Shown here: in pieces, positions 1-64,000 of the stretch | Layout of the letters: each line of letters begins with the position of its first letter | Numbering within the stretch: the stretch's first letter is position 1 | Assembly (NCBI GenBank): GCA_016124945.1 | Contig: WGMT01000060.1 | Coordinates: 1,135-65,134 of the forward strand | Reading direction: 5' to 3' | DNA from: a bacterium | GTDB lineage: Bacteria > Chloroflexota > Anaerolineae > Caldilineales > Caldilineaceae | DNA length: 64,000 nt | Translations under genes and position numbers: made by a program | The notes under the pieces: generated by a model | Database searches by the model: none | Told to the model about the DNA's origin: nothing | Seen by the model: only the letters and a program-made list of their open reading frames with translations

Positions 1-42
1 CTGAATATCGATGTCATATGCAGCATTGGTGTTCATAAGTGC

Positions 43-2307
43 TTAGCGCTCAACAGGAGACTTATCTTGGACCATTGTCTTTGGCAAAGCTGAACTTTGC
101 TCCCAGTTACGGTGATGAGCAGATTTTTCGGACGACTTTTCTCTATCTACTGACTCCGTCCGTTGAAGGAGCTCGTCATCCAAATTCATCTCACTTCCTA
201 CAGTGACCTCTATCCACTCATTAGGCTTGACATCTTGGCTGGCCGGATATTTAATCCGAGGATGGTGAACCCCTTGAAGAACCTGTACAAAGGTGCGTTT
301 GATTGTCTGCACTTCTTGAAAAGTCAGTTCACTTTGAACCAATGAACCATCCAAAACGCGATCAGTCACAAGGCGGTTCACCATGTTTTCTAGCTCTTGC
401 CGAGTGGCTGGACGTTCGGCCCGCACGGCGGCTTCACAGATATCGGCCATCATCAAAATCGCAGCCTCTTTCGTCTGTGGATCAGGACCGGGGTAGCGAA
501 AATCAGCGATGTCTACCGTTTCGCCGTCAACGGCACTATTGGCTGCTTTTTGGTAGAAATATTGCATCACTTGTGCACCATGGTGCTGGTAGATGAAATC
601 ATGCAACACAGCCGGCAGGTGATACTTGCGGGCCAGATCGATACCGTCTTTCACATGGCTGATAATAATCTGAGCGCTTGTTTTGGCATCTAGATTGTCG
701 TGCGGCGACGAATCATCGGCGATATTTTCTGTAAAGAAGTAAGGACGTACGATCTTCCCAATATCATGGTAATACGCGCCCACGCGAATCAAGAAAGCAT
801 CTGCGCCAATCGCCTCTGCAGCACGTTCCGCTAAGTTGCTTACAAGAATTGTGTGGTGATAGGTGCCCGGCGCTTTTAACAAAAGTTGTCGCAAAAGGGG
901 ATGGGTCGGCCGGCTCAGTTCCATTAACTGCAAACTTGTAGTAATACCAAACAAATTGCCAAGCACAAAATAACCGATTAAGGCAATACTGGCCGATAAG
1001 CCACCGTTTAATACAGACACCGACAAAATCCGTAGCCATTGAGATGTCGTCGTTGCATCAAGCGGTTGTGTCCACAATGCTACGACCATGAGTATATTGC
1101 TCAAGATCACAACCATCCCTGCCCACAGAAAAGCAGTAAGCCTTTCCGCCTTTCCTACAACCAGGGAGCCCAACAATGCACCGGCGGCTACATAGAAGAT
1201 CAGCGGGACATTACCATTGCTAAGATAACCCACAAACAGGGCAAAAGGTAGAATCAAAGCAACTGACGCCTGAACGCCTAACAATAGTGCAGCCAGCATG
1301 GCCAGGGCCGCCAATGGGAAAAGGTATGGCAGCCAATCATGTGGCACGATCATCAGGCGCGCCAGTACCAAGCCGAGCGCACTCAGCAATAGAAAAAGCC
1401 CACTTTGCCGTCGGCATTTGAGAAGATTGGGCGACAGCCGATATATTGTGCCGACGACCAGCGTAATGAGGATAGCACTTAGCAAGAGTACCTGAACAAA
1501 GCGCCAGATGCTCCAGTCAACCTGGTTCAAACCCAGGTGTTGAAGTGCCTCAACATCTTCGGCCGTTGCAATGTCGCCAGCGCGTAGAATGATCTCACCC
1601 TGCTCAAGTGTTTGAGTCTGTACCGGCACCGAATCCCAGGCTTGCTGACGTAGTTCTTGAGTGCGGTCAGGATTCAAGAAGCTATTTGGGCGTACCAGCA
1701 CCCGCACGAGTTCATTGACAACATCACTCGCATCTTCGCCCAATTCAGGGTTGACCAAAACGGGAATCCGCCGCCGCGCCGCCGACAGTGAGTTCTCTTT
1801 TATGTCCTCACGCATAATCTGTTCAAGGACAAGCGGCACCTCCAATACAACTGTTGTCCAATCCTCATCAGAGAGATCCACAATTTGCTGGCTTACGGTG
1901 GAGGTCAGCTTCAAGTCTTCAATCGCCAGTAATGCATCAATCCGCCGACTTTCTGTAAGACCGGCATCTTTGCGTAATGCTGTGATGAGTTCGATAACCT
2001 CATAACTTCGGCTCACCTGCTGACGACGAATACGGCTCTGCGGCGGATCGTAGTAATCAGGAACAGCTTGAGAGGCTCGTTCACGAGCCCTTTGGGTGAG
2101 CATGGCGCTTTCATAGACAATGCGGCGGGGCGCAACAATGTTTTGGGATGCAACATCGCCGGCTTCGAGCTGTACCTGCCCAATAGGCAACGGCAATAGT
2201 AGCAACGTAACAAGCAGTGACCCACCCACTAAAATGACAAACGCGTGAAAATATGAAGGGATAGCAATTTGCCTACGTAGAGAACCGATGGCTGAAACAA
2301 TTTTCAT
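43..2307 (-). CDS. pgpH: 7TM-receptor/HD-domain membrane phosphohydrolase (PgpH/YqfF-like, putative cyclic-di-AMP phosphodiesterase)
   Basis: 754-aa ORF with an N-terminal TM helix, a large extracytoplasmic segment and a block of about 7 TM helices. C-terminal HD domain (HHTILVSNLAERAAE...YYHDIGK). This is the 7TMR-HD architecture. Confidence 0.8.
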   Translation of the reverse strand: MKIVSAIGSLRRQIAIPSYFHAFVILVGGSLLVTLLLLPLPIGQVQLEAGDVASQNIVAPRRIVYESAMLTQRARERASQAVPDYYDPPQSRIRRQQVSRSYEVIELITALRKDAGLTESRRIDALLAIEDLKLTSTVSQQIVDLSDEDWTTVVLEVPLVLEQIMREDIKENSLSAARRRIPVLVNPELGEDASDVVNELVRVLVRPNSFLNPDRTQELRQQAWDSVPVQTQTLEQGEIILRAGDIATAEDVEALQHLGLNQVDWSIWRFVQVLLLSAILITLVVGTIYRLSPNLLKCRRQSGLFLLLSALGLVLARLMIVPHDWLPYLFPLAALAMLAALLLGVQASVALILPFALFVGYLSNGNVPLIFYVAAGALLGSLVVGKAERLTAFLWAGMVVILSNILMVVALWTQPLDATTTSQWLRILSVSVLNGGLSASIALIGYFVLGNLFGITTSLQLMELSRPTHPLLRQLLLKAPGTYHHTILVSNLAERAAEAIGADAFLIRVGAYYHDIGKIVRPYFFTENIADDSSPHDNLDAKTSAQIIISHVKDGIDLARKYHLPAVLHDFIYQHHGAQVMQYFYQKAANSAVDGETVDIADFRYPGPDPQTKEAAILMMADICEAAVRAERPATRQELENMVNRLVTDRVLDGSLVQSELTFQEVQTIKRTFVQVLQGVHHPRIKYPASQDVKPNEWIEVTVGSEMNLDDELLQRTESVDREKSSEKSAHHRNWEQSSALPKTMVQDKSPVER

Positions 2308-2364
2308 TTAACAATCCGATCTGCGTGCCGAAACGACCGCGATCTTAGCCGTCGTGGCCTGTGC

Positions 2365-2823
2365 CTAGGCAGAAAGCAGACGGCGAACAACCAGGTTGAC
2401 ACTCCGCCCATCGGCTTGTCCACGGGTACGTTGGACGGCCACTGGCATCACCTTATTCAGATCTTGGACGGATGAAGCGCCTGTTTCTGCAATGATAGCG
2501 CGCACGATGACTTCGATTTCTGCCTCCGAAAGCTGGCGAGGTAGATATCGCTCCAAAACGGCCAGTTCAGCAGCTTCACTGGCAGCCAGATCAGGGCGAT
2601 TTCCCTTTTCGTATTCAACCATAGAATCGCGCCGTTGCTTGGCCGCCTTTAATAGAATCTGTTGTACTTCGGCCTCACTCAAGGCATGAGATGCATCCGT
2701 TTTTTGTGCTTCTACAATGGCGCTTTTTAGTGATCGCAGTGCCAATTTGGTGGTTTCATCTTTGTCGCGCATTGCTTGTTTTAAGTCTGCGTCAATTTGT
2801 GAGAGTAAGGATGTATCAGACAC
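2365..2823 (-). CDS. yqeY: GatB/YqeY-domain protein
   Basis: 152-aa ORF. The sequence LLSQIDADLKQAMRDKD..LALRSLKSAIVEAQK...LERYLP is typical of the YqeY family. Confidence 0.85.
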   Translation of the reverse strand: MSDTSLLSQIDADLKQAMRDKDETTKLALRSLKSAIVEAQKTDASHALSEAEVQQILLKAAKQRRDSMVEYEKGNRPDLAASEAAELAVLERYLPRQLSEAEIEVIVRAIIAETGASSVQDLNKVMPVAVQRTRGQADGRSVNLVVRRLLSA

Positions 2824-2862
2824 TTTGAACTCGTTTCTCGTTGGGTTGACAATCCAGTTTAG

Positions 2863-2900
2863 CAGGCAGACAGGTTTGACAGGCAGGTTTGACAGGCAGA
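2863..2900. repeat. Tandem repeat, 13-bp unit CAGGTTTGACAGG x2 (2871-2896) with partial flanking copies
   Basis: Read directly from the sequence. Lies in the spacer between the yqeY start and the TVP38-gene stop. Confidence 0.8.
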
Positions 2901-2984
2901 ACTGCCAACAACACTAAAGGTTTATTACAACTCGCCACCTATCCACTATATGACAGGAAGGGTCAAATGTCGATGGTGGTTAAC

Positions 2985-3776
2985 CTACATTTTTTTCTTT
3001 TGATCCGCCGTCTTTGCTAATCGAGTCTGGACATGCCGATCAAACCAGTTGACAATTGGATTTTGGTAGCGCCAAAGCCCACCAAACACTACGACCAAGA
3101 CCAGGATCAGCAACACAAGTTCCTGCCAACTCAGGCTTGTTGTTCCACTGGCCGCCGCAGTGATCAAAAAGATTGTCGGCACCCTGGTCACCAGAGTAAG
3201 TATGAGAATGCGCTGTACACTAACTTGTGAGAGTCCGGCCAAGAAATAAGGGATATCCCCCACCGGTGCCAGCAAGAGCAATCCCCACACCAACCAGCCG
3301 CGCCGATTTGTCATTTCATTCCAACGGTCAAGCCTGGAATCACCTACCATACGCACTACCCAGGGTCGCCCGAAGCGCCGAGACAGCAACATGGCTGTAG
3401 CTGCCCCCAGTAATGTCCCCAGAGTGCCGTAGATTCCACCCCAAACTGCCCCATATAGAAACCCTGCTGCCACAAAGAATGCGTAGGCAGGGATAGGAGC
3501 AACAACAATTTGCAGCGCGTTAAACAGGACAAGGATCGGTGGGCCGAACCAGCCAAGCCAGATCACGACATCTTCAATTGCTTCTTCATTTTGAGCAAAC
3601 GAAAAGACAATATTGGCAGCGTCCTGTAGCAGCGGCCAATACCGCGCCAGTAGCAAAAGCACAATGGCTCCGGCGACTATCCCCAAGAATAAGCGTGGGA
3701 CACTGCTGCGCGGCAGTTTTACATACTTCCATAACTGATTATGCAAAATAAGCTCCGCCGTCGGAAAAACAGGCAA
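2985..3776 (-). CDS. TVP38/TMEM64 (DedA-related, SNARE-associated) family membrane protein
   Basis: 263-aa polytopic ORF with the family motif VAPIPAYAFFVAAGFLYGAVWG. Confidence 0.7.
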   Translation of the reverse strand: MPVFPTAELILHNQLWKYVKLPRSSVPRLFLGIVAGAIVLLLLARYWPLLQDAANIVFSFAQNEEAIEDVVIWLGWFGPPILVLFNALQIVVAPIPAYAFFVAAGFLYGAVWGGIYGTLGTLLGAATAMLLSRRFGRPWVVRMVGDSRLDRWNEMTNRRGWLVWGLLLLAPVGDIPYFLAGLSQVSVQRILILTLVTRVPTIFLITAAASGTTSLSWQELVLLILVLVVVFGGLWRYQNPIVNWFDRHVQTRLAKTADQKKKM

Positions 3777-4026
3777 ATCATATGCAAGGTTGATCGGAGT
3801 ATAGTGTATCCCTCATTATAGAACGAGTAAGAGCACCGCTCCAACCAGGTAAACCGCATGGATGTCATTCAAGTTGAGGGTCAACAGTACCCCAAAAGCT
3901 GAAATACACCCCAACTGCATGACATTTGATCATCGCTAGCGTTTCCACTTCTTTACATCCATGTCACCCCTTCGATAGAATAAGCTCTTGCGAATGGTTC
4001 AATGTCGGTTCACGGTATCAATTCTA

Positions 4027-4076
4027 CGCAGATAGATAACGCAGATAGATAACGCAGATAGATAACGCAGATAGAT
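4027..4076. repeat. Tandem repeat, 13-bp unit CGCAGATAGATAA x3.8
   Basis: Three perfect copies plus a partial fourth. The array ends 23 nt upstream of the obg ATG, in the divergent spacer with the TVP38 gene. Confidence 0.9.
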
Positions 4077-4098
4077 GTAGACGATAGGACACTCATCC

Positions 4099-5382
4099 AT
4101 GTTTTTTGATCGAGCAAAGATACATATTGCAGCAGGCAACGGCGGCAACGGCGTAGTTGCCTTCCGCCGCGAGAAGTTTGTACCACGTGGCGGCCCTGCC
4201 GGTGGCAATGGGGGACGAGGGGGACACGTCTACTTTGTTGTGGATCCAAGCCTGAACACACTACAAGCTTACAAGAATCAGGTTCACCATCAAGCAGAAC
4301 GCGGCACACATGGTGGCGGATCCAACAAAACGGGGGCAACCGGCGACGATCTCCGCCTTGCCGTACCGCCAGGGACGCTAATTTACGATGCAGAGAATGG
4401 CGAGCTACTGGCCGACTTAACCGAAACGGGGCAGGAAGCCCTGGTTGCGCGTGGCGGTCGCGGCGGTCGCGGCAATGCTGCCTTCAAAACCCAGCGCAAC
4501 ACAGCACCCCGAATTGCCGAGAACGGCGAGCAGGGTGAAGCATTTTGGGTTGAGTTGGAGCTAAAAATTATTGCCGATGTCGGCATTGTCGGCATACCCA
4601 ACGCCGGGAAATCAACCTTGCTCAGTGTTATTACTGCGGCAAAGCCCAAAATTGCCGATTATCCCTTCACCACCCTCGTGCCAAACCTGGGTGTGGCCGA
4701 AGTGAACCACCGGCAGATCATCTTTGCCGATATTCCCGGCCTGCTCGAAGGTGCCCATGAAGGGGTGGGTTTGGGTTTGGAATTTCTGCGTCATGTAGAA
4801 CGCAGCCGCATCCTCGTGCATCTACTTAACGGCATCAGCCCTGATCCACTGGGCGACTTTGAAGCAATCAACCAGGAAATGCAGCTTTTCAATCCTATAC
4901 TGCGTGAACGCCCACAAATTGTTGTCCTCAACAAGATGGACGTACCTGAGGCGCGTTCAGTATGGCCGACCGTCCAGGCAGCAATGGAAGCGCGGGGAAT
5001 TCCGGCGATGGCCATCAGTGCAGTGACGGGTGAAAATGTCCAACAGATGCTCTACCGAGTGCAAGAGATGCTGGATGCGCTGCCGGTAGCCAAGCCGGAA
5101 CAGACGGAAGACCTGGTGGAAATCGAACCGACCATGGATGAAAAGGCCTTCTACCTACATCACCCAGAAGCGGATCTCTGGGTGGTAGAAGGAATCGCTA
5201 TCGAACGCGCTGTGCAAATGACAAACTGGAGCTACTACGAGGCCACCATGCGTTTTCAACGGATCTTACGGGCAATGGGTATCCTCGAAGCGCTACGCGA
5301 AGCAGGCGTACAAGAGGGTGACCGAGTCCAAATTGGCGATGTTGAGTTGATTTGGGGATACGACAACGCCCTAGATGATTAG
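4099..5382 (+). CDS. obg: GTPase Obg/CgtA
   Basis: 427-aa ORF with the N-terminal Gly-rich Obg fold ([42 protein letters not shown]). G1 motif GIPNAGKST and a C-terminal OCT-like extension. Confidence 0.95.
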
Positions 5383-5539
5383 ATTCTACTCTGGTTCTGC
5401 GCCGGTGTCGTCTGTTTAATCAGTAATCAGTGCATGATTTCGTTAGTATTTGGGCTCGTTAGCACATGGACACACCGGCGCATGCAAGATGGAAAGTGTA
5501 TCCCAAGCACACCCTACCCACCGATTGAGGAGAGAACAA

Positions 5540-6283
5540 GTGCACGACAACAGTGCGCCCAATCAAAACGCGAACACCTCACACCTCATTGCCGAAGACG
5601 GTCTCAGTGGCATGAATCCAGAACGAGGCTACCGCCGTATCGGCATTTTTGGCGGCACATTTGATCCAATTCACATAGGACACCTGATCCTGGCCGAAGA
5701 AGCCTGGTTTCAGCTCAATTTGGATCGGGTCTACCTTGTACCGGCAGGCGATCCACCGCACAAGCGAGACCAACGGCTAGCCCCGGTGGAACACAGGCTA
5801 CAAATGGCCCAACTTGCCACATCGGATAGTGACTACATCCGCGTTAGCCGTATCGACGCAGATCGCCCTGGCCCTCATTTCACAGCAGACATGGTACGCC
5901 TTGTACGTCAGCGAGTGGACGCTAAAGTTGAAGTCTATTTTCTGATGGGAATGGATAGCCTACGCGACCTACCCAACTGGCACGAAGCACGTTGGCTCGT
6001 CGATAACTGCCATCTTGTTGCCCTAAGCCGCCACGACGTTGTGATCGATTGGGATGCACTCAATCAGGCATTGCCGGGCATTCAAGAGCGCGTTATCATC
6101 CTTGATATGCCCGAACTGGAAATCGCCAGCAATATCATCCGCAAACGATGCAAACTAGGGCAGCCGATCCGCTACCAGGTGCCAAGGCTGGTTGAAGCAT
6201 ACATTCGTGAACAGAATCTTTATGGTGCAAACTCACAAACAGAACCGCGCACCGTCAGATCCATAACGCACGCCAATCAGTAG
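5540..6283 (+). CDS. nadD: Nicotinate-nucleotide adenylyltransferase
   Basis: Motif [15 protein letters not shown]. Position downstream of obg is classical. The ORF is open from 5450. I prefer GTG 5540, preceded by GAGGAG at 5527-5532. ATG 5612 is an alternative start. Confidence 0.85.
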
Positions 6284-6303
6284 ATGACAAAAGCAATAAC
6301 CAC

Positions 6304-6342
6304 AAAAAAGGGATACCTCCACATCGGGAGATATCCCTTTTG
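6304..6342. terminator. Bidirectional intrinsic-terminator-like hairpin between convergent nadD and the S41 peptidase gene
   Basis: A-run, then a roughly 10-bp stem with one mismatch (GGGATACCTCC / GGGAGATATCCC), then TTTT. Confidence 0.6.
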
Positions 6343-6379
6343 AAATACTGAATATACGAAGATAGATAAGCGCTGCCGA

Positions 6380-7714
6380 CTAGCGGCTATCCTTACTTTC
6401 GGTGGTTGTTGCTGACTCCACTTTAGGAAGTGCACCGCCAATCGATTCCAACGCCCGCAGGAACTGTAAATCCTCTGAAATCAGTAATTCCTCCAGAGAA
6501 ACTTCTTCAAGCGCACCGGCGTCCATCAGCACTGTACTTGGTGTTTGCTCAACCACCACATCCGGCTCTACACCTTGCCCCTTGATCAGATTGCCTTCAG
6601 GCGTCAGCCAATTGGTCACACCGAGCAGAATGGCTGAACCATCGCTTAGATTAAACTGATTAAGGACAGTGCCGGTGCCAAAGGTGGTTTCGCCCACCAG
6701 GAGACCTCGACCATTCTCCTTGATCGCACCGGCGGTGATTTCGCCGGCACTGGCTGTGCCTTCGTTGATCAATACGACTACCGGGATATTCCGAGCATAG
6801 CCCCATCCCCGTGAACGGTAGACATTGGTGTTCTTATCGGCGTCAGACTCAATCAGGATTGTTGCGCCATTGGGCAGGAACTGGCTACCTACACGGATCG
6901 CCTCGCGCAGAAAACCACCAGGATTATTCCTTAGATCCAGGATCAGGCCACTAACCGGTTCGTCGTTGATCTCCATCTGGTTGATGGAGCGCAAGGCTGT
7001 TTCCAATTCCTCGCCGGTGTCGGCAGCAAACTGGCTGATCGACACGTAGGCGACTGTTGTGTCCGGCACAATTGCCCAACGCACACTGTCTAATTCGATT
7101 TTTTGACGAACAACGGTGATGTCTTCAGGCTCCCCGGCATCAACATGAAGAATGTTGAGAGTTACCTCTGTGTTGGCCGGGCCGCGGATCAGGCTGATTA
7201 CTTCGTTTAACGACATCCCTTCCACCGATTGTCCATCGACAGCCAAAACAATATCACCGGGTAGAATACCCGCCGATTCTGCCGGAGAGCCATCAATAGG
7301 CGCCACGATGGTTACCATACCGTCTTCCATTGAGACGTAGGCGCCGATGCCTTCAAATGCACCTTCAAGGCTACTCCGATGCATTTCCACCGACTCAGGC
7401 GACAAGAAGGTAGTGTGTCCCTCATCTCCAAGTGTCGCCAACATACCCTCAATGGCCCCGTAGGTCATACGCTGAAAATTAATCTCGTCTCGATCAACAA
7501 AGTTGTCAAGAACCAGATCCCACGCTTCCCAAAAGACACCAAATTCGCCCGGTTCATCAGCCGCTAGAAGCGAGCCGGAACGAGCGCCGGTCATATGCCC
7601 AAAGCCGAAAGAGCCGGTTATTAACAAAAGCACAGAAACGACCACAATCAGACGTCGCGCCATACGATTTAAACCCATTTTCATACTGGTTTCCTTCACC
7701 ATACTGTTGCTCAC
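6380..7714 (-). CDS. Carboxyl-terminal processing peptidase, family S41, with PDZ domain
   Basis: 444-aa ORF with a signal/TM segment and a PDZ domain (GILPGDIVLAVDGQSVEG...). S41 motifs NPGGFL and LINEGTASAGEI are present. Confidence 0.9.
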   Translation of the reverse strand: MSNSMVKETSMKMGLNRMARRLIVVVSVLLLITGSFGFGHMTGARSGSLLAADEPGEFGVFWEAWDLVLDNFVDRDEINFQRMTYGAIEGMLATLGDEGHTTFLSPESVEMHRSSLEGAFEGIGAYVSMEDGMVTIVAPIDGSPAESAGILPGDIVLAVDGQSVEGMSLNEVISLIRGPANTEVTLNILHVDAGEPEDITVVRQKIELDSVRWAIVPDTTVAYVSISQFAADTGEELETALRSINQMEINDEPVSGLILDLRNNPGGFLREAIRVGSQFLPNGATILIESDADKNTNVYRSRGWGYARNIPVVVLINEGTASAGEITAGAIKENGRGLLVGETTFGTGTVLNQFNLSDGSAILLGVTNWLTPEGNLIKGQGVEPDVVVEQTPSTVLMDAGALEEVSLEELLISEDLQFLRALESIGGALPKVESATTTESKDSR

Positions 7715-7753
7715 CTATTGGCGAGACGCACGATTTGCCACACTAAGAATTCC

Positions 7754-7787
7754 ATGTACGAATAAAGATGTACGAATAAAGATGTAC
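7754..7787. repeat. Tandem repeat, 14-bp unit ATGTACGAATAAAG x2.4
   Basis: Read directly. Lies about 40 nt upstream of the S41 peptidase start, in an AT-rich 660-bp spacer. Confidence 0.8.
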
Positions 7788-8178
7788 CAACGCGTAGGTT
7801 TACAGTATACAGATTTTTGATGAACTACTATGCATCCCTACACACAATTGCGAATGAAAGTCTCCCACCTGAAGCCTTACTGCAAATCGCATGCCAAGAC
7901 GGCAGGATACATCCTGCAGATGTTTTTGAATTTACACCATTTTGTAATGACAGGAGGGAAAAACCCTTACAGAAAGTAAGGTATCTTGATTTTTACTTAC
8001 AGACACAAAAACTATACAATCATAGAAACGTCCTGTTCGTAAACAGAAATGAATGTTCAAATAGTTCAATAAGACATCTTTTCATCAAACCATAGATTGA
8101 AACAATTTCGTCTACTTTTTTCACGGCCTTTGTCAAAGAAGAAGTGGCAGCTTGAAAGCTTCTAGATAGGAAAATGAC

Positions 8179-8207
8179 TTGCATCGCCATTTCTGTTGGT
8201 CTATAAT
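8179..8207 (+). promoter_or_regulatory. Sigma70-like promoter candidate (TTGCAT-17 nt-TATAAT)
   Basis: -35 TTGCAT at 8179-8184, a 17-nt spacer, and a perfect -10 TATAAT at 8202-8207. It sits about 170 nt upstream of the response-regulator ATG. Confidence 0.5.
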
Positions 8208-8375
8208 CTTACGTCGTAAGATCCATAACGATTTGTTTGCGCAAACAGCGTTGGTGACAAAGGTTTAAAGCGTTAAATCTGTTCGGCAACACGTTTCACT
8301 GCGGAAGTACCCACACATCGCTCCATCATCGTCCTTGTTAACAAGATGGTAGGCTACAGATAGGATAAAGGTGCC

Positions 8376-9122
8376 ATGACCGACAGCGCTCCTGTAACAG
8401 AAAAAACTCGCATTTTGGTCGTAGATGATGCTGCCGATACTCGGCTGCTGTTGAACTTACGGCTACAACGCGAAGGATATGAAGTCTTCACAGCCAGCAG
8501 CGGCGCCGAAGCGCTGGATGTCATTCAAAAAGAGGGGCTTCCTCACCTGGTGTTGCTAGACATTATGATGCCAGGCATGGACGGATTTGCAGTTGCCACC
8601 GAATTACGCCGCATGGGCGACATTTCGATTATCTTCCTCTCTGCGCTCTCCGACTCAGACACCAAGGTCGAAGGATTAAACCGCTTTGCAGAAGATTACG
8701 TCACCAAACCATTTGACTTTAGTGAACTCTCGGCACGTATTCGCCGTATTTTGCTACGTGTGGCCACCGATCACAATGCAGATCCCGAACAGGTGGTAGA
8801 CGAACGGCTACGTGTCAACTTTGCCCAACAGTATGCCATCCTCGACGACGAGCAAATTACGCTCACACCGACTGAAAACCGGCTGTTGCACATCCTCTTC
8901 AACAACCGAGGACGAGTCCTTTCGCCCGGTTTTCTGCTGGCAAAAGCGTGGGATCCTGTGCGACGGGGCACTGTGGAATCGCTCTGGGTACACATGCGCC
9001 GATTACGCAGTAAAATCGAACCAGACGCCGACAATCCGCGCTATGTCGTCACCGTGCGTGGGCAGGGGTACTGCCTCCCGCAACGCATTCAAACGCTTAA
9101 CGGTGATGAAGCGACAATCTGA
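8376..9122 (+). CDS. OmpR/PhoB-family two-component response regulator
   Basis: Receiver domain ([11 protein letters not shown]..., [15 protein letters not shown]) plus a C-terminal winged-helix domain ([12 protein letters not shown]...VVTVRGQGY). Confidence 0.9.
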
Positions 9123-9160
9123 TTTCACAGGCTCTCTGAAATAACGCAGACATTATTGAG

Positions 9161-9194
9161 TACGTTCCGTTCGCAAGGGCGGAACGTATTTTTG
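9161..9194 (+). terminator. Intrinsic terminator after the response-regulator gene
   Basis: 9-bp stem TACGTTCCG / CGGAACGTA followed by TTTTT. Confidence 0.7.
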
Positions 9195-9232
9195 TGTCAT
9201 CTGCATACACATTTTTGCACCCAGGAGACACC

Positions 9233-9856
9233 ATGAACCTCGAACGCTTAAAACAGGCAGAAGAAGAGTTCCTCACAGAGTACCCCGGCGGTTTTGCACA
9301 CCCCCAAATGGACGCCATCGCCAGGAAACACAAGATGGACAAAATGATCGCTCTGGCCCAGGATGGATTTGCCCGCCAACACTTTAAGTCGCCGGCGTTG
9401 ATTGTCGAGAATATGGCAAAGGTTGTCAGCCGATCATCACTGGTGTCGGTCTTCGAGAAGCCCAAATTCAGGGATTTTGTTCAGATGCTCCCTATCGAAG
9501 ACAAAGACATCGTTGCCACTGGGTTGAAAGAGGTACTCTACGGCGACGAAGCACAAGGATTCGAGCAGATGCTCGCCATTTTTCAGAGTGGGAAGGTTGC
9601 CAGATGGCCACTGATGACCGTTTGCCAAACCTACTTTCGGCCAGACGTTGAGGTGTTCATCAAGCCGACGACGGTTAAAGGCGTGATCGAGACCTTCCAA
9701 CTGGAACATGTACACTACAAACCAACGCCGTCGTGGTCTTTCTACGCCGCGTACCGCTATGCGATCAACGAGATGAAAAGTTATGTTGATCCATCGCTCT
9801 CGCCGTCTAATGCGGCATTTTCAGGATTCCTGATGGTGAGCATGGGCCAGCGTTAA
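9233..9856 (+). CDS. Hypothetical cytoplasmic protein
   Basis: The ORF is open from 9194. ATG 9233 is preferred because AGGAG lies 6 nt upstream. I recognise no motif. Confidence 0.6.
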   Translation: MNLERLKQAEEEFLTEYPGGFAHPQMDAIARKHKMDKMIALAQDGFARQHFKSPALIVENMAKVVSRSSLVSVFEKPKFRDFVQMLPIEDKDIVATGLKEVLYGDEAQGFEQMLAIFQSGKVARWPLMTVCQTYFRPDVEVFIKPTTVKGVIETFQLEHVHYKPTPSWSFYAAYRYAINEMKSYVDPSLSPSNAAFSGFLMVSMGQR

Positions 9857-9977
9857 GCCTGCAAAGCAGGGTTGTCTCAAGAGACAAAGTTTGACAAACT
9901 ACGTTACCCGAATCCAGCCAAATGCGGTAGAATAGACATCCTTGCACAGCGTAGCACGTATCCCTTGCGATTACGCT

Positions 9978-10790
9978 ATGAACCCATTTGGCCTGCCCTT
10001 CCGCCCCCGACTCGACAGGCTGCGCCCGCTCTTTCAGGCCGCCTTTTCTGAACAAGTGACACTGGCTGGTTTGCGCCTTCATGTGCCAGGACCGCTGCCT
10101 ATCCGGCTGGGTGTGGTACTGGGGAACCTACGCATGCAGCACATCTTCGATCGCCTACTTCGCCCCGGGAATATTGTTGTTGATGTAGGTGCCAATACCG
10201 GCTACAACACCTTCTACGCCGCCCACTGTGTAGGACATACCGGGCGCGTCTACGCCGTTGAACCTGCACAAGACAACCTCGCTGTCCTCTACGAAGATCT
10301 CTTCGCAAATCGATTCTCCCACGTCCATGTATTGCCCTATGCCGCCGGCAGCCGAAAAGCGGTGCGCCCATTCTATTTACGTGGCAGCGTCAGTGCCGTC
10401 AACAGCCTTTTTCAAGAAAGCTTCTACGCCGATGTCACAGAAACGGTGGACGTATTCACCGCACGCCTGGACGATCTAATCCACGAGAAACCAGATCTGG
10501 TGAAGATCGACGTAGAAGGCGCAGAACTTGACGTGTTGCAGGGTATGTCGCGTATGCTCGAACAAGCGTCCACACAGCTAGTAGTGGAGTGGCACCCCAC
10601 CTTGCAAATGGCTGCCGGTCACCCACCAGATGCGCTGCCCCGATACCTGCTTGATCGCGGCTTTATACTACAAATAGTCACCCACACCAGCCGCAGGCCG
10701 CTTCATCCGGCAACCTTGCCGGCCATCACCCAAGCGCTGCTCGCCGCGCGACGTCCGGTGGAATTGCTCCACATCCCCAATTGCGCTTAA
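9978..10790 (+). CDS. FkbM-family SAM-dependent methyltransferase
   Basis: Motifs VVDVGANTGYNTFYAA...VYAVEP...VKIDVEGAELDVL. The ORF track opens at TTG 9942. ATG 9978 is the more likely start. Confidence 0.75.
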   Translation: MNPFGLPFRPRLDRLRPLFQAAFSEQVTLAGLRLHVPGPLPIRLGVVLGNLRMQHIFDRLLRPGNIVVDVGANTGYNTFYAAHCVGHTGRVYAVEPAQDNLAVLYEDLFANRFSHVHVLPYAAGSRKAVRPFYLRGSVSAVNSLFQESFYADVTETVDVFTARLDDLIHEKPDLVKIDVEGAELDVLQGMSRMLEQASTQLVVEWHPTLQMAAGHPPDALPRYLLDRGFILQIVTHTSRRPLHPATLPAITQALLAARRPVELLHIPNCA

Positions 10791-10840
10791 CCTCAGTTCT
10801 CTACCAAACTCAATTCGGGCCTATTGACATTTACCCCGGC

Positions 10841-12565
10841 CTACTGATAGATGACCAGATTCGGCGTGATCTCCATGTAGCCTAGGTTTGGGTAGGCTTC
10901 CACCCCCAGAGACTGGGCTTCACTGAGCAACGGCTCATCCCAACGGTAGAAAAGCTTAAAGGCGACGAAGGGTGAATCCTCATTAACTAGGATGTTGTAC
11001 TTGCCGATCTTGCCCCAAGGGCCGCCCCAACCATCTACCGAAAGGGTCAGGGCCAGGCCAGGATAGGTGGGATCCAACTGATATTTGTTGACGATCATAT
11101 TGTCTTGAAATTGGTGGACAAGCAGGACACGCTGGCCGACGATCTCGTTTTCATCCATGTACTGCTGGATCGCGGCCTGCGTCTCGTTAACCGATTCAGC
11201 GGTGACAAAGCCGATGGGGTCCCCAGGCCATCGTTGACCAGGACGCACCATGGCGAATTCGGGATCGATGGCGAGGTGCACATTTTCATGGGCCAGGTAA
11301 GCCAGCGCAGGGCTGATCGACTGTGCCGGGGTCAACGCACCGATCTGCACATCTAAGATCACGGCGTAGTCGAGTTCCTTGGCTTTGGAGATGTAGGTCA
11401 TCACTGTCTCGTCATCAAGAAAAGCCAGGTAACTACCGTCACCGGGGGCTTTAGTCGCCATGCCATAGACGAGATGGAAGGCCGGTTTCACCGTTAGTTC
11501 AGGGCCATTGGCAAGATCGTAGGCCGTCACCTGTTCTTCGAGTCGCAACGCCAATTCGTCTACATCGAACTCACCCAGGATGCCCATGACAGGCACATTG
11601 GGGCGCCCGTAATAGGTGAGCCAGGTCTGATTGTAGAAAGGAGAATCGGGCGTCATTTGCTGGGCAAAGAGCGTCATGCGCTCGGTGATCGTCCCCCGCG
11701 CTTGGATCGGCGGCGCAGTGAACGGTGTCACCCCTTCGGGCAGCGTGCCGTCGGAAGCGGGGATGAGCAACGTCCACCCCACCCTAATGATGTCGGGATC
11801 CGGCAGATCATTGGCCGCTTGCAGCGTCTCTACATCGATGTTGTAGGCAATTGCGATGCCGCCCAGGGTGTCACCGGGCTGCACCACGTAGGTGGCGGCC
11901 TGCCGTGTAATCTCTACACTGCCTGTAATCTCCACTGCCGGCGTGAGGGTCGCTGTAACGGTCACAGTGGGCATCGCAGTGACCGTGGGCGTCATTGTAA
12001 CCGTAGACGTTGTTACAACGGTTTCAGTGGCGGTTGCCTGGGCAGTGGCGGTTGATGTGGGTGACGGCGTGAATGTAGGAGACGGCGTTAATGTCGGCGG
12101 TTGTGTGGCTGTTGGCAACGGTGTGGGAGACGAGGTGGGAGACGGTTGCGGCGTTACACTTCCCTGCACAGGGAAACGGCCTGCGTCCTCGGGCCAGCGC
12201 AGGGTGATCACCTGGCCGGGCGCGCCCAGTCGTCCTATACGCTGTCCGTCTACAGTTACGTCGACGCCGCCAGCATTGCCGATGAGAATGGTGATCTGTT
12301 CACCCGTCCAACTTTCCTGACGACCGGCTTCTATAATGCCGTAATAGCTTTGTTCGCCATCGACTGTGGCCTCGATCCAACTACGCGACGTCACGTCCAC
12401 AGTAACGGTATAGCGCTGTTGCAGCGACGGAGCGGCGGCAGCGTGGCGCAATCCACCGAGCAAAAGAACAGACAACAATGTTGCACAAACAAAGGCATGG
12501 AACATTGGCATGGGCACACGGCGGACAGCGGCGGTTGCAGTAAAGTTGGTGCGGAGAAATTGCAT
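10841..12565 (-). CDS. Secreted multidomain protein: RodZ-C/DUF4115-like domain, Thr/Pro linker, LysM domain, uncharacterised C-terminal domain
   Basis: Signal-like N-terminus. DUF4115-like block (ITILIGNAGGVDVTVDGQRIGRLGAPGQV), a TPSPT-rich linker and LysM (YVVQPGDTLGGIAIAYNIDVETLQAANDL). About 290 further residues have no motif I recognise. Confidence 0.7.
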   Translation of the reverse strand: MQFLRTNFTATAAVRRVPMPMFHAFVCATLLSVLLLGGLRHAAAAPSLQQRYTVTVDVTSRSWIEATVDGEQSYYGIIEAGRQESWTGEQITILIGNAGGVDVTVDGQRIGRLGAPGQVITLRWPEDAGRFPVQGSVTPQPSPTSSPTPLPTATQPPTLTPSPTFTPSPTSTATAQATATETVVTTSTVTMTPTVTAMPTVTVTATLTPAVEITGSVEITRQAATYVVQPGDTLGGIAIAYNIDVETLQAANDLPDPDIIRVGWTLLIPASDGTLPEGVTPFTAPPIQARGTITERMTLFAQQMTPDSPFYNQTWLTYYGRPNVPVMGILGEFDVDELALRLEEQVTAYDLANGPELTVKPAFHLVYGMATKAPGDGSYLAFLDDETVMTYISKAKELDYAVILDVQIGALTPAQSISPALAYLAHENVHLAIDPEFAMVRPGQRWPGDPIGFVTAESVNETQAAIQQYMDENEIVGQRVLLVHQFQDNMIVNKYQLDPTYPGLALTLSVDGWGGPWGKIGKYNILVNEDSPFVAFKLFYRWDEPLLSEAQSLGVEAYPNLGYMEITPNLVIYQ

Positions 12566-12750
12566 TGTGTATTCACTCCTTCAGGGGTCAGTTTTGCAGG
12601 TTTGTCATTTTCGCAGATTTGGGTATGATTGTCCATACATCCCCCCAAAACCCTCGGGTTCATTTGCTCTTTGGATATCGTTCGCGCGCCACTGCGAAGT
12701 GTGTCCACCCTGTCCAACTCAAATTTGAATCGTTCTACAGGAGAATTGCG

Positions 12751-13347
12751 ATGCGTCTGCTTGGCAAGTACGTGCAATTCATCGACGCGTTGACCGAACG
12801 TGTGGGCTGGCTTTCGATGCTGATAGCCGCGCTGACCGTATTTGTAGGCTTCTACAATGTGGTGGCTCGCTTCGTTGGGCGCTACATTGGCGTACAGTTG
12901 TCGTCGAATATGTTTATCGAATTGCAGTGGTATATGTTCTCATTGGTCTTCTTTTTGAGCTTTGCCTACATCCTGAAGAACGGCATCAACGTGCGCGTAG
13001 ACTTTATCTACGCCAAGTGGTCGAAACGGCGTAAGGCGACGCTGGATTTCTGGGGACATCTCTTCTTTTTGCTGCCATTTTGTGTGATTGGCATCTGGTT
13101 CACGATCAACCCCGTCCTCTCTTCGTGGGGGCGGTTGCCCAACGGCGGCTGGGGCCCCTGGGAGCTGTCGCCCGACCCTAGCGGGTTGCCGCGTGCGCCG
13201 ATTAAGTCGATGATCATCGTGGCATTTTCGCTGCTCTTGTTGCAAACCACCGCCGAACTGATCAAGTTATACGCCATTATGCGCGGCCAGGAAGATCTGC
13301 TGGAAATTCGCAGCGCAGACAGTGATGCCCCACTTCGTATCGAATGA
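12751..13347 (+). CDS. dctQ: TRAP transporter small permease subunit
   Basis: The ORF is open from 12565. ATG 12751 is preceded by CAGGAG. The product is a 198-aa 4-TM protein sitting immediately upstream of dctM. Confidence 0.8.
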   Translation: MRLLGKYVQFIDALTERVGWLSMLIAALTVFVGFYNVVARFVGRYIGVQLSSNMFIELQWYMFSLVFFLSFAYILKNGINVRVDFIYAKWSKRRKATLDFWGHLFFLLPFCVIGIWFTINPVLSSWGRLPNGGWGPWELSPDPSGLPRAPIKSMIIVAFSLLLLQTTAELIKLYAIMRGQEDLLEIRSADSDAPLRIE

Positions 13348-13440
13348 CTTAGTAGTTTTCTCGCTAAGTTCGCGGAAGGTTGCGAATTTAGCGAGAAAAC
13401 CACTAAGGGTATCGAATAACCTAGGGTATCGAGTTAACCA
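13348..13440. repeat. Structured dctQ-dctM spacer: 20-bp inverted repeat starting 1 nt after the dctQ stop, plus an imperfect 17-bp tandem duplication
   Basis: CTTAGTAGTTTTCTCGCTAA (13348-13367) pairs with TTAGCGAGAAAACCACTAAG (13388-13407) with one mismatch. GGGTATCGAATAACCTA / GGGTATCGAGTTAACCA lie at 13407-13440. Confidence 0.8.
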
Positions 13441-13533
13441 ACTGTATAGGTGTGACGCACCTACCCACCGATTAACCTTGTTGTACCGTCCACTACCAGG
13501 GGCTTCGACTATCCCCACCCGAAAGGACATTTT

Positions 13534-14874
13534 ATGGGGTTTGAATGGCTGGCTGTCCTCATGTTCGTTGTCTTTTTTGTGTTGATCCTCTATGGGTATC
13601 CCGTCGCCTTCTCGTTCGCAGGCACGGCAATTGTCTTTATGCTGATCGGCCTGGCGTTGGGTGCGTTTAACTTCAATTTGCTGCGGCTGTTGCCTAATCG
13701 TTGGTTCGGCACTATGTCGGATTTCACCTTGTTGGCGATTATCTTTTTCGTCTTCATGGGGGCAATCTTCGAAAAATCGGGGCTGGCCGAACGATTGTTA
13801 GAGACGGTGGGCATTTTGATGGGGCCGGTTCGCGGTGGATTGGCGCTGGCTGTGGTGCTGGTGGGGACGCTTCTGGCGGCGGCGACTGGTGTGGTGGCGG
13901 CGACGGTAATTGTGATGGGCTTGCTCTCGCTACCGATGATGGTGCGCTACGGCTACAACCATCAACTGGCTACAGGGATTATCACCGCATCAGGAACGCT
14001 GGCCCAGTTGATACCGCCCAGCCTGGTGCTGGTGATCTTGAGCGATCAGCTCGGGGTGTCGGTGGGCGATCTTTTCTTGGGTGCGCTGATCCCGGGGCTG
14101 ATTTTGTCGGGGCTATATGCGCTGTACGTCCTCTTTATTGCGCTCATCCGCCCACAAGACGCCCCCGCGCTGCCGCCTGAGGCGCGCACGTTGAAGGGGG
14201 CAGCGCTGGCACAGCGGGCATTGGTGGCTGTCGTACCGCCACTACTGTTGATCTTTGCTGTGTTGGGCAGTATCTTCTTTGGGTTGGCCACGCCCACTGA
14301 GGCGGGCGCAGTGGGTGCATTCGGCGCTTGTCTGCTGGCGATGTTCAACGGCAATCTCAACTTGCGCCTGATTCGCGATGCAGCACGCTCCACCGCAAAC
14401 ATCACAGCGTTGGTAATTATGATCCTCTTCTGCTCCACCTACTTCGGGCTGGTCTTCGATGGGCTGGGTGGGCAGAATTTTGTAAAAGAATTCCTGGTGA
14501 ACTTGCCGGGCGGCTTCTGGGGCTTCATCATTGCAGCCAACATTATCATCTTCTTGTTAGGGATCAACCTGGAGTTTATCGAGATCAGTTTTATCGCCAT
14601 GCCTTTGCTGGTGCCTGCGGCCCGCGAACTCGGCGTGGATCTAGTCTGGTTCGGCGTGATGATGGCGATCAATTTGAACATGGCCTTCATTTCACCACCG
14701 GTCGGCTTTTCGCTCTTCTATCTGCAAAGCGTGGCCCCACCAGAGGTAAAAACCATCGACATCCATAAAGGTGCGCTCCCCTTCATGGTGCTCCAAGGAA
14801 TGGCGCTGATCATTGTGATCCTCTTCCCGCAGACGGTCAATTGGTTGATACAGGCAGCGAACGCAGCGCAGTAG
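13534..14874 (+). CDS. dctM: TRAP transporter large permease subunit
   Basis: 446-aa polytopic ORF typical of DctM. Follows dctQ. Confidence 0.9.
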
Positions 14875-14970
14875 AAATGAGTAAGGAGAAATGAGTAAGG
14901 AGTAATTTATTGACGACATGGTTCCTCCATTGGGAGCACCTCGTCAACACGAATTTACTCCTTACTCATT
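14874..14970. repeat. 14-bp tandem repeat GAAATGAGTAAGGA x2 plus a 16-bp inverted partner, exactly filling the gap between the convergent dctM and dctP stops
   Basis: Tandem copies at 14874-14901; the first nt is the last nt of the dctM TAG. AATGAGTAAGGAGTAA (14890-14905) is the reverse complement of 14955-14970, which ends 5 nt from the dctP stop. Confidence 0.85.
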
Positions 14971-14975
14971 ATTTC

Positions 14976-16109
14976 CTAGCTTTCTGCCCGCGACTTAATG
15001 TACTGGTTAAAGGAGAACTCGTTGAGATTGCTCCAGCCCGAGACACTGGCGCGGAAGGCGTTCCATTGCTCGTAGATGGCGGCAAAGTCGGCGTCGGATG
15101 CGGCGAATTCTTCGTAAAGACTCATAGCGGCATCGTAGGCGGCGTTGAGGATCTCTTCACTGTACTGGCGCAATTGGGTGCCCGAATCAAGCAAACGCTG
15201 CAGCGCCGCGCCGTTGCGCGCTTCGTAGCGCGAAAGCATTGTCAGATTGGCCTCATAGGCCGCCGTACGAACGATCTCCTGGTATTCCACAGGCAAGTTG
15301 TTCCACTCGTCGAGGTTGATCTCCACTTCCAGGGTTGGCCCCGGTTCCCACCAGCCGGGGAAGTAGTAGAATTGCGCCACTCTGTTCAGCCCCAAGATCT
15401 CATCGTCGTACGGACCTACCCACTCGGCGGCGTCGATGGCACCTGTCTGCAATGCCTGGAAGATTTCGCCGCCGGGCACCACCTGCACCGTTGCCCCCAA
15501 ACGGTTCATCACCTCGCCACCCAGGCCGGGGATGCGGAATTTGATCCCCTGCAAGTCGGCGGCGGTGTTGACTTCGTTGCGGAACCAGCCGCCCATTTGC
15601 GCGCCGGTGTTGCCTGCGGGGAATTGGATCACATTGAAGCGCTCACGATAGAAATTCTGCATCAATTCCAGGCCGCCGCCTTCGTAGAGCCAGGCGTTCT
15701 GTTGCTGCGCCGTCAAACCGAAGGGCAAAGACGTGCCAAAGGCCACTGCCGGGCTTTTGCCGGTGTAGTAGTACGATGCGGTGTGTCCACAGGGCACAGC
15801 ACCCTGCGAGACAACATCCAACACCTGTAAGCCAGGGGCAAGTTCACCTGCCGCACGAGGTGAAATGGTAAACTTGCCATTGGTCATGGCGCCCACCCGT
15901 TCGGCAAAGACCTGCGCCCCGCCAAAGATCGTGTCTAGCGACACAGGCCAACTGGTCGCCATCTGCCAATCCAACGTAGGCAAAGACGGATTCTCAGCAA
16001 CCGCCTGCTGCACTTGCGCCGCCGGCAAAGTTGTACAGCCGGCTGCACCCAAAGCGGCCACACCCAAAGCACCCTTTGAGGCCAAACCCAAAAACTCTCT
16101 ACGCTTCAT
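14976..16109 (-). CDS. dctP: TRAP transporter solute receptor (DctP type), Tat-lipoprotein signal
   Basis: The ORF is open to 16193. ATG 16109 has AAGGAG upstream and yields [25 protein letters not shown] (twin-Arg plus lipobox). The body matches the DctP/COG4663 type by eye. Confidence 0.85.
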
Positions 16110-16315
16110 ACAATTCTCCTTGTCACCCAAATGATTGAAAATACAAACGACCAAGGCGTCAAACGAGGATTCTGCCCCGCTCGTCTCAACCAACCACGTT
16201 TGCCCCCGGCGCGGGAAGCCAAGGACAAGTCAGTTTCAAAGCTAAAAACGTGAGGCAAGGGGAAGTTGACCTATTGTAATCGGATGTAGGACGTTGTCAA
16301 GTCGATTTTGCCGAC

Positions 16316-16376
16316 GGACGACAGACGACGGACGTTAAGCATGTTGCCGCCAACAGTCGTCTGTCGTCTGTCGTCC
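16316..16376. repeat. Inverted repeat GGACGACAGACGAC / GTCGTCTGTCGTCC, with GTCGTCT heptamer reiteration
   Basis: 14-bp arms at 16316-16329 and 16363-16376, in the dctP / rlmD-like divergent spacer. Confidence 0.75.
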
Positions 16377-16395
16377 TCTGTAGTACAATACCCTC

Positions 16396-17535
16396 ATGCA
16401 ATCACCCCACATCGAACTCGAACTGGAATCAATGACGCCGAGCGGAGATGCATTAGGGCGTGCCGACGGGATGGTGGTCTTTGTGCCCTTTGGCGTGGCC
16501 GGCGAACGGGTAAGCGTGCGGCTTGTGCAGCACAAAAAACGCTTTGCCCGCGGTGAGATCGTGGAGATCCTGCGCCCCTCGCCACAGAGGACATCCCCGC
16601 GCTGCGCCTACTTTGGCCGTTGTGGTGGTTGTGAATGGCAACACATCGACTATCCAGCACAGGTGACGTACAAAACCGCCATTGTCGAAGAACAATTTCG
16701 GCGCATCGGCCGCTTTGAAGACGCAGAGGTACGCCCCTGTCTGCCCAGTCCTTCGGCGTACAGGTATCGCAGCCGGGCGCGACTGGCGCGTTCAGAGCGC
16801 AACCGTCCTGGTTATCGGGCCGCTCAATCCCATGCCGTAATAGAAGTAGAAGATTGCCCAATCCTGGAGGACAGTCTCAATCGCAAACTGCATGGCGTTG
16901 TAGAAAGCGGGCTGAACAACAGACGCGGTGATTGGGAACTGCGCCCCGACACAGAGACAATCCAGGTGGGCGAGTTTGAGTATCGGGTATCGCCCGACTC
17001 GTTTTTCCAGATCAACCTGCCCATTGCCACACAGCTCGTAGACGAAGTGATGGCGCGCCTGCAACTTACCGGCAAAGAACGGGTGTTGGATCTCTACTGT
17101 GGGGTCGGCCTCTTCACCCTACCCATCAGCTTAAACGCCGCCACAGTGACAGGCGTTGAGTTTAGCCCGACGGCCACCAACGATGCGCAATACAACCTGG
17201 CGGCGCTGTATCGCCTCCACCCCCACATGGCACAGTCAACCGTCCTTACCGGCGCAGTGGAAGAGACCCTCTCCCACGCCGAAATTGTGAACACGTCCTG
17301 GGACGTGATTCTTGTCGATCCGCCCAGGGCCGGCCTCGATGGGATCGCATTGGCTCAGATTGTGGACCTATCGGCGCCGCGCATTGTCTACGTCTCCTGT
17401 GATCCGGCCACCCTGGCGCGCGACGCCCGCGTCCTCGTAGACGCGGGCTATCACATGGGCGAAGTTCAGCCACTCGATATGTTTCCGCAGACGCATCATG
17501 TTGAGTGTGTAGTTGGATTTTCAACACACATCTGA
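16396..17535 (+). CDS. TRAM-domain 23S rRNA (uracil-C5)-methyltransferase, RlmD/RumA family
   Basis: TRAM N-terminus, a Cys cluster (CAYFGRCGGCEWQH), SAM fold, and the motifs DPPRAG and VSCDPATLARD. Confidence 0.85.
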   Translation: MQSPHIELELESMTPSGDALGRADGMVVFVPFGVAGERVSVRLVQHKKRFARGEIVEILRPSPQRTSPRCAYFGRCGGCEWQHIDYPAQVTYKTAIVEEQFRRIGRFEDAEVRPCLPSPSAYRYRSRARLARSERNRPGYRAAQSHAVIEVEDCPILEDSLNRKLHGVVESGLNNRRGDWELRPDTETIQVGEFEYRVSPDSFFQINLPIATQLVDEVMARLQLTGKERVLDLYCGVGLFTLPISLNAATVTGVEFSPTATNDAQYNLAALYRLHPHMAQSTVLTGAVEETLSHAEIVNTSWDVILVDPPRAGLDGIALAQIVDLSAPRIVYVSCDPATLARDARVLVDAGYHMGEVQPLDMFPQTHHVECVVGFSTHI

Positions 17536-19302
17536 GCGTACAAATCCGACCTTAACCGCCAGGCGATGCAATTCCTGGAAACGTCTACGCCGCGGACCAC
17601 CGAACACACTAAGCCCGAAGCGTTCATAGATCAAGGTGATGTAATTGCGAATCGTCTTTTCTGAGCGGCTCAGCCTTTCGGCAATGGAACGGCGATCCAA
17701 ACCATCTAGGTAGAGTCCAAAGGTCGCCAGGAGGACAGGATTGGCGATTCCCTCCCCACGAGTTGTCGAGAGCAGCTCAGCCAAATCGGGCAGCCGTTGT
17801 ACTTGTAACCGACCATTGGCGAACAGCTCGACCAAAACCCCATGAACAGGCCCATCAGCCGCAGCGAGAATCTCGTTTAAGAATTCCATATTGAGCAAAG
17901 AAAGGGCATCTGCGGCCCGGCGACGCGTAATGGGTTCAGGGTGGCGGAGTAGACGCTGCAATGCAGAGATCGCCTCTTTTCCCAGCCGATTCACTAGGAT
18001 GCGCTCAGCCAGGCCGGCGTGAAGATTGGCCACAAACGCATGCGCACAGACAGCAGACATGATCTGCGGATGCCACCAATGGGGGTAATAGTCAACGTTC
18101 CACTCAGCAGCCCAATCGAAAGCCAGTGTCATCTCCTCTTCGGCAAGTTTGATCTGGTCACGCTGCAAATGAAGATAGGCCAGGTGACAACGCAGGGCAA
18201 AGATGGAAAGCTCGTCGCCCGACGTCTGATAAAATTGGAGGCTTTGACGCAGCAATTGTTCGGCATCTGCATAGCGAGAGGTGAGGCTGTAGAGAGCGGC
18301 AAGAAATGTATTAAAGCTGGCGGCCTGACCGCGGTCGCTCGTTGCTAAGGCACGAAATATCCGTTGCCGCGCGGTGGCATAGTCCTTGGTCAGCACGTTA
18401 AGCCAGGCCCAATTCACCTCAATCCACGGCCGAAAGAGCAAAAAGTCAACATCCAGCAACACGGCATCGGCCTCCTGGTAACAGGCCTCAGCTTCGGCGT
18501 ACTTTCCTAACCCGCGCAACACATTGGCCAGCGCCAGCCGCTGGTAGATCTGATACTTGCCCAGGTTTTCTTCATCGGCGTGGGCAACGGCGCGCCGCCC
18601 AAGATTCGCCGCAATCTCGAAATTCCCCTGGTACCAGTGATGATGAATCTCGCCGTTGAAATGCCAGGCCACTGTCCATGCCCGCTGCCCAGAGAGTTGA
18701 ATATGGCTCCGCGCCATGCCCAGATAGGCCGCCGCCATCTGAAAGCGCCCCATCTGACGCGCCAATGCGCTGATCAGAAGCATGACATCCAATTGACCAT
18801 CAATATTGTGGCTTAATCCAAAGTGGCGTAGCGCCTGCTGCCCAAACTCAAGCCCCTGGATCAACTGCCCCACATCAGGGGCGAGGCGCGCCAGACCAAG
18901 GTAGGCTTTTGCCTGTGCCTCAGACGGCAATCCCGGGTAGCGACGCAGCAGCGTTGCCACTTCTTCGGTGTAGATGACGGCTGAACCCAGATCCTCTCGG
19001 AGATGATGGATTCGTCCAAGCAGGAGACAGGCATCCAACTCACCCACGACCGACCCTACATGGTTGTAGGCGCGGCGAGCCGCTTCTGTGTGGCTCAGTG
19101 CACCGGACAGATCACCGGCAGCAAGCAAAGACATTGCCCTGGCGAGCAATTCATCTGGGCTATTCGGCTGTACTAAAGACGAGGCAGATCCATCCATGAT
19201 GGGCAGTTTCCCTGAAATGAAGGCATGGGGAAAAAACGCCCGTGGCAGTGAGGAGGAGATCGAAGAGGGCATCCTCGATGATACCACACCCGCAGCCAAC
19301 AC
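17521..19302 (-). CDS. LuxR-family transcriptional regulator with TPR-like helical repeats
   Basis: C-terminal HTH (SIAERLSRSEKTIRNYITLIYERFGL) and a long helical-repeat body. The start is uncertain (ATG 19197 is an alternative). The 3' end overlaps the convergent rlmD-like gene by 15 nt. Confidence 0.7.
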   Translation of the reverse strand: MLAAGVVSSRMPSSISSSLPRAFFPHAFISGKLPIMDGSASSLVQPNSPDELLARAMSLLAAGDLSGALSHTEAARRAYNHVGSVVGELDACLLLGRIHHLREDLGSAVIYTEEVATLLRRYPGLPSEAQAKAYLGLARLAPDVGQLIQGLEFGQQALRHFGLSHNIDGQLDVMLLISALARQMGRFQMAAAYLGMARSHIQLSGQRAWTVAWHFNGEIHHHWYQGNFEIAANLGRRAVAHADEENLGKYQIYQRLALANVLRGLGKYAEAEACYQEADAVLLDVDFLLFRPWIEVNWAWLNVLTKDYATARQRIFRALATSDRGQAASFNTFLAALYSLTSRYADAEQLLRQSLQFYQTSGDELSIFALRCHLAYLHLQRDQIKLAEEEMTLAFDWAAEWNVDYYPHWWHPQIMSAVCAHAFVANLHAGLAERILVNRLGKEAISALQRLLRHPEPITRRRAADALSLLNMEFLNEILAAADGPVHGVLVELFANGRLQVQRLPDLAELLSTTRGEGIANPVLLATFGLYLDGLDRRSIAERLSRSEKTIRNYITLIYERFGLSVFGGPRRRRFQELHRLAVKVGFVRSDVC

Positions 19303-19415
19303 CTAAATGGATAGAACGGCCTCGTAATCTTCTTCTAACGTAGCATTTCAGGTACGACACGTCGGCCAGGAGAACACCCGAACATTTGCATTTTTTCCGC
19401 ATCGACGCGGTTCAC

Positions 19416-19739
19416 TTACAGGGGGTAGATCCACACCGTAATCCGTACCGCCGTGCGCTCAAGCCCAGGAGAATCTTCAACAGTCACAAATGACGGCTGT
19501 TGCACAAGATCCAACCCTTCTTGGGCAAGGTAAGAACGAGCAATAATCACAGCTTTTGTGGCCTGGTAAACAGCTGACATGCCAATCGCCTGTACATAAA
19601 TGACAGTGTGTTTACGCAGTGCTTTGGCGATGGAACCAGCAAGCGCCGGTGCCGGCGAATTGGAAGAAACCCGTAAGATCGGCACACTGGTTTCGGCAGA
19701 AGGCAGGGGAAGTGAGGAAAAACTACGTTCATCGGTCAT
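19416..19739 (-). CDS. spoVS: Stage V sporulation protein S family protein
   Basis: LRVSSNSPAPALAGSIAKALRKH..VYVQAIGMSAVYQATKAVIIARSYL is a clear SpoVS fold sequence. ATG 19739 has GAGGAG upstream; the ORF is open to 19826. Confidence 0.85.
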   Translation of the reverse strand: MTDERSFSSLPLPSAETSVPILRVSSNSPAPALAGSIAKALRKHTVIYVQAIGMSAVYQATKAVIIARSYLAQEGLDLVQQPSFVTVEDSPGLERTAVRITVWIYPL

Positions 19740-19856
19740 AACGGCTCCTCTGCTGGAGAGATGGCTGAAGCCCAGACTTAGGGCGGTAGGTTCTCCGACT
19801 CTACCACGCAGAGGAAACAAGGTCATGGGACATTAAGTCCCGAAGGGATTGTAAGG

Positions 19857-21761
19857 TTACCCAGCCAACTCCGCCAACGCCGCCCACCGCTCCATTGCCG
19901 CCTCCAGCGAGATATCCAGAGACTCAATCTGCTCGGCCAGTAGTTGGATGCGCTCATAGTCTTCACCGGCGGCGTTGAGATCGTCGTGCAGGGCGAGGCG
20001 TTGGGCTTCCCAACGCTCAATCTGGCCTTCTAGTTGCTCCAATTCGCGAGCTTCTTTCCAGGAGAGGCCACGGCGTTCGCCGCGTACACGGGTAGAACGC
20101 CCGTTCGTCTCGCTGTTTGTATCGCTTTTGGCGGTGGCAGACGGCAGTGTGACGGCGGCGGCTTCTTCTTCGCGCAGGCGGCGGTAGGTGACGTAGGGTG
20201 TGGGGTAGCGTTTGCCCAATTTACCGTCTTCGAAGGGGATAATGTAGTCGACGGTGCGGTCGAGGAAGTAGCGGTCGTGGCTGACCACGATAAGGCAGCC
20301 GCCAAAGTTGTCGAGGAATTCTTCGAGCACGGCCAGGGTCTGAATGTCGAGATCGTTGGTCGGCTCGTCGAGGAGCAGCACGTTGGGGCGATGGACAAGG
20401 GTGCGCAGCAGGTAAAGGCGTCGCCGTTCACCGCCGCTGAGGCTGTCGATGCGGCCATATTGCATGGAACGCGAAAAGAGGAACCACTCCAGCATCTGTG
20501 CGGCTTCGATGCGGTCGCCGTCTTTGGTGCGGATGAGCGGGGCTTCTTCTTCGATGAATTCGATTAGCCGCTTGCGTCCTTCCAGGTCTACGCTTTCCTG
20601 ATCGTAGTAGCCCAGTTGAACGGTGTCGCCCCATTCAATTTCGCCGCTATCAGCCGCTAGTTTGCCCGCCAAAATATCAAGGAAGGTGCTCTTTCCCGCG
20701 CCATTAGGGCCGAGGATACCGATGCGGTCGCCCGGGTCCAGCTTCAGATCGACGTGATCGACGACTGTCTTTGCGCCGAAGGCTTTGGTGATGCCATGGG
20801 CATTGAGTACTTTGGATCCAAGGCGCTGTGTGGCCAACGCCATGGAGACCGAGTCTTCGCCCAGGTCATATTGGATCTTTTGTAGTTCGGCCACCCGCTC
20901 CAGGCGCGCTTTTTGCTTGGTGCTGCGGGCGGCAGGGGCGCGCCGTGCCCACTCCAGTTCGCGTTTGAGCAATTTGCGCTGCTTCTGCTCACCGGCAGCA
21001 AGGCGCTCGTGATGCTGGTCGCGATCTTCGAGGTAGCGGCTGTAGTTGCCACTGTAGCTGACGAGTTTGCGCCGATCCAATTCCACAATGCGATTGACAA
21101 CACGATCCAAAAAGTAGCGATCATGGGTCACCATGAGCAGGGCACCGGGGGTGGTGATCAGATATTCTTCGAGCCAGGCAACAGTTTCAGCATCAATGTG
21201 GTTGGTCGGCTCATCGAGGACGAGTAGATCGGCGCGATCAATAAGGGAGCGGGCCATGGCGACGCGCTTACGTTGCCCACCGCTGAGGGTGGCGACGACA
21301 GCGTCGAAGTCGTCGATGCCCAGTTGGGTGAGGATGGCTTTGGCGTTGGCTTCTGCGGCCCAACCGCCGGTGCGATCCATCTGCGCCGAGAGATCGACGA
21401 AGCGGGCCTGCAACGCCTCATTGTGGGGATCTCTTTGAAGCTGTGCAGCCATCCACTCGTAGTCGCGCAGCAGACGCATCTGCGGCGAATCGCTGCGGAA
21501 GAGTTGATCGAGTACCGTGGCCGAATCGTCAAGGGTGGGATCCTGGTGCAGGTACTCCACGCGGCGATGACCCCACACCGTCACCGAGCCGGTATCAGGT
21601 TCCTCTTCGCCCGCGATCAAACGTAGCAATGTCGATTTGCCGCTGCCGTTGACGCCGATCAGGCCGATGCGGTCGCCTTCGTTGATCATCAGGTCCACAT
21701 GTTCGAGGAGCAGACGTTCAGAATATTGTTTGGAAACACTGTCTAAGGTCAGAAGATTCAT
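19857..21761 (-). CDS. ABC-F family ATPase (Uup-like, C-terminal coiled coil)
   Basis: Two ABC cassettes (GVNGSGKST/LSGGQRKR and GPNGAGKST/LSGGERRR), no TM domain, and a charged C-terminal coiled coil. Confidence 0.9.
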   Translation of the reverse strand: MNLLTLDSVSKQYSERLLLEHVDLMINEGDRIGLIGVNGSGKSTLLRLIAGEEEPDTGSVTVWGHRRVEYLHQDPTLDDSATVLDQLFRSDSPQMRLLRDYEWMAAQLQRDPHNEALQARFVDLSAQMDRTGGWAAEANAKAILTQLGIDDFDAVVATLSGGQRKRVAMARSLIDRADLLVLDEPTNHIDAETVAWLEEYLITTPGALLMVTHDRYFLDRVVNRIVELDRRKLVSYSGNYSRYLEDRDQHHERLAAGEQKQRKLLKRELEWARRAPAARSTKQKARLERVAELQKIQYDLGEDSVSMALATQRLGSKVLNAHGITKAFGAKTVVDHVDLKLDPGDRIGILGPNGAGKSTFLDILAGKLAADSGEIEWGDTVQLGYYDQESVDLEGRKRLIEFIEEEAPLIRTKDGDRIEAAQMLEWFLFSRSMQYGRIDSLSGGERRRLYLLRTLVHRPNVLLLDEPTNDLDIQTLAVLEEFLDNFGGCLIVVSHDRYFLDRTVDYIIPFEDGKLGKRYPTPYVTYRRLREEEAAAVTLPSATAKSDTNSETNGRSTRVRGERRGLSWKEARELEQLEGQIERWEAQRLALHDDLNAAGEDYERIQLLAEQIESLDISLEAAMERWAALAELAG

Positions 21762-21788
21762 AGATGTTCGGGTTACCTAAGGTTTTGA

Positions 21789-23750
21789 CTACAGTGCGCT
21801 ACGGATCGCATCCACTGTGGACGGATCTTCAAGGCTGCTGACGTCGCCGAGATCAAGCCCCAAATAGGCGGCTCGGATCAGGCGGCGCATGACTTTGGCG
21901 TTGCGTGTCTTGGGCAAGGCGGTGCAGAACTTGATCTCTTGTGGTTTGAGCGGTCGCCCCAATTCGGCGGTAACAAGCGAGTCCAGTTCCTGGCGCAAGG
22001 GCTCGCTTGGCTCGTTCCCCGGCGCGAGGACGCAGAAGACAACGACTTCGTTGTCTTTAATCGGGTGGGGCACGCCGATGGCCGCCGATTCCGTTACCGC
22101 GGGGTGGGCGTTAAGGATCGACTCCACTTCTGCTGGACCAAGACGCTTGCCCGCTACTTTGAGTGTGTCATCGCTGCGCCCCAGGATGTACCAAAGCCCG
22201 TCGTCGTCGATGGCAGCGAAGTCGCCGTGGACCCACACGTTCTCGAAGCGGTGCCAATAAGTATCAAAATACCGTTGGGGATCTTTCCAGAAACCCCGCG
22301 TCATGCCAATCCAGGGGCGGCGGATCACCAGTTCGCCCACGGCACCGCGTACAGGATCGCCGTTGTCGTCTACCACGTCTACGTCCATTCCCGGTATTGG
22401 GCCGGCAAAGGCGCCTGGTTTGAGGGGCTTGAAAAAGCTGCCGCTAATGATGCCGCCGCTGATCTCGGTGCCGCCGCTGTAGTTGAGAATGGGCTTTTGC
22501 CGTCCTAGCACGTGGGTGAAGACCCACTCCCATGAATCGGGATCCCAGGGGCTGCCGGTGGAGCCAACGGCGCGCAGGCTGGAAAGATCATGGCGTGTCA
22601 CCGGATCGCTACCGTGTGGCATCAGCGCCCGCACCAATACCGGCGACAGCCCCAGATGGGTGACATTGTGCTTCTCTACGATGTCCCACGTACGATCCAC
22701 AGCAGGGAAGTCGGGGGCGCCGTCGTAGAAGAGCATTGAAGCACCGTTCAGTAGTGCGCCAAAGACGAGCCACGGCCCCATCATCCAGCCCATGTCCGTC
22801 ATCCAATAGAGTACATCGCCGGGTTTGAGATCAAAGGCGTGGCGCAGATCCTGAGCGGCCTTGATGGGAAAGCCGCAGTGGGTGTGTACTGCGCCTTTGG
22901 GCCGTCCTGTGGTGCCACTGGTGTAGATGAGCATGAGCACGTCTTCGGCGGCGGTGCGTTCGCTTGGCGCATCCGTGGCAAAATCGGGCACATAGTCGTG
23001 CCACCAACGGTCACGGTTTGCCGTCATTGGGACCTCACCCAGTTCAACCCGGTTCACCACGATGACGTGTTCCACGCTAGGTACCGCTTGCAACGCCTCG
23101 TCTAGATTCGGCTTCATGGAGACATTTTTGCCGCGACGGTAGAAACCGTCGGCGGTGAAGACGGCTCGAGCGGCGGCGTCGGCCAGCCGGGTAGCAATGG
23201 CGGCGGGTCCATAGCCACTGAAAAGGGGGAGTACAATGCCGCCGATTTTAACCACGGCCAGGAAGGCAATCGCCAGTTCAGGAATCATGGGCATGTAGAG
23301 ACCGACGGCATCGCCTTTGCCTAGCCCGAGGGAGCGCAGTGCGTTGGCACAGCGGCAAACCTCGCGATGGAGCTGTGCATAGGTAAACTCTTCGGCATAT
23401 CCTTCTTCTGACTCCCAACGAAGGGCGATCTGTTCGGCGGTAGGCGTCCGCTGCCATTTATCTAGGCAGTTGTGGACAATGTTCATTTCCCCATCGACAC
23501 ACCAGCGTGGCAGTTGAATGCCGTGACTGGTGTCGAGAACCTGGGTATAGGGTTTGTAAAACTGAATATCAAGTTCGTCCATAACCGCGTCCCAGAACCA
23601 GCCCACATTTTCCACGGAGTGCTTCAGCAGGGCATCATAGTCGGAGATCTTGTGCCGGCGCATGAACGCCTGTAAATTGCTAGCTTCCATCCACGCCTGG
23701 TTCGGCTTCCACGCAATCGCCTGACCAAAAGGGAATGTGGTTGTGGGCAT
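21789..23750 (-). CDS. AMP-forming acyl-CoA synthetase (acetyl-/acetoacetyl-CoA synthetase family)
   Basis: 653-aa ORF with the AMP-binding motif YTSGTTGRPKG and YSGGTEISGG. The N-terminal ..VGWFWDAV.. block resembles the Acs/AACS family. Substrate is not assignable. Confidence 0.8.
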   Translation of the reverse strand: MPTTTFPFGQAIAWKPNQAWMEASNLQAFMRRHKISDYDALLKHSVENVGWFWDAVMDELDIQFYKPYTQVLDTSHGIQLPRWCVDGEMNIVHNCLDKWQRTPTAEQIALRWESEEGYAEEFTYAQLHREVCRCANALRSLGLGKGDAVGLYMPMIPELAIAFLAVVKIGGIVLPLFSGYGPAAIATRLADAAARAVFTADGFYRRGKNVSMKPNLDEALQAVPSVEHVIVVNRVELGEVPMTANRDRWWHDYVPDFATDAPSERTAAEDVLMLIYTSGTTGRPKGAVHTHCGFPIKAAQDLRHAFDLKPGDVLYWMTDMGWMMGPWLVFGALLNGASMLFYDGAPDFPAVDRTWDIVEKHNVTHLGLSPVLVRALMPHGSDPVTRHDLSSLRAVGSTGSPWDPDSWEWVFTHVLGRQKPILNYSGGTEISGGIISGSFFKPLKPGAFAGPIPGMDVDVVDDNGDPVRGAVGELVIRRPWIGMTRGFWKDPQRYFDTYWHRFENVWVHGDFAAIDDDGLWYILGRSDDTLKVAGKRLGPAEVESILNAHPAVTESAAIGVPHPIKDNEVVVFCVLAPGNEPSEPLRQELDSLVTAELGRPLKPQEIKFCTALPKTRNAKVMRRLIRAAYLGLDLGDVSSLEDPSTVDAIRSAL

Positions 23751-23777
23751 AAGATCGTCCTTGGGGCGGTGTTGGGA

Positions 23778-23801
23778 AATGAATGAATGAATGAATGAAT
23801 G
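23778..23801. repeat. Tetranucleotide microsatellite (AATG)6, which is (CATT)6 on the coding strand of the downstream gene
   Basis: Six perfect copies, 28-51 nt upstream of the acyl-CoA synthetase ATG (23750). They lie between its AAGGA Shine-Dalgarno and the upstream terminator hairpin. Confidence 0.9.
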
Positions 23802-23803
23802 AA

Positions 23804-23851
23804 GAATAAAGATTGAGTAGAGGCAATGCTTTCTCTACTCAATCTTTATTC
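23804..23851 (-). terminator. Perfect 19-bp hairpin downstream of the BON-domain gene
   Basis: GAATAAAGATTGAGTAGAG (23804-23822) pairs with CTCTACTCAATCTTTATTC (23833-23851) around a 10-nt loop. The sequence following on the minus strand is T-rich. Confidence 0.65.
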
Positions 23852-23866
23852 TTCGTTCACTATCTG

Positions 23867-24514
23867 TCAATCGATACTCTCGTCGGCCAGATCTACCTCG
23901 CTGATGACATCGCGCACGCCGTCAAGTTCAGCGATGATGCGTTCGGCGCGGCCAATATCGTCGGCGGTTTCGACGGTACCGCGCACAATGGCTATGCCAT
24001 TGGTTACCTGAACCGTCAGATCTAGGTGATGTGTTTCGCTGTTTACACGCAGCGCTTCCTCTATGTCGCGTACCAGATCCCAATCGTTGTTGTCAACGTG
24101 CTCAGGTAGATCCCAAGCGTTGGGATTGGCCTCTTCCATCGACGGTGCAAAACCTGCACCGATCTCGCCGCTCTCATAGTTGTCGCCGGGGATGACCGGC
24201 GGGTCGCTAGGTGGTGTGTAGACGAGCCCTTGCTCTTCGGCTACAGACGGGTTGTAGGTGCTGCCGTCGCTGTGCTGTGTGTCGGAGACGTACTCGACAG
24301 CAATGTCCTTTTCGTACGGCTCCAGTTGCGACTCATGCACACCTGTGGCTTCTTTGTCGTCGTCGTGAAACTCGTGACCTTCGGGCGGCACGATACCAGG
24401 GATGACAGTGTCTTCGTCGTCGCGGATCGGGTTAAAGTCGTGTTCCTCTTGTTCGTCTTTGCCGGTACGGCTGGGAACTGGCTTGCTTTCCTTGGGGGAT
24501 CGGCGATCAGCCAT
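23867..24514 (-). CDS. BON-domain protein with acidic N-terminal region
   Basis: C-terminal BON-like segment (LTVQVTNGIAIVRGTVETADDIGRAERIIAELDGVRDV). ATG 24514 has AAGGAG upstream; the ORF is open to 24592. Confidence 0.65.
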   Translation of the reverse strand: MADRRSPKESKPVPSRTGKDEQEEHDFNPIRDDEDTVIPGIVPPEGHEFHDDDKEATGVHESQLEPYEKDIAVEYVSDTQHSDGSTYNPSVAEEQGLVYTPPSDPPVIPGDNYESGEIGAGFAPSMEEANPNAWDLPEHVDNNDWDLVRDIEEALRVNSETHHLDLTVQVTNGIAIVRGTVETADDIGRAERIIAELDGVRDVISEVDLADESID

Positions 24515-24648
24515 GATGCTCCTTATCTCCAAATGCGGTGCGAATCCACGCAAAACGTGGAACAGGACACCGTTTGCACGGCTCCTGGGCATCCATTATA
24601 CCGGAGATTGGCCGAATGTGAAGGAGAGCAGATCCACATTCTACTCTG

Positions 24649-25326
24649 CTATGGTTGGAAGGTGCTCCAAATTGAGGTGACGATCAACGCTTGGGCTGGG
24701 CCATAGGTGAGCCAGATGAGGGTGTTCATGGCCGGGAATTTGCGATTGGCGAAGAGGTCAAGCGCGATGAGGAGATCGCTAACAAGGAAAAGGGCGGCGC
24801 CCACAGCCAATCCGCTGAAAAGTGGCTGTTGCAGGGCAAGTCCTGTGGCAACGCCTGCGGTGGAAGCGAGCAGGAGCGTATAACCCAGTGCGCCACGCCG
24901 AATGGCAGGTGGTTGTAGTTGTGTACTGCTGAGGACGACAAAGTAACCGAGCAGACCACCTATCAGCAGCCAGATGATCCAGGCGATCCACCCCACCGGG
25001 GCATAGGTGACCACAGCGGTAATGTAAAAAATGTGCCCCAGGCCAAAAGCAAGCATACCAGCTAGTTCGCGACTTGGGGCAGGCAACACACGGGCCATAT
25101 AAAGATCGCCCACCAGCCCCACCGACATGCCGGCGGCGATGAAGCCGGCGTAGCGCACAGCAGATAAATCCTCAGCTAGGACATACCCGTACCAAACCAA
25201 AACGACGAGCACAAACGATGAAGCCAACCGCGGCCAACTTGCCGTGCGCATACGCGCCAGGCCAAGCAAGAGCAGAAACACCCATGCACCCACCCATAGC
25301 CAGGCAATCAGATCAAGTGGCGGCAT
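24649..25326 (-). CDS. YhhN-family (lysoplasmalogenase-like) membrane protein
   Basis: Polytopic protein with VGDLYMA and FGLGHIFY motifs. The most likely start is ATG 25326, giving MPPLDLIAWLW.... The ORF is open to 25536, but that stretch overlaps the upstream gene. Confidence 0.7.
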   Translation of the reverse strand: MPPLDLIAWLWVGAWVFLLLLGLARMRTASWPRLASSFVLVVLVWYGYVLAEDLSAVRYAGFIAAGMSVGLVGDLYMARVLPAPSRELAGMLAFGLGHIFYITAVVTYAPVGWIAWIIWLLIGGLLGYFVVLSSTQLQPPAIRRGALGYTLLLASTAGVATGLALQQPLFSGLAVGAALFLVSDLLIALDLFANRKFPAMNTLIWLTYGPAQALIVTSIWSTFQP

Positions 25327-25331
25327 GGTTT

Positions 25332-25967
25332 TTACTCTGTACGGTAACCGAGGAGTTGCGGCTCTGCCCACACAGCCCAGTTCCAACGGGCGTCGCCCAG
25401 ACCGTCGGTCATCCATTGGAGCACAACGTCCTGGCCGGCAAGGCTGGGCAATTCCACCATATGACGTTCCCATTGTGTAGTCTGTTTGGTGGTGCTCCAC
25501 AACCGCACGCCGTTGACAAAAATGCGGAAGGCGCACATGTTGTCGCCTTGCATGAGGGCGCCGTCGCGGATGCCTGCTGCAAATTGCAGGCGTAGGCGGT
25601 CTACATCGGCGGGGACGTGCAGTTGGTATTCCACCACAGCGCTACCGTTGACGGGCGGATGCTGCCAGAGTGCGTTCTGCTGCACCATGCCACAACTGGC
25701 AGGGCCGACTTTGACTTCCATCAACGCGGGTTGACGGGTGGCCGCCTGGCGCGCCTTGGCGAAATTCTCGAGGAAGTCATATTGCCAGACGAGACGCTGG
25801 CCGTTTAGATCGTCTTCTTCGTCTTCGAAGAGGCTGTGCCAGAGTTCTTCTTGCCATTTGAGGTAGCTAATGTATTGCGAGAGTTGAATCAGAGACTGCT
25901 CACTGAGATCGCCGATGCGGCGGATCACGGCATCAAGCGTCTCTTGACGGGGATCGAAATCGGCCAT
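25332..25967 (-). CDS. Hypothetical protein
   Basis: Likely start is ATG 25967 (MADFDPRQ...). 211 aa with no motif I recognise. Its stop lies 6 nt from the YhhN start, which suggests an operon. Confidence 0.55.
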   Translation of the reverse strand: MADFDPRQETLDAVIRRIGDLSEQSLIQLSQYISYLKWQEELWHSLFEDEEDDLNGQRLVWQYDFLENFAKARQAATRQPALMEVKVGPASCGMVQQNALWQHPPVNGSAVVEYQLHVPADVDRLRLQFAAGIRDGALMQGDNMCAFRIFVNGVRLWSTTKQTTQWERHMVELPSLAGQDVVLQWMTDGLGDARWNWAVWAEPQLLGYRTE

Positions 25968-26052
25968 TGGGTCGATCCTATGCGGTGGGGTGATGGGTAA
26001 CAAAAAGGCCGACTTTGAGGACAAAGCCGGCCCTGATGGTCGGTAAACTTGT

Positions 26053-26598
26053 CTACACAGTGCCTGCAAAACCCCAAGAGGCGTCACCTTGCATAAGGCC
26101 GTTCATCATTGCTTCCCAGCGAGAGGCGGCGGTGGGGTTACTCAGAAGCACGAGCGCCACATAGCTAGGCTCAAACGGCTTGCGCGGGAGCAACATACCC
26201 GCTTCTTCAGGCAACATGTTGCCCTTCTTGTGATTACATGCCTGACAGGCTGTAACCAAGTTGCTCCAATCGTGACGTCCTCCGCGGCTGCGCGGCAGGA
26301 CGTGATCAACGGTCAACTCATGGCGGCTGGGGGTGCCGTGGCAATACTGGCACGTGTACGCATCGCGCAGCATCACGGCGGCGCGTGTCGGTGGCACAGA
26401 ACGGTGGGGCAGGCGCACGTAGCGAGTCAGCCGGATTACCAGTGGCTCGGGCAGGGCGCGATTGGTGCTACACAGGACGCGCTCTGTGGTTTCCACAAGT
26501 TCCGCCTTCTCGCGCAAGAGCAGCACAACTGCCCGCCGCACCGAGACAAGGCTCAGTGGTTCAAACGTGGCATTCAAAACAAGCACCGTTCTCGACAT
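26053..26598 (-). CDS. HNH endonuclease-domain protein
   Basis: CQYCHG...[32 protein letters not shown] is the canonical HNH/CCHH motif. Confidence 0.85.
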
Positions 26599-26648
26599 TC
26601 AGACACCCTCTGTGTCCCGCACCGTCCTCGATCCGGGTGAGGGACACA

Positions 26649-27032
26649 CTACACAGCGGCTACAGCGCCGGTACGAATCACGACCTCCATCAAAAAGAAA
26701 CAGACGATAGCCATCAAAATAGATTTTACATTCTCGTCTTCTATGCGGCTGAAGTAACCGTAAGCAGCCGGCAAGGTAACGAGTGCAACACAAGCATACA
26801 GAATGTGCACAAAAGCGCGTGGTAAGTTCTCTCCCAATCCCTGGCTATAGAGCACAAAGCCCAGGACGAACTGAACAACCACCACAAGTTCGGCGATGAC
26901 GGCGGCACCGTACCAACTTCCACCAAGCGGCTGTGAGCGTAAGCGACTGATAATCGCCATTACCCCCAGCGCAATGAAAAGGAGCACCGACGTCCGCGCC
27001 AGCCCCTCATGAAGAAGAATCAATGTGCCCAC
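26649..27032 (-). CDS. Small integral membrane protein (4 predicted TM helices), function unknown
   Basis: 127-aa hydrophobic ORF with no competing ORF. Confidence 0.55.
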   Translation of the reverse strand: MGTLILLHEGLARTSVLLFIALGVMAIISRLRSQPLGGSWYGAAVIAELVVVVQFVLGFVLYSQGLGENLPRAFVHILYACVALVTLPAAYGYFSRIEDENVKSILMAIVCFFLMEVVIRTGAVAAV

Positions 27033-27209
27033 AGATAAATCTCAGCCATTCATTGAACTTACTACGCTAGATATCACTGCATAGATATCACTACGCTACT
27101 TTATTCACTAAACTCTATTATAGCGGAAGGACAAAAGTGCTGTCCATCCCGGCAGGTTATGCGGGTGTAATTCAAGTTGGGGGCACGCTCGCCACAGAGA
27201 CATGGCCCG

Positions 27210-28634
27210 CTACGCAGGCCGGTGAACGCCTAGATATTGTGCTATCACACCGATTACAGGCGTATTGCCGATGTCGTAGCTGATCCATTCGTTGCTGGTA
27301 CCCAGCCCGTAGATGCAACCACCGACGACGTAATCGTCCTGTTGCATTGCTTTATCATACCATACCAACTGCTCAACATAAGCGCCGGGCCCCCACAAAC
27401 CGTAGCCATTCTGCGCCCAGTAATCCTGAAAGTGCTGCCAACCCCGTGCATCCTGCGGCCCAGGACGACCCGCTTGTACAAGACCATCAACCCCTAGTTC
27501 GGTCATAACCAACGGGATAGCAAGGCCACGTGGCTTGAGAAATTTGTTGTAGACGTGGCGATAGCGCAACGTCAACCAGCCGGTATCCTGGGCAGAAACG
27601 CCGGGGTAGCGTCCTTGATCGGAACGGGTGCTGAGAAAGTAGATGGTGGGCGCAGCGTACTCATGCAGGCCCAACCAGCCATCGTACTGTTTCGCCGCCT
27701 GCATGGCAGGCAAAAAGTATTCCCACTGCTCGAGTGGTGGCTGACCGGTGCCGAAGTTGCCGATTACGCTGCGGATGCCGTACTCGGCAAGCAGACGGGT
27801 ACGTTCGGCTTCAAATTCGGCGAGCCGTTTCATCTCTTCGGCATTGCCGGGCACCGGTTCGTTATAGGCTTCCCAGGCATCGAACCAGTTTTTGCGCGCC
27901 GGATCATTGGCGAATGGGAGCAGCTTTTCCACAAAGGCACGCGCCGTAGCAATGGGGTCGATGGTAGCAAGCGACACTTGATCGGTGTGAATGCGCCCGA
28001 TCAGCCGCGTGCGCGGGGATACCTGCTTGATCTGCGCCGCGAAACCAGCGTCCAACTCCAGGGTTTTGACCACGCTGATGCTGCCAGTTTCGAGTAGATC
28101 GAACAGTTGGGGATCATTCCGTTCAACATGCACGCCCAGCTTGCTTGGCGGCCCTGGCGGAAATGGCGTACTGATCGGTGTAGGCGTTGCCGGCGGCGGC
28201 GCAGGTGTGGCGGTAGGCGGCGCTTTAGTCGGCGTCGGTTCGATCACCGGTTGCGCCGCCGCGATCACATCCGGATCAGTTGCTTGTACGTCGGGCAGAA
28301 AGGTGGTATGCGAAGACGATGTCGCCGTAGGATCCGGGGGGCGGGGAGTACGTGTCGGCGTCGGCGTTGGCTCCGGTTGCCGTCCACAGGCGGCGGCAAG
28401 TAGACCGATCCCGGCGCCGACGCTGCGCAAGAAACGGCGACGGCTCAAAGGACGTTCCTCGACTTCCCCTAACTCTGGATTGGGTGGGTGAGAGCCTGCC
28501 GGTGTAGACGTTGCATCAACAAGGTGAGCCTCCTCTTTCGACGAGGCAGATTCGATTTGTGGTTGGGGGAGTTCCTTGCCGAGAGTTGCTGCGGTGGTAT
28601 CCTCCTGCTTGTTAGGTTCTTCCATCATGGGCAT
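27210..28634 (-). CDS. Tat-exported lipoprotein with Pro/Thr linker and clan GH-A-like (TIM-barrel) glycoside hydrolase-like domain
   Basis: [19 protein letters not shown] (twin-Arg plus lipobox), a PT-rich linker, then YNEP and TELGVDG motifs spaced as in the acid/base and nucleophile of clan GH-A. TTG 28448 with GAGGAA 7 nt upstream would give MSRRRFL... and remove an odd 62-aa extension before the Tat signal. Confidence 0.6.
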
Positions 28635-28903
28635 ACTATACCATTTTGCAAAATAGCGACCAAAAATCCGCGCTGTGCTGAGGACGCCTTCTAAAACACG
28701 ACTTTATGGTTCGTACTACGTTGTGTGTACCATTCGACATGCTACGCCACATGGTGGTTCATTTTTCTAGGCTTTCCATCAACTCTGTTCAATTGCAAAA
28801 CTCGTGTTGCCATGATGCCCTGGATACGATAAACTAGCCCCCCAAGATACCCGTCCTCTTGGTTAATTTACCCAACGCCACATCGAACTCAAGGAGATCC
28901 ACC

Positions 28904-29158
28904 ATGAAAACGTACGAAGTGAGCATTGAATACTGCGTCCAGTGAAACTACACCCCTCGTGCTGTCCGTGCGGCAGCCGATCTATTGAGCGACTACACCC
29001 CATCTATCACAAGCCTCAAGCTCATCCCCTCTTCAGGCGGACGCTTTGAAGTCCTTGCCAACGGCACCGTGATCTACAGCAAAAAAGCCGAAGGACGCCA
29101 TGCCGAAGAAGGCGAGGTGGCGCGGTTGTTTGGGGAGAAGTTGGTGATTCGTGATTGA
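28904..29158 (+). CDS. selW: SelW/Rdx-family selenoprotein (84 aa) with in-frame UGA (Sec) at 28943-28945
   Basis: AAGGAG at 28891-28896, then ATG 28904. Translation: MKTYEVSIEYCVQ-U-NYTPRAVRAAADLLSDYTPSITSLKLIPSSGGRFEVLANGTVIYSKKAEGRHAEEGEVARLFGEKLVIRD. IEYCxxU is the Rdx redox motif, and 70 stop-free codons follow the TGA. The gene is absent from the ORF track because TGA was treated as a stop. Confidence 0.8.
28957..28980 (+). promoter_or_regulatory. Bacterial SECIS-like stem-loop
   Basis: The hairpin starts 11 nt after the UGA. The lower stem has 3 bp (28957-59 with 28978-80), and U28960 is bulged. The upper stem has 6 bp (28961-66 with 28972-77, one G-U pair). The apical loop is CGUGC. 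Confidence 0.55.
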
Positions 29159-29182
29159 TGATTGGGCAGATCCTGTCGAGTA

Positions 29183-29220
29183 GATGATGGGATGATGAGC
29201 CTTTGCATCATCCCATCATC
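29183..29220. terminator. Perfect 15-bp hairpin between convergent selW-like and nif3 genes
   Basis: GATGATGGGATGATG (29183-29197) pairs with CATCATCCCATCATC (29206-29220) around an 8-nt loop. There is no strong U-tract. Confidence 0.55.
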
Positions 29221-29245
29221 TCTGCCCCAATTACCAATCCCTTTC

Positions 29246-29998
29246 TCAAATCCCCGTGGGTATATCCACAAACTCGAACTCGACACCAAACTTGTCCGCT
29301 ATCAGTTGACCGAGCGCCTGCACACCAACAGTCTCAGTGCCGTAGTGCCCGCCGTAGAGGACGTTCATGCCATAGTTGAAGGCATCGTAGAATTGGGCGT
29401 GGCTGGTTTCGCCGGTGATGAAGGCGTCGCAGCCGAGGGCGGCGGCCTCTTCGATCTGACGAGCGCCTGATCCGCTGAGGATCCCCACACGGCGGATCTG
29501 CTGCGGCCCATGCGCAAGGACCAGTTTCACGTCGCCCACTGCTTCACGGTAACGGTTTGTCAGCTCCTCGAAGGTGATTGGCTCCGGCGATTCGGCCAGC
29601 GCCGCCAAGGGCACCCCGTTGACCTTTCCCCACCATGAGGTCACGTTCAACCCTAAACGTCGCGCCAGTTGCGCATTGTTCCCCACTTCAGGGTGTGCGT
29701 CCAAAGCCAGGTGGGCGGCGTAGAGGTTGAGATCGGCCTGAATGTAGGTGCGCACCAGCCGCCCAAAGCCACCGCTGATCTTCTGCGGGCCACCCCAAAA
29801 GATGCCATGATGGACAAGCAGCATGTCCGCGCCGCGGGCCAGCGCCGTCTCTACCACAGGCAGGTGTGCGTCCACTGCGCCGATGATCTTGAGGATCTCG
29901 GCGCGGCCTTCGATCTGCAAGCCTTGGGGACCGTAGTCTTTGATCTCGGGGATCTTCAGGTACTCATCGAGGAATTGGACCAGTTCGTTGCGTTGCAT
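29246..29998 (-). CDS. Nif3-family dinuclear metal-centre protein (YbgI/GTP cyclohydrolase 1 type 2 homolog)
   Basis: 250-aa ORF with [15 protein letters not shown] and GGHYGTE motifs. AAGGAG lies 7 nt upstream of the ATG. Confidence 0.85.
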
Positions 29999-30103
29999 AG
30001 GATGTCTCCTTATTTTCGATCCAGAGGTAGATCCACAGGTTACACAGATTTTCAGAGGATCTTTGTAATCTTCTGAATCCTTTTAATCCGTGAAATCTGT
30101 GAC

Positions 30104-30218
30104 TCCACTGCAAAAAGACCTTTTTCACTGCAAAGAACACAAAGATCACAAAGAAATAGAGTGGAAATCTTTGTGTTCTCTGCGTTCTTTGTGGTTGATT
30201 CCTGCTTTTTGCAGTGGA
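30104..30218 (-). repeat. MITE-like palindromic element, copy 1 (115 bp), bounded by 14-bp inverted repeats TCCACTGCAAAAAG / CTTTTTGCAGTGGA
   Basis: Its reverse complement matches 52867-53034, including an identical roughly 53-bp core ATCAACCACAAAGAACGCAGAGAACACAAAGATTTCCACTCTATTTCTTTGTG. It is nested inside an outer 12-bp inverted repeat, GTAGATCCACAG (30027-30038) and its complement (30224-30235). That outer repeat contains the GNAT stop codon. Confidence 0.85.
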
Positions 30219-30231
30219 CTCATCTGTGGAT

Positions 30232-30756
30232 CTACAGGATGCGCGCCATCAGCAGATCGTCTTGCATGACGCCGTTGTGGAAAAGCACCTGCGGTTCGAC
30301 GCCGTAGACCTGGAAGCCGCAGCGCAAGTAGCAGCGGATCGCGCCGCCGTTGGTAGAAACGATGGCCAACTTGACCACACGGACGTTGTTCTCCCGTGCC
30401 CAGCCGATGCACGCTTCGAGCATCTCCTCGGCGATGTGGCGTCCGCGCCAGGACGGCTGCACGTAGACACCCCAGATCAGCGCGCCATGTTCGATCTTGG
30501 GCGACATGCCGCGACGGATGCCGCACATGCCGATGAGGTTGTCTCCGTGAGCGACGAAGTAGAGAGCGCTGTGGCTGCCGGTGGCGGCGATGCGTCCTTC
30601 CCAGAAAGTCATCGGTTCGGCTTCGTTGGTGGCGTAATCGGCCAGAAAGGCTTCGGGGTGGGCGCGCAGCGCTTCCAGGCGCAGTTCACGGAAGGCAGGC
30701 GCATCGGTCAACTGGGTGGGGCGGATGGTGATGGTGTGGTCGGTATAAATAGCCAC
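30232..30756 (-). CDS. GNAT-family N-acetyltransferase
   Basis: ITIRPTQLTDAPAFRELRLEALRAHPEAF...VYVQPSWRGRHIAEEML. The likely start is GTG 30756, overlapping the upstream TAG by 1 nt. The ORF is open to 30804. Confidence 0.8.
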   Translation of the reverse strand: MAIYTDHTITIRPTQLTDAPAFRELRLEALRAHPEAFLADYATNEAEPMTFWEGRIAATGSHSALYFVAHGDNLIGMCGIRRGMSPKIEHGALIWGVYVQPSWRGRHIAEEMLEACIGWARENNVRVVKLAIVSTNGGAIRCYLRCGFQVYGVEPQVLFHNGVMQDDLLMARIL

Positions 30757-31001
30757 TAAACGTTCACATGCTCCACAGAATCCTCGAACAGTTCGTTCAC
30801 CCATCCATTCAAACTCTTATTTTGCAGCTTGGCCTGAACGTATAGCTTCCGATGAAGTTCGGGAGAGATTCTCACTGTGAACTTTCCAGAAAACGGACGT
30901 TCAGGCTCTTCGCCGCGTTCTGCGCAGAATTCTATATAATCTTCAATTATGATACCAAAAACTGGTGTCACAAAACAAGATCTGAGGAAAAAACGTTCCA
31001 C
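30756..31001 (-). pseudogene. HicB-family (RHH) antitoxin-like gene, N-terminally truncated or degraded
   Basis: The C-terminal two thirds match the HicB/COG4226 pattern (DYIEFCAERGEEPERPFSGKFTVRISPELHRKLYVQAKLQNKSLNGWVNELF). The ORF starts at GTG with no conserved N-terminal half. An N-terminal-like remnant (..YDSGTFFPQIL..) is visible in another frame upstream. Confidence 0.5.
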
Positions 31002-31273
31002 TATCGTAGCTGCACGCTATCAGCGGTTCGTGCTTGACGAAATCACCTACATTGGAACGAGATCTCGTCTTCAATGAACCGCACGCTGGTTGAACATTAA
31101 GATTTTAATCAGGCAACCGTAGCCGCTGCTTTTAGCTGCGGTTCTCTCTGGATGGGAAGCCGTGCGGTTAAAAACCGCACCTACGTCTTACCAGGTTATT
31201 TTCTAAATCATCAAGTAGCGTGCAGCTACGCAAGAGGATGTTTCGTCCTCTACCCACGCATCACGGATTACGC

Positions 31274-31308
31274 ATCACGAATCACGAATCACGAATCACG
31301 AATCACGC
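31274..31308. repeat. Heptamer tandem repeat ATCACGA x5
   Basis: Four perfect copies and one variant, preceded by the related ATCACGGATTACGC. The TGA stop of the GH2 gene (31303-31305) lies inside the array. Confidence 0.9.
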
Positions 31309-33801
31309 AAACGTGTCACTCAATGAACTCACCGTCAACGCGGACTTGAATTCGTCCGCCGTCATCGCCTGCGCAGGTGACACGATGATCTGCTTCTGCG
31401 CGCCAGGACGCAGGTGCACGAAGTTGTCGCTGTAGCCGGCGTCGTAATCGCCCAGTTGCAGCCAGCACCAGAGCGCTGGCTTGTCCGTGCGCAGGGTGAC
31501 GGCGTAGCGTCCGTCGCCCTGCGCGGTGACATCCGTCTCGATATGCGGTGTGGACAGTTCCAGGTGCTTTGGCCGCGCAAAGTGGACGAGATTGGTGGAG
31601 ACGATCTCACCGTCCACTACCAGTTCGAGCCAGAAGAGGAGGCGACGAGCGCTGTGTTGAGCCATGGCCGCGCTGATGTCCACTGTGGTCACCGGTGTGT
31701 TCTTGCGGGCGGGGATGGCCGTCTGCGCCGTACCCTGGCCGACAACCCTCCCCGCGACGTCGGTGAGCACCCAACGTACCTCGCCGTTCAGATCATCCAT
31801 GTGATCGCTGGTGACGAAGAGGGCGACGCTGCCGCTACCGGTCTTTTCGTCAATCTCCTCCACGGCGGAGACGAGCACCGGCTCGAAGAAGTGGCGTGCC
31901 ATGTAGTGTAGCGCCTTCCACCGCCCCAACGAGTCGATGGACGACCAACTGGCTACGGGCCAGCAGTCGTTGATCTGCCAGTAGAGCGTGCCCATCCCCT
32001 GTGGCATGGATCGCCGCCAATGTTCCACGGCGTACTTAATCGCCATCCCCTGCAAAATTTGAGAGAGCCACAGCGTGCGGTCAAACGAGGTGGGCAGGCG
32101 GAACCATTCGAGCATGTAGTGGATAATGGTGCTGTTGCCGATACCGCTACGCTGATGGTGCTCCATCACATAGCTGGTGACGTTACGATCTTCGGGCAGG
32201 GTGAAGGTACGCACAGTGCGCGGTTCGGGGAAGGATTGGAAGCCGAACTCGCTGTTGAAGCGGTGCTCGCAGGTGCGGTAGAACTCGAAGGGTTGCCGAC
32301 CATGCCAGACGCTCCAGATGTGGGCGTCGCCGGATCGTGGATCGTTGAAGTTGCGCCGATCCCCTACCGGCGTGTGTGGGCTGGACGGCCAGTAGTCGGT
32401 TTCGGGATCGAGGCTATGGACGATTTGGGGCAGCAGCTCGTCGTAGAGGCGGCTGTAGTCTTCCCAGCTCATGGTGCGGTCGGTCCACTCGTCGCCGACG
32501 AGACCCTGCTCCAGTTCGTTGTTGCCGCACCAGAGGGCGATGCTGGCGTGGTGGCGCAGACGGCGCACGTTGTCCTCGAATTCCTGGGCAACGTTGGCCA
32601 GGTAGGCATCGTCGAAGGTGGGGTAGGTGGCGCAGCCGAACATAAAATCCTGCCAGAGGCAGATGCCCAGTTCGTCGGCCAGATCGTAGAAGAGATCGGG
32701 TTCGTAGATGCCGCCACCCCAGACACGCAGCATGTTCATGTTGGCGGCGACGGCGTCGTTGAGCAGACGGGTGTAGTCGGCGCGGGTGAGTCGATCCAGG
32801 AAGGTGTCTGCCGGGATCCAGTTGGCACCCTTGGCGAAGAAGCGCACGCCGTTGACGGCGAAACAGAAGCTCTCGCCCCACTGATCCAGCTCACGTACCA
32901 CGCGCAGTGTGCGCAACCCAATGCGCTTTTCGTCGACGTCGAGGACGTCACCGGCGTTGTCGGTTAGTTCAACGCGGACGGTGTAGAGCGGCTGCTTGCC
33001 CATGCCGTTGGGCCACCACAACTGTGGATCGGCGATGGTCATACGCAGTTCGGCGTTGTCGGTGGTGAGTTCTTCTTCAGATTGGGCCACGGTCTGGCCG
33101 TCCAACGTCACCGTGACGCGCACGATGCGCTCGTCCGCGGTGACGGAGTCGAGCACGACGCGCACAGTCAGGTCTACGGCTTCGTCACGGTTATCCTGCA
33201 AAATGTGGACGTCGGCCAGCCGCGCATTGCTGAAAGCGACGAGTTCGATGTCGCGCCAGATGCCGCTGGTGACACACATCGGGCCCCAGTCCCAGCCAAA
33301 GTTGCACTGTTCTTTGCGCAAATAGTTGCCGCCGGGCAGTTTGTGATCGTTGACGCCCCAGGCGGGCAGGTTACGCTCGGCCAGTTTGGCGGTGACGTAA
33401 GGCATAGGCGCAGCGAAGTAGACCTCGATGTAGTTCTCGTCACCGCTACCACGGTTCAGGATCGACTTAACGTCGAATTCCCAAATGCGGAACATGTTGT
33501 CGGTGCGCCCCACTTCCACGCCGTTGACGGTAACACGGGCCAGAGTGTCGAGTCCTTTACAGCGCAACAGGACATGTTCCTCGCCCAGCAAGGCCGGATC
33601 CACGTCGAAGCGCCGACGGTAGATCCAATCGGTCTCGCCGATCCAGAAAAGTTTGAGTTCGTTTTCGCGGTAATAGGGATCCGGAATCTGATCTGCGGCC
33701 AGCAACGCCGTATGCACACACCCTGGCACCGTCGCCGGGATCGGGCTTTCCTGCCCCGGTTTGGAAAGCTGCCACTCGCCGTTGAGAGAAAGAATCTGCA
33801 T
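31303..33801 (-). CDS. Glycoside hydrolase family 2 beta-mannosidase
   Basis: MQILSLNGEWQL...VPGCVHTALL...IPDPYYRENE..., WCGNNE (acid/base region) and NSEFGFQSFP (nucleophile region). ATG 33801 has an AAGGGGA Shine-Dalgarno; the ORF is open to 33849. Confidence 0.9.
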   Translation of the reverse strand: MQILSLNGEWQLSKPGQESPIPATVPGCVHTALLAADQIPDPYYRENELKLFWIGETDWIYRRRFDVDPALLGEEHVLLRCKGLDTLARVTVNGVEVGRTDNMFRIWEFDVKSILNRGSGDENYIEVYFAAPMPYVTAKLAERNLPAWGVNDHKLPGGNYLRKEQCNFGWDWGPMCVTSGIWRDIELVAFSNARLADVHILQDNRDEAVDLTVRVVLDSVTADERIVRVTVTLDGQTVAQSEEELTTDNAELRMTIADPQLWWPNGMGKQPLYTVRVELTDNAGDVLDVDEKRIGLRTLRVVRELDQWGESFCFAVNGVRFFAKGANWIPADTFLDRLTRADYTRLLNDAVAANMNMLRVWGGGIYEPDLFYDLADELGICLWQDFMFGCATYPTFDDAYLANVAQEFEDNVRRLRHHASIALWCGNNELEQGLVGDEWTDRTMSWEDYSRLYDELLPQIVHSLDPETDYWPSSPHTPVGDRRNFNDPRSGDAHIWSVWHGRQPFEFYRTCEHRFNSEFGFQSFPEPRTVRTFTLPEDRNVTSYVMEHHQRSGIGNSTIIHYMLEWFRLPTSFDRTLWLSQILQGMAIKYAVEHWRRSMPQGMGTLYWQINDCWPVASWSSIDSLGRWKALHYMARHFFEPVLVSAVEEIDEKTGSGSVALFVTSDHMDDLNGEVRWVLTDVAGRVVGQGTAQTAIPARKNTPVTTVDISAAMAQHSARRLLFWLELVVDGEIVSTNLVHFARPKHLELSTPHIETDVTAQGDGRYAVTLRTDKPALWCWLQLGDYDAGYSDNFVHLRPGAQKQIIVSPAQAMTADEFKSALTVSSLSDTFA

Positions 33802-33914
33802 AGACACAATTCCCCTTGTGTGGAAAGATGAACTATCAAACGACTCCATTGTAGCGCACTTCAGCCCGGTTGCAGCCCGCCTGTAGATTAGGCAAGGATT
33901 CCAAATCTGCCCGA

Positions 33915-34008
33915 AATAGAACGCGGATGGAGCGGATTGGGCGGATCTAGGCGGATGATTTTATTTCATCCGTCAGATCCGCCCAATCCGCTCCATCCGC
34001 GTTCTATT
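33915..34008. repeat. Long perfect palindrome (34-bp arms, 26-nt partly self-pairing spacer) built from GCGGAT motifs phased every 9-10 bp
   Basis: AATAGAACGCGGATGGAGCGGATTGGGCGGATCT (33915-33948) is the reverse complement of 33975-34008. Lies downstream of gcvP and upstream of the GH2 gene. Confidence 0.9.
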
Positions 34009-34123
34009 CTGCCTCAGCACCTATCTCGAATTTTGGTGCTCGATGGGTTCTGACCGCCGCTCTTGCCGGTGTTGATATACGAATTCAAGCGGTCATAACC
34101 CATCCTACGTGGCTCGGCACGAT

Positions 34124-34163
34124 CCCTGTCCCCAATCCCCAATCCCCTGTCCCCAATCCCCAA
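34124..34163. repeat. Tandem repeat of about 20 bp (CCCTGTCCCCAATCCCCAAT x2), i.e. reiterated CCCCAAT heptamers
   Basis: Read directly. The array ends 1 nt from the gcvP TAG (34165-34167) and is flanked by direct CCTACGT copies. Confidence 0.85.
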
Positions 34164-34164
34164 C

Positions 34165-37095
34165 CTACGTATACGCCTCAATCGGCAGGCATGCACACAC
34201 CAGATTGCGGTCGCCGTAGACATTGTCGACGCGGGCGACATGGGGCCAGAATTTGTTCTCTTTGACCCAGGACGCGGGGAAGGCGGCCTGCTCGCGGCTG
34301 TAAGCACGATCCCATGTGTCCGCGGTGACGACGGCGGCGGTGTGGGGCGCGTGGTGCAGTGGGCTGTCCACCGCGGCGATTTCGCCACGCTCGATGGCGC
34401 GGATCTCGTCGCGGATGGCGATCATGGCGTCGCAGAAGCGATCCAATTCGTCCTTCGATTCGCTTTCGGTGGGCTCGATCATGAGCGTCCCCGCCACTGG
34501 GAAGGACATGGTGGGGGCGTGGAAGCCGAAGTCCATCAAGCGCTTGGCGATGTCTTCCACTTCGACGCCGAATTCCTTAAAGGGGCGGGCATCGATGATG
34601 CATTCGTGCGCCACGCGGCCGTTCTGCCCTTTGTAGAGGACGGGGAAGTGCGGATCAAGGCGGGCGGCGATATAGTTGGCGTTGAGGATGGCGATCTTCG
34701 TGGCTTCGGTGAGGCCGCTGCCACCCATCATGGCGATGTAGACGTAGGAGATGGGCAGGATGCTGGCGCTGCCCCACGGCGCCGAGGAGACGAGACCGAT
34801 GGCGTCCTCGCCGCCGACCTTGTCCACGACGGGATGGCCGGGCAGGAAGGGAGCCAGGTGCGCCGCCACGCCGATAGGCCCCATGCCAGGGCCGCCACCA
34901 CCGTGGGGGATGCAGAACGTCTTGTGCAGGTTGAGGTGACAGACGTCGGCGCCGAAATCGCCGGGGCGGCAGAGGCCCACCAGCGCGTTCATGTTGGCCC
35001 CGTCCATGTAGACCTGCCCACCGTTGGCGTGGATGATCTCACAGATCTCGACGATGCCCGCCTCGAAGACGCCGTGGGTCGACGGGTAGGTGACCATGAG
35101 CGCGGCCAGGTTGTCTTTGTGCTGGTCGGCCTTGGCGCGCAGATCGGCGATGTCGATGTTGCCGTGATCGTCACAACGTACCACGACGACTTCCATCCCT
35201 GCCATGATGGCGCTGGCTGGATTGGTGCCGTGCGCCGAAGACGGAATCAGGCAGATGTTGCGGTGATCGTCGCCGCGGCTGAGGTGATAGGCGCGGATCA
35301 CAAGCAGGCCGGCGTATTCGCCCTGCGAACCGGCGTTGGGCTGTAGCGAGACGGCGGCAAAGCCGGTCACCTCTTTGAGCGCGTCTTCCAATTTCTGGAA
35401 GAGTTCTCGATAGCCCATGGTCTGGTCGGCGGGGGCAAAAGGATGCAAATGGTTAAACTCTGGCCAGGTGACGGGAATCATTTCTGTGGTGGCGTTGAGT
35501 TTCATCGTACACGAGCCGAGCGGGATCATGGAATGGGCCAGAGACAGGTCGCGGCTCTGTAACTTGGTGATGTAGCGCAGCATCTCGGTCTCGGAATGGT
35601 AGGTGTTAAAGACCGGATGGGTGAGGAATTCGCTGGTGCGCGCCGCATTGCCGTAATCGAGATCGATGGCGTCGGCGGCTGCGGACAGGTCAACTTCCCC
35701 CGCGCCGAAGAGATCAAGCAGGGTACGCAGTTCGGCAACGGTGGTGGCTTCGTCCAACGAAACACCCACGCTGCCGTCGGCATTGACGCGCAGATTGACG
35801 TTGCGCGCCTTGGCTGCATCACGTAGCGCAGACTGGCTGTCGGCGTCTCCCGTGACCTTGAGCGTATCGAATACGAGACCATCGTTGACTGCGTAGCCCA
35901 ATTTGGACAGTTCACCGCGCAAGATCGAGGTAAGCAACTGCACACGGCGGGCGATGCGGGTGAGTCCTTGCGGGCCGTGGTAGACGGCATACATTGAAGC
36001 CATCACCGCCAACAGCACCTGCGCCGTGCAAATGTTGCTGGTGGCCTTTTCGCGGCGGATGTGTTGCTCACGGGTTTGCAGCGACAGGCGCATGGCCGGG
36101 TTGCCCTGCGCGTCTTTGGAGACGCCGACGAGACGACCGGGCATGGTGCGTTTGTGGGCGTCTTTGGTGGCCATGAAAGCCGCATGAGGACCGCCGTAGC
36201 CTAACGGCACGCCAAAACGTTGCGCGCTACCGATGGCCACATCCGCGCCCCATTCGCCGGGCGGGGTGAGCAGCGTCAACGCCAGCAGATCCGTGGCGAC
36301 GACGACAAGGGCGTCCACCGCATGGGCTTGGGCGCAGAATTGGGCGTAGTCGTGGATTGTGCCATCTGTCGCAGGGTATTGGATCAACACGCCGAAGACG
36401 GAGTCATCAATAACGGCGTTGCGGTGATCGCCCACGATCACGTTGATACCCAACGGTTCGGCGCGGGTACACACCAGATCAATGGTCTGTGGGTGGCAAC
36501 TTTCAGAAACGAAGAAGGTGTTTGCGTTGGAAGAGCGCTTTTGGGCACGCTGACAGAGCGTCATCGCTTCGGCGGCGGCAGTACCTTCGTCGAGCAACGA
36601 GGCGTTGGCAACGTCGAGGCCGGTGAGTTCGGCGATCATGGTCTGAAAGTTGAGCAGTGCTTCGAGCCGTCCTTGCGCAATTTCGGCCTGGTAGGGGGTA
36701 TATTGGGTGTACCAGCCGGGGTTTTCGGTGATGTTGCGCAGGATGACGGGCGGTGTCAATGTGTCGTAGTAGCCCATGCCGATGAAGGAGCGGTAGACGC
36801 GGTTGCGCCCGGCGATTTGGCGCATTTCGGTCAGCACGTCCGACTCGCCACGTGGACCGGCCAACGCCAGTGATCCCTGCATGCGGATTTTGCTGGGCAC
36901 GGCTTCGTCGATGAGCGCGTCCACCGACGGTAGCTCGAGGACGGCCAACATGGCGTCCACTTCGTCGGGGCTGGGGCCGATGTGACGCTCAACGAACTGG
37001 TCGGTGGCGTCGAGCAAAGCGGCCTGATGGCGGCGTACTTCCTTGTGGTGGCCATTGGTGCGAATTGGTGTGGCGGCTTGTGACAGACTACCCAT
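34165..37095 (-). CDS. gcvP: Glycine dehydrogenase (decarboxylating), single-chain P protein of the glycine cleavage system
   Basis: 976-aa ORF collinear with single-polypeptide GcvP. Preceded by a glycine riboswitch and an AAGGAG Shine-Dalgarno. Confidence 0.95.
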
Positions 37096-37140
37096 CTGGA
37101 TCTCCTTCGGTCTACTCTCAGTGGCTGGTTTCAGTCAACC

Positions 37141-37176
37141 GCAACAAAAAGCGGGCATTCTCAAAGAATGCCCGCT
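37141..37176 (-). terminator. Intrinsic terminator serving as the expression platform of the glycine riboswitch
   Basis: Minus strand: GCGGGCAUUC-UUUGA-GAAUGCCCGC followed by UUUUUGUU. Lies about 45 nt upstream of the gcvP start. Confidence 0.8.
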
Positions 37177-37390
37177 GTCCCTGTCATCAACCTGAGAGAT
37201 TGACCCACAGCATTGTACTGCCGTGAACTTGCCCCGTCGGTGTCCTCGGCATATGACACCGAGTCCTTTCCAGAGTAGCCGCAGCACGACGATCCGTTTG
37301 CCTGAGAGTGTCACCGAGGGAGTCGTGGCCGCTCCACCGGCTTGCACCTTCGGCGCCCCTTTTGCAGGGATCTCTCTCGCCGCGTGTTGG
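37177..37390 (-). promoter_or_regulatory. Tandem glycine riboswitch (two aptamers)
   Basis: Minus strand. Aptamer 1: GAGAGAG...GCGCCGAAGGUGCAA...CUCUCAGGCAAA. Aptamer 2: CUCUGGAAAGGAC...CACCGACGGGGCAA...CUCUCAGGU..GACAG. These match conserved glycine-aptamer cores in the 5' leader of gcvP. Confidence 0.9.
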
Positions 37391-37413
37391 CTCTTTCGAT
37401 TGGTTGTACCCAA

Positions 37414-37442
37414 ATTATAGACGAACTCCGGCCCATAAACAA
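37414..37442 (-). promoter_or_regulatory. Sigma70-like promoter candidate for the riboswitch-gcvP transcript (TTGTTT-17 nt-TATAAT)
   Basis: On the minus strand there is a perfect TATAAT (37414-37419), a 17-nt spacer and TTGTTT (37437-42). It sits about 25 nt upstream of the first aptamer. Confidence 0.5.
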
Positions 37443-37464
37443 AGGGGGGATCTTCACATTTGGC

Positions 37465-37570
37465 AGAAATAGAAAGCGGATTGAACGGATGTAGCAGTTC
37501 GGCTGAATTGTGTAGTCAACACAAGTCAGTTTCCGTTCCGCGCAATCTACTCAATCCGCTTTCTATTTCT
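37465..37570. repeat. Long palindromic element (20-bp perfect arms, 66-nt partly paired spacer) related to the 33915-34008 palindrome
   Basis: AGAAATAGAAAGCGGATTGA (37465-37484) is the reverse complement of 37551-37570. It shares AATAGAA...AGCGGATTG and GCGGAT/ACGGAT motifs with the element downstream of gcvP. Confidence 0.85.
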
Positions 37571-37622
37571 CCTGTCGGCTCAGTCTCTCCTGTCGGCTCA
37601 GTCTCTCCTGTCGGCTCAGTCT
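37569..37622. repeat. Tandem repeat, 18-bp unit CTCCTGTCGGCTCAGTCT x3 (perfect)
   Basis: Read directly. The TGA stop of the S8 protease gene (37616-37618) lies inside the third copy. Confidence 0.9.
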
Positions 37623-40600
37623 TCCCAGTAGACAGAGTTGCGTTTAACCGAGTTCCAGTTGACAGAGTTCCAGTTGACTGAGTTCCAGTTCACTGAGTTC
37701 CAATTCACTGAGTTCCAATTCACCGAGTTCCAGTTGACTGAATTCCAGTTCACCGAGTTCCAGTTCACTGAATTCCAATTGACTGAGTTCCAGTTCACCG
37801 AATTCCAGTTGACACTCGACCAATCGATTTCATCGCCACCATTCTGGTGCGCCCAGTAGGCGATCATGGCCATCTTCGCCAGCAACATGTGCGGAACAAC
37901 ATCCTGATTGGCGTACTGTGTGGTGTTGGCGCGGGTAGCAGCCTTGATGTCCAGGTAGCTGATGCCGCTACAGGGGCCGACAACGGCGATATCCTTGAGA
38001 TAGAAGGTGGATTGAGCGGCGCTGGTCCCTCCCAGAATCGCGATACGGCTAATTTGGCTGACGCTGCCCAAACTGCTTAACGGGATCACAACTTGCGTCC
38101 ACTGGTTGGGAGGCAAGAACTTCCAGTACGGCGTCGTCGTGTTGACTTTGTTGTCGTTGCCGTAGGTGACGACCCTGATGGTGTTTCCTTGAGGGCTACC
38201 GTAGGCCAGGAAACGAATCGAAGCGAATGGGGTGGTGTCAAGCAGATCCTCAGCGTTGAGGAAGAGCGTTCCCTGTGGTCCGGTATAGGTGACCGCCAAC
38301 CCTTGTGCATCGGTTGCCACCGAAGCTTCAAGCGACGAGAATTGCCAACCGATGCCCATCTCATTCGTGTAGATTTTCAGATCACAAGTCTGCTGGGCCA
38401 TCGCTTCGGCAAAGGGCCTGCCGGTATGCATCAGGCGATACTTCACTTGATTGGGTGTAAGCGTAGGCTCCGAACTAAGCAAAAGTGCGACGGTGCCTGC
38501 GGCCACGGCAGAGGCCATGGAGGTGCCCGACATACGGAAGTAGAAAGCGCCCGTGGTTCCTTGAACCTTGTGCGACGGGTGATTGATAGCCAGGTTGGCG
38601 TCGTCGCTGGCGAGGGAGGCAATGATGTTTGTCCCTGGCGCCATGATTTCGGGCTTCATGAAGCGTTCCGAAGTGAATCCAAATGCAGTGAAGGGGGCCA
38701 AGGTATCATCGAAGACGTCGATTGTCCACTTGTCGTCAGTAGCGCCGACAGTAATGACAAAGGGATCATTGGCCGGCGGATAGAGAATACCGGCGTCGTC
38801 GTTGTCACCGTTGTTGCCACTGGAGACAACCACAACAATGCCATTAAACCAGAGGATTTCAACCGCTGCGTTGAGCGCACTGGTGTGGTAAGACTCGGCA
38901 ACAGTGCTGTTAAGCGACATATTGACAACGCGGATGTTGTACTTGTCCTTGTTGGCCAGAATCCATTCCAAGCCCGCTACAACGCTGGATGTACTGCCGA
39001 CGCCATAGTCATCGGTCACACGGACATCGACCAGATCAGCGAGCGGTGCGATACCGATATAGGTACCGTACGATTTTTTGCCATTACCGGCAATCGCGCC
39101 GGCAATATGGGTGCCATGGCCGAAGTAATCGTCTTTCGTCCCGCCGATGGTGAAGTCAACGTGGGCGAGGACACGACTATTGCCGGCTTTGTTTGTAAGA
39201 TCAGGGTGGACGGCAATGCCACTGTCAACCACGGCCACAGTGATGCCTTCACCCTGCTTACGCACTTCATCGTTCCAGATGTCACTGGCGCCGACGACCT
39301 TGGGAAAGACAGTCTGCATGGCAGAGGTGTCAATACAGTCGGTGCACGCCTCAACAGGTGGTTGTGAATTGTTTGAATTGGTTGATGCCCACTGAACATT
39401 CACGTTGTCGATGAAGGCGAATTCGCCCCATTCCCAATTAAAGTTGCGGTTGACAAAGCGGATTGTGGTGTCGTCAGAGATATACTTTGAGATATCGACG
39501 GAGTACGTACCTCTGTCGGTACCGCCGAATGTTGTGAGCAAGGTAAACGGGCCAGAACTGCTCGTTGAGATCATCAGAGAAAGCAGTTCGTTGAAATCGA
39601 GGCCTCTGGTTTCCCAGTTGAAGCTGAGGATCGCGTCCTTGCCGTGTGAGAGATCAACGCTGCGGCTGATCATCTCGTGGTTACGGTAAGTGTTGTGAAA
39701 TTGTAGACGGCCATTGTTGATGCCGATATAGTCGCCGCCGCTGGGGCCAGGAAAGCCATCTGGGTCAACTTCGATCCAATCACCTTTCCAGGCCACAACG
39801 CCGTAGTTGTTCTGGTAAGACACCACACCAAATTCATCGCGCGCATTGACGGTAGTGCCGGCGCTGAACACCGACTGCACGTTGTTGACAGGAACAGGTT
39901 GCGGCGCGCTGACATGGGGCAAGAGCAGTTGGTGCCGATAGTCCGGCTGTACAACGTTGTAGCTCACCTGTACAAAATCCAGGTAGAAGCGTGCGTTGGT
40001 ACTCATACTTTCGTTGCTGATAAAGCGCAATTTGAGATCGTAGCCGGTAAACAGGCCAAGATCGTAACCGGCAACAATGGGCGCAGCATCGGTTATAGGC
40101 CCGGTGAGGCTCTCAAGCAATTGCCATGAGGCGCCGCCATCGCGCGAAATCTCGATGCGCACAGCATCACCCGCAGAGAAATCTTTGCGACGGTAGCCTA
40201 TGTTCATAGAGGCAATCGTACTTTGGAGCAGGTTAATCTCCGTCTCAATACCCCGGTTGCCGTTTTTGATACGCAAACCTTCCTGTTGCCCGCCATAGAA
40301 CATAGTAAGGGCAACATCACCATCTTCCATGCCGTCGTTTTCACCGACTTCAGACCAACGCCAATCAACCGACCGTGTGCTGCCTGGTTCCATCATAGCG
40401 AAATCTTCGCGCAGGACAACGTCGGCGCCTAGCTCACCACTCTTGAGAACAGGCGCGTCCAGGCTGATCCAGCGGACACCGGCGATGTCGGCCAGCGCCG
40501 GGATATGGGTGGCGGGCAATTCAACCACGAGCGCATTGATGATCTCAAGTTTCGAGAGTACCTGTCCCCCCAGCGTTGTCACCGCAGACGTAACCTCTGC

Positions 40601-40849
40601 ACTGTCGCTAGACAACTGGACAATTAAGCGCGGGACAAGGTTCGGTTCTTCGGTGGCCAGACTCAAAAGTAGTGGTTGTACATTTTGAGCATAAGGCACC
40701 GACACAGGATTCGTCGTGGGTGCACTGCAACTCGCCAATGGCAAGAGCGCTATCAGTTGTAGCGTCAATAAAAGACGTAGCAAGTGTTGTTTTATCCTAC
40801 CGGCCATCGTCATATTTGGCAGCCTCTCATACCAAAGTTGATCTTCCAT
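37616..40849 (-). CDS. Secreted subtilisin-like serine protease (S8): I9-like propeptide, two tandem beta-sandwich-like modules, C-terminal domain and (NWNSV)11 tail
   Basis: Catalytic triad motifs VAVVDSGIAVH, HGTHIAGAIAG and SGTSMASAVAAG. Signal/lipobox-like MAGRIKQHLLRLLLTLQLIALLPLASC. The start may be ATG 40813 or 40807 instead of 40849. Confidence 0.9.
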   Translation of the reverse strand: MEDQLWYERLPNMTMAGRIKQHLLRLLLTLQLIALLPLASCSAPTTNPVSVPYAQNVQPLLLSLATEEPNLVPRLIVQLSSDSAEVTSAVTTLGGQVLSKLEIINALVVELPATHIPALADIAGVRWISLDAPVLKSGELGADVVLREDFAMMEPGSTRSVDWRWSEVGENDGMEDGDVALTMFYGGQQEGLRIKNGNRGIETEINLLQSTIASMNIGYRRKDFSAGDAVRIEISRDGGASWQLLESLTGPITDAAPIVAGYDLGLFTGYDLKLRFISNESMSTNARFYLDFVQVSYNVVQPDYRHQLLLPHVSAPQPVPVNNVQSVFSAGTTVNARDEFGVVSYQNNYGVVAWKGDWIEVDPDGFPGPSGGDYIGINNGRLQFHNTYRNHEMISRSVDLSHGKDAILSFNWETRGLDFNELLSLMISTSSSGPFTLLTTFGGTDRGTYSVDISKYISDDTTIRFVNRNFNWEWGEFAFIDNVNVQWASTNSNNSQPPVEACTDCIDTSAMQTVFPKVVGASDIWNDEVRKQGEGITVAVVDSGIAVHPDLTNKAGNSRVLAHVDFTIGGTKDDYFGHGTHIAGAIAGNGKKSYGTYIGIAPLADLVDVRVTDDYGVGSTSSVVAGLEWILANKDKYNIRVVNMSLNSTVAESYHTSALNAAVEILWFNGIVVVVSSGNNGDNDDAGILYPPANDPFVITVGATDDKWTIDVFDDTLAPFTAFGFTSERFMKPEIMAPGTNIIASLASDDANLAINHPSHKVQGTTGAFYFRMSGTSMASAVAAGTVALLLSSEPTLTPNQVKYRLMHTGRPFAEAMAQQTCDLKIYTNEMGIGWQFSSLEASVATDAQGLAVTYTGPQGTLFLNAEDLLDTTPFASIRFLAYGSPQGNTIRVVTYGNDNKVNTTTPYWKFLPPNQWTQVVIPLSSLGSVSQISRIAILGGTSAAQSTFYLKDIAVVGPCSGISYLDIKAATRANTTQYANQDVVPHMLLAKMAMIAYWAHQNGGDEIDWSSVNWNSVNWNSVNWNSVNWNSVNWNSVNWNSVNWNSVNWNSVNWNSVNWNSVNWNSVKRNSVYWED
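37647..37811 (-). repeat. Coding 15-bp tandem repeat x11 encoding a perfect NWNSV pentapeptide array
   Basis: Eleven units. The units differ only at four positions per unit, and all four are third-codon, synonymous positions on the coding strand. Confidence 0.95.
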
Positions 40850-40870
40850 TCGAAACTCCGTACTTCTGAA

Positions 40871-40903
40871 GGTGATACAGTATGCTTCGGGGTGATACAG
40901 TAT
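40871..40903. repeat. Direct repeat GGTGATACAGTAT x2 (period 20 bp)
   Basis: Read directly. Lies 22-54 nt upstream of the protease ORF start and downstream of the GGDEF/HD-GYP gene. Confidence 0.8.
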
Positions 40904-40979
40904 CGATGTTTGTTTAGTTCGTGGTGAACAAATTATTTTTCAAGCTAAGTTATACATGCATCGTTGTTTGCCACGGCTT

Positions 40980-43862
40980 TTACGATGCCTCAACAGCAAG
41001 TTGCGGCTTTCCATTCCAGCGAGAAATACGCTTTGAATAGAGAGGGGCTGCCATCTGGTTGTGCGCCCGCATGACCTCGGTGGCGGAATTACTAATGAGA
41101 TGCGGGTTCTGTTCAACAACTTCAAAAAACGCAGTCACGATAATCGGATCAAATTGCTGACCGGAACATCGCTGTAGCTCAGACAAAATGGCCTGTATGG
41201 GTTTATTGCGCTGATAAGGCCGATCAGATGCCATTGCTTCTACAGCATCGCACACAGAAAGAATACGAGCCGCCAAAGGAATCTCTTCCCCTTGCAAACC
41301 GGCTGGGTAGCCACCGCCATCCCATTGCTCGTGGTGTGAGCGGATCATAGGTGCAAGGTGTTGTAAGGCATGGCTTGTCAAGAGGAAATCCGCACCAATC
41401 GCTGTATGCTGCTTGACAATTTCATACTCGTCGTCGGTGAGTGAACCCGGCTTAAGTAGAATCCGTTCAGGAATACCCATTTTCCCAATATCGTGTAAGA
41501 GGCCGGCCTGGTATACTTCTTCGACCTCTTCTTCGGGTAGATTGAGATGGATGGCAATGGCACGAGCGTACTCTGCCACTTTGGATGCATGACCCGACAC
41601 GAAAGGATCACGGGCGTCGATAATGCGAGAGAGCGTCAGCATCAACTCCTGGTTCATCTGCTCGATGGACGCTTTCCCTTTGATCACCTGTTGATTGGCT
41701 TCGGCCAATTCTGCATTCATGCGTCGCAGTTCACGCACAGAATTTTGTGTCCGATCGACATACATACGCTGCATATGGTGCATGCTGATAATGGGGAGTA
41801 TATAGATGAGAACACCCACGATCCCCATAGAGATATAGGCAAGCGCAAGAAACAGCCCCAATACACTCAATGTTATATACGGCCGGAGCAGCCAACGGAA
41901 CTGTTCATTCCATACGGCGCGTACCTGCGTTCCCTCAGAAAGTGCAAGCGCAGATGCAACCAATCCCGTTTCAATGAAGAAGTAAATGACTGCAGCAACA
42001 CTCGTACCAGGAACCAATATCCAAAGCGCTTCAAACGACGTTATGCTCTCAAATGCTTGCTTGACTAGATAAGCCAGCAGCACCGGAGCCATACCTGCTA
42101 GTACATGAGCCGACCAGTTAAAAAGCAGTTTGTAGAACTGGCCACGCGCGCGCAGGTAGTGCACGATTGCAATTACAGTGCTGGTAGCAACGACACCAGG
42201 CCCACCACACGCCAGCGCCGCTGCAAAGACAATCGCAACAGCACTCGATACGGAACTTTTTTCGTAGAGCCCGAATTGGAGCCACTGTACGCCAAAGGCC
42301 AACAGTGAAAAGACCAAAAGACTCACCCAGCTAAATTCTGTTTCCATCAAAGACGTCACGAGGCCTGCCACGATACCAAACAGGATGACCGCTTCGATAA
42401 AAAGCCAGGGTGTGGTCAAAGTCCTTTCGACAGGCGTTTCGACGCGCACATTCGTTTGCTTAGGCGTCTGCATCGTCGGTCGCATCTGTTTTTCAGGTTT
42501 GTCTGGCATTTTAACCGGTGCGTCCGCTTTTTCAATCGGCTCGCCGCTCTGCACAATCGGTTCCAGTACAGGAACTTGAGGCAGTGTACCTCGCTTTTCA
42601 GCCAGCGCATCTGCAGCATCGATCTTAACTGAACGCGGGACCTGAATCGCCTGGACTACTCTATTGCGTCCTTGAAGTTTGGCCTGGTACAAGGCGACAT
42701 CGGCTTCGTAGATCAGCTTCTCCACGGAATCAGCGTCCTCAGGGAAGCAGGCAACCCCCAAACTCATTGTTGCATGCAATGGCCCATTTACTGTCGAACA
42801 GTGAAATGACGTGGCCTCTACAGTTTCACGTATGCGTTCAGCAATGGCGACAGCCTGTTCACGTGATGTGTTCGGCAGTAGAATGGCGTATTCCTCGCCG
42901 CCGAACCGGCTTGGCGTATCTTGCTTGCGCACAATCTTACGGATAATCGTCCCGATACCCGAAATCACTGCATCACCGGCCAGGTGGCCGTACGTATTGT
43001 TGATAGTGCGCAACAGATCGAGATCAGCCATGATCACTGAGGCAACACGCCGATTCTGCTCAGAGCTGACAAGTTCAGATTGAAGTGTCTGATTGAAGTG
43101 ACTGGCGTTCCAGAGGCCGGTTTTCTCGTCGGTATTGGCCTTCTTTTCCAACTCGGGCACTTGTAAAGCGCGATAGAGCATGACAAACGGAGCAATCACG
43201 AGCGGCAACAGCCACGGGCTTAGCGTCCACAATAAGGCTGAAATGTAGCCAATCGTCATCATGACGCCGTCTGTCACTAGATCTTCAATTTCCATAACAC
43301 CAGATTCAACCCACGAAATCTGCCGTGCCATTGTCAACGCTTGACCGATCAACAGATGATTGATCAGTGTGTACACGGTGATGGATGCAATGGTCGCCAA
43401 CAAAGTAGACTGAAGTGTGAAGAGCGTAAAGTCCAGTGTGCCGCCCATGCGTTGAAAAACCTGTTGCGCAACAATACCGGCAATAACATGTGATGCAATG
43501 TTAAATGGCTGCACGTACCAGGTATAAGGATCTCCCTCTAGTTGTCGCTTGGCCCACTCCATTAGATGGGGAATGGCCACGACAAGGAAGAGCCCGTAGG
43601 GAGGCAACAGTACAACGGCTACAAAAAACGGAACAAGATGTGGATAGTATGAATGTCTACTCGCACGGACTTTGACTTCGAAAAACTGGCCGTAAATACC
43701 AAGAACAACCCACACGGCAAGGGAGAACAAGTCGGAATCTTTGGTCGGCATCGACAGTTGCGCCACTACAGTTAGGCCAACAGCAGTTAGCCAAACAGAC
43801 CATAGATAGAACCATGTTTGCTTCGACATACCGATCTTCCTTGCGCTTCTTCTTGCCGGCAA
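40980..43862 (-). CDS. Membrane-bound dual-domain c-di-GMP enzyme: TM sensor - GGDEF - second TM block - coiled coil - HD-GYP
   Basis: 960-aa ORF. Diguanylate cyclase motif RFGGEEYAILL; HD-GYP motifs LLHDIGK and HHEQWDGGGYP. There are two multi-helix hydrophobic blocks. Confidence 0.9.
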   Translation of the reverse strand: MPARRSARKIGMSKQTWFYLWSVWLTAVGLTVVAQLSMPTKDSDLFSLAVWVVLGIYGQFFEVKVRASRHSYYPHLVPFFVAVVLLPPYGLFLVVAIPHLMEWAKRQLEGDPYTWYVQPFNIASHVIAGIVAQQVFQRMGGTLDFTLFTLQSTLLATIASITVYTLINHLLIGQALTMARQISWVESGVMEIEDLVTDGVMMTIGYISALLWTLSPWLLPLVIAPFVMLYRALQVPELEKKANTDEKTGLWNASHFNQTLQSELVSSEQNRRVASVIMADLDLLRTINNTYGHLAGDAVISGIGTIIRKIVRKQDTPSRFGGEEYAILLPNTSREQAVAIAERIRETVEATSFHCSTVNGPLHATMSLGVACFPEDADSVEKLIYEADVALYQAKLQGRNRVVQAIQVPRSVKIDAADALAEKRGTLPQVPVLEPIVQSGEPIEKADAPVKMPDKPEKQMRPTMQTPKQTNVRVETPVERTLTTPWLFIEAVILFGIVAGLVTSLMETEFSWVSLLVFSLLAFGVQWLQFGLYEKSSVSSAVAIVFAAALACGGPGVVATSTVIAIVHYLRARGQFYKLLFNWSAHVLAGMAPVLLAYLVKQAFESITSFEALWILVPGTSVAAVIYFFIETGLVASALALSEGTQVRAVWNEQFRWLLRPYITLSVLGLFLALAYISMGIVGVLIYILPIISMHHMQRMYVDRTQNSVRELRRMNAELAEANQQVIKGKASIEQMNQELMLTLSRIIDARDPFVSGHASKVAEYARAIAIHLNLPEEEVEEVYQAGLLHDIGKMGIPERILLKPGSLTDDEYEIVKQHTAIGADFLLTSHALQHLAPMIRSHHEQWDGGGYPAGLQGEEIPLAARILSVCDAVEAMASDRPYQRNKPIQAILSELQRCSGQQFDPIIVTAFFEVVEQNPHLISNSATEVMRAHNQMAAPLYSKRISRWNGKPQLAVEAS

Positions 43863-43888
43863 CCGTCACCGATGCCACTCAATAATGA

Positions 43889-43948
43889 TCGCTGCTGTTA
43901 TCGCTGCTCACCCATTGTCGCTGCTCACCCATTGTCGCTGCTCACCCA
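43889..43948. repeat. Tandem repeat, 17-bp unit TCGCTGCTCACCCATTG x3.5
   Basis: Two perfect copies with a diverged copy and a partial copy flanking them. Located 11 nt after the histidine-kinase stop and upstream of the GGDEF/HD-GYP start. Confidence 0.9.
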
Positions 43949-43959
43949 ACATTTTCGTT

Positions 43960-45165
43960 TTACTCGGTTAAGACTGCGATTGGTAACGCCAAATAGAAGG
44001 TACTTCCCAACCCTTCGCCTGCACTTTCAACCCATACACGCCCATTGTGTGCTTCAGCGATTTTTCTACATACAGCAAGCCCTGTACCCATACCACCAAA
44101 GACACGGGTCGTTGTACCGTTTCCCTGACTGAACTCATCAAAAATGGTACGCTGTTTTTGGGGTGATATACCAACCCCCTGATCTGAAATGGCAACAATA
44201 ACTTCGTTAGATGACACAATCATCTGGACGAGCACCGAGTTGTCTTCGTAACTAAACTTTATAGCGTTATCAAACAGATTGCTTAACGCCTGAGTCAAGA
44301 GGGTACCATCTGCCATTACGTGCACTGCGTCGACACTTGGAGACAGCCACTCTAGCCGAATCTGCCGATTGAGTGCATACGGCTGAGACTTACGAAGCAC
44401 CGTCTGAAGAAGCGAAATCAACTCTATCGGCGTCTTGTGCATCTGCTCTGTCGATAGTGACTGTAACAGAAGCAGTTGTTCTATCATTTCCTTAAGATAC
44501 TGAGCCCTTTCTTGCAGAATGCTCAATGCATCTCGCTGATCTTGTGTTAACGGACCGAGGACTTCGTCCATCAGTAAATGTGTGTAGCCGTGAATTAAGG
44601 CTAGGGGCGTCCGCAATTCGTGAGACACATTCTGTAGCATCTCCTGCTTAGCTTGCAGTGCCCGATGAAGTGATTCATTGCTTAAGCGTAGCCCTTCTTC
44701 AGCCGCCTTGAGCTGGGTTACATCATTCACAATGACTGCACTGGTACGAGAATTGACTCGGCTCCTCACATCAACCGGCTGGACCTTGATCTGAATGTAG
44801 CGCTGCAAGTGTTGATCATAGAGTTCCATCTCACTCGTTGAATAGTGACGCAGTGCATGGTTCAGGAAACGCAGCATGGTACATTCACCATCTACACAAT
44901 CATGATGGAGAAGTGTGTGTAGATTCCTTCCCTTCACCATGGTAACCATCCCCAAACGCCAGCGCTCAACCGCGCGATTCGTTCGCCAGATCGTCCCTTC
45001 GTGATCCACCAAGCAGATCAGTTGTGGCAGCGCATCCATTGTCGCTTCCCACTCTTGCTTGGCAAGTTCGACTTTCTCGAACGTCTCTTGCAACAGCCGA
45101 GCCGACACAGAAGCCTGAGTGGAAGGTACTTCGTTTTTGTCGTCATGCGAGAGTGCGTAAGCCAA
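43960..45165 (-). CDS. Sensor histidine kinase (PAS-like - HisKA - HATPase_c), cytoplasmic
   Basis: H-box SHELRTPL, N-box LFDNAIKF, G-box GGMGTGLAVCRKIAE. No TM segment. Confidence 0.9.
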   Translation of the reverse strand: MAYALSHDDKNEVPSTQASVSARLLQETFEKVELAKQEWEATMDALPQLICLVDHEGTIWRTNRAVERWRLGMVTMVKGRNLHTLLHHDCVDGECTMLRFLNHALRHYSTSEMELYDQHLQRYIQIKVQPVDVRSRVNSRTSAVIVNDVTQLKAAEEGLRLSNESLHRALQAKQEMLQNVSHELRTPLALIHGYTHLLMDEVLGPLTQDQRDALSILQERAQYLKEMIEQLLLLQSLSTEQMHKTPIELISLLQTVLRKSQPYALNRQIRLEWLSPSVDAVHVMADGTLLTQALSNLFDNAIKFSYEDNSVLVQMIVSSNEVIVAISDQGVGISPQKQRTIFDEFSQGNGTTTRVFGGMGTGLAVCRKIAEAHNGRVWVESAGEGLGSTFYLALPIAVLTE

Positions 45166-45237
45166 AATGATACCTTTCGTTTTTGACTTTGTCGGAGCGA
45201 GTCTTACTATCAGCTTCGACAGTTAGTCGTTGCCACT

Positions 45238-45387
45238 ACATTACAATTGGCTGATATATCCCGACATTACAATTGGCTGATAGATTTGATCGTCTACATT
45301 ATACTTGGCCGATATGAATACTTAGCCGATATGAATACTTGGCCGATATGAATACTTGGCCGATATGAATACTTGGCCGATATGAAC
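45238..45387. repeat. Composite tandem array: ACATTACAATTGGCTGATA x2 (spaced), then ACATTATACTTGGCCGATAT and GAATACTTGGCCGATAT x4
   Basis: Read directly. Seven related 17-20-bp units sharing TTGGC(T/C)GATA, located 73-222 nt upstream of the histidine-kinase start. Confidence 0.9.
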
Positions 45388-45658
45388 TTATGCACAAAAA
45401 ACCTATCCATATACTCGTAGACAGGAAAAAGCTCAGTCTGACAAGCGAGGATAGGTCAAGAGCTGACTCGAGGCAGCCCGGCTGTCATAGCGATGTGCTT
45501 TAGACCCGTAGCTTTGCGTCCCCATCTTTCGATAAGTTTGCCTTTGCTTGAACAGAGATCATTTAGTTACTGTACAAAATACCTGAAATGTGCAAATTTA
45601 TGCTTAGTATTTTTAGCGTATTCTCAAACAGACTCAGTAAAAAGATTGAATTCTGTAG

Positions 45659-45696
45659 GAAAAAAGCGAAACCGGCTCCATACGGGTGCCGGCTTC
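45659..45696 (-). terminator. Intrinsic-terminator-like hairpin downstream of the IS630-like fragment
   Basis: Minus strand: GAAGCCGGC-loop-GCCGGUUUC (one mismatch), followed by GCUUUUUU. Confidence 0.45.
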
Positions 45697-45772
45697 ATTA
45701 AAGCTATTCGTAAATGGGGCAGCGCATTCTGTTTCACAACATGCGCATCGGTAAAGCGTGCATTTGCCGTAG

Positions 45773-46357
45773 CTAACTGATGCCGACGGATAACTTTTGC
45801 ATCGGGAAGCGCGGGGGATTGGGCCGCAGGTTTAGTTTAGGTGCAGGCCGGTGGTTACTACGCATCAAGCCGGAATCCTTGCGCCAGCCTCGACTTGATC
45901 GGTGCTTGATGCCATGCGCACGCAACACCTGACGAATCGTTTCAACACTGATCTGAGCAACTATCTTGTTCTGAATCAGGTATTTGCGTAGCCGCTGTAG
46001 CGACCATTGGGAAAAGTTCAATCCCAGTTGGCGTGGATCTGCATCCGCGACTTCAACAATTGACTCGCGCTGCTCATCAGAAAAGACAGGTGGGCGCCCC
46101 GGTGATTTACCACTGCGTAACCCATCAATCCCTTCTTCATTAAAGCGATGAATCCACTTACGAACATTAATTGGGTGTAGCTCCACTTCTCGGCTGATCT
46201 CTTGCACACGGTGCCCTTGTGCCGATAAGAGCACGATCATTAATCGCTGCTCAGGAACATTGGGCTCTGATTGCTGGGTCAACCACTCAAGTTCTTCCCA
46301 CTCTTCATTCGTTAGATCACGTACAAACAAGGCCATTTTGTCTCTCCATGCACCCAA
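45773..46357 (-). mobile_element. IS630/Tc1-family transposase, N-terminal HTH/winged-helix portion only (DDE domain missing): IS remnant
   Basis: [55 protein letters not shown]...[15 protein letters not shown] is typical of IS630 ORF N-termini. The ORF ends after about 190 aa with no D..D..E region. Sits in an AT-rich context. Confidence 0.7.
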
Positions 46358-46710
46358 TGACGGGCAGCGCGTTCACATAAATCCGCAAAGGAACTATTTG
46401 ATTTCCGTAATGAAATATACGGACAACAGAAGATCCCACATGCATAACCAGAATTTGATACTAATGATTGGAGTGTAACAGTCGCGTAATGAAATCCCTA
46501 TAGTACTTTGGCGTAAGGCTAAGGGTTATCTGGGTGATCATAGGTAGTGCATTAGAACTAATTAAAATACCCTTACATAACCTAGGGGCACAGAGGGACT
46601 TTACATATAGTTAGCGATAGAAGCTCAAAGGGGGAAACGGTTTTCCACCCAGCACAACGACTTTGGCAAACTTAACGACAACAACACAGAACAAAATCAA
46701 AATCAATACA

Positions 46711-46747
46711 AAAGGGCACCACCCCTAAGGGGGCGGTGCCCTTTTAT
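46711..46747 (-). terminator. Intrinsic terminator after the receiver-like gene (usable in both directions)
   Basis: GGGCACCACCCC-TAA-GGGGGCGGTGCCC stem, flanked by an A-run on one side and a T-run on the other. Confidence 0.7.
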
Positions 46748-46775
46748 CATCAAAGACAACCGGTAACAAACAGAG

Positions 46776-47228
46776 CTAAAAACGGTTCCTCGAACTTTGT
46801 GCTCTACGTAGAAGTGCCTTACAGCGGGCCAGCAGCACTTCAAACGGGATATTTACAGCCCATATTGCATCGGCCCCAGCTGTTAATGCCGTCACCAACT
46901 GCTCTGTAGAATAGCCATTGGTTATAATTACCAGCGGGATTCGGTGTTCTATCCGAATACTGGTCAGTACTGTCTCAATGGTGCCGTCTAGCCGTTCAAA
47001 CCCATCAAGCATAATGAGGTCAGCTTCGGCTAATTGACTCGTAGAAACATCAAAAACATCCACAACCTTCAACTTCATTCCTTGCGACTTCATCGCTTTC
47101 TGTAAATCAAGCGCGCGATCGTTGACATGACCACGAGCCCGCAGCCACAGAATATCTGCTCCTTTTAGAGGATCAGACCAATGAGCGCGATGAAGTCTTG
47201 GGGAAATGTTTGGCCCGTGATTTGCCAT
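46776..47228 (-). CDS. Stand-alone atypical (pseudo-)receiver domain protein
   Basis: CheY-like fold pattern that retains the D57-equivalent (ADLIMLD) and the T87-equivalent (VIITNG). The N-terminal acidic DD pair is missing (ILWLRARG) and the K109-equivalent is replaced (AVNIPF instead of xKPF). Confidence 0.6.
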   Translation of the reverse strand: MANHGPNISPRLHRAHWSDPLKGADILWLRARGHVNDRALDLQKAMKSQGMKLKVVDVFDVSTSQLAEADLIMLDGFERLDGTIETVLTSIRIEHRIPLVIITNGYSTEQLVTALTAGADAIWAVNIPFEVLLARCKALLRRAQSSRNRF

Positions 47229-47498
47229 TTGCTTATCCTCGATTGCAAGAATTCAAAAAGGCATGCTGTAGAGAACGCCACCGTACTCAGGATGTAGTTC
47301 ATTAGAGATATGTTTAAGCATAAATCGGTTCAGCCACATTGCAAGCGCAACCGCTTACTCTTTGCTGACAAAACATATAAGCAATAACACAATTAACGCT
47401 TATATTAGCACTAATCGATTTATACATCCAACCAGAATATTTACAGGGGAGAAAATTGTGAAGGTAGGCGAGGGTATACGAGGAACGCAGATGGGGCA

Positions 47499-47617
47499 AT
47501 GAACTTACATCTGAAATGAACTTACATCTGAAATGAACTTACATCTGAAATGAACTTACATCTGAAATGAACTTACATCTGAAATGAACTTACATCTGAA
47601 ATGAACTTACATCTGAA
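47499..47617. repeat. Tandem repeat, 17-bp unit ATGAACTTACATCTGAA x7 (all perfect)
   Basis: Read directly. The TAA stop (47607-47609) and the last three codons of the upstream 100-aa ORF lie inside the terminal copy. Confidence 0.95.
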
Positions 47618-47909
47618 ACGTACGGCTATTCTGTGCAACAACACGTTGCCCATAATTTGTCACGTACAAAAGAAGTTTCCCGTGCAGTTTCTTCCATTCA
47701 GGGCTTTGCAAAATCGCATGAATCTTTTCTAAGCTACTCACTTCACCAATGGTCAGCATCTGTGGACCGTTACCAAATATTGTATACCATACTTCAGCCG
47801 GCTCAATGCCCAATTGCATCAAACCGGGCGCAAATTCACGCATTACAAACTCGAAGTAAGGCTGTTCACGTCCAACTTTGATGTCCCACTTCATCAACAA
47901 CCTGACCAT
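47607..47909 (-). CDS. Hypothetical 100-aa protein
   Basis: Clean ORF in the AT-rich islet with no motif I recognise. Coding status rests on length and lack of competitors. Confidence 0.5.
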   Translation of the reverse strand: MVRLLMKWDIKVGREQPYFEFVMREFAPGLMQLGIEPAEVWYTIFGNGPQMLTIGEVSSLEKIHAILQSPEWKKLHGKLLLYVTNYGQRVVAQNSRTFQM

Positions 47910-48173
47910 GGAAGCGAATACCCTCCGCGATTGGCATATTTCTCGTTATTTCTCATACCGTTTTATTATAAATGGAACGGCAATAGAGCTTTTGCTCGTT
48001 CTCACTAGGTTCTGTTGTCATTTACCGTGGGTCCTCTGGAGAGAATTGTTGCTTAACGCCAAATCGGTAGGAGGAGATCCACGAAATGCCAATACAACCT
48101 GACAACATTCTTCAACTGGCTGAAGTCAATATTTTGCCAACGTCTATTCAGCCAAGATACGGTTAGCATAACA

Positions 48174-50261
48174 GTGCCAAGATACCAAAAGCCCATCAGA
48201 TTTGCAACTCCTCATCTAATTCACCTCTGGCTGGGATTGTTGGTGCTTTGCACCAGCCCGCTTTGGAGTGGACGCGTGGCAGAAGCTCGCCCCGTGCAGC
48301 AGTCACCCACGATAGATCCCATACACTTGTATTTACTGCCGCTGACAGACACATCTGTACGGCTTATGACTCACACCTTTGATGTTGACGTACGGCTCGA
48401 AAATGAACAAACGGTATTCCTCGTCAACGCCGGTTACAGACTTCATAACACAACACGGGAAAGCCAGACCGTGCTACTGCAAGTGATCCCATCCCCAGCC
48501 CAGACAACCCAAGGTCTCCCAGAAGGTGTTGCGCTGGCCGTGGATGGACAGGTGCTGCCGCTGCAACCTACCGGCACCGGCTATCCTCAAACCAGCCAGG
48601 TGACCATTGCCGCGGATGGACGCCGCCTGCTCACGCTGACCTACCAGGTGCGCAGCAACGCCGTTGACCTTGGTACCTTTCGTTATGCTCCTCGTTTACT
48701 TGACCCTTGGGCCGGGCGGCCTGAAAGTTGGCGCATTACACTTAACCTCCCAGGCGAAACATCCGGCTCGTTACCCGCCGAAAGCTGGGTAACCACCTCG
48801 CCTGATTCGTGGACATATAACGGTCGCAGGCTACAGTGGCTACAAGAAGGCGCGTTTCCCCAACAACCATTCGTACTCCAGTGGATCGCACCGCCCCTCT
48901 GGCGTTCTCTGGCTGAGACACGTCAACTGCTCACTACCGAACCAACTCTAGAACGATTCCTGACACTGGGCGATCGATACAATCGGCTCTACCGAGCACC
49001 ACAGATCGAGGACGGTGCACGCCGCCGATTCTATGCCCAGGCATTGGCCGCCTACAGCGACGGCATCACCTACGTGCAGCAGGTGGGGCTACCTTCGACA
49101 GAGTTGGCCGCAGTGCACCGCGCCCTGGCAACCCTCTATCGCAGCCGTAGCATCGGCAGCAACGGAGAGGTCGATCCTGCCTACATCGATCTGATGGTGC
49201 AAGAAATCGAGCGCGCGCTGACAACGCTCCCCCAGGACGATGGCCGCCGCACAGAACTCACCCAATGGCTAGCGCAAGGACTGGAGACACAACTCCGGCA
49301 AGCCCAACAACAGGCAAATTGGTCTCAGGCGGCAACTATTCTTGAACAGATGGCGACACTGCCTAACTTTGATCCTGCCTGGATCGCCTCGGAACGACAA
49401 CTCATCGAGCTACAACAAGCCCTCATCCTGCTTGGTCAAGACAACCAGGACGCCGCCCTTGCACTGGCAGGCGCCGCCATCCTCGATGAATCTTTGCTGC
49501 CGCCGCCCGAAAATCGAGCACTCTTTGCCGGCTGGCAGGTGACACTGACACTGGGACTCAACGAAAACGCGCTTCAGCTTGTCGCTTCACCTGTGGAAGG
49601 GCGCCAAGATACAGCGCGCCTGGTCGCCGATCAGCTTGAACAGGCGTGGCAGAATGCCGGGGCAACCGGCGCCCAGGTTTTCTTCATGGCGGATGGCCGC
49701 CTGCGCATCGACCTATCGTCACAGGCATTGACCGAAGGACGGCTTGTCCTCGCTCGCTCAGTGCCGCCTTTAACCGATTGGGCGCTTTTGCGTACGCTTC
49801 TGGCTTCACTCGATCCCTCTGTCAACCGTAGCAATCACTGGGTCTGGGATCGAGTGGAGATTGCCCAATACATCGATCTACGCGCCGCTTCGGATCAATG
49901 GCGTGGTGTGGCAGCACTGCTAGAACGACAGGCCGCCGACATTCAATTCGTCTCCGCCGGCACAGACACGCAATCGGTAGACGCCGTTCAGGCTGAGATT
50001 CGCCCTCAGTTACACCAGAACTACCTGACAAGCGAAGCACAAATCTGGCAGAACGCGGTCCGTGGCAGTACCGTCCGGGTTGAGGTCTTGGTAGGTGCAG
50101 AGCGCGATCCGGCCCGCGTTTGGATTGTACAGATGAGTGATGCGCCACAGACACTTTCTTTCCAAACCGAAGTGTTAAGCGGCCCACGTTTACTGATGGC
50201 AGTGCTCATCCTATTGGTTTTGATACTGGTACTCGCTGGGTTGCTCTGGCTACTACTCTAA
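48174..50261 (+). CDS. Uncharacterised exported protein with N-terminal signal and C-terminal TM anchor
   Basis: 695-aa ORF with a GTG start. N-terminal hydrophobic segment (LIHLWLGLLVLCTSPLW), C-terminal LLMAVLILLVLILVLAGLLWLLL, and a helical repeat-like middle. Sits immediately upstream of the transglutaminase gene. Confidence 0.65.
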   Translation: MPRYQKPIRFATPHLIHLWLGLLVLCTSPLWSGRVAEARPVQQSPTIDPIHLYLLPLTDTSVRLMTHTFDVDVRLENEQTVFLVNAGYRLHNTTRESQTVLLQVIPSPAQTTQGLPEGVALAVDGQVLPLQPTGTGYPQTSQVTIAADGRRLLTLTYQVRSNAVDLGTFRYAPRLLDPWAGRPESWRITLNLPGETSGSLPAESWVTTSPDSWTYNGRRLQWLQEGAFPQQPFVLQWIAPPLWRSLAETRQLLTTEPTLERFLTLGDRYNRLYRAPQIEDGARRRFYAQALAAYSDGITYVQQVGLPSTELAAVHRALATLYRSRSIGSNGEVDPAYIDLMVQEIERALTTLPQDDGRRTELTQWLAQGLETQLRQAQQQANWSQAATILEQMATLPNFDPAWIASERQLIELQQALILLGQDNQDAALALAGAAILDESLLPPPENRALFAGWQVTLTLGLNENALQLVASPVEGRQDTARLVADQLEQAWQNAGATGAQVFFMADGRLRIDLSSQALTEGRLVLARSVPPLTDWALLRTLLASLDPSVNRSNHWVWDRVEIAQYIDLRAASDQWRGVAALLERQAADIQFVSAGTDTQSVDAVQAEIRPQLHQNYLTSEAQIWQNAVRGSTVRVEVLVGAERDPARVWIVQMSDAPQTLSFQTEVLSGPRLLMAVLILLVLILVLAGLLWLLL

Positions 50262-50414
50262 GGGTTAGGGTATAAGCGGTTTTTCGTAGCAGACAAAAGA
50301 TGCGGTACACTGGTGTTAGGTTCTGTGAGACATTGACAGTGCAGTCTCCTTCTCTTCGTGCAGATGGTAGGCAGTGACCCCACCTGTTGCTACCTTTGAA
50401 AACCAGCTAAATCC

Positions 50415-52847
50415 ATGTCCATCAACGCAAACCGGCGCGGCCTGAACAGCCCGATGAATGTTCCGCCGCCCCAAACCAATACAAATCTGTCCTCACCCTC
50501 GTCACCCGCTGCAGCAGAAACACATTACAGCCTGGCACACTTTCAAGAAGGCCGCACCGGGATCATCCTCTTGATGGGGATGCTCTACTTGCTGCTGGCC
50601 TTTTCACTTGACGCCGCCGGCTGGGTGGCCAACATGGGGATCCTCATCCCTGTGGTCCTTGGCGCGCTGGCAATGGGTGTTCTCATGTCTTTCAGCCGTT
50701 TCGACGGCTTTTTCATGCTCTCCCACAGCCTGTCCACCGGCCTGGCCTGGGTCTTCTTCTGGATGACAAGGCTGGTAGGAGAAGAACAGCGCGTCCGCAT
50801 TTTTGTGGAACACGGCGTGCCCGATCTACAAGCCCGCGCCTACTTTCTGCTGGAACGTTGGCTGGAGTGGGTAGAGGCCGCACTCAGTGGCACGGCCAGC
50901 AACGACAACTACGTCTTCATCCTCGAAATTAGCTTTTTGCTCTGGTGGCTGGCCTACCTCGGCGCTTGGACGGTACTACGCCACGGCTACGTCTGGCGCG
51001 GCGTAATGCTCGCCGGCGTCGCCATCCTCGTCAACACCTACTACGCGCCCCAACCAGTCACCGGCCTACTGGTGACCTTCTGCATCGTCTCGCTCCTGCT
51101 CCTGGCGTGGACGAACCTCATCTCGCACCGGCAGCGCTGGCGATTCGAACGCATCCGCTTCAACCAGGACATCGCCTTCGACTTCATGCGCAACGGCGTC
51201 TACTACGCCATCGCCGTCATCTCGATTGCCTTCATCGCGCCGAACCTGGGCCGCAACGCCCAGTTCAACCAGTGGATGTCCCCCATCAATCAACAATGGG
51301 AAAGCGTAACCGAAGAATGGGATCGGCTATACCAGGGCATCAACCGGCAGACAATCCCGGTGCAGAGCGCCTTCGGCCGTTCGCTTACACTGGGCGGCGA
51401 ACGCAACGTCACCGCGCAGCCGGTCATGCAGGTGGCATCGGTGGAAGGCCGTTACTGGCGCGCTGTGACCTTCGACACCTTCACCGGGCGACAGTGGCTC
51501 AACACCACTACCGCCGAAGTGGAATACGAAGCCAACGAGACAATCCCAGTCATCAATTGGACAGCGCGCAGCGTGGTGACACAGACGGTGACCATGCTGG
51601 CCCCCAGCGGCAGCATCCTCTTTGGTGCGCCGGACATTGTGCGCGCCTCGGTGCCGATAGCTGGGCTGCAGACGCCTGTGCTTAGCCTCCCCGAAGCAGA
51701 GGAAATCCAACCCGGGCAGGGTGAAATCACCTGGAGCCGCTCGCGCACCCCCCTCAACGAAGGGGACCGTTACACCGTCGCCAGTAACTACACCGCCGTC
51801 ACCGTTCGTGAACTGCGTGAAAGCGGCAGCGACTATCCAGCAGAAATCCTGGAGACATACCTCCAGTTGCCCGAAACCTTCTCGCCGCGCGTCGCAGCGC
51901 TTGCTCAAGAAGTAATCCAGGGGCAAGAGACCACCTACGACATCGCCAAAGCGCTGGAACGCTTTCTACGCAGCAACTACGAGTACAACGAAGAGATCGC
52001 CGCCCCCACCGCAGAACAAGATCCCGTAGAATACTTCCTCTTCGACATTCGCCAGGGTTACTGCGATTACTACGCCACGTCGATGGCGGTGATGCTGCGT
52101 AGCCTGGGCATCCCGGCGCGCACGGCCAGTGGTTACGCCGAAGGCACCTACGACAACGAAACCAACACCTTCATCATCACCGAACGCGACGCCCACACCT
52201 GGGTTGAGGTCTACTTCCCCCAATACGGCTGGATTGAATTTGAACCGACTGCCGGTGAAAGTACGCTCAATCGGCCCGAAGGCATCGATCCACAAGAGGA
52301 GCAGAGTGGACAGAACACGCCCAACAACCTGCCCAACGGGGATCAACCCCAGATGGACGATTTCATGGACGAGAACTTCGACCAGTTCAACAACGTTGAT
52401 CCCGGCTTCTTCGAAGACGCACGTGGCGCCGCCAATCGCAACTGGCTCTGGATCAGCATTGCGCTGACCGTGGTGGCATTGGTCGGTGGCTGGTGGCTGC
52501 TTCGTCGCCGTCTCTATCAGGGACCAGACACCTTTGAAGCCGAGCCGCCCAACCTCTTCTATGAACGCCTCACCGATTGGGGACAGCGTCTGGGCATTCT
52601 TTCGCCGTCTACGCGTACACCCTACGAGCGAGGACGCGATCTAGTACAGCAAATACCGCCCGGCGAACCCTACATCGATCGCATCACCGACATCTACGTC
52701 CATCATCGTTTTGCCCAGCGCCGCGCCATTCCACAGGACGCCTCAGGCGAGTTGGCCCAAAACTGGCAGTTACTGCGCCCAATTCTCTGGCGATCCTGGT
52801 TCGAGCGCCAATTCCGTCGTCTCAGTCGGCGCAAACCACGCACATAA
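50415..52847 (+). CDS. TgpA-like transglutaminase-domain membrane protein
   Basis: N-terminal multi-TM block, then a transglutaminase core (GYCDYYATSMAVMLRSLGIPAR...DAHTWVEVYFPQYGWIEFEPT), a further TM segment and a C-terminal DUF4129-like tail. Confidence 0.85.
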   Translation: MSINANRRGLNSPMNVPPPQTNTNLSSPSSPAAAETHYSLAHFQEGRTGIILLMGMLYLLLAFSLDAAGWVANMGILIPVVLGALAMGVLMSFSRFDGFFMLSHSLSTGLAWVFFWMTRLVGEEQRVRIFVEHGVPDLQARAYFLLERWLEWVEAALSGTASNDNYVFILEISFLLWWLAYLGAWTVLRHGYVWRGVMLAGVAILVNTYYAPQPVTGLLVTFCIVSLLLLAWTNLISHRQRWRFERIRFNQDIAFDFMRNGVYYAIAVISIAFIAPNLGRNAQFNQWMSPINQQWESVTEEWDRLYQGINRQTIPVQSAFGRSLTLGGERNVTAQPVMQVASVEGRYWRAVTFDTFTGRQWLNTTTAEVEYEANETIPVINWTARSVVTQTVTMLAPSGSILFGAPDIVRASVPIAGLQTPVLSLPEAEEIQPGQGEITWSRSRTPLNEGDRYTVASNYTAVTVRELRESGSDYPAEILETYLQLPETFSPRVAALAQEVIQGQETTYDIAKALERFLRSNYEYNEEIAAPTAEQDPVEYFLFDIRQGYCDYYATSMAVMLRSLGIPARTASGYAEGTYDNETNTFIITERDAHTWVEVYFPQYGWIEFEPTAGESTLNRPEGIDPQEEQSGQNTPNNLPNGDQPQMDDFMDENFDQFNNVDPGFFEDARGAANRNWLWISIALTVVALVGGWWLLRRRLYQGPDTFEAEPPNLFYERLTDWGQRLGILSPSTRTPYERGRDLVQQIPPGEPYIDRITDIYVHHRFAQRRAIPQDASGELAQNWQLLRPILWRSWFERQFRRLSRRKPRT

Positions 52848-52866
52848 AATTCGTGTAATCAGTGCC

Positions 52867-53034
52867 TCCGCTGCAAAAAACAGAGATCAACCACAAAGAA
52901 CGCAGAGAACACAAAGATTTCCACTCTATTTCTTTGTGCTCTTTGTGCTCTTTGTGCTCTTTGTGCTCTTTGTGCTCTTTGTGCTCTTTGTGCTCTTTGT
53001 GCTCTCTGGGGTTAAAAAGGCTTTTTGCAGTGGA
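52867..53034 (+). repeat. MITE-like palindromic element, copy 2 (168 bp), with internal 9-bp VNTR CTCTTTGTG x7 perfect (52939-53001)
   Basis: Same termini as copy 1 (TCCGCTGCAAAAAA / CTTTTTGCAGTGGA) and the same roughly 53-bp core as 30104-30218 in opposite orientation. The 9-mer, present once or twice in copy 1, is expanded here. Starts 20 nt after the transglutaminase stop. Confidence 0.9.
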
Positions 53035-53190
53035 ATCATCAGCCGATAAACACCGACTTCTGCACCATACTGGAATCTAGGTGTATTGACAGTCTTGTCC
53101 AGTGGTGGCGAAATTGTTACGCTGGAGTCGATCAGTGGCCGGTGCAAAGTACCCTGGCCCACGCCGGCCTTCATCGACAAGGATCGTACA

Positions 53191-54726
53191 ATGCAGAGGA
53201 ATCTTTCTCGAGATTGGCCTCAACGCCTGCACAGCACGCTGTTGCTTGTCTTCGTTGCGATTCTCAGCATCGCTTTTGCGTTTCATCGTTCATTTGCTCC
53301 GGCCCAGGCGCAGGATTCGCCGCAAGCTTTCCCAAACGTCCCTCGCATTCACCTGCCTTACATCCCCAGCCCAGATGCGCAGAACCCCGTCCGCTTTGCT
53401 GAGACGGCGATTTTCTGGCTAGGCGCTGTCAACAGCGAAGACAACTACAGCGACGTGCGCGTCGGCTACAATGACGATCTCCTCTACATCTACATCGCTA
53501 CCTTTGATCGCCAGATGTGGTACGACACCAATCCCGTTGATCCCAATGCCCTTGCCGAATGGGACGCCGTCACACTCTACTTGACCACAGGCACAGATGC
53601 GACGCGCCACCGGCTCACCGTACAGACCCGTCACTGGCAGGACGGCGCAGCCTATCAAGCGGCCTGGCAGGACGACGGCTCGGGCTGGGCACCCGGCAAT
53701 CTAGCATTCACAGGGCAGAGCGGCTGGCGCGGAGATCTGCCCAACGACAACAGCGCCGACGAGCGAGGTTGGGCGATCACGGTGCAGATGCCGTTTAGCG
53801 GCTTGGGTTTGGCCGCACCACCCGCCGCGGGGACAGCCTGGCGACTCGGCCTCACCGTCCACGATCGCGACAGCGCCGACGGCCCGGCGCGGACGCCCCA
53901 AACGTGGCCGAGCGCCCTCTCCGCCGAGGACGTGTCCACCTGGGGCGAGTTTGTCTTCGGGCAGGCAGACTACACGCCGCTACCGGCACGAGAGCCGCAG
54001 TCCGTCATGATTTACGACAAGGCACAGGAAGGGCTCCACGTGCCCGATGCCGCCGTGGGTGGCGGCGCCATCTGCGGTGAAGGACTGGATTTTTGGGATG
54101 AATGGGGAGATGCCAACTATGCCGGACGTGGCGATTTCAACATCCAAAACCAATCCGATGTGGCAGATTGGCCCTGCTTCTCGAAATATTACGTCACCTT
54201 CCCCCTCAATGCGCTGCCGACCGGGCAGGGGATCGTCTCCGCCACGTTGACGCTGCACCTCTTCGGCACAGCGGGTGGCGGTGATTGGGGCGGCCCCGCG
54301 CCCTCACTGATCCAGGCAGGCGTGGCCGACGCCGATTGGGACGAAACACAGATCACGTGGAACAACGCGCCCTACCTGCTCGAAAACATCTCGTCCACAT
54401 GGGTGCAGCCTGTGGCAGACTTCCCCGGTTGGCCGGGCATACCTTATGATTGGGATGTGAGCCGCGCCGTTGCCGATGCCTATGCACGAGGAATCCCACT
54501 GCGGCTGGTGCTCTATTCCGCCGACAGCGACTACCATAGCGGTAAGTACTTCGTCTCTTCGGACACAGGCGATTGGAACGTCGCCGGTCGCCCGTCACTC
54601 ACCGTCACCTTCGGCCAGGCAGACGCGACGCCACTGCCGACAGCAACGCCCCAGGCAACGCTAACACCGACGCCGCCCCAGCAAGGCTATCTTCGCTATC
54701 TGCCAAACTTAACCAAAGCGCAGTAA
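53191..54726 (+). CDS. Secreted protein with CBM9/DOMON-like N-terminal domain and DNRLRE-like C-terminal domain
   Basis: ATG 53191 gives the signal peptide MQRNLSRDWPQRLHSTLLLVFVAILSIAFAF. The blocks ..VRVGYNDDLLYIYIATFD.. and ..SATLTLHLFG..DADWDETQITWNNAPY.. support the domain calls. Ends in a PT-rich tail. The ORF is open from 53086. Confidence 0.6.
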   Translation: MQRNLSRDWPQRLHSTLLLVFVAILSIAFAFHRSFAPAQAQDSPQAFPNVPRIHLPYIPSPDAQNPVRFAETAIFWLGAVNSEDNYSDVRVGYNDDLLYIYIATFDRQMWYDTNPVDPNALAEWDAVTLYLTTGTDATRHRLTVQTRHWQDGAAYQAAWQDDGSGWAPGNLAFTGQSGWRGDLPNDNSADERGWAITVQMPFSGLGLAAPPAAGTAWRLGLTVHDRDSADGPARTPQTWPSALSAEDVSTWGEFVFGQADYTPLPAREPQSVMIYDKAQEGLHVPDAAVGGGAICGEGLDFWDEWGDANYAGRGDFNIQNQSDVADWPCFSKYYVTFPLNALPTGQGIVSATLTLHLFGTAGGGDWGGPAPSLIQAGVADADWDETQITWNNAPYLLENISSTWVQPVADFPGWPGIPYDWDVSRAVADAYARGIPLRLVLYSADSDYHSGKYFVSSDTGDWNVAGRPSLTVTFGQADATPLPTATPQATLTPTPPQQGYLRYLPNLTKAQ

Positions 54727-54747
54727 AAAGCACCGAAAGGATCTCCA

Positions 54748-55668
54748 ATGACGCCGATCCCAACCCGCCCCAAGACAGTCGCCCCTGCCGTAGACGCTCA
54801 ACCCGTTACGCCGCCGCTCCGTTTCGATGCGCTGCTGCCCGTGGAAATGGCCGCCAAAGCCGAGACCATCGGTGTGGACAAAGCGCACATGGCCATTCAC
54901 CAGACCTTTGTGCTGGCGATCCTGGCGGGCGCGTTTATTGCGTTGGGTGCGATTTTCGCCGCCACGGTGACAGCGGGGGCAGGTGGTGTCCTCTCGTTTG
55001 GGGTGTCGCGGTTGTTGGGCGGGTTGGCTTTCTGCCTCGGGCTGATCCTGGTGGTGGTGGCCGGCGCTGAATTATTTACCGGCAACAACCTCATCGTCAT
55101 GGCCTGGGCGGATCGGCGGATCTCGATCTTTCATCTGTTGCGCAACTGGGGGATCGTCTACGTGGGTAATTTTGTAGGGTCGGTGGCCACGGCGGCGCTC
55201 GTTTTTTGGGGGCAGCAGTACACCTTCGGCGACGGCGAAGTGGGGATCAGCCTGCTTAAGATCGCCGAAGCCAAGAGTAGCCTCGCCTTCGGGCAGGCGA
55301 TTGCGTTGGGCATCCTCTGCAACGGATTGGTCTGCCTGGCGGTGTGGCTCTGCTACAGCGCCCGTACCACCACAGACAAAATCCTCTCCATCATCTTCCC
55401 AATCACCGCGTTTGTGGCGATGGGCTTTGAACACAGCGTGGCCAACATGTTTTTCATTCCGATGGCGATTTTCATCAAAGTTGGTGCTGCCGACAGCTTC
55501 TGGTCGCTCATCGGTGCATCACCGCTGGATTTTCCCAATCTCACCTGGGCCAACTTCTGGCTCGCCAACCTGTTACCGGTGACCATTGGCAACATCATCG
55601 GCGGCTCACTTTTGGTGGGATTGGTCTACTGGTTTATCTACATTCGGCGGCATACTGAGTCGATTTGA
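54748..55668 (+). CDS. Formate/nitrite transporter (FNT) family channel
   Basis: Motifs LFTGNNL and GFEHSVANMFF in a six-TM layout. Substrate (formate, nitrite or HS-) is not assignable. Confidence 0.9.
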   Translation: MTPIPTRPKTVAPAVDAQPVTPPLRFDALLPVEMAAKAETIGVDKAHMAIHQTFVLAILAGAFIALGAIFAATVTAGAGGVLSFGVSRLLGGLAFCLGLILVVVAGAELFTGNNLIVMAWADRRISIFHLLRNWGIVYVGNFVGSVATAALVFWGQQYTFGDGEVGISLLKIAEAKSSLAFGQAIALGILCNGLVCLAVWLCYSARTTTDKILSIIFPITAFVAMGFEHSVANMFFIPMAIFIKVGAADSFWSLIGASPLDFPNLTWANFWLANLLPVTIGNIIGGSLLVGLVYWFIYIRRHTESI

Positions 55669-55762
55669 GCCGATTCTTCTCCTTGGGCGTCGACTGCAGA
55701 CCGAGATCATCGCGTAGACTTCAGTCACACGCAGTGACAGGTCCACGAACCCAAGGAGAACA

Positions 55763-55912
55763 ATGATGAAATCGCCGGCCACCCTCTTTGCCTACCAGAC
55801 AATGGCGCATCCGAAACATCTCAATTCCCGTTTCGACGAACGCAAAAAAACTATCCACAACGTATGGCGGCTGCGCTGGGTAAAGCTGCTCCTGTTGTTC
55901 ACGTGGAGATGA
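55763..55912 (+). CDS. Candidate small protein (49 aa) with C-terminal hydrophobic helix
   Basis: AAGGAG at 55753-55758 lies 4 nt upstream of ATG 55763. Translation: MMKSPATLFAYQTMAHPKHLNSRFDERKKTIHNVWRLRWVKLLLLFTWR. It falls below the ORF-track cutoff, and the competing antisense ORF 55721-55921 has no Shine-Dalgarno. Confidence 0.4.
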   Translation: MMKSPATLFAYQTMAHPKHLNSRFDERKKTIHNVWRLRWVKLLLLFTWR

Positions 55913-55917
55913 CAAGG

Positions 55918-56403
55918 TCAATCAAATCGTTTGTGCATCGACACCTGAGGACCGGCTGTCCCCTCAAGGATCTCCCCACTGCGCTGGTAGCCGTGCCGCT
56001 CATAAAACCGTGCGCCGGTGACACTGGCGTCCACCTTCAATTCGCTAAGACCCTGGTCACGCGCCGCCGCTTCCAATGCCTGTAGCAGGGACGCGCCGAT
56101 GCCGCGTCCCTGCCATTTGGGCAGCACAAAGAAAGTGACCAATTCAGCGTCCTCAAGACCGGCGGTGGCGATGACGACACTGTCTACTTCAGCCACCAGG
56201 CTGGTACGCGTCTGGTTGATCTGGTCCACTTTGGCCGGGGAGAAGTAGTCGATGAGCGGTTGCAGCCGCTCCACGGCGTAATCAGCGCTGTTGGAAATGC
56301 GCATGGTGGTGCGGATGATTACCGACACCGTTTCGGCGTCTCCGGCCTGGTACGGACGAATGTGAACCCGCTTTGAGAGATCGCCCTGCTCACAATGATT
56401 CAT
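55918..56403 (-). CDS. GNAT-family N-acetyltransferase
   Basis: FFVLPKWQGRGIGASLLQALE...GARFYERHGY is the canonical acetyl-CoA binding motif. Confidence 0.85.
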   Translation of the reverse strand: MNHCEQGDLSKRVHIRPYQAGDAETVSVIIRTTMRISNSADYAVERLQPLIDYFSPAKVDQINQTRTSLVAEVDSVVIATAGLEDAELVTFFVLPKWQGRGIGASLLQALEAAARDQGLSELKVDASVTGARFYERHGYQRSGEILEGTAGPQVSMHKRFD

Positions 56404-56410
56404 GCGTTTT

Positions 56411-57808
56411 CTATTCCTTTAGAAATTCAATCACCTGATACCCCACCTGTACGGCCTCTTCCAGCGAACAATTTTGGCCCGTCTCAACATACGATACAGC
56501 ATCCGGTGCAGCCGTCAGTAGACGCGCCAGCAGCGTTTGAGCGCGTTGGGCGGTGCTGGGCAATGTAAACGGGTTCTGCGCCACGTGTGCAGCCAGTTGC
56601 ACAAGCTTCGGCCACAGGACGATGTCGGCCATGGGTCGCGGCGTAGGGCCGTCGAGGATTCCCCGCACCAGGGCATAGAGCGAGAAAAGTATGTGCATCT
56701 TTACACCCAATCGCACCGTGAGATCCACTGTTTCGCGCAGGTATGGCGGCGCTGCGGCGTAACGCCCCAGCGCACACAACGCCCGTCCTTTCAAGACCAG
56801 GTGTCGGCTCAGCGTTTCTGGATCGTTTAATTGACGGCTCAACGCTTCGCCTTCTTCCGCCCACACACAGGACGCCGCATAGTCGCCGAAGTCGGCGCGT
56901 AGCTTTTCGGCCGCGGCCACGGCCAGGCGTGTCTTGCCGCTGCCGCCTGCGCCCACCAGCGCCACCAGCCGGTAATTGGGCGCCTTGAGGCGGCGTGTCA
57001 GGCGATCCAATTCGCCGTCGCGGCCGATCAACGGCGTGAGGAAGGAAGGCAAATGCGGCGGCGCCTGTTGCGCCCCGGTCGCCGCCGCTTGCTGTGCCTG
57101 AATCTCACGGTAGAGCGACTCGGTCTCCGGCGACGGATCGAGATCGACTTCTGCACGCAAGATGCGCCGACACTCAGCAAAGTGGTCCAGCGCCAGATCC
57201 GGGCGACCGCTTGCCGCCAAACAGGACATCACCGCCCGATGCGCCTCTTCGTCCCAGGGGAAGATCTGCACCCACCGCAGCGCGTAGACAACGGCCGTCT
57301 CGTCCTCGTATGCGGCGCAGAGGCCGTCGATCACCTGTACGAAAAGGCGCTGCTGCTGCTGCCGCCGCCGCCAGATCTCCTGCTGGGCCAGGTGCCACGT
57401 CTCCAACTCAGCCAGGCCGTTGAGGGTAAACCCGTCCATGAACGGCCCATGCATCACGTCGAGTGCTTGCCGCTGCACCTGCAATTCATGTTGATGCAGC
57501 CATGCACCGGCCTGAACCGTGTCCACCACCAGATCCGCATGCCCCACATAACGGACACGCTGCGAAGTGATGTGCAGGCAGGTAGGCAGGTGGGCCGCCA
57601 AATTGCTCAGCGACCAACTCAAGTTTCGTTTGGCTTTGTTGAGAGGCAGATCGGGCCAGAAGAGATCGGCCAGGTGATCACGTGCGAGCGACCGATCCTC
57701 GGTGATGAGGTAGGCCAGCAGCGCAAGCGACTTACGCCGCACATTGTGCTCGATCGCGCCGTCCAAATGTAGAGAAACCGGCCCAAACAGTTGTAATTGG
57801 AAAGACAT
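56411..57808 (-). CDS. SARP-family regulator (OmpR-type wHTH + BTAD) fused to a P-loop segment; the NTPase/TPR part looks shortened
   Basis: ATG 57808 gives MSFQLQLFGPVSLHLDG.... BTAD features are present (WDEEAHRAVMSCLAASGRPDLALDHFAECRRIL), and a Walker A motif VGAGGSGKTRLA. Only about 170 aa follow the P-loop. The ORF is open to 57931. Confidence 0.75.
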   Translation of the reverse strand: MSFQLQLFGPVSLHLDGAIEHNVRRKSLALLAYLITEDRSLARDHLADLFWPDLPLNKAKRNLSWSLSNLAAHLPTCLHITSQRVRYVGHADLVVDTVQAGAWLHQHELQVQRQALDVMHGPFMDGFTLNGLAELETWHLAQQEIWRRRQQQQRLFVQVIDGLCAAYEDETAVVYALRWVQIFPWDEEAHRAVMSCLAASGRPDLALDHFAECRRILRAEVDLDPSPETESLYREIQAQQAAATGAQQAPPHLPSFLTPLIGRDGELDRLTRRLKAPNYRLVALVGAGGSGKTRLAVAAAEKLRADFGDYAASCVWAEEGEALSRQLNDPETLSRHLVLKGRALCALGRYAAAPPYLRETVDLTVRLGVKMHILFSLYALVRGILDGPTPRPMADIVLWPKLVQLAAHVAQNPFTLPSTAQRAQTLLARLLTAAPDAVSYVETGQNCSLEEAVQVGYQVIEFLKE

Positions 57809-57915
57809 AACAAGCAGGGGACCTACAGAAAGCAGCGTCTTGGCAGCATCTGCCCCGGTTACAAAACGCTGAACAGGAACACCCCAACGAACACAACAAC
57901 CTTCGCTGACAAAGC

Positions 57916-57986
57916 GAAAGGTGCGGCGCACTGGTCAAGAGATCATCGCTAAGGCATCGCTTCCTGACCAGTGCGTCGCACCTTTC
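57916..57986. repeat. 22-bp inverted repeat in the SARP / giant-gene divergent spacer
   Basis: GAAAGGTGCGGCGCACTGGTCA (57916-57937) is the reverse complement of 57965-57986 with one G/A difference. The spacer is 27 nt. Confidence 0.85.
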
Positions 57987-58056
57987 ACGGCTCTACAGTC
58001 GCAGTACTAAGGCATAGCTTACCACAGCCCCCCAGCCGCGTGCGAAGGACGCCGAA

Positions 58057-58089
58057 CTTGCAAACAGCTTGCACACACTTTGCACACAA
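58057..58089. promoter_or_regulatory. Three tandem 11-bp direct repeats (CTTGCAAACAG / CTTGCACACAC / TTTGCACACAA): candidate SARP/OmpR-type operator
   Basis: Read directly. The exact 11-bp phasing lies about 150 nt upstream of the giant gene's candidate ATG (58236) and about 250 nt upstream of the SARP start. The functional assignment is inference. Confidence 0.4.
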
Positions 58090-58165
58090 CAGCGTGGTAC
58101 TTTGCGGCTAGCCAAGACAACAAATGAGATTAAGAGATTAGGCGATTGGGGCTTCGTCGACGACG

Positions 58166-61100
58166 TTGCCGCCGCCGAATCTCCAATCGCCTAGTCTCCT
58201 AATCGCCAAATCGCTTTTTTCCCAAAAGGTGCCCAATGAAGTACCCACGTTTCGTCCCGCGTTCGCTGTGGATCATCACAATCATCGTCCTCGTGCTGGC
58301 ATCGCTCCGCTCCGGCTGGCGCCCATCGCCCGCGCCCAGGACGCGCCTACCACCGCGCTCCAACGCGCCTGGCAAACTGCCGAGGACATCGCCGCCTACC
58401 GCTACCACACCACCATCGATCAGGTCACCTCGCCGCTGCCCACCCTGGCCAATGTCGGCCTCAGCCCGCAGCAAGAGCAGATCTACATCGAAGGCAGCGT
58501 GGACCGCGCGGCCGAAACCATGCAGATGAAGCTGTGGAACGACGATGGCAACGTGATCCAAGGCGTCGGCGCGCTACAATTGGAAGTCGCCGACGGCATC
58601 GCCCGCGGACGCGTCGACGGCGGCGATTGGCAAGAAGTCGACGACTTCTCCAACTTCTTCGCCCCCGGCCAGGACCCGTTGGGCTTTGTGCGCGCCGCCC
58701 ACAACGTCACCCAGGCCGAGGAGCGCACGCTCAGCCTGCCCGAAGGCAGCACGCCCACCCTGCGCCGCTACGTCTTCGATCTCGACGGCAAAGCGCTGGC
58801 CCGCCTCGTGCGCGCCAACTGGGAAGAGAGCCTGCGCCGCCAAGGCAAACTGCCCGCCCACGTCACCCTCGAACTGCCCAGCCACTTCGTCAACATGACC
58901 GGCCACGGCGAACTCTGGATCGACGAGCGCGGCCTGCCCTGGCGCCTGCGCATGGACCTCACCTTCCCACCCACCGCCGACGAACAGCTTAACGCCGTCA
59001 TCGTCACCGATTTTTCAAGCTGGGAAAAGGACAACGTCGCCGCCGCGTCCACTGCGATCCCCACGGTGGGGGCGTTGATCTCGTCCAGCCTCCAGGGTTT
59101 AGAACGTAGCCTGCCCGCCTGGCTCTCGGTGCTGACAGGACTGATCTTGGCCGCCGTCATCGTCGCCGTGCGCCGCAGCCGCCTCGGCTACGGCGTCATC
59201 GTGGGCGTGATCATCGCCAGCATGTTGATCACCCCCATCCTCCAGGCCGAGCAGAGCGCCGCCTTCGCAGCCGACATGGACAGCCGCGCCCGCGCCGCCG
59301 CCGCAGACGCCGACAACCAGCGCCAGCTCGACGAACAAAAGGCCGCCCTCAACGCCACCACCTGGGACCCGCACGCCGATCCCCTGGCATCGCCCCAAAC
59401 CCAAGACGTTGCCCAAGATCGCGCCGCCCAGGCCGCACCGGCCCTGCCCACGCCCATCTCCATTACCGACGACGGCACAGACAGCGACGGCATCACCGAC
59501 GCCGTGGAAAAAGCCTACGGTCTCAACCCTAACCTGGCCGACACCGACGGCGATGGTCTCAGCGACGGCGTCGAAGTCTACGAACTGGGCACCACGCCCA
59601 CCGAACGCGACAGCGACTTCGACGGCCTCTCGGATCTGGCCGAAGTGCGCGGCTTTGTCCTCGGCGGGCGCAACTGGTATCTCGATCCCACCAACCCCGA
59701 CAGCAGCGGCGACGGTCAGATCGACGGCGTCACCTGCACCGAAAACAACAGCGCGCTCACCTGTCTCGACACCGACGGCGACAACCAGCCCGACGCCTTC
59801 GACCCCGACGACGACAACGACGGCGTCCCCGACCGCGTGGACACGTCCCCGGCGCTGGTGGTGGGCGACGCCCAAAACGGGCTAACCAACCGCACCTTCA
59901 CCTATGCGCTCAACCAGTTCGCCGCCAACAAGCCCATCTACGTCGACTTTCAACTGCGCCCCACCAATCCCGCGCACCTCTGGTATTCGCTCAGCGTCCT
60001 CGACTGGCCCAGCGGCGACCGCGAAGGACAGGTGCAGCGTGTCTTCAACACCACCTTTTACGACGGTCTGAGCGCCGGCCAACAGGCAAACTTGAATGCC
60101 AACGGTGGATCGTCCACACTGCGCAACGGTGACCTGCGCCTGGTGCCCCTGCTCGAAATCGCCATCCCCTTCGACGCCACCGGCGGCAACCTGCCCAAGC
60201 TGCCCAACGCGCCTACCATCAGCGCGTCCACACCCATCAGCGCCTGGCTCGACGTGGCCGCCATGCAATCTTTCGGCATTTCCGTGCGCAAAGCCAACGA
60301 GGCCGGTGACCTGCTGGCCTACGTGCCGCTTTCGCTGGTGCGCGAACAGGCCCAGAACGGCCCCGTCGCCTTTGGCGGGCGCATGCTCTACCGCCCAAGC
60401 AGCGGCGTCTTTGGCCCCGGTCACAGCGCCCGCCTAATCTGGCTGGTGGAAGCCATCACCGACCGCTGCAAAAACATGCCCGACGACTACGCCCCTGCCG
60501 ACGTCGACGAAGCGGATCGCTACGCGCATTGGTGCGGCAACAACGCCAACTGGGAGAGCAACGGCTCCACCATCGTCCACACCTACGCCGACGACTGGCT
60601 GCTCACCGGCTTTGAAGTCACCGAAAACCTGGGGATGGACGCAGCGCTGATCTACACCGATCCGGCGCGCACGACGGCCACACCTAACACCCTCTACGAG
60701 GAAGAACTCTGGCAACTCACCCAGGCCCTTGACGTCAGTCTGATGACCGGCCGCGACGAAGGCAACAACGGGCGCGATGTCACTGTGCAGACGGTGGGCA
60801 GTTGGTTCGCCGAAAACGGCGGCGGCTGTGACGCCTTCAACGGTGTGCACCCGTGGCAATGGGATCTGGCCGGCACCGCCTTACGCGCCCGCTGCTTCAG
60901 CTACGCCGACGTCACCGGCATGGGCGATCTGGGTGCGCAACGCATCCCCACCGTTTTGCAGGATCGCTACACGCCCCAGGTCAACGGCGGCCGCCAGGAC
61001 GCGCTGATCCTGGCCCTGCGCGAAGAACGGTCGCGCAACCTCCCCCTCGATCAGGCCACGCTGCCCGGTGTCACCCCGGTCAATGGCCGCATCAGCACCA

Positions 61101-61729
61101 ACAGCCTCACCCTCAGCCTCGATCCCGCCACCGTGAAAGCCGTCACCGTGGCGTCGATGAACTGGGTGCCCTACCGCTGGAACGGCGTCGACGGCTGGGA
61201 CGCCTACGCCATCGATCAATATGCCATCGCCAAAGTGGACGGCTGGGAAACGCTGCTCTCCACGGCCTGGAGCGATCCGGCAGACGCCGAAGCCGCCGCC
61301 CTCTTCGCCACCGGCTACTACCTCACCCTGGCCAGTGGACAGGCGCAGGTGGTGGAATACAACAACGCCGCTACCCAACTGGCCGCCGCCGCCGATGACG
61401 CCGCCATCTTGGCAAAGTTGGCGACGAGCAGCGTGATCGAATCCACCGTCTACGGCATGATGGACGCCATCTACAGTTGGACGGTAGGCACCAATCTCAA
61501 GGACATTGCATCACTGCTCAACATCAACAGCGCCATCAGCATGGGCTACGCCGACGCCTTCCAAAAGATCTTCGGCATTGACCAGGGCTTCATGGACAGC
61601 CTCCAACTCGAAGGGCTGGCCGGAACGATTTCACCGGCGGAGTTCATATCGTGCGCCCCGGCGAAACGATCCAATACACGGCCACGGTGGAAAACAACCT
61701 GCGCACCAGCTTCGCCCAAGGACGGCTAG
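58166..61729 (+). CDS. Giant surface protein, segment 1 (TM/anchor-like helix, thrombospondin type-3 Ca-binding repeats, large uncharacterised region)
   Basis: 1187-aa ORF. TSP3 repeats DSDGITDAVE, DTDGDGLSDGVE, DSDFDGLSDLAE and DTDGDNQPDAFDPDDDNDGVPD. The first 50 or so residues of this frame look non-coding; ..LAPIARAQD.. resembles a signal-peptidase site. Confidence 0.7.
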   Translation: MPPPNLQSPSLLIAKSLFSQKVPNEVPTFRPAFAVDHHNHRPRAGIAPLRLAPIARAQDAPTTALQRAWQTAEDIAAYRYHTTIDQVTSPLPTLANVGLSPQQEQIYIEGSVDRAAETMQMKLWNDDGNVIQGVGALQLEVADGIARGRVDGGDWQEVDDFSNFFAPGQDPLGFVRAAHNVTQAEERTLSLPEGSTPTLRRYVFDLDGKALARLVRANWEESLRRQGKLPAHVTLELPSHFVNMTGHGELWIDERGLPWRLRMDLTFPPTADEQLNAVIVTDFSSWEKDNVAAASTAIPTVGALISSSLQGLERSLPAWLSVLTGLILAAVIVAVRRSRLGYGVIVGVIIASMLITPILQAEQSAAFAADMDSRARAAAADADNQRQLDEQKAALNATTWDPHADPLASPQTQDVAQDRAAQAAPALPTPISITDDGTDSDGITDAVEKAYGLNPNLADTDGDGLSDGVEVYELGTTPTERDSDFDGLSDLAEVRGFVLGGRNWYLDPTNPDSSGDGQIDGVTCTENNSALTCLDTDGDNQPDAFDPDDDNDGVPDRVDTSPALVVGDAQNGLTNRTFTYALNQFAANKPIYVDFQLRPTNPAHLWYSLSVLDWPSGDREGQVQRVFNTTFYDGLSAGQQANLNANGGSSTLRNGDLRLVPLLEIAIPFDATGGNLPKLPNAPTISASTPISAWLDVAAMQSFGISVRKANEAGDLLAYVPLSLVREQAQNGPVAFGGRMLYRPSSGVFGPGHSARLIWLVEAITDRCKNMPDDYAPADVDEADRYAHWCGNNANWESNGSTIVHTYADDWLLTGFEVTENLGMDAALIYTDPARTTATPNTLYEEELWQLTQALDVSLMTGRDEGNNGRDVTVQTVGSWFAENGGGCDAFNGVHPWQWDLAGTALRARCFSYADVTGMGDLGAQRIPTVLQDRYTPQVNGGRQDALILALREERSRNLPLDQATLPGVTPVNGRISTNSLTLSLDPATVKAVTVASMNWVPYRWNGVDGWDAYAIDQYAIAKVDGWETLLSTAWSDPADAEAAALFATGYYLTLASGQAQVVEYNNAATQLAAAADDAAILAKLATSSVIESTVYGMMDAIYSWTVGTNLKDIASLLNINSAISMGYADAFQKIFGIDQGFMDSLQLEGLAGTISPAEFISCAPAKRSNTRPRWKTTCAPASPKDG

Positions 61730-63885
61730 ACGTCGCTTTCGCGGGGAACAGCGTGCCCCCACGCGCCTTCGAGCTAGCCCCCGGCGCGATTCAATCCACG
61801 GAGGGCACGGTCAACGTGACGGCCAACGCGTCGCAGATCATCAGCCTCACCAACACAGCGGGCGCGCAGATCATCAACGCGCTGACGGCGGCGGGTGGCC
61901 TTTCGCTCTGGCTCGGTTTCGACGAAGGTGCACCGCCCTACGTCGACAAATCGTTCCTCAACCGCACCACCACGTGTAACCCCAACTGCCCCACCGGCAT
62001 CGCCAACGAGTATCGCGGCAACGGCGCGTTCTTCAACACCAATCAGCGGCTGCGCATGGGCGCCACCCCAGCCGAGTTGGGCATCGACAACGACGGCTTC
62101 ACCTTTGCCGCTTTCGTCAAGGTCAATTTCGTTCGCTATCCGGTCTTCAGCTTCCAACTTGGGCCACAACAAATCTATCGCCTTCAGATCATCGGCAACA
62201 CACTCTGGCTGGCTACCCCAGGGCAGGCCATGGCACTGACCACGTTGCCCACGTCTGATTGGTTCCACCTGTCCTGGCGCGTGGAGCCGGACGCGACCGG
62301 CTTCCGCCACACCGTCTTCTTCGACGGTCAACCGGTGTACACGCAGACATTTGCCCACGATTGCAGTAGCAGCGGGACAAGTTGGGTGGAATTAGGCGAC
62401 GACAAAGTGCCCACCACAGTCGGCACAATCGCACTGGACGAGGTGATGCTCTTCCAGCGCCCACTCAGCCAGGACGAGATCACCAATCTGGCCGGCGATC
62501 TCGTCTTCCACCTGGACGGACGCTACCTGGCGGCTTTGAACACAGGCGGCACAATGACCGACGCCAGCGCCTACGCCAACACAATCCGCTGCGCCGAGGA
62601 CACCAACGGCCGCATCTGCCCCAGCACAGGCATTGGTCCCGGCGGCGCAGCCTATCGAGTGGGCAACAACCAAGATCAGGAGATGTTCCTGGTGCAGGGC
62701 GGCAGCCAGCTCGATCTGAGCAAGCGCAATGGACAGTTCTCACTGGCGATGTTCGTTAACGGCACCAACGGCGGCTGGGTCACCGGCAACCCCAACGAGA
62801 ACAACTCGGTTCAGCCCTTCCCCGCGCTGCGCGTGGAAAAGGACTACATCGCGCTACAATTCGGGCAGGGGGCGACGACCTGTTCCATGCAAGCCAGTGT
62901 CCCCGGAGGCATCAACGACAGTATCTTGTCGCAGGGGTGGCATCACGTGGCCGCTACCTTCGACGGCACAACGGCGCGCCTCTACCTTGACGGCGCGGAG
63001 ATCGACAACCAGATCTGCGCCAATGCCCGCCCCGGCGCGATGTCGACCTTCCACCTGGGCGGCTACAACCCCGGTGAACGTTCATCACCGGTTGGAATGA
63101 ACTACAACGGCTGGTTCGACGATGTGCGCATCTACAACTACGCGCTCACACCCGACAACCTGCGCACGTTGATCAACTTTGCCCTGCCCACCCTCGATCT
63201 GCGCATGGACGAACCCCCCGCGCGCGAATCGTTCACCGATCACTCGCAGACCAACCGGCCAGGGACGTGTCTCCTTGCCGCAGGGACCTGTCCTGTCAGC
63301 GGGCTGCCCGGTCGGATCAACCAGGGCGTAGAATTCGACGGCGTGAACGACGCCATCGCCCTGTCCACACTCGGCGACCTGGGCATGATCGGCAGCAGCT
63401 TCACCGCGGCGGCGTGGATCAAAGCGCCCGACGCCGGCTGGCACCCGGTGCTGGCGTCAGATGCCGGCGTAGGAAGTTGGGTGGTGATGACGCTGCTCAA
63501 CCGCAACGGGGTGCTCACGCCCCACTTCAATATGCCCAATGCCGGCGGCCTCGACGGCCAGCGCGTCGGTGACGGTGCAGATCTTCGACGCCAACAACAC
63601 CCCCGTCACCGACGCGCTGGCCGTCGCCGTCAACGGCAACCAGTGGCAGATCAACTATCCGTTCGACGTGCGGCCCAACGGCGTCTACACCGTGAGCGTG
63701 CGCGCCACCGATCAGGTGGACAACGAGACGGTGCGCAATGTGACTGCCAACGTGGACGGATCCCCACCACGCGGCGAAATTGCGCCCGAGTCGATCTTCA
63801 TCCAGAGCGGCACGGTGATCACCGGCAGCGCCGTCGATACGGGCGACGTGCGCAGCGGCGTGGCGGCGGTCGCCGTCGGCTTTGA
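61651..63885 (+). CDS. Giant surface protein, segment 2 (three LamG/ConA-like lectin domains); a sensible protein only up to about 63550
   Basis: LamG signatures (..DEVMLFQRPLSQDEI.., ..WHHVAATFDGTTARLYLDG...FDDVRIYNYALTPDNL..). The frame is open from 61582. The last 110 or so residues are Arg-rich out-of-frame sequence. Confidence 0.6.
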   Translation: MRPGETIQYTATVENNLRTSFAQGRLDVAFAGNSVPPRAFELAPGAIQSTEGTVNVTANASQIISLTNTAGAQIINALTAAGGLSLWLGFDEGAPPYVDKSFLNRTTTCNPNCPTGIANEYRGNGAFFNTNQRLRMGATPAELGIDNDGFTFAAFVKVNFVRYPVFSFQLGPQQIYRLQIIGNTLWLATPGQAMALTTLPTSDWFHLSWRVEPDATGFRHTVFFDGQPVYTQTFAHDCSSSGTSWVELGDDKVPTTVGTIALDEVMLFQRPLSQDEITNLAGDLVFHLDGRYLAALNTGGTMTDASAYANTIRCAEDTNGRICPSTGIGPGGAAYRVGNNQDQEMFLVQGGSQLDLSKRNGQFSLAMFVNGTNGGWVTGNPNENNSVQPFPALRVEKDYIALQFGQGATTCSMQASVPGGINDSILSQGWHHVAATFDGTTARLYLDGAEIDNQICANARPGAMSTFHLGGYNPGERSSPVGMNYNGWFDDVRIYNYALTPDNLRTLINFALPTLDLRMDEPPARESFTDHSQTNRPGTCLLAAGTCPVSGLPGRINQGVEFDGVNDAIALSTLGDLGMIGSSFTAAAWIKAPDAGWHPVLASDAGVGSWVVMTLLNRNGVLTPHFNMPNAGGLDGQRVGDGADLRRQQHPRHRRAGRRRQRQPVADQLSVRRAAQRRLHRERARHRSGGQRDGAQCDCQRGRIPTTRRNCARVDLHPERHGDHRQRRRYGRRAQRRGGGRRRL

Positions 63886-64000
63886 ACCCACCACCTGGGA
63901 CGAACAGTCCGCCGCGCACTGGCTCGACGACGGCCTACTGCTGCATCTCGCTCTGGACGAAAACAGCACGATTGCGGCGGCGCTCAGCCGCGGCATCAAC
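63539..64000 (+). CDS. Giant surface protein, segment 3 (Ig-like/beta-sandwich domain), partial at window end
   Basis: This frame, the same as segment 1, is open from 63491 to the window end. It reads ..ASASVTVQIFDANNTPVTDALAVAVNGNQWQINYPFDVRPNGVYTVSVRATDQVDNETV.., which looks like a clean bacterial Ig-like domain. Confidence 0.6.
   Translation, partial: MPAASTASASVTVQIFDANNTPVTDALAVAVNGNQWQINYPFDVRPNGVYTVSVRATDQVDNETVRNVTANVDGSPPRGEIAPESIFIQSGTVITGSAVDTGDVRSGVAAVAVGFEPTTWDEQSAAHWLDDGLLLHLALDENSTIAAALSRGIN

Follow-up and report, generated by a model that had tools for sequence, protein, structure and literature searches.

Recent, locus-private tandem-repeat arrays in the intergenic spacers of a Caldilineaceae chromosome

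Bacterial VNTR or minisatellite loci are used in the MLVA typing of Yersinia pestis, Mycobacterium tuberculosis and Bacillus anthracis. Mycobacterial MIRU elements form one dispersed family, with 40–100-bp units in variable number, and enterobacteria carry palindromic REP/BIME elements at the 3′ ends of their genes. Close to stop codons, or overlapping them, are the G-rich heptamer repeats, GGGAATC in Xanthomonas and GGGGA(C/T)T in Nostoc/Anabaena, the latter including the cyanobacterial heptanucleotide repeats; the claim of a first-pass annotation that stop-anchored repeats have no described precedent is therefore not upheld (PMC4692102).

Repeat arrays in the window

The DNA analysed here, referred to as the window, is a 64-kb stretch from a member of the Caldilineaceae (Chloroflexota), across which tandem arrays were located with TRF (Table 1; arrays are named by their first coordinate). 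Every strong array was recovered, at coordinates essentially matching those of the first-pass list: the matches are 2867, 4026, 7754, 14873, 23778, 31255, 34124, 37568, 43901–43948 (the TRF match within array 43889), 45301, 47498 and 52931. Two listed repeats, 13407–13440 and 40871–40903, scored below 30.

Table 1. Repeat features of the window.
Position	Strand	Repeat	Setting	Method
2867–2899	−	13 nt × 2.5	85 nt after VTT-gene stop, 43 nt upstream of yqeY start	TRF
4026–4087	+	13 nt × 3.9, perfect (4026–4076), plus degenerate units	obg 5′ leader, reaching ribosome-binding site	TRF
7754–7787		private array, 14 nt × 2.4, perfect	divergent spacer, 40 nt upstream of S41 peptidase start	TRF
14873–14906	+	14 nt × 2.4, two 7-mers per unit	5′ arm of hairpin spanning entire convergent dctM/dctP spacer, stop to stop	TRF
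16312–16376		palindromic insertion, ~70 nt, arms are 7-mer arrays (CGACGGA / GTCGTCT)		TRF
23778–23807	−	(AATG)7.8	abuts 22-bp-stem hairpin downstream of BON gene; acs start 28 nt on	TRF
29141–29165	+	7 nt × 3.6 (TTGGTGA/TTCGTGA/TTGATGA)	carries last codons and double TGA stop of Rdx/SelW-like gene; then hairpin 29182–29221	TRF
31255–31307	−	7 nt × 7.6, CGTGATT in gene sense	four perfect units by GH2 stop, degenerate ones more distant	TRF
33915–34008		perfect 34-nt inverted repeat, arms are 9-mer arrays (GCGGATKGR)		TRF
34124–34163	−	21 nt × 1.9, perfect, GGGGAYT-type heptamers	begins 1 nt past gcvP stop; G-quadruplex-type sequence	TRF
37568–37622	−	private array, 18 nt × 3.1, perfect, AGACTGAGCCGACAGGAG	begins 4 nt ahead of S8 protease stop (TGA); lies between that stop and conserved hairpin built of 9-mers	TRF
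40871–40903	−	direct repeat GGTGATACAGTAT × 2, period 20	upstream of S8 gene	sequence comparison
43889–43948	−	private array, 17 nt; 2.8 copies perfect, distal units degenerate	11 nt past histidine-kinase stop, upstream of GGDEF/HD gene start	TRF
45239–45290	−	direct repeat CATTACAATTGGCTGATA × 2, period 26		sequence comparison
45301–45386	−	private array, 17 nt × 5.1	histidine-kinase 5′ leader; begins just downstream of terminator-like hairpin and T-tract (45425–45392) after c-di-GMP riboswitch aptamer	TRF
47498–47618	−	private array, 17 nt × 7.1, perfect, TTTCAGATGTAAGTTCA in gene sense	first unit includes last two codons and TAA of 100-aa ORF	TRF
52931–53005	+	9 nt × 8.3, perfect, TCTTTGTGC	expanded arm of palindromic CACAAAGA element (~52860–53040), 83 nt after TgpA stop	TRF
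55656–55675	+	10 nt × 2 (TGAGYCGATT)	spans stop codon of formate/nitrite transporter gene	TRF

Intergenic DNA makes up 11.6% of the window yet holds 12 of the 16 arrays with a TRF score of at least 50, a density ~23 times that in coding DNA. That nearly every spacer carries an array was an overstatement, as those reaching this score occupy 12 of the 35 spacers of at least 30 nt (7 of 11 in the block at 31–53 kb). Perfect arrays of at least 2.8 copies number six in 64 kb (0.094 per kb) versus 0.005 per kb across unrelated loci totalling 1.55 Mb, making them ~18 times denser in the window, and multi-copy arrays are also commoner in the window's genome than in two relatives (L180 and L181).

The units range from 23% to 62% GC and are mutually unrelated in sequence. 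Each array had been said to have a different unit; this is true of the 13–18-mers, for which chance 10-mer matches are the only further hits in the window or relatives, but not of the TTCGTGA (common to arrays 29141 and 31255), CACAAAGA, CAAAGAACA and GCGGATKGR units, which recur. Degenerate units, in arrays 4026, 31255 and 43889, are the last ones in the sense direction of the adjoining gene, being those most distant from the stop codon at 31255 and 43889 and those closest to the obg start at 4026. For most arrays no RNA structure beyond that of shuffled controls is predicted; two of eight one-sided arrays fold better than shuffled sequence, and the 23778 locus has a z of −9.5. For some arrays the location makes a function plausible: they directly follow a riboswitch terminator or adjoin a ribosome-binding site.

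The listed repeats are not a single phenomenon: mixed in with the arrays are operator-like direct repeats, arms of hairpins or palindromes, and GGGGAYT heptamers. Both direct repeats identified by sequence comparison are conserved in a sister species, and for this reason 40871–40903 looks like an operator and 45239–45290 like an operator or promoter element rather than a variable array. The hairpin to which 14873 contributes its 5′ arm is bidirectional, folds better than shuffled controls (z = −7.5) and has both arms kept as 7-mer arrays in the sister species. At the gcvP site a heptamer run is also present in two other Caldilineaceae, with differing copy numbers (including L095 9808–9839).

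Orthologous sites in relatives

The sister species is syntenic with the window at ~87% nucleotide identity, and orthologous sites were compared in contigs L083, L084, L085, L176 and L086–L094. At the sites of 47498, 37568 and 31255 the sister species and several other strains have one diverged copy of the unit, which supports the first-pass reading that the main arrays arose in situ and not as copies of one mobile element; the 47498 site is single-copy in ten contigs of other strains or species. No array is present at the sites orthologous to 43901, 45301 and 7754, and two to three degenerate units are present at those of 23778 and 52931. In the sister species 34124 lacks the 21-nt duplication and keeps a short heptamer run, and L180 and L181 lack the array of the obg leader.

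Absent from the corresponding place in the window is a private array of the sister species itself, 14 nt × 5.9 (L176 3287–3369), and the process therefore runs in both lineages. With zero, one or a few degenerate copies in the sister species, together with its own private array, the arrays are recent in-place expansions. Their recency, also proposed on first reading, is borne out by the perfection of the arrays within flanks that are ~13% diverged.

Placement at stop codons and competing explanations

About half of the arrays begin at a gene's stop codon. The anchoring proposed in the first-pass annotation is statistically visible within the window, where 5 of 10 arrays facing a gene 3′ end overlap or abut the stop versus 1.1 expected (p ~0.001, in a post hoc test on the same data that prompted the idea). 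Five related loci (145 kb) point in the same direction without significance (~4 of 11 versus ~2.4 expected, by hand count), and in unrelated loci totalling 2.6 Mb, with 58 intergenic arrays, the bias is absent (12 observed versus 10.3 expected).

The stops of the GH2 gene (31303–31305), the S8 protease gene (37616–37618) and the 100-aa ORF (47607–47609) lie within the first unit of their arrays, and that of dctM (14872–14874) shares a base with the first unit of its array. The distances noted for gcvP (1 nt) and the histidine kinase (11 nt) are correct, as is the inverted repeat at +1 after the dctQ stop, where 13348–13373 pairs with 13382–13407. The GNAT stop had been placed inside a 12-bp inverted repeat, which is only roughly so: the codon (30232–30234) sits just before CTGTGGATCTAC (~30236–30247), which, as the right arm of an inverted repeat, is matched by a left arm near 30030. 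Anchoring fails for five arrays, two in divergent promoter or leader regions (4026 and 7754), one in a 5′ leader (45301) and two at 85 and 83 nt from a stop (2867 and 52931). Where an array contains a stop codon, it is always in the first unit, and the protein C-terminus matches that of relatives; the TGA of the GH2 gene comes from the 31255 unit, and the final two residues are unlike those of the sister species.

The strong arrays are probably products of VNTR-type slippage, kept where reading frames are spared. Seeds of 7–21 nt in non-coding DNA would be duplicated in tandem and then expand by slipped-strand mispairing or unequal exchange during replication or repair, independently at each locus and after the split from the sister species. 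Arrays would survive in spacers because selection removes such events from reading frames, leaving them in 5′ leaders, in terminator-to-promoter gaps and, above all, at the bases of stop codons. A unit containing the stop could be followed by any number of copies with the protein unchanged, and a unit length that is not a multiple of three would close all three frames within three copies. The arrays would be transcribed within 3′ or 5′ untranslated regions, and their likeliest effect would be a change of spacing only, for example of the distance between stop and terminator hairpin or between promoter and ribosome-binding site. The slippage mechanism, the near-neutrality of the arrays and the attribution of the stop bias to a selective filter are what we infer; the position of the stop in the first unit, the matching C-termini and the 10 of 13 unit lengths that are not multiples of three are consistent with a frame filter, as are the uniqueness of the 13–18-mer units, the placement of the degenerate units and the lack of RNA structure in most arrays. 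Given that uniform mutation with such a filter predicts only ~1.1 of the 10 arrays at the stop, where five were observed, an extra cause, either a mutational hotspot or selection, is needed, and the lack of bias in the unrelated loci indicates that a generic filter does not yield it elsewhere. The location of some arrays at sites with a plausible function also counts against this reading.

Alternatively, the arrays might be selected 3′-end elements, adjustable spacers or structures between stop and terminator that tune termination, mRNA stability or ribosome release, on the model of REP sequences lying no more than 15 nt from a stop codon and of G-quadruplex heptamer repeats. This is unlikely, albeit with points in its favour: the stop bias itself, the arrays of the S8, GH2 and SelW-like genes lying exactly between stop and hairpin, and the heptamers kept at the gcvP site in three species. 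In Xanthomonas and Nostoc, moreover, this repeat type is stop-proximal, and transcripts start or stop at the repeats more often than at controls (PMC4692102). Against it, the same genes lack the array in the sister species, the units are unrelated and differ widely in GC content, only two of the eight one-sided arrays fold better than shuffled sequence, the perfect copies imply an age far below that of the genes served, and five arrays are at promoters or leaders or 83–85 nt from the nearest stop. The functions suggested earlier (terminator surrogate, RNA stability element or binding array) found no support, most arrays having no predicted RNA structure and being missing from the sister's same genes.

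We regard a mutational hotspot coupled to termination as distinctly improbable. Ribosome exit, or pausing and termination of RNA polymerase, would produce R-loops or stalled polymerases that block forks, and restart by template switching would leave tandem duplications. Replication–transcription conflicts do cause duplications and indels, array starts at stop codons exceed the prediction of the uniform model, 45301 begins just after the riboswitch terminator and the (AATG)n array abuts a terminator-like hairpin. However, arrays are not enriched beside short hairpins relative to random intergenic positions (a crude test, with loops of up to 14 nt), they also occur in divergent promoter regions, and the bias is not significant in the 145 kb of related loci.

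It is very doubtful that the arrays, instead of arising from local events, are pieces or leftovers of palindromic mobile elements (MITE- or REP-like) dispersed in the genome. The CACAAAGA element does occur twice in the window, its second copy being at ~30018–30255 and CACAAAGA common to 30131 and 52931; the CAAAGAACA unit of window 30131 recurs in contig L095. Hairpins of the GCGGATKGR 9-mer family (33915–34008 and 37465–37570) occur at at least three loci in two species, and the 70-nt palindrome at 16312–16376 is an insertion when compared with the sister species, which lacks it. Nevertheless, the units of the strongest arrays (4026, 37568, 43901, 45301 and 47498) have no second copy in the window or relatives, and a single ancestral copy is visible at the orthologous sites of 37568, 47498 and 31255.

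An assembly or polishing artefact is scarcely credible: perfect arrays of up to 121 nt are hard for short-read assembly, and copy numbers are as assembled, but in an independent check k=31 Logan contigs of run SRR10063240, from the same sample as the window, are 100% identical to 43919–45354 (L081) and 47589–52889 (L082) and break 30 nt inside perfect arrays, as expected of true tandem repeats, and comparable arrays are present in other assemblies of related genomes.

Comparison with described repeat systems

Like REP/BIME, the hairpins at 14873–14970, 33915–34008 and 37465–37570 and the CACAAAGA element follow stops or lie between convergent genes, whereas the one-sided tandem arrays are neither palindromic nor a dispersed family. 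With MIRU the arrays share intergenic tandem units, and in operons MIRU ends overlap neighbouring genes at their stop and start codons; the units in the window differ in being 7–21 nt long and unrelated to one another. VNTR loci are likewise head-to-tail arrays of short units, locus-specific, mostly intergenic and made in place by slippage or recombination, and their copy number varies between related genomes, a likeness that for the window rests on between-genome comparison. Unlike VNTR loci, the arrays of the window are unusually dense and many overlap stops.

The closest counterparts of the arrays are the heptamer repeats and the tandem repeats of Borgs. The gcvP array (GGGGATT/GGGGACA) has the Xanthomonas/Nostoc type of heptamer sequence, and related genomes carry it again at the same site. 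In the Xanthomonas and Nostoc genomes one heptamer is spread over more than 100 loci (PMC4692102), whereas in the window it is found at one locus only and most arrays are private 13–18-mers. The Borg repeats of Methanoperedens are similarly perfect, with locus-unique units absent from close relatives, and few of their intergenic unit lengths are multiples of three, with units of ~17–21 nt (PMC9879509). Borgs are extrachromosomal elements, in contrast to the window, which is bacterial chromosome with housekeeping genes, a lower array density and no adenine enrichment (A = 25.6%, sense strand); the window genes showed no young perfect amino-acid repeats, and sister lineages make arrays too. Set beside these systems, the arrays resemble fast-evolving DNA of the VNTR type and do not look like a genetic element of a new kind.

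Tandem arrays in intergenic DNA

Every strong array described in the first-pass annotation was recovered by TRF where it had been placed, and six long ones (at least 2.8 copies and at least 97% matches in the 64-kb window) are nearly or fully perfect; two weaker entries of its list, 13407-13440 and 40871-40903, score below 30. Unit sizes span 4-21 nt, the units are mutually unrelated by TRF and unit comparison, and the unit length is not divisible by three in 10 of 13 cases. Arrays are named here by their start position. The arrays are not assembly artefacts: two independent k=31 Logan contigs of the same sample (SRR10063240), L081 (window 43919-45354) and L082 (beginning at window 47589), show 100% identity to the window and end 30 nt inside perfect arrays, as expected of true tandem repeats in a de Bruijn graph. 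Copy numbers are given as assembled, and arrays of this lineage fragment short-read assemblies.

Intergenic DNA makes up 7,399 nt (11.6%) of the window, yet holds 12 of the 16 arrays with a TRF score of at least 50, a density ~23 times that of coding DNA. Relative to 1.55 Mb of unrelated bacterial loci, arrays overall are 2.9 times commoner, and perfect arrays with 2.8 or more copies ~18 times (0.094/kb versus 0.005/kb). These background loci came from gcvP scans of genomes and metagenomes, the best among the matches listed being 72% and 68% identical, and served only for repeat density. The claim that nearly every spacer carries an array was too broad: only 12 of the 35 spacers of at least 30 nt have one scoring at least 50, and in the 31-53 kb block 7 of 11 do.

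The window lies on an 81,867-bp contig of a metagenome-assembled bacterium (proteins MBI1298307-332, locus tags beginning GC175_), and Caldilineaceae (Chloroflexota) is the name on the cluster mates and on the best Obg and GH2 homologues. Gene models were checked by Pfam and against gene calls from a syntenic relative, and the set is ordinarily chromosomal: obg, nadD, a TRAP transporter, acs, an ABC-F protein, gcvP and a histidine-kinase/GGDEF-HD operon. A cyanobacterial origin, suggested by the CCCCAAT heptamer, was rejected, the HIP1 site being absent and the proteins being those of Caldilineaceae. Along the window GC content climbs from ~0.44 (46-48 kb) to 0.65 (58-60 kb), and the cumulative GC skew has its minimum near 10-12 kb and its peak near 38-40 kb, falling steeply to 64 kb.

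The annotated repeats are heterogeneous and comprise five classes, listed below with neighbouring features.

Repeat classes and neighbouring features (window positions unless a contig is named)
Feature	Position	Unit or form	Class or context
Array	4026-4076	13x3.9, nearly or fully perfect	1, private young array
Array	from 7754		1
Array	from 23778		1
Array	from 31255		1
Array	37568-37622	18x3.1, nearly or fully perfect	1
Array	43901-43948	17x2.8, nearly or fully perfect	1
Array	45301-45386	17x5.1, 97%	1
Array, stop of 100-aa ORF	47498-47618	17x7.1, nearly or fully perfect	1
Direct repeat	40871-40903	period 20	2, conserved, near-identical in sister species
Direct repeat	45239-45290	period 26	2, conserved, near-identical in sister species
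dctM array		5' arm of a hairpin	3; hairpin fills the convergent dctM/dctP spacer, stop to stop
Inverted repeat	33915-34008	34 nt, perfect, GCGGATKGR 9-mers	3
Palindrome	16312-16376	70 nt, 7-mer arms	3; insertion relative to sister species
Palindromic element	about 30018-30255	CACAAAGA arms	4, dispersed
Palindromic element	about 52860-53040	CACAAAGA arms	4, dispersed
Array	52931-53005	9x8.3, nearly or fully perfect	one expanded arm of the CACAAAGA element
gcvP array	34124-34163	GGGGATT/GGGGACA	5, heptamers; same site in L095 (a related genome) and sister species
Insertion	about 30058-31001	~940 nt	HicB-family antitoxin and GNAT acetyltransferase genes
Inverted repeat	58128-58214	8-mer-periodic arms, CGCCTAAT x5.4	across start of large TSP3-repeat gene
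Rdx/SelW-family gene	28904-29161 (+)	in-frame TGA in CxxU motif	MKTYEVSIEYCVQ*NY...
c-di-GMP-I-GGC riboswitch	45468-45551 (-)	terminator-like hairpin 45425-45402	upstream of histidine-kinase/GGDEF-HD operon
Glycine riboswitch	37280-37389 (-)	terminator 37176-37150	upstream of gcvP
S8 in-gene repeat	37625-37814 (-)	15/30/45-nt repeat, ~11 units of 5 residues	C-terminal coding region of S8 protease
Degenerate repeats	11900-12621	four, 13-18 nt	in long RodZ_C/LysM ORF (10841-12565)
Sister private array	L176 3287-3369	14x5.9	no array at that place in window
Sister REP-like element	L084 about 3480-3570, about 12720-12800 (reverse-complement coordinates); L176 about 3370-3450	palindromic, GTAGGGGTTTGCGTGGGG...CCCCACGCAAACCCCTAC	at least three spacers, none there in window

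The two conserved direct repeats are probably protein-binding sites. The dctM/dctP hairpin is kept in the sister species as two complementary 7-mer arrays, and a hairpin related to the GCGGATKGR inverted repeat comes after the S8 array. Among the heptamers, the orthologous gcvP run in L095 is (TGGGGAC)4.6, 3 nt past the gcvP stop, and TTCGTGA is common to the GH2 and SelW-like stops. Exact matches to GGGGANNGGGGA in the 64 kb all lie within the gcvP array, their total count not exceeding the shuffled expectation. The HicB/GNAT insertion, missing in the sister species, adjoins a CACAAAGA palindromic element.

Rfam matches in the window are limited to the glycine and c-di-GMP riboswitches, with no match at the arrays, and a tRNA explanation does not apply. 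The gcvP leader is near-invariant between species; the surrounding DNA turns over. The SelW-like gene, which gives a Pfam Rdx match with its TGA read as Cys (E = 4e-20) and ends in a double TGA within a 7-mer repeat, probably encodes a selenoprotein because of the in-frame TGA in its CxxU motif. The RodZ_C/LysM gene is 358 aa in the sister species versus 574 aa in the window and the sister scaffold has an N run here, so that it is uncertain how the gene should be modelled and whether its repeats are coding.

Origin and age of the arrays

A sister species with ~87% nucleotide identity, represented by ENA assemblies of three samples (contigs L083, L084, L085 and L176), is syntenic over window 4.5-57 kb, and its contigs continue unbroken across the orthologous spacers. 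Array 47498 has seven copies in the window versus one diverged copy in the sister species and other strains, 37568 three versus one diverged copy in the sister, and 31255 about seven versus one to two in the sister species and other strains, the sister having one diverged copy. At 43901, 45301 and 7754 the sister spacers hold no array; at 23778 and 52931 they hold two to three degenerate units, and at 34124 the short heptamer run is kept with its 21-nt duplication missing. Site 47498 is single-copy in all 10 contigs from nine samples; assembly collapse was rejected as the cause, as a long array collapsed in this way would still contain k or more bases of repeat, and what is seen is a single diverged copy. 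Two more distant genomes lack the obg-leader array.

These comparisons support birth of the arrays in place, independently in each lineage, because the sister species has zero, one or degenerate copies at these sites and a private array of its own elsewhere. The units of 13-18 nt have no second copy in the window or the relatives beyond chance; together with the single diverged unit copy at the same position in relatives, this bears out, for the main arrays, the first-pass view that they arose in situ and are not copies of a common mobile element. Recent expansion is likewise upheld, the arrays being far younger than their flanks, which are 13% diverged. Copy number, which that annotation had proposed comparing among relatives, differs at orthologous loci between related genomes, and the arrays could act as strain markers for Caldilineaceae. 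The dctQ stop of the sister species is followed by a private duplication, and the same spacers are filled with different kinds of repeat in the two lineages, including the sister's REP-like element.

Placement at stop codons and its possible causes

Ten strong arrays lie in spacers facing a gene 3' end. In five cases (dctM, GH2, gcvP, S8 and the 100-aa ORF) the array overlaps the stop codon or directly adjoins it, versus 1.1 expected under random placement in the same spacers with a one-unit overlap into the gene allowed (p ~0.001, post hoc, on the same data that prompted the idea); a sixth lies 11 nt from a stop. A stop contained in an array always falls within its first unit, which leaves the protein as it was: C-termini equal those of relatives except in GH2, whose TGA comes newly from the array and whose final two residues are different. 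Weak arrays (TRF score 30-49) have no stop bias (0/6), and two further weak, mostly coding arrays, 29141 and 55656, span stops.

The bias is absent from 2.6 Mb of unrelated loci (12/58 versus 10.3 expected). In 145 kb of loci from related genomes the top arrays often span stops (L001 20937, L095 1379, L180 15342, L181 5560), and by hand count ~4 of 11 are at a stop versus ~2.4 expected, which is not significant. L180 and L181 are poor in arrays compared with the genome of the window. The non-random placement claimed in the first-pass annotation thus holds for this window but is unproven elsewhere. Were it to hold genome-wide, bacterial repeat birth would be positionally non-random, and the unexplained tandem repeats of Borgs would gain a tractable counterpart in bacteria.

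In the best-supported account, local seeds would be tandemly duplicated and then extended by slippage, frame-damaging events being removed by selection; a stop-carrying unit copied downstream would leave the protein untouched. If the bias came from this selective filter only, it would be instructive but ordinary VNTR turnover. The reading-frame filter alone does not explain the roughly five-fold excess at stops, and no such excess results from it in unrelated genomes. As an added cause, the distance from stop codon to terminator hairpin may be under selection: for S8, GH2 and the SelW-like gene, the array occupies exactly this interval. Sites of translational or transcriptional termination may also be mutational hotspots, as array 45301 begins just past the riboswitch terminator and (AATG)n adjoins a hairpin. 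However, there is no general excess of short hairpins beside arrays, which lie no closer to them than random intergenic positions do, in a crude test that misses long-loop hairpins; hairpin adjacency as a general rule was rejected on this result. RNA structure was also rejected, most arrays having none of their own: only the hairpin-associated spacers 14868-14975 and 23751-23866 and arrays 47498 and 52931 fold better than shuffles, the other arrays giving z of -1 to +1.6.

Beyond local duplication and slippage, we consider it unlikely that a Borg-like, genome-specific repeat-forming process tied to gene 3' ends operates in this Caldilineaceae chromosome, whether as termination-triggered mutation or as selected stop-terminator expansions through whose length 3'-end formation could be adjusted quickly and reversibly. 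Such a process would newly link gene expression boundaries to repeat birth.

Comparison with known repeat systems

Classical bacterial VNTRs have private units, lie between genes and vary in copy number. The arrays here are alike: short units stand head to tail at a fixed locus (TRF), copy number varies between related genomes at orthologous loci, and the unit derives from local single-copy sequence, seen diverged in relatives. Absence of unique spacers between units sets them apart from CRISPR, an explanation rejected for that reason. MIRU are dispersed units of 40-100 bp, unlike the short, mutually unrelated ones here; REP- or MITE-like character, in the sense of an imperfect dispersed palindrome, applies to the CACAAAGA element (two copies) and the 9-mer hairpins, and not to the main one-sided arrays.

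That stop-anchored repeats lack a described precedent does not hold. Heptamer repeats close to or overlapping stops, capable of forming G-quadruplexes, occur in Xanthomonas (GGGAATC) and Nostoc/Anabaena (GGGGA(C/T)T), and in Xanthomonas transcript starts and ends are commoner at them than in controls (PMC4692102). Only the gcvP array is of this GGGGAYT type, and one heptamer recurs over many loci in those genomes, whereas the 64-kb window has a single such array.

[quoted passage not shown] The arrays here are similarly perfect, locus-unique in unit (exceptions with common units being 52931/30131 and 29141/31255), missing in close relatives and mostly of lengths that are not multiples of three. 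They differ in having no coding-strand adenine enrichment (pooled A 25.6%, T 31.8%, G 25.7%, C 16.9%, with a wide spread between arrays). Borgs are giant linear extrachromosomal elements of Methanoperedens, whereas the window carries chromosomal genes such as obg, nadD, gcvP and acs. Borg ORFs abound in perfect in-frame repeats; the window's only strong in-gene repeat, that of S8, which the stop-spanning 18-mer array follows directly, is imperfect and conserved in the sister species.

No paper on Caldilineaceae tandem repeats turned up in a literature search. What the first-pass annotation described is thus real, enriched, born in place and recent, its breadth and lack of precedent having been overstated: the arrays are a new and rather dense case of repeats already familiar elsewhere (VNTR-type, Borg-like and heptamer), in a bacterial lineage from which they had not been described.

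Follow-up and report, generated by a model that had tools for sequence, protein, structure and literature searches.

A SelW-like gene with an in-frame UGA very probably encodes a selenoprotein in a Caldilineaceae-type bacterium

Introduction

Is an in-frame TGA close behind a start codon the scar of a broken gene, or is it a codon that the cell reads as selenocysteine (Sec)? The question arises at a locus in a 64-kb window (the whole stretch of DNA analysed here, 64,000 nucleotides), where a mechanical ORF list shows only a 57-aa ORF that starts at a TTG and runs from 28985 to 29158. The initial annotation had proposed that this locus contains an unannotated SelW-like selenoprotein gene interrupted by a UGA, and our analysis supports that proposal as essentially right. 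We conclude that the locus is very probably a genuine Sec-encoding gene of the SelW-like group (Rdx family) with a product of 84 residues.

SelW-like proteins with a CxxU motif were reported to outnumber every other prokaryotic selenoprotein family in the Sargasso Sea (48 genes) and GOS data sets, and the family is noted for its few Cys homologs (PMC1088965, PMC2398784, PMC1794560). In the GOS data, 427 Sec forms were counted as compared with 56 Cys forms (PMC2398784). The function of the prokaryotic SelW-like proteins is presumed to be redox-related (PMC1088965).

Results

Layout of the SelW-like gene

Translation of the window from 28904 to 29158 on the plus strand yields MKTYEVSIEYCVQ*NYTPRAV...VIRD*, in which both asterisks stand for TGA codons. 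The frame opens at ATG 28904, 7 nt downstream of a Shine-Dalgarno-like (SD-like) AAGGAG at 28891–28896 (plus strand, identified by reading the sequence), and meets the in-frame TGA at 28943–28945. It then continues for 70 sense codons, with neither a frameshift nor a second stop among them, up to the stop TGA at 29156–29158, which is directly adjoined by another TGA. The SelW-like gene (28904–29158, plus strand), recognised from its translation, Pfam and NCBIfam profiles, PDB homologs and 81 loci, comprises 84 codons including one Sec codon, followed by the TGA stop. Its C-V-Q-U redox motif spans 28934–28945 on the plus strand, with the redox Cys (TGC, 28934–28936) as residue 11 and the Sec codon (TGA, 28943–28945) as residue 14 (C11-V-Q-U14). 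All sequence-level claims of the initial annotation on the AAGGAG, the ATG, the in-frame TGA and the final stop were verified, and translation likewise verified the seventy stop-free codons that it had counted after the TGA.

A generic scan of the window for ORF-TGA-ORF arrangements returned 124 read-through candidates, with family support at 28943 only. From reading the motif-filtered list, the remaining candidates appear to be mostly off-frame overlaps of real genes. Scanning for promoters gave one weak sigma-70-like site at 28807–28835, with 9 of 12 matches, which is chance level. No SD motif was found in the sequence ahead of the internal TTG at 28985.

Family membership and predicted fold of the product

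Profile searches of the SelW-like product were performed with U replaced by C. The product scored 72.2 bits against Pfam Rdx (PF10262; cutoff 22.6) and 52.2 bits against NCBIfam TIGR02174 ('CXXU_selWTH'; cutoff 34.2), and it marginally passed NF041051 ('SelT/SelW/SelH family (seleno)protein') with 89.3 against a cutoff of 88. The curated cutoffs of all three models that bear on the suggested Rdx/SelW membership were thus passed. Searched alone, the 70 residues after the TGA still reached 46.5 bits with PF10262, above its cutoff of 22.6, in line with the predicted similarity of residues 15–84 to Rdx proteins. The gene and its family membership are directly supported by these data.

A sequence search of the PDB recovered the bacterial SelW-related proteins 2fa8, 3dex, 2p0g, 2obk, 2oka and 2ojl with E-values of 1e-8 to 1e-11, the best matches being 2fa8, 3dex and 2p0g (1e-10 to 1e-11). 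The segment 'YCTQCNW' of 2fa8 aligns with 'YCVQ-U-NY' of the SelW-like product. In homologs of the Cys form, the second Cys aligns with the U position, as the initial annotation had expected: this is so for 2fa8 (CTQC) and for the database proteins P0006 and P0039 (both CVPC), which are the two Cys-form homologs among the 100 closest proteins.

As a stand-in for the window protein we used the AF2 model of P0002, its closest full-length database homolog, which is 61% identical. This model has a pLDDT of 87 and the topology β1, CxxU loop, α1, β2, β3, β4, α2, with β1 ending at the Cys and α1 beginning 3 residues past the U position. Foldseek comparison with the PDB placed bacterial SelW-related proteins in all top positions, with target-normalised TM scores of 0.86–0.93 and an rmsd of approximately 1.1–1.5 Å for 2fa8, 2obk, 3dex and 2p0g; mouse SelW (2npb) and MIEN1 (2ljk) followed lower in the list. 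The model of the 61%-identical homolog shows a thioredoxin-like Rdx fold, which is accordingly the predicted fold of the SelW-like product.

Conservation of the UGA across relatives

A genome scan with one genome per species yielded 80 loci, to which one locus fetched separately was added to give a set of 81. The scan loci belong to Caldilineaceae and other Chloroflexota, Acidimicrobiia and Actinomarina, Thermoactinomycetaceae isolates, Gemmatimonadota, Fidelibacterota and Dormibacterota; the 81 loci cover at least six phyla (Chloroflexota, Actinomycetota, Bacillota with the Thermoactinomycetaceae, Gemmatimonadota, Fidelibacterota and Dormibacterota). The best scan match was a Caldilineaceae MAG (JAHBVG010000057) with 80% identity. 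Carriers of an ortholog include Leptolinea sp. HRD-7, Marinithermofilum abyssi and Melghirimyces algeriensis.

The codon aligned with the in-frame TGA is TGA in 81 of the 81 loci with the region present, and across these loci its flanks follow the pattern [IL]-E-[YF]-C-x-x-U-N-Y-x-P-R-A. Cys occupies position –3 in all 77 sequences, encoded by TGC in 62 and by TGT in 15. The ten codons 5' of the UGA bear the mark of purifying selection together with synonymous variation, keeping the Tyr/Phe, Glu and Ile/Leu residues, and the segment that includes β1 and CxxU is the best-conserved part of the orthologous proteins. A start codon and an SD-like motif lie 10–15 codons ahead of the UGA in 65 of 77 loci. 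In keeping with the read-through suggested by the initial annotation, conservation does not end at the TGA: it runs on both sides of the codon, with synonymous variation, in the 81 related loci. Conservation of the UGA is therefore directly supported by the comparative data.

Public protein databases represent these genes poorly. Nearly all of the best 100 database proteins are 49–70 aa long and span only the C-terminal 50–75% of the query, the signature of gene callers restarting past a stop. Over 90 of these 100 entries either lack the CxxU, being truncated at the N-terminus, or show W in place of Sec, as do P0002, P0003, P0010, P0026 and P0087. For two of these W entries we inspected the DNA, and the codon in question is a stop under the standard code (code 11), which marks the W entries as gene-caller artefacts. 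Within the window, TGA is the stop codon of 11 of the 34 genes with Pfam support and of the SelW-like gene too, and code 11 leaves none of the supported genes in pieces.

A selected RNA hairpin downstream of the UGA

The mRNA just past the UGA can be folded into a SECIS-like hairpin at 28957–28980 (plus strand; MFE fold and comparative analysis). Following an 11-nt spacer, RNAfold pairs UCG (28957–28959), a bulged U (28960) and GCUGUC (28961–28966) around the loop CGUGC (28967–28971) with GGCAGC (28972–28977) and CGA (28978–28980), at an MFE of –11.6 kcal/mol. As a single sequence, the hairpin is unremarkable (z = –1.9; 8 of 200 shuffles fold equally well), and its significance rests on the comparative analysis. 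The conserved core lies at 28962–28976 and comprises 5 bp, to which G-C 28961/28977 adds a sixth in the window; the apical loop contains an invariant G (28968) followed by U (28969).

For the comparison, the 48 nt from the UGA onward were aligned, ungapped, in 76 distinct sequences. The core helix, formed by columns 20–24 with 30–34, is 93% paired when measured over 77 sequences, and in the 76 distinct sequences its individual pairs are standard in 89–99%. Pair 20-34 is standard in 68 of 76 sequences (CG), pair 21-33 also in 68 (CG 51, UA 9, AU 4, UG 4), pair 22-32 in 73 (GC 61, GU 8, AU 4), pair 23-31 in 75 (UA 40, UG 24, CG 11) and pair 24-30 in 70 (CG 64, UG 6). Three of these, 21-33, 22-32 and 23-31, exhibit compensatory changes. 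Sliding the 3' partners by 1–3 columns reduced the whole-structure pairing from 73.8% to 16.5–55%. G is invariant at positions 26 and 30, and position 27 is U in 83% of the sequences.

Codon-level controls are needed here, since the RNA of the hairpin also encodes conserved protein. Position 26 is always G, although its codon specifies Ser, Arg or Gly. All 52 sequences with Ser at this loop codon spell it AGY, whereas AGY and UCN both occur for the Ser at codon –7 of these genes. The third base of codon +9 is G in all 77 sequences, across six amino acids, and the Leu at codon +13 makes use of all six Leu codons. As a null model, synonymous codons were resampled 1000 times, with the amino acids of each sequence kept. 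The five core pairs were observed together in 76.6% of the sequences as opposed to 12% (maximum 26%) under resampling; G would be expected in 54–55% at position 26 and in 34–45% at position 30, and was observed in 100% at both. RNA-level selection acts on the hairpin, and neither the covariation nor the codon bias is explicable by protein coding. As a control consisting of two sequences, the Cys-form genes L082 (TGC) and L084 (TGT) form only 3 and 2 of 6 pairs, respectively, in the same register, and both lack the hairpin.

From the aligned sequences, the conserved part of the putative SECIS is a 5–6-bp helix capped by an N-G-U-N-N loop. Models of the bacterial SECIS place the apical loop 16–37 nt from the UGA and call for a small loop with a G (PMC10778597, PMC1088965). 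The apical loop described here starts 21 nt after the UGA, inside that range, and contains the conserved G. At the gathering threshold, Rfam identified only two riboswitches in the window and no SECIS family.

The initial annotation had described a hairpin of 3 bp, a bulged U and 6 bp, with a geometry like that of the E. coli fdhF SECIS. Its fold was exactly reproduced by RNAfold, and the start 11 nt past the UGA and the GU-containing loop stand. The lower 3-bp stem and the bulged U, however, are not conserved: of the 76 sequences, 22 form pair 15-38 and 43 form pair 17-36, and the 'bulged U' of column 18 can be any base across the alignment.

Genomic neighbourhood

The SelW-like gene is separated by an 87-bp spacer from a convergent gene of the NIF3/DUF34 family at 29246–29998 on the minus strand (Pfam PF01784, 211 bits), which is syntenic with it in at least 13 Caldilineaceae/Chloroflexia MAGs. 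This nif3 gene is context and lies outside the selenoprotein system. Folding of the spacer revealed an inverted repeat at 29183–29220 that pairs perfectly over 15 bp around an 8-nt loop, with arms at 29183–29197 and 29206–29220 and an extended stem at approximately 29153–29240 (–44.5 kcal/mol, z = –6.8). Its sequence is unique in the window; in relatives, the spacer between the SelW-like gene and nif3 contains a strong hairpin each time, with unrelated sequences. The initial annotation had regarded this structure as a terminator shared with nif3. The hairpin is real and perfect, but no U-tract accompanies it on either strand and a terminator scan did not call it; since it lacks a U-tract, it is not a canonical intrinsic terminator. 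It is likely, as a reasonable inference, that it is a bidirectional transcript-end element shared with nif3.

On the other side, at 27210–28634 on the minus strand, lies a divergent gene for a 474-aa protein without a Pfam match or other family assignment. This neighbour, too, is context only. The protein combines a twin-arginine-like signal with a Pro/Thr-rich linker and a C-terminal domain that is conserved; its C-terminal ~310 aa are 62–80% identical in approximately 20 related MAGs, where the gene takes the same divergent position. It is part of a block with the order 251-aa unknown, HNH endonuclease, 127-aa unknown and 474-aa secreted-looking protein. The arrangement of this block divergent from the SelW-like gene, with nif3 convergent, is kept in approximately 20 Caldilineaceae/Chloroflexia MAGs.

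Selenocysteine machinery in the lineage

ARAGORN found no tRNA in the 64-kb window, and selA, selB and selD are absent from its 42 larger ORFs. The gene content of the window is of a housekeeping kind and includes Obg, a NadD-like protein, a TRAP transporter, acetyl-CoA synthetase and gcvP, among others. No tRNA-Sec was detected by ARAGORN in the flanks of the 80 related loci, which says nothing either way, since the tRNA-Sec gene would not be expected to lie nearby.

We also probed 1.3 Mb of flanks with E. coli selA, selB and selD sequences, taking the matches as leads only. In four Chloroflexota loci, selD lies 4–7 kb from the SelW-like gene; the flank selD was confirmed by NCBIfam TIGR00476 (368 bits; cutoff 125) and itself contains an in-frame TGA at its catalytic position (CAG-U-ASK). 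The selA probe had no match in the 1.3 Mb. The selB probe matched twice, in L033 and L037, with partial alignments of 27–30% identity, and the L033 match, which adjoins tRNA genes, may be an EF-Tu-type GTPase. The presence of a UGA-containing selD near SelW-like genes implies that UGA-to-Sec decoding appears operative in SelW-carrying relatives. This is consistent with the Sec-decoding trait reported for Chloroflexi, in which the selenouridine trait is lacking (PMC5322559, PMC1794560). We found no Caldilinea-specific selenoproteome in the literature. Sec decoding is supported at the level of the lineage and, by analogy, would extend to the source organism.

Discussion

Our data suggest how this gene might be expressed. 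Translation would initiate at ATG 28904 and reach the UGA at 28943–28945, where the mRNA hairpin 11–38 nt past the UGA could serve as a bacterial SECIS. The functional core would be a helix of 5–6 bp with an N-G-U-N-N loop, whose G is located 23 nt past the UGA, at nt 26 when counted from its U. This hairpin would recruit SelB-GTP-Sec-tRNA(Sec), and the UGA would be read as selenocysteine rather than as a stop; after Sec insertion, the 70 further codons would be translated up to TGA 29156. In the product, Cys11 at the end of β1 and Sec14 at the start of α1 could cycle between the selenolate/thiol and selenenylsulfide states, and the protein would thus act as a small thiol-dependent oxidoreductase. 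SelB binding, Sec insertion and the redox chemistry are proposed here by analogy with established bacterial Sec decoding and with SelW/Rdx proteins.

Could the locus instead be a relic, in which the Cys codon of a CxxC Rdx gene has mutated to TGA, leaving a dead gene or one for a 13-residue peptide? TGA is a single substitution away from TGC and TGT, Cys-form homologs exist in P0006 and P0039, and neither ORF tools nor public gene callers find an intact ORF. Against this stand the TGA shared by all 81 orthologous loci, which represent at least six phyla, the purifying selection on either side of it, accompanied by synonymous variation, a co-evolving hairpin in fixed register downstream, the retained start codon, SD and synteny, and the 70 downstream codons free of frameshifts or a second stop. 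The comparative data effectively refute a pseudogene, to which we assign a negligible probability. We judge it just as improbable that only the downstream part is expressed, from an internal start such as TTG 28985, as a fragment of 57 residues that lacks the redox motif. The ORF list does contain the 57-aa TTG ORF at 28985–29158, and the public annotations of the orthologs are truncated products of this kind; their starts, however, vary from locus to locus as gene-caller choices do. Moreover, the upstream β1/CxxU segment is the most conserved at the protein level, the fold as modelled would require β1, and TTG 28985 lacks an SD, so that expression from an internal start alone was rejected. 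Conservation of the UGA and of the protein, together with the retained start and SD, excludes both of these readings.

A somewhat less remote, though still very unlikely, reading is that the UGA specifies a standard amino acid, either through genetic code 4 or 25 (Trp or Gly) or through a tRNASec-like tRNA(Cys) that uses a SECIS/SelB-type route. The W shown by the database entries P0002, P0003, P0010, P0026 and P0087 would fit the former. Natural Sec-to-Cys recoding with tRNASec-like tRNAs has been described in some bacteria and lends the latter some plausibility. Yet 11 of the 34 well-supported window genes and the SelW-like gene itself stop at TGA. With TGA as an ordinary stop in the window and no gene fragmented under code 11, a genome-wide reassignment is excluded and codes 4 and 25 were rejected. 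A standard amino acid at the UGA is also at odds with the UGA-containing gene for SelD, which makes the selenium donor, near SelW-like genes in related Chloroflexota. Finally, we allow a slim chance, greater than that of any of the preceding alternatives, that the locus holds something beyond an ordinary SelW-like selenoprotein: a distinct minimal SECIS, tRNASec-like decoding or a link to the protein encoded at 27210–28634. The SECIS of Caldilineaceae/Chloroflexota may be a distinct element with a 5–6-bp helix, an N-G-U-N-N loop, a G-U one codon beyond that of fdhF and no bulged U; if so, its SelB would have to recognise mRNA in an altered way. A more radical possibility is that the source organism does without the canonical Sec machinery and reads the UGA as Cys or another residue via a tRNASec-like tRNA. 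A weaker possibility is that the selenoprotein is functionally linked to the secreted protein whose divergent gene always lies next to its own.

As a Sec-encoding gene, the locus resembles the known prokaryotic SelW-like selenoproteins (PF10262, formerly PF05169; TIGR02174; NF041051) in every main feature. These are likewise ~80–100 aa long, with the CxxU at the β1/α1 junction of a thioredoxin-like fold, and are encoded with an in-frame UGA and an intragenic SECIS immediately 3' of it. In that family, Sec forms far outnumber Cys forms, and 80 of 80 genome-scan loci are likewise Sec forms here. Nothing substantive differs. The subfamily is marked by the signatures C-x-x-U-N-Y-x-P-R-A and LIPSSGGRFEV...GRHAE.GEV and occurs chiefly in Caldilineaceae/Anaerolineae (Chloroflexota) and Acidimicrobiia, whereas the first-described SelW-like examples were marine and deltaproteobacterial or clostridial. 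The solved Cys-form Rdx structures (2fa8 Atu0228, 2obk, 2oka, 3dex SAV_2001, 2p0g and 2ojl) share the same fold, with their CxxC aligned with the CxxU. They differ in having Cys instead of Sec, are 20–38% identical and are longer (constructs of 103–108 aa).

The eukaryotic SelW, SelT, SelH, SelV and MIEN1 also share the fold and the position of the CxxU/CxxC, at ~22% identity. Eukaryotic Rdx genes, however, rely on a 3'-UTR SECIS with a kink-turn quartet, read by SBP2/eEFSec, whereas the window gene is of the bacterial intragenic type. In the E. coli fdhF SECIS, a G-U in the loop (G23/U24, counted from the U of the UGA) is essential and presumably presented to SelB, and the element has a bulged U17. 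The hairpin described here is likewise intragenic, begins 11 nt past the UGA and has a small loop with G-U, with no sequence similarity to that of fdhF. Its loop G-U falls at nt 26–27, one codon beyond the 23–24 of fdhF. The window fold resembles fdhF also in the U that bulges out beneath its upper stem, but neither this bulge nor the lower stem is conserved in the SelW-like family, which makes them unlikely recognition elements and the bulge presumably dispensable.

SelW-like CxxU proteins have been known since 2004–2005, and the window gene is an ordinary, routinely mis-annotated member of a very common bacterial selenoprotein family that leaves current knowledge unchanged. Its main value lies in annotation, as correct calling restores a complete redox protein with its catalytic CxxU. 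With its controls at the codon level, the alignment of the 77 SECIS sequences also provides a reusable example of a selected RNA structure inside a coding sequence. For the biology of the organism, the gene suggests that this Caldilineaceae-type bacterium probably uses selenocysteine, a point relevant to the trace elements it requires.

Genomic neighbourhood of the SelW-like gene

The SelW-like gene (28904–29158, forward strand) and the gene for a 474-residue protein (27210–28634, reverse strand) are always transcribed divergently in some 20 Caldilineaceae MAGs. A Pfam search returned no family for the 474-residue protein, which carries a twin-arginine-like motif followed by a long Pro/Thr-rich linker and a C-terminal domain of about 310 residues. 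Across the ~20 MAGs, this C-terminal domain retains 62–80% identity. Upstream of the 474-residue protein gene lies a trio on the reverse strand (25332–27032), encoding a 251-residue protein without known function, an HNH endonuclease (181 residues) and a 127-residue protein, likewise without known function. The synteny of this trio is kept across Caldilineaceae MAGs. The 251-residue ORF overlaps a YhhN ORF of 295 residues (24649–25536) by about 200 nt, and the true start of the latter therefore probably lies further downstream than called.

On its other side, the SelW-like gene converges with nif3. In the related locus L013, the spacer between the SelW-like stop codon and nif3 (about 10235–10647) holds a 377-nt giant nested palindrome with an MFE of –243 kcal/mol, within which GGTTGATT occurs as tandem repeats. 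The same spacer in other relatives contains simple perfect hairpins of 12–23 bp, whose sequences are all unrelated.

Riboswitches and other reading frames in the window

Two riboswitches were identified, both on the reverse strand. A c-di-GMP-I-GGC riboswitch (45468–45551; 68.8 bits, gathering threshold 59) is located 5' of a histidine kinase gene (43960–45165, reverse strand), which is followed by a gene for a GGDEF and HD-GYP-type (HD_5) protein (40980–43862, reverse strand). This element could be the c-di-GMP-sensing leader of an operon whose own products synthesise and degrade c-di-GMP. The glycine riboswitch aptamer (37280–37389; 61.3 bits) occupies the leader of gcvP, encoding a fused glycine dehydrogenase of 976 residues (34165–37095, reverse strand), which is an ordinary arrangement.

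Adjoining the c-di-GMP riboswitch region, a reverse-strand gene (45773–46357) encodes a 194-residue protein with solely transposase-type HTH domains (HTH_32, HTH_29, HTH_23 and HTH_Tnp_1), probably the N-terminal ORF of an IS element or a remnant. Two large forward-strand ORFs, of 695 (48174–50261) and 1187 residues (58166–61729), gave no Pfam match at E ≤ 1e-5.

SelD and the annotation of selenoprotein homologs

In all four Chloroflexota loci L036, L058, L067 and L078, a SelD gene lies 4–7 kb from the SelW-like gene and has an in-frame TGA within a CAG-U-ASK motif (L036, 16893–17942; L078, 14385–15437). Judging from these reading frames, SelD of the four loci appears to be a selenoprotein itself. 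A gamma-glutamyltransferase gene comes directly after SelD in L036 and L078; in L036, the gene next downstream of the SelW-like gene is trpS.

Of the 100 database proteins closest to the SelW-like product, more than 90 have been annotated without their N-terminus, with a start placed beyond the Sec codon. Several other entries among these 100 show W at the Sec position, because the TGA had been read as a Trp codon. The same kind of truncation is seen in SelD homologs, whose lengths are 316–329 residues. The annotation error in the SelW-like homologs is systematic.
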